A stretch of 63,914 nucleotides of DNA, filler included, from Collodictyon triciliatum (GCA_043381765.1; 8 parts of 8 records of this genome joined end to end with filler, not necessarily neighbours in it), one strand, 5' to 3'. Shown: positions 1-63,914, counted from the first letter of the whole stretch. Notes: generated by a model not told the origin, from the sequence alone. Program-made: numbers and translations.

Positions 1-228
1 GTTTTTTGTATTTTGTTTTTTGTATTTTGTTTTTTGTATTTTGTTTTTTGTATTTTGTTTTTTGTATTTTGTTTTTTGTATTTTGTTTTTTGTATTTTGT
101 ATTTTGTATTTTGTATTTTGTTTTTTGTATTTTGTTTTTTGTATTTTGTATTTTGTTTTTTTTTGTTTTTTTGTTTTTTTTTTTTTTTGTTTTTTGTTTT
201 TTTTTGTATTTTGTTTTTTGTTTTTTGA
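1..228. repeat. T-rich microsatellite (TTTTGTA/TTTTGTT units) at contig start
   Basis: Visible directly; source of the spurious F/V/C-rich ORFs at 6-251. Confidence 0.95.
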
Positions 229-274
229 TCGGTTGCTGTGATCAGCTGTGATCAGCTGTGATCGCGATCAGAAT

Positions 275-458
275 TTGTGCAGAGAACAGGCTGTCTATGG
301 AATCGTTCACGACATCTCCAAGGAATCGTGTGGTCTTTTTCCCGCAGACGAGGGTGGAATAACCGCCACCCTTGTCCGAGAAATCCCACTAGCAACGGCC
401 GCGTTGTTCATCCAGATTCGCCTGTCTCGAATTCCGGCCGGAGCACAATGTCTGCACA
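275..458. ncRNA. Candidate structured RNA or structured 5' leader upstream of TSR1, family not recognised
   Basis: Nested complementarity found by eye: 276-283/451-458 (or 275-280/443-448), 282-291/420-428, and three internal hairpins 308-312/326-330, 347-357/366-376, 391-397/402-408. No known RNA family motif recognised. Confidence 0.25.
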
Positions 459-587
459 CACAAGACACGGCGCTCTCTCGCTGCCCGCCTCGAAACCACA
501 CGCACAGATTCGAGCAAAGAGCGCAGTCGGCCGTGAGCGAAGCACCGGAGGAAATCGCCGCAGAGCGCAGCAGAAAAGGACGAAGCA

Positions 588-3500
588 ATGAGCGGGAAGG
601 CGAACGGCAGTGCAGCGCATCGCCACCGCGCCGGGCCGCTGAAGCAGAAGAACAAGCCGTTCAAGACAAAGTTCTCCTCAAAGAGCAAACTGCGGAATCG
701 CGACAAAGGTCGGTGGAACCACACTTGGTGGGCTGCAAACAAGCAACCAAGCAGATAATCATTCAAAAAAAATAAGGAGAAAAAGAGAAAAGGAACATGC
801 TTGCAGTCAAGGACTCGTGGGAGAAGAGGCACAAGATCGGCCGCCTTGGTCTGACGTGTCTGTGCGGTCTAGGTAAAAGCAACCTCAAAGACTCCGCGGG
901 CGGATCGTCAGGCACGCAGAGCGCAGCCGCCTCAAAGAGCGCCGCAAAGAGCATCAAAGCGCCCGAGGCTCGGGAAAACGAGTCCCGCGACAACCGCAAG
1001 AATCAGCTTCGGCAGATCCGCGAGAACAAACGCGCAGCCACCATGGAGAAGAAGCGTCGGCTCGGCGGTGTGGACGGGCCTCCAAAGATTTGTGTCTGTC
1101 GTTCATTTCTTTTCCTTTCATTTGCCACTCGTCGTCTATTTTTTTATTTTTTTATTTTTTTATTTTTGCTTGCTTTGCTTTGCTTGTTTGCCTGCCTCTG
1201 CTCTGAAAAATCCATTGAAACCGCCCTTTGTAGTCAGTCATCCAGCTGGGCTCAAACGCAGACTCTGCAAAGGCCCTCCAAGTGCTTCGTGCTGGCTGCG
1301 GCGGAGACGCACTCGTGGCCCCCTGCCGCGGTGGATTTGTGGCTCAGTAATCCCATCCATACAGATGCTTTTACATACAAACACACACACACACACATGA
1401 ATAAAGTCCATCTCCTCCGTATTAATACCTCCTCAAACACAGCGTGCCGCAACACAAGAACAGACTGCATTTCTGTGCTGTGACAAACGACCTGAACGCC
1501 ATCCTCGACATCGCAAAGGTACTTCTTCGCTCAGTGCGCCAATCAGGCAAACATTTCCATTCGATATTGCCTGCGCTAATCAGGAAACTCCCAGCTCGTG
1601 AAGGAGCAAACTGGTGGCGATAAGCTTTGTTTGTTTTTCTCTTTCTCTCTCTCTCTCCATATCTCTATCTCTTTTTTAACCAGTCCGCTGCTCTAAGGTA
1701 TCTGATTTGGTTCTCTTCCTCGTGAATGCCGAAGAGGGTGTTCCGCTTGTCGGTGGCCGAATCCTCTCGCTTCTCCGCACGCAAGGCATGCCCAGTGCAA
1801 TGGTCCTGCTGCAGGTTTGCTGTCCCCGTTCGCCGTCTCGATTGTAGCTAGCCATGCATCTTCGGCATTCTCAATAATATTATCGATGCATATCCCGCCA
1901 CATTGGAGACTTCTCTAATATCAGCTCGCTAATGTCCACAAATTATCAGGGCATGGATTTGCTGACTCCTACAAAAAAGCAGCAGGTGAAAAAGTATCAG
2001 CAGCGCTATTTCTCCACAGAATTCAGTGATGAGCCTAGAATTCTCCCCATCGATACCTCAGATGTATGTGTGATTGTTTATCGTAATTTCAATATGCTGT
2101 TGGTTCAAAGATCAGCGCAAGCATTATTAAAGTCACCTTTTGGTCTTCGTGCTCTCGAATGAAAATTAGGATGCAGAGCAGGTCATTCGATTCGTGTCTA
2201 TGCACAAGATAAATGCCATTAACTGGCGCGACATGCGAGCTTACATGTTGGCTACCGACGCTGAATTTATCACCACATCGCAGGAGCCTGATGCCGTAAT
2301 TACACATACATTCATATATACAAATCGGACGTCTCTCTTTCTTCTTTTTTTTTGCGCTGCATCACTCTGCATCATATCGCAATATGATTCGAATCATCGC
2401 TCTAGCTTGGAACGCTAGTTGTTGGTGGTTATCTTCGTGGAAACTTGCTTTCAGCGAATGATTTGGTCCATATTCCAGACTTTGGTGATTATCAACTTAT
2501 CAAGGTAGGTCTTTTAAAAAAAATAAAGCACCATAAACTTCCATCTAACAAAGAATCCTTCATCGCAAAAGCATACGTTCATGATGTTTGTCTGGGTGGA
2601 ACCAGTGAAATATTCCCCTTTATGAATAGATTGAAGCCGGAGCCGACCCTTGCACAATAAAGAAAAAACATGACCAGGTAGGCCAGCTGCCTTTATTAAT
2701 TCTTAAAAAAAAAACCATGCATTTGATCTCATTTCACATTTATTAAGATCGACATAATCAGAACAGTATGAGAAGTAAAAATGCCACAGAGAGCAAAAAA
2801 ATTCACACGGCACAATCCTTTTTTCTTCTTTCATTTATTTTGTTTCCTTTCTTTTAGGCTATTGAAGCCGTTGCCAACATAATTTTAGATACGGCTGACC
2901 CATCCAAACAGGTTAAAATTAAATGATCAACAATATAGCGTATATAATTTGATTGTGCACAGCTAAATCTTTTCAAGAAAATTTCCCTGACAAATGAACA
3001 GATTTCATGAACGTAAACGCTGTGCGTATCACGATGGATAATATTTGTGAATATTCTAGGAGTCACTTGAATCGGTGGTAGTCCCCAACTTCATGTCTAA
3101 CGAGCAAACGTGGCCCACTGAGGAGGACTATAAAGAGGCACAGAGTAAGCCACTTTAGTTCAATCACGAATGGGCCTGTGGATTCACTTATATATCTCTT
3201 ACTTATGAGTTATATTCACATAGCAATAAACATGCGTCTTTCTTACTTTAGAACAGAAGCAAACAAAACGAAAAGTCCCAAAGGGTACTTCCGACTACCA
3301 GGCCACTTGGATTATAGACTCGGATGGAGAGGACGAAAGCCAGGGGTCTATGCAAGAAAATGAAGAAAGTGATGGCGCACAAAGTGATGAGGAATATGAC
3401 AATGTACCTGATGAACCGGCAGACGAAACAATGCTCGCACCGCCATCAGTGGAATTCAAGAGTCCATTTCTTCATAACATGAACACGGCCATAAGTGCAA

Positions 3501-5703
3501 CGCCAACGCCTTCGATGCGGGATGACCGAAGCGTCTTTGATTTTCAAGTGGCAGACGACCCAGATGATGCTGATGAGAGGTTAGCTTTGCTCAGACCAGC
3601 CACTTTTTTCATTCATACCTATCCTAGAGCATTCAAGATAAAATGGCGCATCTGTTTCGTTTGATTTATACACATCATCATTTGAGATCATTCTAATTTT
3701 TCGTTTCCTTAAAATATATTTATTTGTATTTGCTTGTCAGGAACCGTGTATTGCAAGCATATCGCGAAAGTCTAAACGACTTGGAGTTTCCTGATGAAGT
3801 TGACACCCCGCTCGACCAACCAGCCCGTGAACGGTTCGCTCGGTATCGCGGCCTAAAGCATATCAAGCAATCCTCGTGGGATCCAAAAGAGAGCCTCCCT
3901 GTCGAGTACGCGCGTATTTATCAATTTGCAAACTTTACACGAACTATGAAGAAGGTGATGAGCGAGAAGACAGGAGTTGAGGTGACACACTTTTCATGCA
4001 TTACAAGGACGAAGTGAGAGTTAATGGCATGCAGATTTTGTTGGAAAATGAATCCCCATTACGTCTTCTTTTCTTTTCTTTTCTTTTCTTTTCTTTTCTT
4101 TTCTTTTCTTTTCTTTTCTTTTCTTTTCTTTTCTTTTCTTTTCTTTTCTTTTCTTTTCTTTTCTTTTGAAAGTAAAAATGTCATCTAATCCGTGATTAAT
4201 GTTGTAGTCTGGCGTTTACATCCGCGTCGCTATCTCCAGTGTCCCACCATCAATCATGAGTAAGGGAACGTACTGACATTCATGCTTTTCTAATATTTAA
4301 GATAAAAATGGTTGTGGCTTGGGTTCCTTTGAGCCTTCTAATTGTGAGAATCTCCTCATTTGCATGATTTACTGATTTTAAATCTATTCTAGCTCAGTAT
4401 GTGGAAAACCGGCCTCTTGTCATTGGCGGCCTTCTGAAGTATGAAAACAAAATGACGGTGCTCAACTTCTCCATTCAAAAATACATCACCTGCGAAGATT
4501 TGATTCAATCTAAGGTATACCTAAGGCAGCACACACGCAAGGAAGATGACATGATTCCAATTCTATTATGCTTTGTTTCTTTTCTTAATTATGGTGGAGA
4601 GACCACTTTAACTATACGACAGAAGAGACAGGAAAAAGCTGTGTATTTGGCACCTTTGCGTTAATTTTGCTCACCGTCCCACACAGGACCCACTCATCTT
4701 CCATTACGGGTTCCGTCGCTACCAGGCCAGGCCAATCTTTTCTGAAAACTCACAGGGTATCGACAAGCACAAAATGGAGAGGTTCTTACAGCCTGGTCGG
4801 TTTTCAGTTGCCACCATCTATGCTCCTGCCTGTTACCCACCAGCATCCGTCATTATTTTCCGCGGGAACTCTGACCGTACGTTTTTTTGGTTTTTTTTTT
4901 TTTACGTGAGGATAAAGAAATCACACCGACACTTCTATCTCTCTGATTCTTATTGAATATCAATTCATTCATTTTTTTTTGCATTTTTCTGTCTTTGTTT
5001 TTGTATCATGGAATGTAATTCGTAGCCAATCATATTGTCGCTACTGGGACTTTATTGAGTGTCGACCCCGACCGAATCATCTTGAAGAGAATTATCCTGT
5101 CGGGCTTCCCGTTCAAGGTTCATAAGAAAACATGCGTCATCCGATACATGTTCTTCAACCCTGGTGGGTGTGCTAAATCCCATTTTGTGTATTTGGCTAT
5201 CCCTTACATTTCAGTTATTTTTATTGTTATTTTGGATTCTTGTCTTTTGTTTCGTTTGTTGTTTGGTCCCCAAGTTTAACTGACCGTTGCCGTATAGAGG
5301 ATATCCGATGGTTCAAGCCTGTGGAGCTTTGGACAAAGTATGGTCGTGTGGGTCATATTCGGGAGCCGCTTGGTAAGATTTCGTATATTAGGCCCAGACA
5401 CCCAGAGGCGAAACAAGATTCGACACAAACACCGAATTATGTCTTCCTTGGGCTCTGATTCATTTGTGTTTGTCCTCTCAGAAGTACAAAAAAAAAGAGA
5501 GAGAAAGAAAGGGGAAAAAAAAGGGAGATTGAATGAAACGGTCAAACAAAATCAACACAGGCACGCACGGACACATGAAATGTCTGTTCGACGGTGTCGT
5601 GACGATGCAGGACACCATCTGCATGAGTTTATACAAGCGTGTATTCCCCAAGTGGCCTGTGGAGGACCGCGTCATCGAGGACGAGATGGGCAACCAGGAC
5701 TAA
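588..5703 (+). CDS. TSR1: Pre-rRNA-processing protein TSR1 (BMS1/TSR1 family), multi-exon, complete
   Basis: Spliced motifs [162 protein letters not shown] at 588, TAA at 5701-5703, GT-AG introns. Confidence 0.96.
4068..4167 (+). repeat. (CTTTT)n microsatellite in a TSR1 intron
   Basis: Visible directly. Confidence 0.95.
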
Positions 5704-5867
5704 TGAGACGGTACTTTCCAGAAACAACCCCGATAAATAGCCTTTGCAAACCCGCTCCAGCTCGATGGACACAGAGTGCGGCGCTTGGTCAGCGGGTTTA
5801 GTGTGCGGGAGGGTCCGCCGTCTCTTGGGAGGCATCGCACTGCATTTCGCAGAAGGACACGCCGGAC

Positions 5868-5973
5868 TCTCTGTCTCTGTCTCTGTCTCTGTCTCTGTCT
5901 CTGTCTCTGTCTCTGTCTCTGTCTCTGTCTCTGTCTCTGTCTCTGTCTCTGTCTCTGTCTCTGTCTCTGTCTC
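5868..5973. repeat. (TCTCTG)n microsatellite between the convergent TSR1 and MAP67-like genes
   Basis: Visible directly; source of the poly-SV/RQ/CL/RD spurious ORFs. Confidence 0.95.
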
Positions 5974-6512
5974 CCTCTTCCATGGCGGGTCAGTCGGCTT
6001 CTGTGTCTTGCGTGCGCTTCTTCTTTTCTATCTTGCCTTGCGATGTCTTGTCTTGTGTTTGCATATGAAAGGCCGCGTGTCATTTTTCGAGGAAAAACAG
6101 AGCGCGGATTTCTGGGGGCTGCAAGATTGTGACTATAGACTAATTATATGCCTAATGTTGTGTTTCAAATATTTTCTTTCATTTATGCTGCTCATTTGAT
6201 CATACAAATCCTGAGATAATTCGATGGTGTCATAAATTCCATATATGACTATTTCGATTCCGTATGTCTCTGTCCCCGCCCTCTCTCCCGGAACAATAAA
6301 GCCTTTGTTCTTTGCTCCCAGAGCGCAGGAGGCATTCGCCTTGGACGTGCACCGCAAGGACTTTCGCTGGATTTTACTTCATCACCATAGATTGAAGATG
6401 AAAGATTACCAAGAAGGTGATGCCAGATGTAAACTACGCGCTGTGCACTCGTGTCTGCACCACCACTTGCAAGGCACAGGCCGCAGCCGCAGAGAGTGTT
6501 TATTCGGTGTGG

Positions 6513-7704
6513 CTATTTCCGGTGCTGGTACTTGGGGCCCATCCACATGCCGAGCTCATACATGTCCTTGGGCATGGGCTTGCCTTCCTTGTGGCGGTTG
6601 CGAATCCACTTGTGCAGCATCTGCATCTACGCGGATACAAATCACAGCCGGCAGGGTTGGAGAGGCGTGGGTGAGTATTGGGCGTCACAGGCGCAGACAG
6701 GACTGAACAAGAAGGAAGTTGGAAAAAGAGAGGGAGAAAAAAATAGAAAGATGGGATGCACCTGCTCGAATCTCTGGAGAAGGCGGTTGATGTCCGAGAC
6801 GTCGACCTTTGCGGCTGCGGCGATGCGCTTCTTCTCCTCGGCCTTGAGAATGGCATCTCCGGACCGTTCAGCGGGCTGGATAGGTGCAGGTGTGCGTTTT
6901 TTGTGTGTATGTGTGCATGTGTGTATGTGTGTATGTGTGTATGTGTGTATGTGTGTATGTGTGTATGTGTGTATGTGTGTATGTGTGTATGTGTGCATGT
7001 GTGTATGTGTGTATGTGTGTATGTGTGTATGTGTTTTGTGTTTTGTGATTTTTTTTTGTGATTTTTTTTTGTGATTTTTTTTGTGATTTTTTTTGTGATT
7101 TTTTTTGTTTTTGTGATTTTTGTGATTTTTGTAATTTTTGTTGTGTGTATGTGTGTGTTTGGTTCCTCAGTTGCGCAGACCAAGCTCAGAAAGAGTGATG
7201 AGGGAAGAGTTACCGTCATAGCCTCGATAATAGCCTCCTGCGTCTTGAATTCCTGGTACATCGGGTTGTTCTACGGCCGAGGAGTGTGTGAGTTTACTTG
7301 TGTGCACAAAGAGCAAGCAACAAAGAGCAAGCAACAAGCAACAAGCAACAAGCAACAAGCAAAGAGCAAAGAGCAAAGAGCAACATGAGGCATGAGGCAT
7401 GAGGCATGAGGCTTGCCTTGACGCTGGGGATCATCGCGGTGAAGCGGCCTATGCCCGCCTGGCGCAGCCCCTCCTTGAGCGAGTCGAAGTGGTGGTTCAG
7501 CGTGTAGCGGTCGATCGAGCACATCGTCCCGACCATCGACTCGAACTGCTTCTGCACCGTCTCTGTCGCCTTCTCCTGCTGCGACTCCACAAAGCGATCG
7601 TACAGTCCCATCCGCCGCACACCCGCGCTGCCGCCCACAACGCCCGTGGCCTGCGGGGAAGTCCAATGCAGCCGCGCAGACAGCGCACGTCCGATCCGGT
7701 ACAT
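6513..7704 (-). CDS. 190-aa protein with a predicted mitochondrial presequence and an SRP54/Ffh signal-peptide-binding (M) domain only (MAP67-like)
   Basis: Four phase-0 exons: 7704-7417, 7270-7214, 6875-6762, 6626-6513; first intron is GC-AG. Protein: MYRIGRALSARLHW...YTLNHHFDSLKEG...FKTQEAIIEAMT/PAERSGDAILKAEEKKRIAAAAKVDVSDINRLLQRFEQ/MQMLHKWIRNRHKEGKPMPKD. This follows the M-domain pattern FTL..., AII.SMT..ER..., RIA...V..VN.LL.QF.QM. No GTPase domain. Confidence 0.8.
6901..7160. repeat. Compound (GTGTAT/GT)n plus T-rich microsatellite filling intron 2 of the MAP67-like gene
   Basis: Visible directly. Confidence 0.9.
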
Positions 7705-7970
7705 TCTTCTGTTCTCTTCTGTTCTCTTCTGTTGCTCTCTTGCTTCGACTTCCCGCTTCGCCTGGTGGTGATATTGAGTAGGTTGAGTTGCCAGCCGCGC
7801 TGGTAAGTCGGCCTTCCATATCGTCATGTTTTTAATTAGCAAATTGATATATAGTAATTATTTCAGTATCCAACATGACATTCACCTATTTTCGCAGGCA
7901 CAGTATGTATCATATTAATAAATCCCGCATTTAGATGCCACATTCGATTCAAATTTTAAAAAGACAAAAC

Positions 7971-8132
7971 CAAAAAGAACAAAAGAACAAAAGAACAAAA
8001 GAACAAAAGAACAAAAGAACAAAAGAACCAAAGAACAAAAGAACAAAAGAACAAAAGAACAAAAGAACAAAAGAACAAAAGAACAAAAGAACAAAAGAAC
8101 AAAAGAACAAAAGAACAAAAGAACAAAAGAAC
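7971..8132. repeat. (CAAAAGAA)n microsatellite at contig end
   Basis: Visible directly. Confidence 0.95.
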
Positions 8133-8232
8133 NNNNNNNNNNNNNNNNNNNNNNNNNNNNNNNNNNNNNNNNNNNNTTAATTAATTAANNNNNNNNNNNN
8201 NNNNNNNNNNNNNNNNNNNNNNNNNNNNNNNN
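8133..8232. other. Artificial contig linker N44-TTAATTAATTAA-N44
   Basis: Six-frame-stop linker; identical copies at 16358, 24580, 32801, 41016, 49228 and 57440. Confidence 0.98.
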
Positions 8233-8242
8233 AAAAAAATAG

Positions 8243-8310
<68 letters not shown>

Positions 8311-8350
8311 AGAGAAAGAAAGGAAGTTGTAGTTATATTTGGCCTAAAAC

Positions 8351-11300
8351 TCACAAGGGAATGTTGGCATCGCCTCCACTGTGACCCCGTAAAGGACGAT
8401 GCTTAGAATCGCTTTGTGTGAGGGGCTGTAAGTCTTCTTCAATTTCCTCCTCGTCTCTGACGGTGATTTCATCCGTGTAGCTAAATCTGAAAAAAAAAAA
8501 GCATTCAATAGATAAAAACGCACTTAAGTTTGTCTGGACAAGCACAAAATGAGACGACCAAGAAAATTCTTTTGAAAAGCAAAAGCAAAAGCATACCGGA
8601 GATTATTCTCGCAGGGTCTCCAAAGGAAAGAAATGGCTGACAATACCAAAAAGTACACAGACTGCCAATAAACGCGAACGGCCCAATAGTCCTCCCATGT
8701 TTCACTGCTATCACCACTGAGTTCTGTAATACTGAACGCAATTCGTTACAAGCATAATTTTTATTTCCCACATGTGTTCTTTTGAAAGAGTCACAGATGA
8801 TAAAAACTTATGTTTAAAGCGTTGTGGAAGTAATTTTATAAATATGAGCAAATATAGGAATATATGATATCGAAATTTAATATCGTTAAATGTAAAATCA
8901 GCTAAGATGACGGAAAGCAGCAGTATGCTGGTTTATGATGCATTGTGAATTTCAAAGTGAATTAGGAAAGAACTTACACTTGTATGATAGCGCAAAATAA
9001 AGACAAAGCAACACACCCAACCATGACGTAATAGAAATTCTGATACATTTCCACTTTCACAGTCTGACGGCGAATGACCAAATTGGCAATTGTGCGGTTA
9101 AGGGAATAGAAAATCTGTAACATAAAGTAGTTAAGAAAGGGAAAAAATAATAGGAGTAGTATAACATAATCCAAATTATATAATAGAAGCGTACATAAAT
9201 AATGCGCCATACTAATTAAGGATAGAAAAGAAATGTAGACAGAAGAAAGTTCTGGCAAAAATCGAAAGGAAGAGCGGGGAGAAAAAGGGTTAACGAAGAG
9301 GGAAAAAAAAAAGTACCATGTAGATTAGTGCAGCGTCAAGAAAAACCACTGGAATTGTAAACAGGATTCTAATCAACACGCTAACAGAGGTCTCCATACT
9401 CATATTGTCCACCACTTCAAGAAGCCCAGAAAAGATAAAGTAAAGTAGCCCAAACAATAATACTTTGTATGTATTACTTCCAAGTGTGGGTCTATTGGAT
9501 TTTAATGTGTGAAGGCTATATAAAACCATGCTTAACCAAACCAAGAAAAAAAAAGCATGTTTGAGTTGCGTACAACGAAGAAAAAAATGGCAAGGTAGAA
9601 CTAGCCTAACAACACCGTATCCCATGCTAACAACCAAAACAAGCAATCTGGAGGCTGATTTCTTTATGACATTCAAAAGAGTAGAAAACACTTGAGCAGC
9701 AGTATCTAGAAAAATAAAAATGATATGAGATTTTGATGTGAAAGAAAAATATAACAAAGGAAGAAAGCAACGGTTAAAATTTTCTGAAAAAAAATGGTAT
9801 GGATACCTATTCTGCCAGATTGATTTTGCTCTTCCCAGAAATAAAAAGTTGTAGCCATCTCCGCCATTCCAATTACAATTAGTCCTGCAATACAAATCTA
9901 GTACAAGATAATAGTCATCAGAACCATCAGAACAATACTGATTATAAATAGTCAAAAAATCAGCATCATAAAGTCAATAGGGTCTTTTAGCCAATAAAAA
10001 AAAATTATTTTTTTTAGCTGGATAACTGACATTGAATATATGTTAATAAATTCAATAGCAATGTTTTTTTTTTGTATTTATTCATTTATACCTGCAACTT
10101 GGTCAAATCTTTCCAGTAAAGGGCTGAAAGGCTCATCCATACAAGTCCTAGGATGAGGTATGCAATAGCCAGATAGCCGTACCACTAAATATTAGAATTA
10201 TATTTTTTTAATTCTGGGAAATTATATTATTATTATTATATTTTGGCAAAGCTAACACTGCTCATATAGAATCTCTTTACGGTACAAATCCCTCATATTC
10301 TAGTCATGGAGTTCAAAGATGGAAAATTGTGCTTAAATGAGGAGAATAAATACGAACAGAGAGGAGGTCATAAAACTGTCCTGGGAGATAACCATATGGG
10401 TTTTTCCATTCCGAAACACCACTGATATAAACAGTGGACGTATCTTTATTACAATTCGTAAAGAAAATGTAATAGTATCCTGTCTTTGTAATAAGGGTTT
10501 TCTAGATAGATTTGATCGACTAGTTAGCTGACTATTTTTTTTTAAAAAAAAAAAAAGATAAAAGAAAAGCACTCGTTGGCAGTTTTTGAAATATACGTGT
10601 TTGAGAGATAAAAAAAAAAAAAAAGAAGGAAGGATTACTGATTCCACATGAGCTGTTTTTGTTCCTTTTGGAAATGAAACCTCCGTACGGAAAATAAGAT
10701 CTTCACTGGTGTCAATTATGGTGCGAAGTGAATTCTCACATACCCTTTCGTCAAATAATCGTCTTGTACAACAGTAGTATATCTAGGAGGTCATGAAGTT
10801 TAGAAAAATAAAGAAATATGGCACATATTCATCGTGACAAAAAAAATTAGAAAAAAAGCCCCACGCTGTCATTCTCGTCCTCATATCCCATATTGTCATA
10901 TCTAGACTCATGCAAAACTATGATTTCTATATATCCTTCATTCTCGTCTGAGTCTCTCTCTATACTTACTGGTATTTTAAAGTATTATGTTTTTCCTTCT
11001 CCAAGTGAATTATATACCAGCATTAGTATACAAATTATAACAAATTAACACAAGTGTAAAAATACGGATATATAATTTAGGATAAACCCGAATTTATAAG
11101 GGTATTAGGGGTATTCTTACAATCATAATGCACAAAGCTTTTATGGTCTCCTGCGGGTGTGTCGTCGGGGGAATACATCCCTACTTTTTGGAAAAATGCG
11201 TGTGACCCATCTTCACTGCTTGTGAGCTAATCGATTACCCAAAGTTAAAAATAAGAAGGGAGTGACTACATTTTTGAATCTAGCATGTAAATATATATGT

Positions 11301-11740
11301 GGATCGCAAACAATCCTAAATAAGCAGGAAAATATGGTTTCTGTTGAATATGATATTTAATTATATTAAACCCTCCTTAATTATTTTTTCGGTCCCTATC
11401 ATGAACTTTTCGTAAATAGATATTTTGTCGCTTTCAAAATTAGATATTTTTACTTTTCATTATTTTATATTATTCGATTTTCATCAATATTAGACAATTA
11501 TTTTCACAACACTCTGTCATATATTTTCTCCTTTTTTTCTTTACCATTATTCTACTTAATTTCTTTTTATTTGCATTTTTTCATTTTACTATCAATTTTG
11601 TTTTATAGACCACCTGACGCTGGCAAACACACCTGAAAATTGTCGTAGCGAATGATGTTTGCGCTGGCCATTTGGAGAGCGAGCACAAGGCACAGTCCCG
11701 GAAGAAGCTGACTTGGACGGAATGACTTCGATCGATCCAT
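8351..11740 (-). CDS. TMEM87/GPR107-like GOST (lung seven-transmembrane receptor family) protein, multi-exon
   Basis: Signal peptide MDRSKSFRPSQLLPGLCLVLALQMASA; motifs IYYCCT, WKNPYGYLPG, KKSASRLLVLVVSMGYGVVR/PTLG, LDAALIYM/IFYSL, FLWRPCENNLR/FSY. The stop at 8351 could instead be a further donor near the contig end. Confidence 0.88.
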
Positions 11741-11756
11741 CCTGCAAAGAAATTGA

Positions 11757-11880
<124 letters not shown>

Positions 11881-13099
11881 GCAAAAAGAACATTAGGGAA
11901 AAAAACAAAAGCAACACATAATAAAAGTAAAGGCAAAAATAAAAATAGTTTTATAGAAACAAAAAAAAGTGCATAGTAAGGGGCAGGACGTGGGCAAGCC
12001 GCCTGCTTTCTCTTCATGAGCCACGCTTTGTGAAAGTTTGAGTTCTCGCAGCACAAAATCTAGGAAACCACACACGATCTGCTGGGAAAGAGCGGAATCA
12101 AACCTCATCGGCGGTGCGGATTTGGATATGAAATTTTCAGTCAGATTATTTTTTCTTTTTTCTTTTTTCTTTTTTCTTTTTCCTTTTCTTTTTTCTTTTT
12201 TCTTTTTCTTTTTCTTTTTTCTTTCTTTTTTCTTTTTTCAAGCCGAAATATAGGTGCGTCATAATGTTGTTGTTGTGAACGGCATGCTAGCTGTGGTATT
12301 GGTTTGTCCCTAATCGCCTCAATTCAAGTTTTCTTCTGGATTCCGTAGGTTTTTTCTTGCACTTAGATGGCATAGAGTATCACCAACTTATAATTAATTC
12401 AAGAGTTAGAGGGAGATGTTATTTGGTCTTGCAACCACCACACACTCGCTATACATGTAATGATGCTTCTTGTCTACCTTTGATAAACGATAGCTTTTTC
12501 ATCAGGCGAATAATAATCCTCATCATTTTGCACAATTGAAAGGAAGAATAAAAAAAAATCAGACAAATAATAATCATGTGATCCAATCTTTTTTTTTTTT
12601 TGATTGGTGTGGGGTGTAGAATGAGCCAGATAATAGAAAGATAAAAGGGAAAGGTGTGTCAGTTTCTAAAAGCGTGTCTCTGGATGTTCGGTGCATCTAA
12701 GATGAGCGGCTGATTTTTTTTCGTATGTTTATGAGCCAGAGCATTTGAATCGCCTTAATCCACGAAGATACCTTTTCATACGACTAACAGATTCGGTAGA
12801 GGAATTAATCCATGGTAAAAATTCTTCGGAGCCATGGTTGCCTGCGGCTCGAAACTATAAAATTCATGATGGAAGGCTGCATCGCCACTAAAAAAAAAAA
12901 AACTCAAGGATTGTGGATGTTCTATCAGCATAAGAACCATTGATTCATGAAGAATTCAATATAGAAACATGTTCAGAGTTGTATTGTGAACTGAATTCCT
13001 TGGATGATTTCGCTTTACTTGTTCGATTTTGAAAAATTATAATCATACAGAACGAAATTGGTCAGCTTCTCAACGAGGAATTGGATTGCAATTTTATTC

Positions 13100-14912
13100 T
13101 AACTATCCAGAATCGATGAGGGGCGTAATCGACAGAAGCATAAAGAGTTCAGGCTATTTGGAGCTGTGGAATAATGGGTTTCCTTTTTTCACCTATATCG
13201 ACAGAAAATTATTAATATATGATATAAGCGACATTTCATTACAAATATAGTATTCACAGTGTGCTTCGCTTTTGACCTGGTGGCTTTGGTTACAGTGAGA
13301 CTCTCAGAATCTTTATTCGCACGGCCTGTTGGTGGTAGGAATATTGGCATCTCAATTATCTAGTATAATTGAGGCAATGGAAAAAGACACGTTTAACAAG
13401 TATGGAGTATAAGGTATATCATCAAATGATTATTTTTTTTTAAAAAAAAAAAAAGGAGGGGATTAGGCAACTTTTTGTTTTACACTTGACAAACCTGATT
13501 GTTCGACAAGTCTAATATTTCAAGTTTGTGAAGTCGGTTGATTATCACAGGAATATTTGTCAGCTAGTTTAATACATTGATTTTACTGCTTACGTTGCCT
13601 GGTGTCACATACACAAGCTTTTCTAAAATACATTCATGGTATTGCTAAAGAAAAACCTTGTTGTTGGACAAATCAAGATGCGCTAGTGAAGAGATTAAAC
13701 AGATATTTTCAGGGAATTCCGCAAACTATGTATAAAGAAAAGTTTAAAGAGTACACCATAATGTAAAAAAAAGCATTATTAATCGTACACAATTTCTTCC
13801 TAGAGACAAGAATGTCAGATTCTGTAGCAGCGTTATATTCTCTGGTAATGATGCGAGGCCCATCCCATATAAACTCAACGATATGAATTTAATCTCTTGC
13901 ATGCTCGGTTTCCATTCCAACTCGGCTATCGAATCAATCTAAAGGAAAAATCTTTATCAAAGTATAGACAATACTTAAATACTAGAATTCAATACCGTAT
14001 CACAGAGCTTCAAACCACGGAGTTGTTTGTAGTCCTTAACTTTTTTATTACTCCAACACGGTATGTTTGTGATTCCATCGGGTGCCCTTTTAATTTCATG
14101 CAGTTCGGTTCCTTTTATCCATAGGTCTCTCAAATTAGTGAGCGCTGTGATTTGTGACGGCAGCTCTTCCAACTAAATATGCATCAGTGAGCTTTGAATC
14201 GAATAAAGGGGCGAAAAATATGCGGCAGTGAGATTGTTTTTCTTTCTCTCTTATCCTGTTTTGATTCTCATTTGCTTGCATGAGTTATAACTGGATAAAT
14301 TGTTATACGTCGGACTGTAAAAAAAATAAAATAATCTAACAACCATTCTTCACTTGAATCGAATAAAGGGGAAAAAACTGGATAAATTGTTACCAAATTG
14401 TCGCTCACATCGAGTTGTGTGATACTTGTCAAGCACGAGATCTCTGTTGGAAGCAATTCTAATAAATTGCACTGAACTTGAAGGTTCACAAGGTTGACAA
14501 GGCACGATATCCCCCTTGGTAGCAGGGACAACTTGTTGTTTGCGGCGTTTAGATCCTTTAGTGCTGTCAAACACGATATACCCGCAGGCAGTATAGATAT
14601 TTGATTGTTTTTAAGATAAAACTCCTTCATTCCGACAAGGCACGATATTTCTGAAGGCAAAGAGGACAACTGATTGTCCCCAATAAAAAGCCCATTGAGG
14701 CGAGTCAGTCGCGAGATCTCTGGAGGCAGGGACAATAGCTGATTCTCATACAGACCCAGCCGGACTAGTTTAGTCATCGAAAAAACCTCATGAGGCACAG
14801 AGGTCAGGCTCTTTCTGTCGAGATAAAGGATCGTCGGGCTTTCGTTGTCGGCGTTTTTGTGATCACCACCACGCCCTCTCGGCCCTTTAGCACCCGCGGA
14901 GCTGCTTGACAT
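13100..14912 (-). CDS. Leucine-rich-repeat protein (23-aa repeats), multi-exon; 3' end uncertain
   Basis: Exon 1 (14912-14394) carries tandem LxxLxLxxNxLxxLPxEI repeats; later exons LEELPSQITALTNLRDLWI, LASLPENITLLQNLTFLSLGRNC, FAEFPENICLISSLAHLDLSNNK, LTNIPVIINRLHKLEILDLSNNQ. Confidence 0.85.
14175..14232 (+). mobile_element. Ultra-short insertion (24 nt, 14192-14215) with 17-bp TSD
   Basis: AAATATGCATCAGTGAG [CTTTGAATCGAATAAAGGGGCGAA] AAATATGCGGCAGTGAG; 2 mismatches between the repeats. Confidence 0.7.
14289..14392 (+). mobile_element. Short insertion (70 nt, 14306-14375) with perfect 17-bp TSD
   Basis: AACTGGATAAATTGTTA [...CACTTGAATCGAATAAAGGGGAAAA] AACTGGATAAATTGTTA. Confidence 0.8.
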
Positions 14913-15807
14913 TTATGATTCTCCTGTTGTCTTGACGCCGATAGTCCTAGATGACAAAGTTCAATAATTGCTCTCAGTCGCTAGCACGTATTTTCGAAAC
15001 GGAGCTTTGGGGTACACGGGTTTAATGGCCGGTGGCATTGTGAGGGGATACCNNNNNNNNNNNNNNNNNNNNNNNNNNNNNNNNNNNNNNNNNNNNNNNN
15101 NNNNNNNNNNNNNNNNNNNNNNNNNNNNNNNNNNNNNNNNNNNNNNNNNNNNNNNNNNNNNNNNNNNNNNNNNNNNNNNNNNNNNNNNNNNNNNNNNNNN
15201 NNNNNNNNNNNNNNNNNNNNNNNNNNNNNNNNNNNNNNNNNNNNNNNNNNNNNNNNNNNNNNNNNNNNNNNNNNNNNNNNNNNNNNNNNNNNNNNNNNNN
15301 NNNNNNNNNNNNNNNNNNNNNNNNNNNNNNNNNNNNNNNNNNNNNNNNNNNNNNNNNNNNNNNNNNNNNNNNNNNNNNNNNNNNNNNNNNNNNNNNNNNN
15401 NNNNNNNNNNNNNNNNNNNNNNNNNNNNNNNNNNNNNNNNNNNNNNNNNNNNNNNNNNNNNNNNNNNNNNNNNNNNNNNNNNNNNNNNNNNNNNNNNNNN
15501 NNNNNNNNNNNNNNNNNNNNNNNNNNNNNNNNNNNNNNNNNNNNNNNNNNNNNNNNNNNNNNNNNNNNNNNNNNNNNNNNNNNNNNNNNNNNNNNNNNNN
15601 NNNNNNNNNNNNNNNNNNNNNNNNNNNNNNNNNNNNNNNNNNNNNNNNNNNNNNNNNNNNNNNNNNNNNNNNNNNNNNNNNNNNNNNNNNNNNNNNNNNN
15701 NNNNNNNNNNNNNNNNNNNNNNNNNNNNNNNNNNNNNNNNNNNNNNNNNNNNNNNNNNNNNNNNNNNNNNNNNNNNNNNNNNNNNNNNNNNNNNNNNNNN
15801 NNNNNNN

Positions 15808-16357
15808 GAGTCATCTCCACTATGGCACATGGCGCATTCTGGAGAAGTTGTTTCTGCATGGACTACGCGCGCACCTATCCACAGATCTCTGTTGGAGATA
15901 TTGAGAAGTAGGGTGCAGTGTTTCGGAAGTAACTGAGGTATGCGGGCTTGCTTCCAGCTTTTGACTATCGACAGGTCTATAATGCCTATAGTTTTGGCCC
16001 AACGGCTCATCTTCTCCGGTTTGTAGGGATTCGGACTGATGATTTTATATCGATATGACTTGGAGTAAGCCATGGCCATCGAGAATTGCGAATATTTGGG
16101 TGTAATGGACCGCCTTTGGTTCTTCAGGAGAAAGAAAAATGGCGACGGCGCTCTGTATGAGATGGGACGTCGTGAGAACCATTCTCCTTTGTTATTCAGG
16201 ATGGCTGCAGTTGGGGTTGCATTTGTAGAGTGGAATGTCGTTGCATTTTTCGGCGGTGCGAAGCTCCCATCCTTTTGGAATGTGACTTGTTGCAGGATGA
16301 AGGAGCTGTTTCCTTCTCTCGACTTGATGATACAGAAGCCTTTTGCTCTATCCCAGC
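15808..16357 (-). mobile_element. Non-LTR retrotransposon ORF2 fragment (C-terminal zf-RVT-like region), cut by gaps on both sides
   Basis: Intron-free frame open across the whole stretch, ending WKQARIPQLLPKHCTLLLNISNRDLWIGARV...SPECAMCHSGDDS. This matches the W..PK...L..G.R...CxxC layout of L1/Tx1-type RT zinc-binding regions. Bounded by an N gap and a contig break, as expected for a repeat. Confidence 0.65.
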
Positions 16358-16457
16358 NNNNNNNNNNNNNNNNNNNNNNNNNNNNNNNNNNNNNNNNNNN
16401 NTTAATTAATTAANNNNNNNNNNNNNNNNNNNNNNNNNNNNNNNNNNNNNNNNNNNN
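16358..16457. other. Artificial contig linker
   Basis: N44-TTAATTAATTAA-N44. Confidence 0.98.
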
Positions 16458-16459
16458 TT

Positions 16460-16520
<61 letters not shown>

Positions 16521-16642
16521 AACAACAACAACGCCATCAACCTCAGTTTCTGTTTTTTGCTGCTAAACAATATTGAAGAGGAAAACTTTAATTCTGCTGT
16601 GAAAAATTCAAATGATGGAATAATTGGTTTCTACAACAATAG

Positions 16643-19600
16643 CCTAGAGAAAGGTCAAACTCTATTGTTCCGACAAGAAGAAATGATGACCACCGGTTTA
16701 TATCGAAACGTGACAAGATTGCTCTCGAAATATACAAAACAGAATGTACATATGTAGCATCTCTGGAGAAACTTGTCAAGGTTCTATATGTTTCGATCAG
16801 GATATATTATTTATTTGATTTAGAAACAAAAATTATCACTGCAAAGTATCTATAGAAACGAATAGTCCCACTTTTTTTTTGAGCTTTCAAGTTATATGAA
16901 GAAATCATATGCTTAGATTTTCTATCGGCCCCTAAAAGAAATGGCTGCCCAGCCAAAACAAGACATAATTACAAGCAGGGTATGTAAAACCCATCTAGCT
17001 ACATCTGTTGATAGAAACCTTTTGTCAATTCCATCTATCGTTTGATTTATACTCATATCACCGCATACAATAAAACAAAACACGGCGTGATTTTATGGAT
17101 CAATAAACTAATAGTAATTATGACAACAACCCATCTTCTGACAGGAACTAGCAGAGATGTTTACAAACTTGGAAATGATATACGATTTTAATGTTAAATT
17201 TCGGGACTCAGTTGAGGAACGGATTAACGACTGGAGCATGGACCAGAAAATTGCGGATATATTTGTAACAATGGTAAGATTCATCAAATTGCTTTACACA
17301 AGTAGTTATTACAACTTTTTTTGGGCAATTAACAGTTTCTTAAAACCACTTACTATCATAGGGACCTTTCTTGAAGATGTACACGGTACTTTATTATTTA
17401 TATTTAAGGTTATATAACCATCCAAAATACCCAAATATTCAATTTAATTATAACACCACTAGCAATATGTGAATAACTATGAACAAGCATTATTGGTACT
17501 TAGTCGACTTCTACAAAAACCATCATTCTGCGGTGTAGTTCAGGTGATATGAATATAGTTGTTATTCTTTTGGAAATAAACATGAACAATCCAAATTACT
17601 TATGCATCGATGAATCGCCTCGTCTATTGAGGCTGCACTTACGAATATGTGAATTAGGAATTCGAACAAAAACCAGAATGTTGTGGGTTGACGCTGCAAG
17701 CCTTTATGATAATGCCAGTGCAGCGAGTGCCCAGATATGTTTTACTTTTGCAGGTACGTATTTAAATATCGTCATGGTACATACCATCAAATTGCAATAA
17801 ATAAATAAAAACACAAGTAGAATGAACAATAGTCAAATCAATTTCTAATTGCTTTTTGAAATATGAACATAAATCTACCCCTAGGAACTCCAAAAAAATA
17901 CGGACGTGTCCCATCCCGATTACTCTAAGCTGTCGACGGCATTTAAAATGATAAAGGAAATTGCAGACCAAATCAACGAGGTTATTTGGTGGCATGAATT
18001 TAAACTCATAACTGTCACAAAAGAAAATCATTTGTCATAAAATTTATTGCTCTACTTGGCTTTACTTGAGTTCAGCTAAAAATATCACCATCGTCAAGAA
18101 AATACGAGAGGACGAGAATGCTAGAAAGTTCTTCAGTATCCAACACCGACTTGTAGGATTCGATGTGAGTTCAGCAACATAATTACATGGAACTATATCT
18201 GAAGCAACTAATTGTACTAGATGATACACTATTCAGCTGCCTTGCAAAAAAATGTACTTAGCTATTTCTCAAATATCCCAATATCATCTTTCCTATTAAA
18301 TCTAATAGTATTTGATACAACCTCACCGCCGATTTCTTGGCGAATTGAAAATGGCTGTTGGAACCCGGGCGACTCGAAATGCGACAGAATTTTTCCTCTT
18401 CAACGACGTTTTAGTTTCCACAACATCGTAATTTTAAACACGTATACATATTTTAGACACCAGTTCGAAATAGCTATTCATTATTGGAACATATAACCAC
18501 GCATTATGTGTAATCTACGACTTTAAAATAGAATGAATTCATTTCTTCATTGTGAGACAGTATTTCCATTCCATGTGCTGTGGCTTCATGACCCTTATCC
18601 CGAACGTTTGTTTAACTGTCAAACAATTTTGAACCAACCCAAACTATATTAAAAGCCAAACAGTTCTTCATTCTTTGTGTTTTCTTTGAGAAATTAAAAA
18701 AAAAAACATGTGTTGACAAATGGTTTTCTGTAACTGTTATAGAACTTCATTTCGAAATTATATCACCGGAGAAGAAACTTGCCTTATACTCCTCATCTTG
18801 GGAAGAAAAGCAACATAATTACTCAAAGATATTCAACGCTGTGAAAGACCTGCTAGAAAAATCAGGAAGACATCCAGGTTAATATTTTATGCGGCGGTCA
18901 TAATTTTATTTACATTTGTTCTAGACAATTTATCCATTTCCTTTCATGTTTTCAAAATAGATGGTCCTAGAGAAGGCGAATTTTCATCGCTGACATTTGG
19001 GGTCTATAACGGAGAATGGCTCAATGCGAAGGCAATAGACGCTTTTTCACTAATCATTCAAATAAATAATAAATATGAGTATTTTTCTCTCCCCATATTT
19101 TCCATAGTTCTCTTTATTTTATTTTTTTGATAAACAATATGATTGAAATACGATTGCTATTATGAACCTATCCTCATTTCCAAATAACACTAATTATATT
19201 ATAGATGCACGGTAAAGGACGAATGGTTTATGTGAACGGCAATTTCTACCAAGGAGAATGGAAAGATGGTAAGAGAGCAAAATCCAAAATATGTTTGTTG
19301 GAGTTGGAGTTTTGTTTGACGTACATCGCACTCACTCTCGCCAGGTCGTCGGAAGGGACAAGGGCGGTTCATTATATGCACACCTGAGAATGTGATTTTA
19401 GAGGGAGAATGGGATGATGATAAACTAAGTACTACCATTTCTCATCTTAGGATACTAAAAATTACGTCACTTTCACATGCATTTTAGTAATTTTTCTCCT
19501 TGTATCAAATCAGATGGAGATGGAACTTTATCAATTTCCACAGGAATCAAATATATCGGCCAATGGGTGAATGGTCAACGCCAAGGAAAGGTAGTATCCA

Positions 19601-21607
19601 ACACCAGAGTTTTGGAATGAGTGTCTCTCGCCAAACATCCTTTTTCAGTGTGTTGCAAGGAATTAAAAATATTGTGCGATAACATCTGAGGAATAACATC
19701 TGTGTTGTATTCAGGGGAAAATACTCTATCCAGACGAAGAAGTGTTGTATGAAGGGGATTTTAAGGAAGGTGAATTTTTTTAAAATCAAGAAAAGCGAAG
19801 CAAAGCCCCCAACAATAGCTATGAGGTATACCAAGACCATGTTTTCTAAAAATCTTCTGCTTTTGTTTTCGCTTTCTTCAGGTAATTTCCACGGACAAGG
19901 AGCTCTAAAACTAAAGCAAGGAACATATTATACCGGAGAGTTCAACATGAGCTTGGTTTGTTCTTGCGCCATCATTCCAATATTCTTTCCATCTAAATGA
20001 TTGCGTTTTTTCTTTCATTGATCAAACTTTAACACAAGATATTCAAAATATCTTTATCCTTTCGCAGCGTCATGGGACTGGTACAATGAAAAACGATGAC
20101 GGTACATACGTAGGAGAGTGGGTGAACGACAAGAAAGAGGGAAAAGGCCGATTTGAATACCCAAATGGCGATGTATACGATGGAACTTTTAAAGATGATA
20201 TTGTAAGTACTATACATAAACAACATAGATATGCAGTTATATTTTCCTCCTCATTTGAATCTAATATCCCCGTATTAAATTCGAATAATTTAAGGTAATC
20301 CATAAGCACACACATAAGTTGTTTATATATAATCTATTCTCCCTCTTTTTCGATATTTATTTCTGCTGTAATGACCACCAGTTGCACGGTAATGGTTTGT
20401 ACCGCTTCTTCTCTGGGGTTGAATACAGCGGCCAATTTCACAGTGGGAAACTGGACGGTTCTGGAAAAATTTCGTATCCAAACGGCGATACATACACGGG
20501 TGATGTCAAAGACGGGCGGGTAACATTTCCATTGTGCAATGACTTATTTATTCGAAATCAAATTTTATTTGAAAGAAAGCTTGATTCCATGTGCAGTTTA
20601 TGCAAATAGTGTTTAACGGTCCTTATAGGTATATTTTGTATATCTTGATTTTTTCATACGTGTCCATCTTTGTACAGAGACACGGGTTTGGGCGGCTAGC
20701 TCGAAAGGACAAGAATTCGTACCTTGGGCAATGGACTTGTGACAAACGGGATGGAAAGGGGAAGCACACGTATTCAAATGGCGACCAATATGAAGGGTCG
20801 TGGAAAGATGACCAAGTAAGACTTTGCCACTTTTTTTCTTTTTGTCAAATAAACTCGTATTGATAAACCCACCAATCATGAACACATACTCATTAATGAT
20901 TCAATGATTTGTTTATCAATTTCATGAATGGTCTTGATGATTAAAAAATAAATTAAGACATGTTTTATGTGTCTATTATCTTGAAGTTTTATTGACCTTT
21001 TTTTCATTTATGGTACTATATATTTACCTTTTGAGTATATGTAATTCTATGTGAATATCTGGGATGGGTGATATGAGTAAATGCAATTTAGAGACATGGT
21101 AGCGGAATCTACAAATGGGCCAATGGCGGGTCGTTCATTGGGAGTTGGGCCAATGACAGGAAAGAAGGGAAGGGAGTGATGCAGTTCCGGTTGTCAGCAA
21201 CACCAGGCGAATTATTCGATTGGGAATACGAGGGGACATTCAAAGACGATAAGGTGAGAGTCGCATTTACGCTTCATTTAACAACACCATCTCATGTTTA
21301 TTCGAGGAGTATAATACATATAGTAATGATTAATATACATAATCGCAATTTCCGTTGAATAATTGATTGAATAATTGATTGAATAATTGATTGATTGACA
21401 TGACAGATGCACGGGCAAGGGACACTCAGATTCCCTGATGGCAGTCGGTATGAAGGAGGCTTCTGCAACGACCTTCGTGACGGACGCGGGACGCTCCACC
21501 CGCGATTCGGTGAGCCTGTGCAACAATCATGGAAGGATGGGGTTTTGACTCGCAGCTCAAACTCGATTCTTCTGTCCGAGTTGCAGACACTTCACCGTTT
21601 TTGCTGA
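16643..21607 (+). CDS. RhoGEF (DH)-PH-MORN repeat protein (alsin-like middle region), 5' end lost at contig start
   Basis: DH motifs KRDKIALEIYKTECTYVASL, GPFLKMYT/QYVNNYE, FMIMPVQRVPRYVLLLQ/ELQKNTDVSHPDY; then many MORN repeats (YQGEWKDG, YVGEWVNDKKEGKG, YEGSWKDDQ, YEGGFCNDLRDGRG). TGA at 21605-21607. Confidence 0.9.
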
Positions 21608-22758
21608 TGTGGATGTTTGGTTGTTTTTGCGTGCATTATGGCCCAAGGAGCAGACTGGCCAGATGAAAGGGCTACGGAGTTGGAGCCCATCCTTTCATGC
21701 TCTTTTTCCCCTCCTATCTCAGTGCCTTTTGTCTCGCCAACCTTTTTCCGTCTCCCCAATCACACACAAACAGCATGCCCTTCTTGTATCGTTTCCTTTC
21801 CTTCAATCCCGTCTGCACTCTCTCCTCCCAGTTCCCCCGCTTTTTTTCCTTGTTCTTTCCGATGATGCCGAAGGATATGAATAAATTCCAGGCCATGCAC
21901 AAGGACCATACTGAAGAAGACAGCGCTCTTGCAGCTGAGGTCTCTTTGTTTGCGTTTGTGCAGGAGCCGCCACCTGCTTCGGTGCCGCTTGTGAGGCTCT
22001 GGTGCAGACCTGAGTCCTCTGGAGTCGACGCGCCATCGCCGGCAGTCCCACGCGCATCGGGAATATTGAAGGGTTCGTCATGATTCAAATCGGCTATCGG
22101 CACGAACTCGGCGCACCCGTCCCAGACTGCCAGCGCACTCTTTCTCGTCTGCCTCTCGCTAAAGCTCCCAATGTCCTCTTGATAGCCTCGTGTGGAGTTC
22201 TAATGTCCCGAAACAACGACCATGTCTGCATTGCGGGCTTTCTAATTGGTTCCCTGTATTCTCTCACTTTGGCTGTCCGCGGAAACCAGATAATGGCCTG
22301 GTCCAATTACTTTTTTGTCCTCATCAACGCCCTCTGTTTGATTGCAAGATTCTTTTCTCTGTTTAATGGTTACCTTCCGTCCATGGCCTAGCGTTTCTCG
22401 TCATGCTGTCTAATTTACATCCTTGGTCTTCTGCTCGTGTTTGCGTGTGTCAAAATAGTCTTTTGAAAGAAATCAGGGTAGAAGAAATACAAAACAGAAA
22501 AAGGGAGTAGGGTATAAACAAACCAAGTTGCTGAATTTTGTACGACTGATATAAAGTGTGAATTATATATGTACAGATGCTATCATAAATTAACGTGTTT
22601 GTGCTCCGAGGTGAGTGAAATACACGATGGCCGAAAGGGGAGGGAATTGAAGCGGTTCGTTAACATTAATTTGAAGGAATGATGACTAGTTGCCTATTTT
22701 ATTAAGTGCATCCCATTAAAGTTTGCCGGGCACTTCCTTATTCTTTGCAGGACAGCCT

Positions 22759-24338
<1,580 letters not shown>

Positions 24339-24579
24339 CGAGTCCGGCTCTTCAGTATCACGCCTGATCACGACCCCTGACTATGCAACGCTGGTTTAGC
24401 GCAGTTGCGTCTTACTTTGTGGGAGCGGATTCCTTTGGTGAAGTATTTGGCCTTTTGTTTTAATATTTTTTGTTTTTGTTTTTTGTGTTTTTTTGTGTTT
24501 TTTTTTGTGTTTTTTTGTGTTTTTTTTTGTGTTTTTTTTGTTTTGTTGTTTTTTTGTTTTGTTGTTTTTTTGTTTTGTT

Positions 24580-24679
24580 NNNNNNNNNNNNNNNNNNNNN
24601 NNNNNNNNNNNNNNNNNNNNNNNTTAATTAATTAANNNNNNNNNNNNNNNNNNNNNNNNNNNNNNNNNNNNNNNNNNNN
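24580..24679. other. Artificial contig linker, flanked by T-rich microsatellites (about 24466-24579 and 24680-24790)
   Basis: N44-TTAATTAATTAA-N44. Confidence 0.98.
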
Positions 24680-24801
24680 CTTTTTTTCTCTTTTTTTCTC
24701 TTTTTTTCTCTTTTTTTCTCTTTTTTTCTCTTTTTTTCTCTTTTTTTCTCTTTTTTTCTCTTTTTTTCTCTTTTTTTCTCTTTTTCCTTTCTTCATTGAA
24801 G

Positions 24802-27800
24802 CCTACCGGATATACACTTAAGACAACCAACGTGAAGACGCCAATCCCTTTCTTGTTGAAGAACACTTTGCGAGAGTAAATTTTTTGATAACTAGTATTT
24901 CTATATCCGAAATATGTTTCTGTATGCATGTATATTCTCCTGTGTTGACCTGAGATATCTAAGATACCAACACGTTGGTCTTGACTGGTTGGTAAAGTGC
25001 TACGAAAAACAGCTAAATTGCATTCTTGCTGATGAAATGGGACTAGGTAATGGCATTCCTTCATAGTTGTTGCTCAGTAGCTTCTTTTTTTCTTTTTTCT
25101 TTTTTCGTTTCATCTTTTCGTATGTTTGGAAAAAAATTACCTTCATCAGCCGTAACACGTCAAGCACTTTTGTTCAAAATAGGAAAAACAATCATGACCA
25201 TATCCTTACTGGCACACTTGGCGTGTTCAGAGAAAATTTGGGGACCCCATCTCATAATCGTTCCTTCCTCGTAACCACTTTTCTCTCTGCTCAAAGGATG
25301 ATATATGTGTCTATATGAGGCCCTTTTTATATGTCTAACTTTCTTATTGACGCTAAATTGAATAATTAGTGTTTTGCTTAATTGGGAAATGGAGTTTAAA
25401 AGATGGTGCCCTGGCTTCAAAGTTATGACATACTTTGGAAACCCAAAAGAACGGAGACAAAAGAGGCAGGGATGGTCAAAACACAATTCATTTCGTATCC
25501 ACCAACTTTCGATATCTCGAAGCATATTATTTTATTTTATTTTATTATTTGCGCTGAACTGAGATTTTTATAAACTCGTTGTAAACTTTAACGGTAATAC
25601 CAAAAAAAAAAAAGATATTTGCATCACTTCATACACTGTTGTTCTTCAGGATTCTGGTGCATTTAGAAGAAAAAAATGGGCTTATATGATTCTAGATGAG
25701 GCTCACAATATAAAGAACTTCAAATCCCAAAGGTGGCAGACATTACTCCATTTCCAGACAAAACGTCGTCTGTTGCTTACAGGGACGCCACTGCAGAACA
25801 GTCTAATGGAGCTATGGTCTTTGATGCACTTCCTAATGCCAAACAGTAAGAAGAAATCCATAAAAAAAAAAAAATACGCTTTCACTTCAACATTTCCCTA
25901 TTGCCATGAGTTCATTTTATATTTTTTTTATCATATCATCTGCAAAGGTGACCAAACTTACACAAAGCATCAAATTGCCCATCTAATCAATTATTTCAAC
26001 ATTTCGCTTAGTTTTTCAGTCCCACAAAGAATTCAAGAGTTGGTTCTCAAATCCAGTCACAAACATGGTTGAGGGGAACGAATCTGTAAATGAAGATATT
26101 ATTCGTCGGTTGTATCAGGTTTTACGTCCGTTTTTACTTCGTCGACTCAAAAAAGATGTCGAAAAACAACTTCCTGACAAGCACGAGCACATTGTTTTAT
26201 GTCGCCTATCAAAGAGACAGCGATTTCTCTACGAAGAATGTGAGCACTATCTCCTTTTTTTTTTTAACTGTAAATAATAAAGTGTACTCTCACAAGTATA
26301 TACTCTGATAATTACAACATTCACTGAAAAATGTATGCATAAATATATTCACTGCTCAGTTATGGCCAGCTCATCGACCCAAGAAACGCTTGCATCTGGA
26401 CATTTGTTTGGAATCATCGGTGTTCTTATGCAACTGAGAAAAGTTTGTAATCACCCGGACTTGTTTGAGGCTCGCTCAATTATATCCTCCTTCGATATGG
26501 AAAGCATCGCGTATGGAACCAATTGCATATATGAGTTTATTGATAAGTTATTAGTATGCTTTAAGTCTGAGTCATTATAAAAATATTACGTTGCGTCTAA
26601 TTGCCTGTGATTATTTCAGATTCATTTCTAGCACACTATTCTTTACGGCTTTGGAGAGGACGCCCTATGATACACCAAACATAGGATTGCTCAATCTTCA
26701 TCTATCAGACTATGAGGTTATGACCACGTGGGATGCTGATTTAGCTATGACTTCTCAACCTAAGAGGCAGTTAATTGTGGAAATTGATGAGAAACTCACG
26801 TCGCCGATTCGCGCAAATTACTCATCACCTGTAGAATATTTCTGTGGCTTGACAAAGTATCGCGAACTAGTTCGGCTTAAAGAAAATCAGATTCGCGATG
26901 CCCGAATCAATTCTCTTCGGTGTTCGCGGAGACCTTTATTTGGTCTGAATTTGCGAGCATTAGTAAAAGTGGAAACAGTTCATGACTACCACATTCGAGC
27001 GCTCAACCCTCGGCGATACATGGAAACAAGCGATATCCTTTCATCAATGGTGATTTTTAAATTCAATTTATATTCTTGATTGTGAGGAATTTAGTGGGCT
27101 TTGACAACTCCTTCAGAATTCCATATTTAATTGATTTTTCCTGTTCCCTGATTTTTTTCATATATATACGCTTTGGAATTAGATTATTCCACTAGACAAG
27201 CGCATCCACGACGCTGGAGATTTAATCAAGAACTTTGTGTTTCTGACTCCTAAAGTCAGAGCCCGAGCACCTATTCCGATTATATCGAACATCAGGAAAA
27301 TTGAGGTCTCAACTCCCCTATATGAATTTCATTTGCATCCCTAGTTTATCCTAATCATTAAAAAAAAAAAAAACTTGTCATCGTCATCTGTTTTTTCTCA
27401 AATAGGAACGCTTCCCATTCTCACAGCAGCTCAAAGCCAAGTCGTTTATTCAACCGTTTGGTGATTTGCTTGCTCCAATCATTGTCCGAGGGCAAGTATG
27501 TATACAATTACAGTTGGTATTTTATTCCTCAGCCACATTCCTCTCGTTTTCTAAACGATACATTTATCAAATGTTGCTCTTCAGGTGTTTTTTCCAGACA
27601 AGAGACTTTTGCAGTACGATTGTGGAAAACTTCAAGCACTTTCTGAGTTACTTCACACTTTGAAAGTAGAAGGGCATCGTTGTCTTATCTTTACTCAGAT
27701 GACTAAGATGCTCGATATCCTTGAGGAATTTCTCAATATCCACGGGCACACCTATTTGCGTCTGGACGGCTCGACGAAGATTGATCAGCGCCAGATATTG

Positions 27801-30800
27801 ATGGACCGATTCAACAATAACAAGAAAATATTCCTGTTCATTCTTTCCACTAGGAGTGGTGGCATAGGTGTTAATCTGACGGGGGCTGATACGGTCATAT
27901 TCTATGACAGTGATTGGAATCCCTCGATGGATGCCCAGGTGATAAGCCTATAGAAATTTGACGCCCAATGAACGAAACTGATTGTCAGCTGTTTCTTTCG
28001 CTATTGCAGTTATATCATTGGCATTTTATTTGTGTGTGTATCAAGTTTTTGTGGACATACGTGCCTATTAGAAATACTAATAATATTATCTGCGTAATTA
28101 TGAAGGCCCAAGACCGTTGTCATCGTATCGGCCAGACAAGAGAAGTTCATATATATCGGCTTGTGACAGAGAAAACGGTGGAGGAAAATATCATAAAGAA
28201 AGCCAACCAGAAGCGGTCACTAGACCACGTCGTGACTGCAGGGGACTTTACCACAGACTTTTTTTCGCAAACGGATCTGAAGGATTTCTTCCAGACAGCA
28301 CAACCATCAAGAGCATCATCCATGTATGAGTCAGTTACCAAAAGAAAAAATTGACATGCGGTCTTTCAAAAGCTTATTTGAAAGATTAGCACCACGAAAA
28401 TAATAGAATCGCTAATTTTAATTGTGTTTACAAAATGCTCTAGGATTGACCAACCAACATCAAAGCTGTCATTGCAGGATTGGGAGGCTGCTGTTTGTAA
28501 TGTCGAGGACCAGGATGATGTAGCAGGTTCTCCTCGTTTCCTCTTTTTTCTTTTTTTTCTTTTTTTTCTTTTTTTTCTTTTTTTTCTTTTTTTTCTTTTT
28601 TTTCTTTTTTTTCTTTTTTTTCTTTTTTTTCTTTTTTTTCTTTTTTTCTTTTTCTTTTTTATACTGATGTATCTGTTATGTATAGACAAAAGAAAATTGT
28701 AATCCAGGGTAAGCTGATGTTTTAATTATTTATTGTTTTTTTATTCTTCCTTTCTTTAATTATTTATTGTATTCACTGTATTTATTAGCGTTCCAGCAAG
28801 CCAGAGGCGAAATTGCCAAAGAACTGGATGAATTCAACGAGAGCATCCCCATAAGGGTAGGAACGTGTTTAATCGCACACACGCCAGCTCTGTTCTCTCT
28901 GACCTTTCCCTTGATGCAGCAGCAAGAGGACGATTCATTAAACGTCTCGACACACACAACCACGAGAGAGGCGTCTGATGACCCTCGTTCGTGCCAAAAA
29001 TCTGAACCCACCGAATTTGACATCATCAAATCGAGACTGACTCCTGTGCAAAGGTTTCTGATTTTTCCTTCTCTTTCGTTTTAGTGTCAGTCTTCAGTTT
29101 GTGGGTGTTATTGTGCTCATGTAATGAAATGTTTCATTTTCTCAACCTTTCTTTGTAATCAGATACGCCCTTGGCTTTCTTCAATGCGATTACCCTGGCG
29201 AATCCGATGAAAGAGCTGCTGCTGGTTACTCTCACGACGAATGGGACATTGATCATGTTGAACGGCTGAGGCATGAGCAGCTCAAAATCGGTGAAGTCGA
29301 GGAAGTGACTTCATATCAGGTGTGATTGATATTTCACATTAGGTAGTTTTCTACCTTCTTATATTTCGACATTGTGCTTTACCTAGAAGTATATAATGCA
29401 TAGCGTAATTAGCTTCAACGAAGCTTTAGCTACTTCATGTTATACCTCGTTGTGTAGTATTCATTGGTTGACCCGACTAGCTTTAGGTGTGTAACCCAAG
29501 CCAGGAGGTCCGCGACGGTCACTGGGAATCCTGCAACCTTCATGAGGACGAAATTCACCATCTTGTCAAAGAACAGATTCCCAGCGACCTTCGCATAAAT
29601 CCAAATGTATTTTTATATAACCCACCTGATTATTCGGAACAAGAAGTGTATATATCGAAAGAACCTGTCTGGTTGTCCAGAATTCAAGAAGCATTCATTA
29701 GTAATACAGATGTATGGGAGAATGATTTTTATCCAAAGGTATTTAATTGATGTTTTATTTGTCATAAATTTTCTGTAACTTATACATATATAAATAGATA
29801 AAAAAAAATCTCCCTTTTTTTTGAGACATCTGATTGGAGTCTTTATTTTATTTATTTTTTGTATCGATTTATGTTGCTTTTTTTCCCCCCTTTGTTCGAT
29901 TCAATTTTGTATTGACCTATGGTAATCCTTTATCCTAAAATGTGAAACCACCCCACCTTTCAGCCCGATGACTATTTGCTACCTGCGGATTCTTCCGTTC
30001 CTGTCGTCAGCACAGAGGCGCCGCCACCATCACAAGACAGAAATGTGCCCAAGCAGGGTATTTTAAATTCATCTTTATCTTTACTTGGAACTGGTGGTTA
30101 TTTTCGTACATAAAAGAAAGCTTCAAAACCATATTCTTATTTCCTATATTGTCGCCAACATTGATTCTAAAAACATCTTATATTTACTACTCTCTTGTTT
30201 GGCGTCTGCAGAAAAGTAAGCAATTTTTCAACAGTCTTATATATCTGTTTATATATTCAAAGTTTGAACGGTGCCATGTTTAATTCAACATGCTCATATT
30301 ATTCGCTCCCACTGCTGTGTGTGTGTCTGAAGAGTGCGTAAGCAGAAACAGCGGAAGGCAACATCCCCATCGCGTAATATCGGGATGGAATATAATTTCA
30401 ACGCGCAACAGTGGACTGCAGAAGAGGAGAGCACTTTGCTTCAGGTTGCACAATCCACAAATCCAGTGAACTGGGACCTTGTTGCAATCACTCTGATGGC
30501 AAAAGTCCCCGTGATTGGGCGGCAGCACATAGCAAAATCGGTGCAAGAGCGTTGGAAGAAACTTCAGGAAACGTTGAAACCGTCTGAACCTACTGTGTCG
30601 ACTGTCCCATATGTGAATCCGACGTCATCGACTTTCTCGCTCCAAGTGCGCAATCAGAAGATAACCAGCATCATAGACATCTCCATGAAGTCAAGGAAGC
30701 CATCGCTCTTGCTGATGAAACCAAATGGTATAAATACCAATTTTCCTTCTTTTTCTTTTTCTCTTCTTTTTTCTCTTCTTTTTTCTCTTCTTTTTTCTCT

Positions 30801-32676
30801 TCTTTTTTCTCTTCTTTTTTCTCTTCTTTTTTCTCTTCTTTTTTCTCTTCTTTTTTCTCTTCTTTTATCTTGTTAATCTAAATATGCATTCTCATTTTAG
30901 CTCCGGTGATTCCACAGCACAACTCCCACCACATCCACATCCAATCTCTCCCAGTGAGCAAATACTGCGCAACCCCAGTTGAAATCCTGCAAAGGTCCCA
31001 AGCCCTCGCACCCAATCCGCCTGATCAGTTCAAGGTTTATCGCACGGCACACGACCAAACACTTTTATTAAACAATTCAACTGACCCCTGCAACAAAACC
31101 CCCAAAGCAAAGAAAACGGCACAGTTTCATACCAGAATCTCCGCGCTAATATATCGACACGATGTGCATAGGTTGAGCCCCAGTCGGGTGCAGACTTGTC
31201 AACCCCTTCAACCCACCAACTGTACAAACACAACGCCTCGTCATCGGCCGACTATTCCCAGCCTAATCTACATGCGTCGTCCGCTTTGCCGCTGCCTCCC
31301 TCTCGTCCGCCCATGGCACATTCAATCACGTCGCAGATGCCAAAGCAGCCACACCAGCAAATCGGACATGCTACTATCTCCAAAATCATATCCTACAAGA
31401 TGGAGCACGATTCACAGGTGAAGATGCAGGTCGATTCCAGCCCGGTTACATCGGTCATGGGAGTCCCCCCCGCAGTTGCCCACGACCCGTCGAAAAGCTC
31501 ACCTCAGTTTTCAATCACACCGATGAGCCAGCTTGGCGCGAGTCCGCGTTTGGTTTGTCTTGTTTCTTTGCCATCTGCATCTACCAGCATGCCAACTAGT
31601 GCCTCAGTCTGCTTATGTTCACAATTTGGAGAGAAAATAAAAATGGCTCCCATATTTACGTGGTTTTTTTTTTTTTTGACCGTATCAAAGGTTTCTCCTT
31701 CTGCACAGGCTTCACAGGTTCAACCAGCGGGTCCTATTTTCCAGCAGGCAAATCTCCCTCCAACAAAAGGAACCACAAAGCAGCCGAGAAACCCCACGAA
31801 AAAGAGTACAACTGTCAAATCGCAGAACCTTCCGTCACAGGTTGGAATATCTCGTCGACTATTCACAACTATCATTTGTTGGTACACGTGCTTTACTATT
31901 TGGCCTATCTTTGTAATCGAAAGTGAAGCATAGGGAAAACAAACAAAAGAAAAAAGAATAACATGCATCGCTATTATGAGTATTGATATGTTGAAAGAAA
32001 GGCCCGTAATTGTTGTGTTTGGTGTAGTCTTCCTCACAGGCTAGCCGCAAAGCCTCTCTATCGGCAACGGTACCTTCGTCGTCTATGATTCCGACGCTAT
32101 CTGCGCCTCCCTCGACGGGAACTGCCACACAGACAGCTGTGTCCGTCTCTGGAAACCCCGGCGGGAATCCGCTGCCTTCTGCCATCTCGAGCTTACAGGT
32201 TTAATACTCTTTTTTTTTTCTTTTTCTTGGCTAGATTACTTTATCATATTCTTTGTACGCATTTGGAACCAGCTGCGCATAAATCAGCTATATTTATCCC
32301 CAAGCAGCGATGTGTCGGCTGCTGTCTCAACTGACAAACCCTCCTCTTTTCTCTGTCATCCAGTCATCACTGCAGCTGAAGCCGCCGTCTCAACATGCTG
32401 TCCACGGCCAGTCGTTTGTCTCCATGAACCCTGGTACGTTCTGCTTTAATATAGTAGTAACAAATGGACCCCAAAAGCCATACCATGCTTGCTCTAAGAA
32501 AGTTGTGTTGTCAGAAAGTTTTTTCGCTTTAAAAAAAAGCTAAAGACCGACTGCTTATACTTGTGGCCAAAATAAATTGCATCTTCATTTTGAGCGAATG
32601 ACAAGTACTCATCCAACAAAAAATAAGGTCATCTCCAACATCCTTCTGCTGCAGCAACCCGTCCAGCAATACCTTG
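24802..32676 (+). CDS. SWR1: SWR1/SRCAP/PIE1 Snf2-family chromatin remodeller with C-terminal SANT/Myb-like domain; both ends cut by contig breaks
   Basis: [165 protein letters not shown]-like [10 protein letters not shown]...NWDLVA...QERW. Confidence 0.95.
28540..28660 (+). repeat. (TTTTTTTTC)n intronic microsatellite
   Basis: Visible directly. Confidence 0.9.
29857..29921 (-). mobile_element. Ultra-short insertion (about 31 nt, 29874-29904) with degenerate 17-bp TSD in a SWR1 intron
   Basis: Minus-strand insert is TTGAATCGAACAAAGG followed by a G run and an A run. Flanks on + are TTTTGTATCGATTTATG and TTTTGTATTGACCTATG (3 transitions). Confidence 0.6.
30750..30866 (+). repeat. (TTTTTTCTCTTC)n intronic microsatellite
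   Basis: Visible directly. Confidence 0.9.
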
Positions 32677-32800
32677 TAACTTTTTTCCCTTTTTTTTCTC
32701 TCTTTTTTTTCTCTCTTTTTTTTCTCTCTTTTTTTTCTCTCTTTTTTTTCTCTCTTTTTTTTCTCTCTTTTTTTTCTCTCTTTTTTTTCTCTCTTTTTTT

Positions 32801-32900
32801 NNNNNNNNNNNNNNNNNNNNNNNNNNNNNNNNNNNNNNNNNNNNTTAATTAATTAANNNNNNNNNNNNNNNNNNNNNNNNNNNNNNNNNNNNNNNNNNNN
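32801..32900. other. Artificial contig linker
   Basis: N44-TTAATTAATTAA-N44. Confidence 0.98.
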
Positions 32901-32985
<85 letters not shown>

Positions 32986-33164
32986 TCTTTGCGTTCGTTT
33001 CTTTGTGATTCATGTCCTTGTTTTAAAGCCAAAATGGGTGTAGGATTCTCGACTCCAAAATGGTTTCATGGCTGCGGATGGAGCTAAGAAACACAGTAAA
33101 AGGGGTCAAATAATGATAAGCACAGATAGGCTCGGACAAGGGAAAAAAAAAGGCATATGAATAA

Positions 33165-33255
33165 GCTTATCGATGTAGCTATTTTTTTTTTTTTTTTATT
33201 CTTCCTCTCAATTTTGTGCAGGATGGTGGAGATGTTGGCTTATCGATGTAGCTAT
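33165..33255 (-). mobile_element. 55-nt poly(A)-tailed retro-insertion with perfect 18-bp TSD
   Basis: Minus strand: ATAGCTACATCGATAAGC [CAACATCTCCACCATCCTGCACAAAATTGAGAGGAAGAAT-poly(A)] ATAGCTACATCGATAAGC, preceded by TTTTT. Confidence 0.8.
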
Positions 33256-33317
33256 AAAAAATACGTGCAGTTCATTGCAAGGGATGGTATACCTTCCATC
33301 GTATATGCCAGCAGACT

Positions 33318-36300
33318 CTACTTTGCCTTCCACTTGTCCGCCCTCCTTGCATCCTTCTCCACTCCCCATCCGTTCCTGTAGCATTCACTCAAAATCGCGC
33401 ATGCTTTCGGGTGCTTTGGATTTCCCCAGTCTCGCATCTCTGCGAATTCTTTAAGCGCATTAAAAGCGTCCTGACAGTTTTCCTGCGCCAGACGCTTCAG
33501 CTCGTCAAAGTTTTCAGTCTTGGAATACCACTCGGTCGCCTTTTTCAGGTTGATAACGACACCAAGACCACGTTCGTAAGACTCGGCCACTTTGTTTGAC
33601 TGGAACTTTGTGTGCTTTCCCTTCTCACAGAACTTGATAAAGTCTTCGTCAAAGAAAGCGGCGCCCTTCGAGAGCAGAATCTTTTTGCTCGCCTCGCTCA
33701 GGTTCAGCACCCCACGGCATATCATCTCTCCACCTTCCAGCCTTTGGGCTTCGCCGCTTGATGCCTGCTTGGACTGGCGGTTCTTTATCTTCCGTCCGAT
33801 CTCCACATCCCAGACATAAATAAGCTTGTCGTCTGTAACAGAGACCAACCAGACCTCTCCATTCGGACCAGTGGCTGTGGCCATGCGACTCAATTGTCTT
33901 CCGCTTCCCTCCAGTCTCTTCGTCATGCCCCCATTCACCAGGTCCCAAAGGCAGATTGAGAACTCGTCGCCTGAAAACGCTATCCATCTTTCTCCTTTCG
34001 GTCCATTTATGCCACATATGACGCGAGCCCCAGGCTCCGATAGGTTGAGAACGTCTGGTTCATCGTGAGTAATTGGATTCCAAACACCGACTGTAAGGTC
34101 CGAGAGAGGGAACACAATAAGGTCCTCACCTTTTGGTCCCTTAATTGCAGCTGAAGATGTTACTGAGGTAGAAAGCTTGTTGTACATCTTGACCATTGCC
34201 CCGGTATTGATGTCCCATATGCGGATGCTTTTATCCGCACCTCCAGAGGCCAGCCAGTTTTCTCCATTGGGACCGCGAATCCACCCGAGATGGTAGACGA
34301 ACCCTACGTGACCTTGCAAAACTTTCACCTGATTCCCAGTGAGTACGTCCCATAGCCGAATGGTTGCATCTCGGCTGCTAGAGGCCAGCCAGGTCTCTCC
34401 GGCGGGGCCCTGGACGGCACATAGTCCGTTGACATAGTTGGAGTGGCCTTTCAAGATTTTAACCTCTTTTCCAGTCGACACACTCCAAAGGCGAACCGTG
34501 TCGTCTCTACTCCCAGAAGCTATAAGCGTCTCTCCACTCGCCCCTTCCACACAACAGATGATGTTGATAAAATCAGAATGTCCTCGGAAGGTTCTTACTT
34601 CCCTCTTTGTGAGTAAATCAAACACACGTACAGTATTGTCATTGCTCCCAGATGCCACCCAGCATTGCCCATTCGGACCCCGGAGCCCAACGATGCAACG
34701 AATGGCCTCCGAGTGTCCGGCAATCGCGGTGTGAGGAATGCCAAACTCAATGTCTTTCATGTTGGCGAAGTTGAATGTGCAATTGCCGAGATACGTATTT
34801 GTAAAGTTGACCCCTGTTAAATCTGCACCCGTCAGATCTGCTTTATGGAGGATGGATCGAGTCAGATTGGCGTAAGGTATCTTGATGTTTGTGAGGTCCA
34901 TCCCATTGAAGGAGACATTCATAAAATTGAGAAGCGTGATGGCATTTGATGCGGCTTGTGATTTAGTCTCGTCGCTTCGTGACATATAAACGATATTGAA
35001 GAGGTTAGGGATGATCTGGTCTCGATCGAGACTGGTGTCCTCCGCAACTCCCTCGACGTGTGTCTCGATAAATTTTCTGTACTGGGTGAACTCATAGGGC
35101 TCCTTGATTATCCCAGCTAGTTTGTAATGGATAGAAAGATATTCGCATCCAACTAGAGTTCGGTCGTGTATCCAGCCGAGTTGTGCAGTCATCTTTTCAT
35201 TCATCTTTGTCCAAAACTGCACTCCTTCGTGGAAGAGCTTCTGTTCTTTGAGGAATGAATCAAGCATTTTTAAAGCAGCCCAGGTGTTCCATCCTTCAAG
35301 AGTAGATGTCTTGATGTAGCTTTCAATCATCGCTTTATATAGCTGAATGACAGGTTCGTGCAAAAATTTACTTCTCATCATTTTCCCCAACATTATGATT
35401 TGGTTCATGTCAGTCAGTGACATTATCGTGTTTGTCGCCTTCCGGATTTTTGCTGCTTGTTGAAAGTACTCTTGACATTGGGCATCGCTGGTTATGTAAA
35501 GAGAAAGGGGATCAGAAAAAAAACTATTTATCAACACAACTTTATGTATTAATAGTGATGATGTTTCTTTCTTTTAAAAAAACTTGGAATTTTGTTATAT
35601 TGCCAGGACTGTGATGATATTTTACGTTACATATTGTAAATTTACTTCATTAATACTTGACATTGTGTAGGATATGGAGATGGGGGAGACATGAATAATA
35701 CACTTGTAAACAAAAAAAAAAAACTAGCAAAGCAAACAAATTAAAAAAAAAAAAAAGGATAGAGGGTGTGGCTTTCGGTTATTAATCCTTGTAACTTACC
35801 ATTGAAGTGAATAATTTGCTCTTCCTATATTTTCGAGGGATGTAGCAACATCGGGGTGGTCGTATCCAAGTGTTCGTCGGCGGATTTCGAGTGTTTTCGT
35901 GAACATTTTCAAACTTTCAAAATACCTGATATACACATAATGAAGTGGATTGGTTTTATGCGGTTTGCAAGTACTTCCTTGATTTTTATGTCCACATTTT
36001 AATCGATGCAAAAGCATTTTTAACCCATATGCATTCAAAATATAATTTCCTGTTTTTTCTTTCTTGAAAGGTTCAACAAGGTTTTATCGAATGGCAAAGC
36101 TAAAATTACTCTTTCGCATCGTAGTTGATTATTCCGATACTTTCGTAGGTGTTGACAACATTTGGATGATTCTCACTCAAAGTTTGTGTAAATATTTCTA
36201 ATGATGATGTTAACATTGGCAGAGCCAAAGAATTCCTGGTAAATTGATAATAATATCAGAAATCTTACTTCATCTACGTCAACTTGCATACAGCTATTTT

Positions 36301-39300
36301 AATTAGTATATTTATGTATACATCATTAGAACACTGAATAAAGAAAAGGAAAAATCTTAATCGTCTCACTCTTCACGAATCATATGAACGTCAGCTATAT
36401 CTTTCAAGATTGCGGCAACTGAGGGGTGTTGGTCGCCGAATGCCTTCAGAAGAATCTCCTGTGCTTTTTTGTATCTGGCGATAGCTTCATCGTACCTACA
36501 TTATATCATGTAACCATAAATGGAGGAATTAAATGGTCAACACACAGAGCCATCAGAAATACTCGACAGTTATATAAAGGTCTCTCTCAAATTGACAGTT
36601 CCTGCATAAATATGTCGACTTTTCCATGTAATCATATAAATGTAATTATATGTACTTTGAGTTAGGGCGATGTGCTAAATTTTTAGAGATGGATTACTTC
36701 TTTTCTGTCTTGCATATGTGCCCCATATTTGTGAACGAAGATGCCATGAGAGGGTGTTCGCTGCCTACTTTTTTGAATCTAATATGCATGGCAGTCTGAA
36801 ATTCTTGGGAAGCTTCAGTCAACCTAAAGAGTTTAACACAATTATATTTTACAAAACTGAAATAATAAGAAAAGGAACTGTGTCTCATTTGCATTATAAT
36901 AGAANNNNNNNNNNNNNNNNNNNNNNNNNNNNNNNNNNNNNNNNNNNNNNNNNNNNNNNNNNNNNNNNNNNNNNNNNNNNNNNNNNNNNNNNNNNNNNNN
37001 NNNNNNNNNNNNNNNNNNNNNNNNNNNNNNNNNNNNNNNNNNNNNNNNNNNNNNNNNNNNNNNNNNNNNNNNNNNNNNNNNNNNNNNNNAAAAAAAAAAA
37101 AGGAATTTGCTTAACGAAAGTAGTCATGTCTCGCTTTTTTAAGATATCGAATATTGTATATGAAACGAATTTGTGTTGACAAAATTATCCTAGTATGTTA
37201 GAAGAAAAAAATACCTATTTTCATTCTCGCACACAATACCAATTTCTTCATAGATCGACGCAAGGGTCTCTGTAGATTCAGATTTTTGTAGTTCAAGCTC
37301 CAGACATTTCTGGAAGAAATACATGGCCTCCTTCCAGCTAGTTTTTATTTTATTTTCAGAAAAATGTGAACAAAATATTATGATAATAATCTTGTGACGA
37401 TGAAATCAAATGTTGTGATGAAAAAATAATTGATATATCTTGGTCAAAAGAATGCACATAAATGAGTTTATAAAATAAACACACTCTTGAATATTTTTGT
37501 AAACTTTCCCAAGGACCATAAAGTCATCAGCCTTTGATTCTAAATCAATTATTTTACATTAATGGAGCATTATCAAGTTAACTATAATGGTTGAAATCCT
37601 ATATATTTTTTTTCGTAAATGATATTTTACATCTGCTATACAAAATCGCTAATGCCTAAAAGAATATAAAAACCTTCTGTCTGTCTCTTTGCGATACGTT
37701 TTAGAATGGAGGATATCAAAAATGAATTTTCGTACAGCTCAAGGAAAAACTCAGTAATCATTTGGCCGCCTATCGTGAGGGACTATGATATACAAAGGAA
37801 AAAAAAAGTTGGTGGCGTGAACAGAAAATCGAAAATATTAAATATCGCATATTTACATCATATAGAAAAGTTTCAATAATTGCAGACTCTTATTCAGGAC
37901 GACTCTCATGAGACGAGAAAAAAAAACCTTAGACAACGCATTATAGGCTAGCTTGTAATCAGCTATTCCTTTCGCATTCAATATACGCCAGCAATTGAAA
38001 AACTCATATCTGTATCGACCTCCAAGCATGTGAACAACAACCTGTTTAAATAGGCAAGGTTTAATTTTATTGTTATCTAAATACACCAAATGTGAATGAA
38101 TAGAATAAATAAATCTAAAATTTTATATGATCATTACGCTCTCTTCCTTAAGATACTCGACAAGAGCATCGTAGCATTCTCCATTGAGCAACTGGTGACA
38201 TATTTCAGCCACCAACTCTTCTTCGATATCTTCAGCCTCTGCGTATTCCCCAAAAAGCCACATTCCAAACTTTTTGTGGGACTCAACTTTGCGTTCAGGA
38301 TTGGAGAAAAAGTAATTCTTTATCGTTTCCAAGAGTAATTGGTGAAAGTACATGTATCTGGATTGAAGCATACCCCATACTTTAGTAAACCCTTTCAGAA
38401 GATGAAGAAAACTTACTCTGAAATTTTCTAATTTTTCTCTAGCTATCTAAAATATCTTAATTGTGTAAAGGTTTCGTAGAACCCCATCTATTTTTGGATG
38501 TTATTACCTTCCGTTTCGAACAAACAAAGAGTCGGCCAGTGTAAAAAAGAATGGTTTCCTAAAGGCCACATGAATAGAAATATTGATAATTACTTGAACA
38601 ATTAAAATAATATACGAGTGAAAAAAATATGAATCATATTGCTGCAAAATTTATTTCACATTCCTTCACTAACAAAATCAAATGTGGTCAGAGAAGTATA
38701 AGAAAAGAAACCATTCTGCAACGTTGAAGTTTGTTCCGATGCTACTTTGAATATACTTGTCCAAGTCACCCTCATTTAAACCGATGCGGGAGACGAATAA
38801 CACCATCATGGCTGTTTCGACAATAGGCGCTCCTGTATAATAATTACGGAAGGAAAATGAAAAACAGTATTCCATAGACTCTTTACGAAATAGTGTTTGT
38901 AAATTGCATTTGATAATCAAGCGCAAGACCTTGGGAGTTATATTTGCTTTCCCAACGATTGATAATGAGTGAGTACAACTGAATAACGCCATTGCAAGCC
39001 AACAGCGTGCTCAGCTCGCCATCAAGCTTTTCGTAGACCCCAAAAACGCGTATTTCATCAAGTACAAGACGCAGATACAGAGGGTGCCCTTTTTTGTGGT
39101 GGTTAAGTGCAGTCATTAGGGAGGAGATAAGGGTAAGAGAGGCGGGGGGAATAAAATATAATATGAATGAAGAGAGTCAAGATGAGAGTCAAGATGAGAG
39201 TCAAGATGAGAGTCACGATGAGAGTCACGATGAGAGTCAAGATGAGAGTCAAGATGGGGATGGGGATGGGGAAGCTTTAGCAAAGCTAGAGAGCGAAGAA

Positions 39301-40652
39301 GGCTGAATGAAATTTTCACCGAATTGATTTTATTAATACCTGTATCGCCCGCCTTTCCGAGAATCATCTCCATTTGGACTTCGCTCAACTTTTTATCGTA
39401 TCGACCAAGGAACGCAGACGTCCCTTCAGATATCTCTTCGTTTGTAAGTTTCGAAACTGGAATCAATTTCAATCCAAATCTCTCAGCGACCTTTAAAAAA
39501 AAACATTATATTTGGGAGATGTAATTTAAATATTATCATATATCCAGTCTTCAAAACTATATATGAAAATGTTGTGACTTTTCTTAATTTTTTTATCTTC
39601 AACGGTATTGCATCGCGCATCGTCAAATGATCGAACAATTTGAGGTATTTGGGAGATAGCCCACCTTGCACGAAACATGAGTATCAATTGTCGACACTAC
39701 CAACCCGATATTTTCTGGGGTTTTCTTGGGCAGCCATGTCAGAAGATGAGGTACCGGAGTTTCTTGAGAAGGATATATCTGATTGATGGCATCAATCAAA
39801 AAGACATACTTCTTTGACCTGTAGATAAATTATAAGTAAATATATGTAAATTAAGGAAAGATTTATCCATGGAGAGCACCCAAAATATAAACGAAAACGA
39901 AATATGGTTAAGGAGAACCAAAAGGTATGTAGCCATGTAAACCTGTTATTTAAGAAAAATCTTACAATTTCTTTGATTCTATCAAATTAAAGAGCCCTTG
40001 AATTCCCTCCTTCTGAAAATCTGAGTCTTTTTTTTTAAAAAAATTATTGCAATCAGAAAATTGCCGTAAAATTTTAAGAATACAAGTGAGATATATTATA
40101 GATATGATGCAATAATGGGTAATATTTTCTTTCCTTTATTCGATTTAAAGTGTAGCGAATGTAAGAATGGGTAATATTAAACAGGTGGGTAACTACCATC
40201 ATTATCTCGCAACTCCGCACTGAACGCATCATCGGAATTCAGCACCATCCTCCAAAAGCGAATCGAAATGCTACGCAAGTATTTTGTTTCATTTAAAAAT
40301 ATCACAAAGGGTATGCAATTTCCGAATTTTCAAAGGACCCTGTTTAATAATGATAATTTTTTGGTTTCCTTTCACTTTATTGACATGATTGAGAAGGGCT
40401 TGATGGGTGATGGCGATAATGATAATGATAATGGTAAAGTATGAATAAAAATTTAATAAAGGGAGCCCTATACCTTTCGACATAGTTGCTGAGATTTGTG
40501 CAGCCGACAAAGTGGTAAATCACAAACATGTCAGAGTCTTTTAAGGCGCGCAAGTCTCTCACGGTGGCCGCCATGAGCGATGATTTTCCTATTCCTGATT
40601 CTGCCGCTAAGACAGTAATCTTGATTTCTGTACCACTGAACATGTCCAAGAC
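33318..40652 (-). CDS. NACHT/STAND NTPase (NPHP3/TEP1-like) - TPR - pentapeptide - WD40 - SEL1 protein; 5' end lost
   Basis: Walker A AESGIGKSSLMA, Walker B region FLIDAINQ...WLPKKTP...VVST, GHPLYLRLVLDEIRVFG; TPRs (KKVGSEHPLMASSFTNMG, RTLGYDHPDVATSLENIG) spliced in frame to a 2170-nt terminal exon (35487-33318) with AASNAITLL...ADLTGADLTG, seven WD40 repeats and SEL1-like repeats. Confidence 0.9.
39172..39255. repeat. 12-bp minisatellite (GAGAGTCAAGAT/GAGAGTCACGAT) x7 in a NACHT-gene intron
   Basis: Visible directly. Confidence 0.9.
40114..40178 (-). mobile_element. Ultra-short insertion (39 nt, 40127-40165) with perfect 13-bp TSD in a NACHT-gene intron
   Basis: Minus strand: AATATTACCCATT [CTTACATTCGCTACACTTTAAATCGAATAAAGGAAAGAA] AATATTACCCATT. 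Confidence 0.75.
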
Positions 40653-40888
40653 CTATAAAATGTGCTACTTAGAATGAGGGGTTTGCAGGGGTTTTTTTTA
40701 GTGAGATATCCATTTCCCTTGTTTGGTAAGGAGATGCAATTATATATTTCAATTTTTGCAAGATATGAGGAAAAAATCTTTGATTTCATCTGATTTCGGA
40801 CGATGAAAAGAAAATTATTAAAAAAAAATAAAATTAAATTAATTTAAGCAATGGTTGACCCAGAATGCATCAAATGTTTTTCGGTTTA

Positions 40889-40927
40889 TGATTATTATTA
40901 TTATTATTATAATTATTATTATTATTA

Positions 40928-40989
<62 letters not shown>

Positions 40990-41228
40990 GTTATTATTAT
41001 TATTATTGTTATTATNNNNNNNNNNNNNNNNNNNNNNNNNNNNNNNNNNNNNNNNNNNNTTAATTAATTAANNNNNNNNNNNNNNNNNNNNNNNNNNNNN
41101 NNNNNNNNNNNNNNNTACATACATACATACATACATACATACATACATACATACATACATACATACATACATACATACATACATACATACATACATACAT
41201 ACATACATACATACATACATACATACAT
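40889..41228. repeat. (ATT)n and (TACA)n microsatellites on either side of the artificial linker at 41016-41115
   Basis: Visible directly. Confidence 0.95.
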
Positions 41229-55187: not shown

Positions 55188-57296
55188 TTACGAAATGGTA
55201 CATGGGTATTGCACCTCAGGATGTGTCTTGAGCTTTTGCAAATGCTGGTAAGCCTGGGGAGACAGCGGAGATATTTTGAGTGCCTGTTGCATATACTTCA
55301 CTGCCTCGTTTGGTCTGTTTTGGAGGTTGTGTAGCACCCCGAGCTGCACATAAGCAGTAGCGTCGTTGGGCTCGATGGAAATGGCCTTGCGTTGAATATT
55401 TGTATTTATTGAATGAGAACCCTATACTTTTGCATGCGAATGGAATAGGAAATAATTATAATCTTAAAATATAACCAACCTTCTGCAGAGTCTGGACTGC
55501 GTTTTCATAGTCACCTTTAAACATTTACATTAAGCGAGTGTTATTTGTGCTTGCTATATGATATTATTTCGCTCTTTCACATTCAAATGCGCATCACAGA
55601 TCAGGACACACTGATTTGATTGATAAATAATACCTATCTTCATGTACGACTCTGCCAGATAAATGAATTGCTTATGCGAAGAAAAATCAGAAGCGCACTT
55701 TTTGAGATATTCGATGGCTTTTTCATGCTCATTTCTCGTGCATAGGATGATTCCTAGTCCCTCAGATGCTGTTGTATTTTTGTGATCTAGCTGTGTGTCC
55801 CAATTAATTTCAATATTTAAATTGTGATGCAGTTATGAATAATATCGCAACTATTCAATCAAATGTAAGAGAAAGAAGGCTGCATATTTGTGACTTGCTT
55901 GCAGCGATTTTCTGTAATATGATTCCGCTTCGTCCCACTTAAGAGCTTGTCTATGGGCGTTTCCCAGATTTGCATATAACTATTAACCATGTGCATTATT
56001 TTAACAATAATCAAAGTAAAGGTAAAAATACGTTATTTATTTATTTATTGAGCATACGAATATTTTAATCATAAATAGATGATTATGGAGTATATACCAG
56101 AGAATAAAAAATATAAAACAATTTAGTTTGTGCCATTTATTATCATTGTTATTTTAAAATAACCTGGGCCAAGTCTAACGGGTGGAATCTTAGAGCATCA
56201 TTCAAATGTTTAATTGCCTCTCTTTCTAGTACCTCTGCTTCCACTCGATATATTCTTCCCAATCCTTCAAATCCAGCAGAATTTTGAGGAAATAGTTTAC
56301 ATACTTCTTGAAAAACAATGATGGCATCCTGTTAAACATCCAATTATGAGTATTAGTTACGGGTGAATCTTTTTTTCACAACTTTTGGCCATGTGAAGAT
56401 CCAATATAAATAAAAAAAAAAGACTGTGCTGCGTCTATATTACTTTGAGTCGCCCAGCAGCTATAAAGCAATCGCCTAATGCGACTCTGGACTTGATGTC
56501 ATCCGAGTCAATTGAGACAGACCTTTGATACTCTGCTATTGCATTTTCAAAAAGCTTCTGTTTTAAAAGACAATCACCGATTTGTAAGTGAAGGCCAGAC
56601 TCAATCTTGTACAAGGTTTCGTCGTCCTTTGGGACTTCATTCAGCAAGAGAAAATAGGCCATGGAAGATGATTGAAACGGGTTCCATTTGGATGTATTTT
56701 CAAAAGAATCAAATCTATCCAAATAATTGTTACAAACTCTCTTTGTTAGAATCTGCTGGCTTTTTATGCAAGATGGATATGAAATGTATTAGAATAATTA
56801 TACAATAAGAAATCATACTTTTTGAGAGCAAATAGAGCTTCTTTATACAACGACTCCGCTTCCTCATATTTTCTTGTCTGCATTCTCACTTCACCCATCA
56901 CGATTAGGACACTGATTTCGCCTATACAAATAAAACATATTCTATCTAACATGTATAGTACGTTGCTTTGATAGTGTATTGATGTAGAAGACATCATTAG
57001 AAAATTGTTTCATGGAGATTATTATAACCTTTCGCACCCTGAATAATATTTTTCTTTTTCACGTAAAGTGTATGTCACCAAATCGCATAAAACAAACCAA
57101 GGTTTTCCTTTATTCGATTCAAAAAACAAAAAAACAAACCAGGGTTATTCTCAATGCAGGATGCTCCAACATAATCTGCCTTTTCGAAATCAGCATTATA
57201 AACCAGCCATTTTAGATACAACAAAACGGCAGGATAGAAGTCAGGCTCTATCTCCAGAGCACGCTCAATATGAGATGCACTTGGTCTCCATTCCCC
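55188..57296 (-). CDS. Tetratricopeptide-repeat protein; 5' end lost at contig break, 3' end tentative
   Basis: Exons encode IERALEIEPDFYPA, MGEVRMQTRKYEEAESLYKEAL, IGDCLLKQKLFENAIAEYQRSVSID, LYANLGNAHRQALKWDEAESYYRKSLQ, AISIEPNDATAYVQLG...MQQALKISP. Confidence 0.85.
57089..57146 (-). mobile_element. Ultra-short insertion (26 nt, 57105-57130) with 16-bp TSD that includes a splice donor
   Basis: Minus strand: AACCCTG|GTTTGTTTT [TTTGTTTTTTGAATCGAATAAAGGAA] AACCTTGGTTTGTTTT; 1 mismatch between the repeats. Confidence 0.72.
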
Positions 57297-57337
57297 CTTA
57301 GGGATTAGTTATACAATGAATTAAACTTTCGGCAATA

Positions 57338-57539
57338 AAAAGATATAAAAGATATAAAAGATATAAAAGATATAAAAGATATAAAAGATATAAAAGATAT
57401 AAAAGATATAAAAGATATAAAAGATATAAAAGATATAAANNNNNNNNNNNNNNNNNNNNNNNNNNNNNNNNNNNNNNNNNNNNTTAATTAATTAANNNNN
57501 NNNNNNNNNNNNNNNNNNNNNNNNNNNNNNNNNNNNNNN
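57338..57539. repeat. (AAAAGATAT)n microsatellite followed by the artificial linker at 57440-57539
   Basis: Visible directly. Confidence 0.95.
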
Positions 57540-58341
57540 ATGACAAACTATGTTTTGGATCGAAAGTTTTCCTAAAATGTATATTTCACGGAAAAGATTC
57601 AATCCCACCAAAATATACCTCGGTATGCGCACGCCACTTTTTTGTGCTTAACTTACTATTTACATATATGGAATTTATGATTATATACTCTTTTCTCCTT
57701 ATGCTGATGAGTCTTTGTCAACTTAAAACTATACTATGAATACTTAATATGACATATGTAAATACAATGGGGATTGTGGCTGTACCCTCTCGCAATGAAG
57801 CTGTGATGTGCTGATTGATGATAATATTCCTTTTTTCCTTTCGGAGCTGTGAAATACCCGCGGCTGTGGGTCGTGTAGGAAGTCCAGCGCACAGAGTCGA
57901 TTGGGGGCGCAGTCAATCCTGGCGAGTATGATGGAGATTGACTTGGATACTATATGAGAGACAAGGGCACGTTCGTTTCGTATCTTTATGTGGGTTTCTG
58001 GGGCGAGGGATGGATTTGGCCGCAGCTGTTTTAGGCCTTCAGAACAAGTGAGCTCTCGATAGCTTATATCCAGGATATCAGAGAATCACTTGTGGGAGGG
58101 AGACAAACAGGCCAACCAGCCTCTGCGACAGATGTAGGAAGGTACTATGGAAAGTAAGGTGGAATTGCATAGACTGAAATAGAAAAGAAAAGGAAGGCGG
58201 CCGCAACATCAGGCAAGAAAGAACAAGAGGTCGGGGTGCAGAGAAATGCGTCCTTCTTCAGGGTCTGTGGCGCACCCTTTTGAAGGTCATCTCTGGGAAT
58301 CTTTCTCTTTCTCTCTCTGCGTGTGGAGAGGAGCATTGCGC

Positions 58342-61300
58342 TCATTCTTGGGCAACATCAGGCGGGGGAATAGCCTCAGCCTCTTGCTGCTGAGCAAAGT
58401 TGACAAATACCTGCTCCAAAGTTGTCTGGGAGAGGGCGTAGTCTTCGATTTTCAGCTCCTCCCGCTTCGACTCGATACTTTCAAAGACGGTACCAAGGTT
58501 CATGTTTTGTGCAGATATTTGGTAGCGCAACTTCCCACTGTGCCACTCGAGCAAGTTGGCATCCCGGAAGATGGACTGAATGAACGTTCTCACCTAACAA
58601 GCGAGAAGAAAAGAAAAGAAAAGAAAAGAAAAGAAAAGAAAAGAAAAGAAAAGAAAAGAAAAGAAAAGAAAAGAAAAGAAAAGAAAAGAAAAGAAAAGAA
58701 AAGAAAAGAAAATCGTGACATTAGGGTTTACACCGATGAATAAAGTTGTGGAATCGACTTGAGTTTTTTAGTTTGGTTAGAAATAATGGTGGCATAATTT
58801 CACGTTATTTTATCTATTAGTTTCTTTCTTTTTAGCCCTGGATGGCAGCAACTGACCTTATCCACCATCTCATTGCTGGTTTGGATTTCAAGGCGATAGC
58901 CACTGCCAAACTTGTTTTTGAGGTGCTGTGAGCTGCCGAGGCACTTCATGCGCCCATTCACCATAATACCAATACGTGTGCAAAGTGCTTCGCATTCTTC
59001 CATGCTGTTAGCATAGTATTGAGCGGGGGTTATTCCCAGGGCAAAATAGTGTGGTACATAAATAAGCAAGATGGATGACAGTTTGCTCATTTGCAGCACA
59101 AATTATAGTATGTGGTATGGATATTGTGAAACAGAAGAATAAAAGCCAGACCTATGTGTGGTAAGAATGATGGAGCGACCAGGAATGAATGAGGAAATCA
59201 CGTTCCACATGAATCTTCTTGCGAGTGGGTCCTATAACCAGACAATCTCATTAAACTTGAAATTGCTCCAGGGAAATAACTTTTGGTTCCTTGTTATCGG
59301 GACCCTTTTCTGAAACACGTGATAATAATGATACTACTACTAATAATAATAATTAGTGGTTTCGACACTACATGCGCAAGCTAGTAGAGCGAAAAGAAAA
59401 CATAATGGAAATACAATACGCACCATTCCAGTGGAGGGTTCGTCCTAAAATTCGTGGTAAGGATTAAAAAAAAAAAAAAAGTAAAAAAATTCGAAGGTTA
59501 AAGTCGTGTTTTAGGTTAGTTTCAATATAAATTCAGTCTTATTTGGGATTCTTTTAAAATCCTCTTTCGTTTCCTATGCGACTAAAACAAAGAAATTCAC
59601 CAGAAACAGAATCTTTGGGTCTCCAAGCATTGCAATTGCAAGAGAAAGTTTTCTCTTGTTTCCACCACTATAGGCTTCTGTGAGTTTATCGGCATGTTGG
59701 TCAAGGTCTAGGATATTCAGGGCGTTCTCAACAACCTAACGATGAGAACTATTATACTTCTGTTGACACAAAGAAAATTGGCGAATCTCCTCAGATGACA
59801 TTGCTCACAGCAGCGAATCTGAACCACATGATGTGGGTAGGACATATGCTCGAATGACACATCGACAGGTAAATTCAAGAAGGGTATCATATGCGCTTGC
59901 ATTACGACATACCACATCCAACTTGTCTTCAGGTACGCCACGAAGTCTCCCAAACAAGTACAAATGCTCGCGGCCTGTCATCAGATCGAGGAGGGGGTCG
60001 AATTGTGGACAGAGAGAAATGACTTCGAAAATCTCGCGTTTCTTCCCCATGATGGACTTTCCGCTGAGCCAGACACTTCCGGCTGTTGGAGGAAGTTCGC
60101 CAGATAGAATAGACAAGGTCGTCGTCTTTCCGGCTAAAGTTTTGTATTTTTGAATAGGGAAGTGGTTTTTATTTGCTCACTATTTTTTCTCTCTCTCTCT
60201 CTCTCCTTTATCATCACAGCCTTCATTACTCAAGAGAGAATTTAGCAGTCATGTTCTCAATATAAAAGAATAATCTAAATATTCAGAGAAACATTCCCAC
60301 TTTAAATAACATGAACCAAAAAAAAAGCATTCCTGAAAATTACCTCCATTAGGTCCGAGCAAGCCAAAGCACTCTCCCTCAGGAATACCGAAAGACAGTT
60401 TCTTTACTGCAATTTTTGTGAATAAGTCGTTGGAGTAAACCTTTCGTAAGTCCTTAACAACAACCGCATCTGTGTGGAAGCTCTGCTTCTCGATTCTCTC
60501 TTGCTCTTGAAGAACATCATCATCTCTATCAGCTTCATCAGCAAGTTGGTCCTGTTAATCAAGTCGTTAGGGTATTTGAGGGGATACCGTTTTTTTTTGT
60601 ATAGAATCGAAGGGATGAATGGAAAGAACCAATTGATACAGAAGTTTTAACATTTGGGTATATTACCAAAATATGAACAGGCTCTGCAGGATACAGGAGT
60701 TTGTCAAAGTATCCTTTTTCAAAAAGGACCAAAATCAAGCTGAAAACAACAGATTCCATAAACATGAAGGTAATCGCTCGCCCTGTGTATGATATTTTTT
60801 TCAAAAAAAAAAAAAAAAAAGCAAAGCAAGGGATTGGACACGGTTTTAGCAACCATCGAAAGGAAACATATATAAAACTAAGGAAACTGCACCAGCAACG
60901 TCCCAAGAGAATGGGTCAACTCTCTCTTCACCAGGGATTCCATCAGAGATATCATTGATGCTGATATTGAAAATGCCGATAGCAACGGCGTATGGTGGAA
61001 TCAGGGTAAATAAGTAATCGACGTACTCAGCAGCATCACGGGTGGATGTAGTAGAGTAAAGAATGCTAATGATGATGAGAGATGCCAGGGAAAACACGAT
61101 GTACCTAGGTCCACAAGACAAAAAAAAAAAAAAAAAAAAAAAAAAAGGAAAAAAGGGGTGGTTGAAATGATTGTGCGAACTCAATCATGAGATATCATCA
61201 CAAGAGATTAGGTATTATTTTAACAAAGCGATAAGAGTAATATACACTAACCACGTGGTGATTTTTGTTTGTGTGGCAGATGGATTCTTTACAACGAATG

Positions 61301-63731
61301 AGAGGAGGTAGGTGAATGGGAATACAGACATCCCAAAAGATAACAAGACAACTGCTGTCGCACCAAAATTCCTTCCAATATATGCTTCGGTGTTGCTCGC
61401 TGCGAAAATAATGAAAATAACACAGCAGAATAGCATGAATAGAACAAGATCAGCAATTAGGTATGTAACCCACAGCAACACAGATTTTGCGCCGGAAACG
61501 AGTTGTTGATGTGTAGCCTTAACCTTAGGGTGATTTTGTGTACATTAGTAGACGGAGAAAAAAAAGTGAAAATTGGGGCGCAGCAACGAATGCATACAGA
61601 GGGGTCGATGATATGGATGTGCAGCGATGAAGCAGAAATAGAACTAGAAGATAGGAAATAGAAGGTAATCTATATTACTTCTCTTTCTCGAACAATCGAA
61701 GTAATGAGTGCACCAGGGATAATGCAAACTGCAATTCCAACATAGAGTGCCAGATTGAAGCTCTTCGCATAGTCAGACACAGAAAGATCAAATACTGGAA
61801 GAGGGAGACTACTGGCCACGATTTGGAAGGAGGCGTCTCCCATGAATTGTCGGATGATTGCGTTATTGGCATAGTTGATTCCAATGGGGAGAGAATGAAA
61901 TGCGTTTGTATCGTACATGGAGATGTAACTATATTGCGCACTGCCATCAACTTTGGTATACACAGATGAGACGCGAATATCCTATGAGAACAATAATCCT
62001 ATGTTTAGAAATATCGAAGGGAAAATACCGAAAAAAAAAAAGGAGACACTGATATCAATATATACTTAATATTAAGTATACATTGATATCAGACAATATG
62101 CAGTGCTGAGATTACCGGGTTATTGAGTATAAATTGGTTTATATCCGTGCTCTCGGGTAGTTCAACAAGCCTCACAGAGGGATTCTAACACAATTCAAGG
62201 TCATTTAGAAGAAAAAGAAAACAGTTACAATATATCGTGTTTGCAATTATCCAAGCCTATGTTGATTTTAGAAAAAAGGGACTGATTAATCACAGATAAA
62301 GAGTTTGGCAAGTTTAGAGAATAATGAACAATGAAAACCTTGATTGCGTAATTGTTTAACAAATCCGTGACGGTCCCAGGAGAGGTCGTATTGTCCCAAT
62401 ACAGGTATTTGTTGTCGTTGTCAAGTTCAGAATAATTTAAGCCCAAAAGTTCGGTGTTTCGGTCAGATGTAATTGTGTTCGAAACAACAACAGCCAGCAG
62501 AACAAAGACAGTTGGATAGAACAGCATTTGGAACAGTGCTTTTGAGTCACGCATGGACACCAAAAAGCGTTTCATCAAAAGGGCCTAACAAAATAAATAA
62601 ATAGTGCTTCGTTAGCGCAATCTGGCAGGGCAAATGAACAAGCCTCTAGGTGCTATAATGATTCATCTAAAAGCACAGCACGAAATAGTAAAAGAAGACA
62701 AGGAAAGCTCAAGTTACCTTAAACTGTTGCCAGTAGGAACGCTCGTATTTAATTTCGCCATCATAGAATTTGTTGGCAGTGATCTTTCCGCTAAGGATGC
62801 GGTCCATCGGAATAGAGACGCTTTCATCTTGTTTCAACGACAATCTTTTCTCCTTCAAATCTTCCTCCTCCACACGATCAGCTAGTCGCAGAAATACTTC
62901 CTCCAAGGTAGTCACTGTATGTTGATAGTTTAACAAGGTACATTTAATTGGTTCAAGGAGAGTCAAGTCATCGTGTAGATAAAAATTGTTAATTTTTCGA
63001 GATGTGATGACTTTGCTTTAGGAGTGAAAATAAAATAAAAAAATAAAGATCAATAACTACCAGAGAGACCGTAGCTGTCGATGTTCATCAAGCTCTTGTC
63101 CTTCTCGAGCGCAGTGAAAAGCTTCCCAAAGTTCTTCATCGCTGACCGTGGAAGAACATAGGCAAGCTCTGCTCCAACGTTGCTTAGGACATTGATAGAG
63201 GGATCAAACTGCCTCAGATAGTCTAGCAATGGAGGGGATTCAAGTCTGATAAGGCTAAAATGGTTCATAAAATATACCGTTTGTATAATGAAGAGGAAGG
63301 AGCTAGGGGAATAGCACATATAAAGGGATACCTGTCACAGCAGCCTCTTTGCAAGATGCCTTCTTGACCATTGTAAGAGAGTAGCCCACACCAAATCTAG
63401 TTTTCAGATAAAGAGAACTGCCACACGCAGCTAATTTCCCACGGCTCATGATAGCAATTCTGTCGCCAAGAAGGTCAGCCTGATAATATGCAGTTATTCA
63501 TTAGAGGTCCCTCTGGCAACGTCTAGCTTGTATCTCACTTTGAGATGTATGGCAAAAGGTAACTTGGGAAAATGGTTGACATACGAAGAGAAAATAGCGG
63601 ACTCTGCAAAAAAAAAAAAGTTACGGAATAACAAATTCAACCTCATCCATGAAGTGGGTTGTCAAAACAATTGTTCGTCCATCCTTCAGCTTTTGTAGGA
63701 GGTCCCAAACAGCACGACGTGAGAACGGATC
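58342..63731 (-). CDS. ABC transporter subfamily A, full-size (end of NBD1, TMD2, NBD2); 5' part lies outside the window
   Basis: [12 protein letters not shown]...[68 protein letters not shown]...[60 protein letters not shown]. Confidence 0.95.
58607..58712. repeat. (AAAAG)n intronic microsatellite next to the last ABCA acceptor
   Basis: Visible directly. Confidence 0.95.
62049..62092. repeat. 44-bp near-perfect palindrome in an ABCA intron
   Basis: CTGATATCAATATATACTTAAT|ATTAAGTATACATTGATATCAG; one mismatch, which is G-U on the sense strand. Confidence 0.9.
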
Positions 63732-63914
63732 CTACGTTTGATGATACTGAGTTAAGATGAAGCTTTCTGGAGTATGTTATGTGACACTTTAATTTTTGCC
63801 GGCATTGGGGGGGGGGGGGGGCCCCAAAAAAAATAACAACTCCCGCCAGGTCGTTCCTTTTTTTGGCGCGAAAAAAAAAGAACATTTTTTAAAGCCAGTG
63901 TTTTTAATTTATAA

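Follow-up and report, generated by a model that had tools for sequence, protein, structure and literature searches.

Ten very short copies of repeated sequence in DNA of Collodictyon triciliatum, which fall into two families (A and B) each recognised by its own 3' tag, are probably stubs, dead on arrival, that two lineages of poly(A)-type non-LTR retrotransposons (LINEs) left behind by target-primed reverse transcription. They were found in a window of 63,914 nucleotides, the whole stretch of DNA that was analysed, which joins eight contigs of about 8 kb each with N/stop linkers between them (62,274 non-N bases). The insertion anatomy of these copies consists of target duplications, tail polarity, a bias in the nick site, nested 5' ends and the restriction to two tags; from it we infer an RNA intermediate, an endonuclease of the apurinic-type, L1-like class and full-length parents. 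In such a process, the endonuclease of the element would nick one strand, usually at T|A (after T, before A), and the 3' end set free would serve as primer for copying, which would begin at the 3' tail of the element RNA and proceed inward. Copying would halt at only about 12-64 nt, a cut in the second strand would follow at a distance of 12-20 bp, and the short cDNA would be joined in. The target, now present twice, would then enclose the last stretch of the element: in family A the 16-mer plus a short G/A run, and in family B a 17-nt core whose AATAAA leads to a tail of A only. The first-pass annotation of this DNA had already proposed target-primed insertion by an APE-endonuclease LINE; the proposal fits every test carried out within the window as well as family B, while the APE type of the LINE is what the anatomy suggests. 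The mechanism is known and ordinary, and the extreme shortness of its products is the sole unusual feature.

The 16-mer that defines family A was matched six times with up to two mismatches in the whole window, against 0.09 matches expected, and at least six matches were reached in none of 100 shuffles of the window. It is exact at 14194(+), 14354(+) and 57107(-), carries one substitution at 29889(-) and 40133(-), and at 23955-23970(-) presents two substitutions in an ungapped alignment, equivalent to the deletion of a single A. These matches are spread over five of the eight contigs. The earlier count of six copies on five contigs, in either strand, was therefore reproduced; the single change assigned to the copy at 23956-23970 is correct as a one-A deletion and becomes two substitutions without a gap. 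A literature search found no mention of the 16-mer or of its complement, and a 21-nt tag was absent (0 matches) from the bacterial and archaeal genomes scanned, a result that was expected and is uninformative. Upstream of the core, the family A copies have no significant similarity to one another (p of at least 0.70). That the sequence 5' of the core differs between copies had been noticed before; it is mostly different target DNA, since truncation falls at the core or close to it. The placement of the core at the 3' end, followed by a short variable G/A tail, likewise holds for the flanked copies of this family.

Copy A1 (14175..14232, +) has its left duplication at 14175-14191, its insert at 14192-14215 and its right duplication at 14216-14232. 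The insert of 24 nt is made of 2 nt, the exact 16-mer and the G/A tail, and the 17-bp duplication has 2 mismatches and starts at t|A. The longest copy of the family is A2 (14289..14392, +; left duplication 14289-14305, insert 14306-14375, right duplication 14376-14392), in which a 70-nt insert with an exact 16-mer lies within a 17-bp duplication without mismatches, also at t|A. In A4 (29857..29923, -; left duplication 29905-29923, insert 29876-29904, right duplication 29857-29875) the insert begins precisely at the 16-mer, the tag has one substitution, and the duplication, at t|A, can be read as 19 bp with 4 mismatches around 29 nt or as 17 bp with 3 mismatches around 31 nt. Two readings are also available for A5 (40107..40178, -; left duplication 40159-40178, insert 40127-40158, right duplication 40107-40126), with one substitution in the tag and t|A at the start: a 20-bp duplication with 2 mismatches and an insert of 32 nt, or 13 exact bp with 39 nt. 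A6 (57089..57146, -; left duplication 57131-57146, insert 57105-57130, right duplication 57089-57104) has an exact tag and a 16-bp duplication at t|A with 1 mismatch, and 8 of the 26 nt of its insert repeat the end of the duplication. The remaining copy, A3 (23955..23970, -), is the tag minus one A, and its flanks show no recognisable target duplication, the longest repeat being 7 bp. The five flanked copies thus lie, as had been claimed, between direct repeats whose sequence changes with the site, of 16-20 bp (or 13 exact bp for A5), and the insert lengths first given (24, 70, 31, 39 and 26 nt) were recovered, with 29 nt as the alternative for A4 and 32 nt for A5. As a control, the repeat score was evaluated at 1500 random positions, 4.0% of which, mostly microsatellites, reached a score of 11. 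Within the window, four of the six tag matches stand at or over that level (11, 17, 14 and 13; binomial P = 3.6e-5). The duplication of A4 taken alone is weak, since its score of 8 is reached by 21% of random sites.

A second family, B, which was not part of the first-pass annotation, was also identified in the window. Its core of 17 nt is purine-rich, with AATAAA running into a pure tail of 6-15 A, and has four exact copies against 0 expected, all of them bracketed by duplications of 12-18 bp; the inserts (18, 26, 39 and 55 nt) are nested on one common 3' end. B1 (12501..12575, +; left duplication 12501-12518, insert 12519-12557, right duplication 12558-12575) combines an exact core in a 39-nt insert ending in 8 A with an 18-bp duplication with 2 mismatches. 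The longest copy is B2 (33165..33255, -; left duplication 33238-33255, insert 33183-33237, right duplication 33165-33182), whose 55-nt insert ends in 15 A and whose 18-bp duplication, at t|A, has no mismatches; its core is exact when an R position is allowed. B1 and B2 can be aligned beyond the core over 31 columns, with a score that none of 2000 shuffles reached. B3 (43125..43174, +; left duplication 43125-43136, insert 43137-43162, right duplication 43163-43174) has an exact core in a 26-nt insert and the weakest duplication of the whole set, 12 bp with 1 mismatch. B4 (28721..28770, -; left duplication 28755-28770, insert 28737-28754, right duplication 28721-28736) is the shortest copy, with 12 nt of element and an A run in its 18-nt insert, an exact core and a 16-bp duplication at t|A without mismatches. 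Homology between families A and B is not significant and merely suggestive (p = 0.12-0.20). That another family exists and bears true poly(A) tails strengthens the interpretation of the copies as LINE stubs.

Taking both families together, copies occur on either strand and on six contigs, and nine of the ten are surrounded by direct repeats that are particular to the site, measure 12-20 bp and contain 0-4 mismatches; the statistics of the anatomy refer to these nine. An A-rich or G/A tail abuts the downstream repeat in all nine. The tails of family A, short and containing G, are unlike classical poly(A), so the term A-rich applies to them more loosely. A T stands just before the duplication in seven copies and an A is its first base in eight; with n = 9 only, the excess of T gives P = 0.045 when compared with the share of T in non-A bases and P = 0.005 when compared with the overall T frequency. 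The T|A start previously described is seen in all five flanked family A copies, provided that the 19-bp version is used at 29889. AT-rich targets are also common to LINE clades other than L1. A scan for A runs (7-40 nt, tail against repeat) returned four matches, made up of family B loci and the A6 locus on the opposite strand, and its mirror-orientation control returned none; no further tailed, duplication-flanked inserts or tail-only stubs were found in the window scan beyond the two families. These features bear on two other origins. One is capture without an endonuclease, in which short pieces of cDNA or DNA from an abundant transcript are patched into breaks by end joining or by polymerase-theta-type templated repair. 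The very short inserts would agree with it, as would the 8-nt filler of A6, which repeats the adjoining target as is known at end-joined junctions; however, such repair would generate neither target duplications of 12-20 bp, nor a tail against the downstream repeat in nine of nine cases, nor a T|A preference in seven of nine, and we consider it very unlikely. The other is a miniature DNA transposon (MITE), which would also be small and duplication-flanked. Yet the duplication length is not fixed (12 to 20 bp), terminal inverted repeats are absent (the ends match at 1-4 of 10 positions, and once at 7 of 10 through a T run), and only the 3' end, with its A-rich tail, is common to the copies, so that a MITE deserves practically no credence.

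Under the preferred LINE reading, the 5' ends would be points of premature arrest. The element-derived part measures about 12 to 64 nt across copies and not only the last 16-20 nt, as had been proposed. In family A the nesting rests on 3-7 nt, because a single copy reaches far upstream. No copy longer than 70 nt was found in the 62 kb, and fuzzy and BLAST searches for more or longer copies gave only a partial 11-nt match at 7938-7952 and, besides it, noise from A-rich tracts. Of the 324 open frames of at least 70 aa in the window, 252 were scanned with Pfam (72 were dropped for X or low complexity), and neither a reverse transcriptase nor an endonuclease domain was detected in them. Since no reverse-transcriptase source copy lies within the window, the parent element is something that we infer. 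Long repeat copies may be missing from the contigs of a fragmented assembly, although microsatellites or homopolymers make up 13 of the 16 contig ends in this window.

The same lengths could be expected of a dedicated non-autonomous retroposon of very small size, either SINE-like or derived from a processed 3' RNA fragment, whose template of about 20-70 nt would be inserted near full length after recognition of its 3' tag by a LINE enzyme and mobilisation in trans. All ten copies measure at most 70 nt, and in three of the five flanked family A copies (A1, A4 and possibly A6) the element part starts at the 16-mer or within 2 nt of it, a pattern that may correspond to a discrete 5' end of an RNA. 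However, the 5' ends are variable and nested, the element parts running from about 12 to 64 nt (on the 3-7 nt mentioned, in family A). In the whole window, ARAGORN found no tRNA gene and no Rfam family matched at gathering score, and a SINE-type Pol III head (tRNA, 7SL or 5S-like) was not found either. The four inserts that were folded show no stable RNA fold (z-scores +1.44 to -0.60), and without such a fold in the tags nothing suggests a structured recognition module. We therefore regard a dedicated short retroposon as unlikely, and abortive LINE insertion as the better description of these copies.

With respect to the host genes, Pfam matches among the 252 frames are to ordinary ones: Tsr1, SRP54, GOST, LRR, RhoGEF/MORN, SNF2/SRCAP-like, WD40/TPR and ABCA. 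In sequence searches with single exons, a conserved helicase exon was 70-81% similar to many eukaryotic sequences and a Tsr1 exon 82% similar to a protein from a transcriptome; a less conserved exon had no match inside the length limits. The copies had been described as always intronic. This can be read for 23955 and 57107, which lie in GT...AG stretches between open frames, and is unproven for 14194 and 14354. A3 is located halfway along some 215 nt that have GTAAC...TTACAG as their bounds, with one same-strand open frame on each side, in a gene that may be Bud32-like, to judge from its translation; Pfam gave no match for the open frame around 23955. A4 (29889) and A5 (40133) occupy non-coding stretches within gene bodies, the former antisense to a + strand SNF2/SRCAP-like gene and the latter on the strand of the P-loop/TPR/WD40 gene of its contig. 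A2 (14354) lies antisense within the final 45 of the 214 codons that form an LRR open frame, 14271-14912(-), which it lengthens by 87 nt with the frame kept, and A1 (14194) is found just past the stop of the opposite-strand LRR open frame. A1 and A2 may thus belong to the end of a coding sequence or to a 3' UTR instead of an intron; as judged from sequence only, A2 has a donor-like site within its duplication, and its insert, read antisense, has an acceptor-like one. The duplication of A6 covers what look like an exon end and the GTTTGT donor site of a same-strand TPR gene. B2 is located 63 nt past the end of a same-strand WD40 frame of 751 codons. B3 is antisense, a few nt from a TTTACAG acceptor-like site of a - strand frame, and B4, also antisense, lies upstream of another acceptor-like site, TTCCAG, in the SNF2/SRCAP-like gene, at a distance of about 25 nt. 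A3, A6, B3 and B4 lie within longer GT...AG stretches. A conserved, non-mobile intronic cis-element under selection, acting in splicing, polyadenylation or regulation, would be in line with the AATAAA within the tag, with the pyrimidine-rich complement of the tag and with the two antisense B copies that adjoin acceptor-like sites. Nevertheless, the copies take either orientation to the host genes at varied positions, nine of ten are bracketed by their own duplicated target, and the divergence of the duplications (0-4 mismatches) parallels that of the tags (0-2) with no sign of constraint, which fits the neutral decay expected after insertion. A cis-element is accordingly highly improbable.

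The ten copies in 62,274 non-N bases correspond to about one copy per 6 kb with family B included, denser than the one per 10 kb first estimated. The nine flanked copies contribute 472 nt, that is 0.76% of the sequence. This does not support the suggestion that such inserts are a major driver of intron growth: at under 1% of the bases in the sample, the stubs are not among the chief sources of intron length, although a short intron that receives one can become longer by half or more. A single event adds 35-90 nt to an intron of 60-200 nt and can duplicate a splice site. It is possible, although rather doubtful, that the LINE machinery of this organism nearly always stops copying once a few dozen nucleotides have been made, so that stubs of 18-70 nt are its main genomic product. 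If this were true, very short introns would receive a steady mutational input of about one stub per 6 kb of genic DNA, splice-site sequence would be duplicated, antisense stubs would bring pyrimidine tracts beside acceptor sites, and the whole class would be missed by standard repeat annotation. If the lengths hold genome-wide, they would represent a natural case of near-obligate abortive reverse transcription, an aid to probing the limits of LINE processivity (enzyme, template decay, host factors), and annotation could overlook thousands of real insertions that fall below its thresholds. Apart from the length distribution and the effects on gene structure, the pattern is a routine transposable element footprint.

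The consensus of L1 ends at its 3' side in AATAAA plus an A tail, and family B resembles it in that AATAAA runs into the A tail. Family A differs from L1 in its short G/A tail. No ORF-bearing copy was seen in the window, and a parent within the L1 clade specifically is a tentative suggestion. Human L1 insertions show 5' truncation, duplications of 12-18 bp and microhomology at the 5' junction (PMC11702581). The copies described here share with L1-clade LINEs the variable duplications (about 7-20 bp in L1), the T|A-type nick sites, the common 3' end with variable 5' truncation and the occasional filler or microhomology at the 5' junction (PMC11702581, PMC3219598). They differ in length, since experimental human L1 insertions had a median of 712 bp (PMC11702581), whereas all ten copies here measure 18-70 nt. 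In NF1, a poly(T)-only insertion that arose de novo was interpreted as an Alu, L1 or processed pseudogene in severely truncated form (PMC3219598), which indicates that target-primed reverse transcription can abort almost immediately. Unlike such tail-only events, which are rare and individual in humans, the stubs here are the sole class seen, carry two specific tags and occur about once per 6 kb. Among titles and the opening lines of abstracts, no stub-dominated LINE family was found, and one may still be in print.

Likeness to SINEs and to LINE/SINE pairs is found in the short, duplication-flanked inserts and, in those systems, in the 3' end of the partner LINE; unlike SINEs, the present copies have no Pol III-type head, no fixed 5' end and no structured 3' module. 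Finally, introners are also short intragenic mobile sequences, and non-LTR retrotransposons make up about 5% of their classified families (PMC12130899). In two of our copies the duplication overlaps a donor-like site, which is a further point of likeness; unlike introners, the copies do not seem to coincide with whole introns, but lie within longer intron-like stretches or at gene ends.

Family A, the set of short inserts that share the 16-mer tag at their 3' end, was evaluated by a search of the window that allowed up to two mismatches. It returned six matches, where 0.09 were expected, and none of 100 shuffles gave as many. These matches are spread over five contigs, at the positions and on the strands given in the first-pass annotation. 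Five of the six copies are bracketed by direct repeats that differ from site to site: A1 at 14194 (+), 17 bp with 2 mismatches around an insert of 24 nt; A2 at 14354 (+), 17 bp without mismatches around 70 nt; A4 at 29889 (-), 17 bp with 3 mismatches or 19 bp with 4, around 31 or 29 nt; A5 at 40133 (-), 20 bp with 2 mismatches or 13 bp with none, around 32 or 39 nt; and A6 at 57107 (-), 16 bp with 1 mismatch around 26 nt. For A3, at 23955 (-), a flanking repeat was looked for and none was found. As a control, 1500 random positions were scored identically: 4.0% scored 11 or more, mostly microsatellites, and 21% scored 8 or more, against a score of at least 11 in four of the six tag copies (P = 3.6e-5). 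A4, with a score of 8, is weak alone; what supports it is its resemblance to the other copies. In addition, one further site, at 7938-7952 (-), has the 16-mer's initial 11 nt with the rest absent, adjoining a microsatellite at the contig end and with neither duplication nor tail; it may have arisen by chance, or may be a copy that is diverged or partial.

Seven pairs came out of a scan of the window for closely spaced direct repeats of good complexity: two A copies, one pair of neighbouring tags, two coding repeats and two new inserts. The coding repeats, at 14428-14729 (spacing 138 nt) and 34245-34400 (spacing about 135 nt), are LRR and WD40 coding units, respectively, and were rejected as target duplications. 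The new inserts are 39 and 55 nt long and terminate in AATAAA followed by 8 and 15 A; the 17-nt core that they share is matched exactly at four sites of the window, where none was expected. This family B is a second set of very short, duplication-flanked inserts with true poly(A) tails, absent from the earlier annotation: B1 at 12501-12575 (+), with an 18-bp duplication (2 mismatches) and a 39-nt insert; B2 at 33165-33255 (-), 18 bp (none) and 55 nt; B3 at 43125-43174 (+), 12 bp (1 mismatch) and 26 nt; and B4 at 28721-28770 (-), 16 bp (none) and 18 nt. The four copies are nested on a single common 3' end, and the two longest, B1 and B2, align past the core with a score reached by 0 of 2000 shuffles. 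The likeness of families A and B in a CAC...TTGA...GAATAAA frame is visible and not significant (p = 0.12-0.20).

The anatomy of the insertions can be read directly from the nine flanked copies. In all nine, an A-rich or G/A tail abuts the downstream duplication. Among all A runs of 7-40 nt there were four such cases (three B copies and the A6 locus read on the opposite strand) and no case of the mirror image. The window scans found no insert of any further sequence family and no tail-only insert, so the process is specific to the two tags. The base just before the duplication is T in seven of nine copies and its first base is A in eight of nine; for this T|A bias, P is 0.045 under one null and 0.005 under another. 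Inverted termini were absent from the inserts, and RNA folding of four of these gave no stable structure. Three other explanations (break-repair capture, a conserved cis-element and a MITE) are each at odds with the duplications, tail polarity, orientation or termini. Taken together, the features are what target-primed reverse transcription by an endonuclease-bearing non-LTR retrotransposon typically leaves behind, as had been proposed. By this mechanism, a nick at T|A would be followed by priming on the 3' tail of the element, early termination of copying, cleavage of the second strand 12-20 bp away, the range of the duplication lengths, and joining; A6 has 8 nt of filler. We infer an RNA intermediate, the enzyme class and a parent element; no RT or endonuclease domain was found among the 252 open frames scanned in the window.

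The upstream sequences do differ among the A copies, as described before. The element part starts no more than 2 nt from the first base of the 16-mer in A1, A4 and perhaps A6, which accounts for the 16-nt "core" of the first-pass annotation. A5 and A2 have 3-7 more upstream nucleotides in common, and past these A2 alone extends, so the differing sequences are mostly target DNA. Copies above 70 nt were not observed and several of the 5' ends fall together, which leaves some room for a dedicated short retroposon that is mobilised in trans. Counting against this source are 5' ends that are nested and variable and inserts that lack a promoter head, and it seems unlikely. No tRNA or other RNA-family head was found anywhere in the window.

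Regarding the host genes, family A had been described as always intronic. A3 agrees with this, lying in a stretch of about 215 nt with GTAAC and TTACAG ends between two open frames. For A1 and A2 it is not established, because A2 falls in the final 45 codons of an LRR frame of 214 codons, 14271-14912 (-), and A1 just beyond its stop. At the A2 locus (14289-14392), the insert plus one of the two duplications amounts to 87 nt, and the LRR frame stays open with 29 added codons. On the antisense strand, a long run of T that ends in ACAG is found in the insert, and a GGTAAC donor-like site in the duplication. With the frame kept and such sites present, the event may have added codons or created a small new intron. 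The A6 duplication (locus 57089-57146) covers an apparent exon end and a GTTTGT donor-like site, which leaves two copies of the donor sequence at a distance of 42 nt, a multiple of three. Both B4 and B3 lie antisense, B4 about 25 nt and B3 a few nucleotides upstream of an acceptor-like site, where they add pyrimidine-rich sequence; this placement would fit an A-rich target on the opposite strand.

The window comprises eight contigs of about 8.1 kb, except for the last, of 6.4 kb, joined by 44 N, a 12-nt stop linker and 44 N, with two further N gaps inside contigs; GC per contig is 34-44%. Ten copies in 62,274 non-N bases correspond to a density of one copy per 6.2 kb. Together, the nine that are flanked added 472 nt, or 0.76%, no major share of the sequence here, and the suggested role as a major driver of intron growth is not supported, although a short intron that receives an insert can lengthen by half or more. 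Microsatellites or long homopolymers (up to about 80 T) occupy 13 of the 16 contig ends (1, 8132, 8233, 16458, 24579, 24680, 32800, 32901, 41015, 41116, 49227, 49328 and 57439), and therefore the assembly breaks at low-complexity DNA and not at dispersed repeats. The open frames are ordinary eukaryotic genes interrupted by short GT...AG introns: Tsr1, SRP54, a GOST-type membrane protein, an LRR protein, a RhoGEF/MORN protein, an SNF2/SRCAP-like helicase, a P-loop/TPR/WD40 protein, a TPR protein and an ABCA transporter. One Tsr1 exon shares 82% identity with a transcriptome protein. At 33321-35573 (-), one 751-codon frame carries WD40 repeats, one pentapeptide repeat and one Sel1 repeat; farther upstream on that strand, to about 40650, come TPR frames and one P-loop frame, which gives an NLR-like architecture.

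The target-primed mechanism and 5' truncation are textbook knowledge. The 16-mer tag and its complement were without a match in the literature searched, and a 21-nt tag, as expected, was without one in bacterial and archaeal genomes. Among titles and abstract starts, no LINE was described with essentially all copies below 100 nt. A length distribution made up of such short copies may hold throughout the genome, or may arise from drawing small contigs out of a fragmented assembly. In NF1, a poly(T)-only insertion has been interpreted as a "severely truncated" event (PMC3219598). The junction features of the present copies are also described in a recent L1 study, where the median insert is 712 bp (PMC11702581), whereas the copies found here are all of 70 nt or less.
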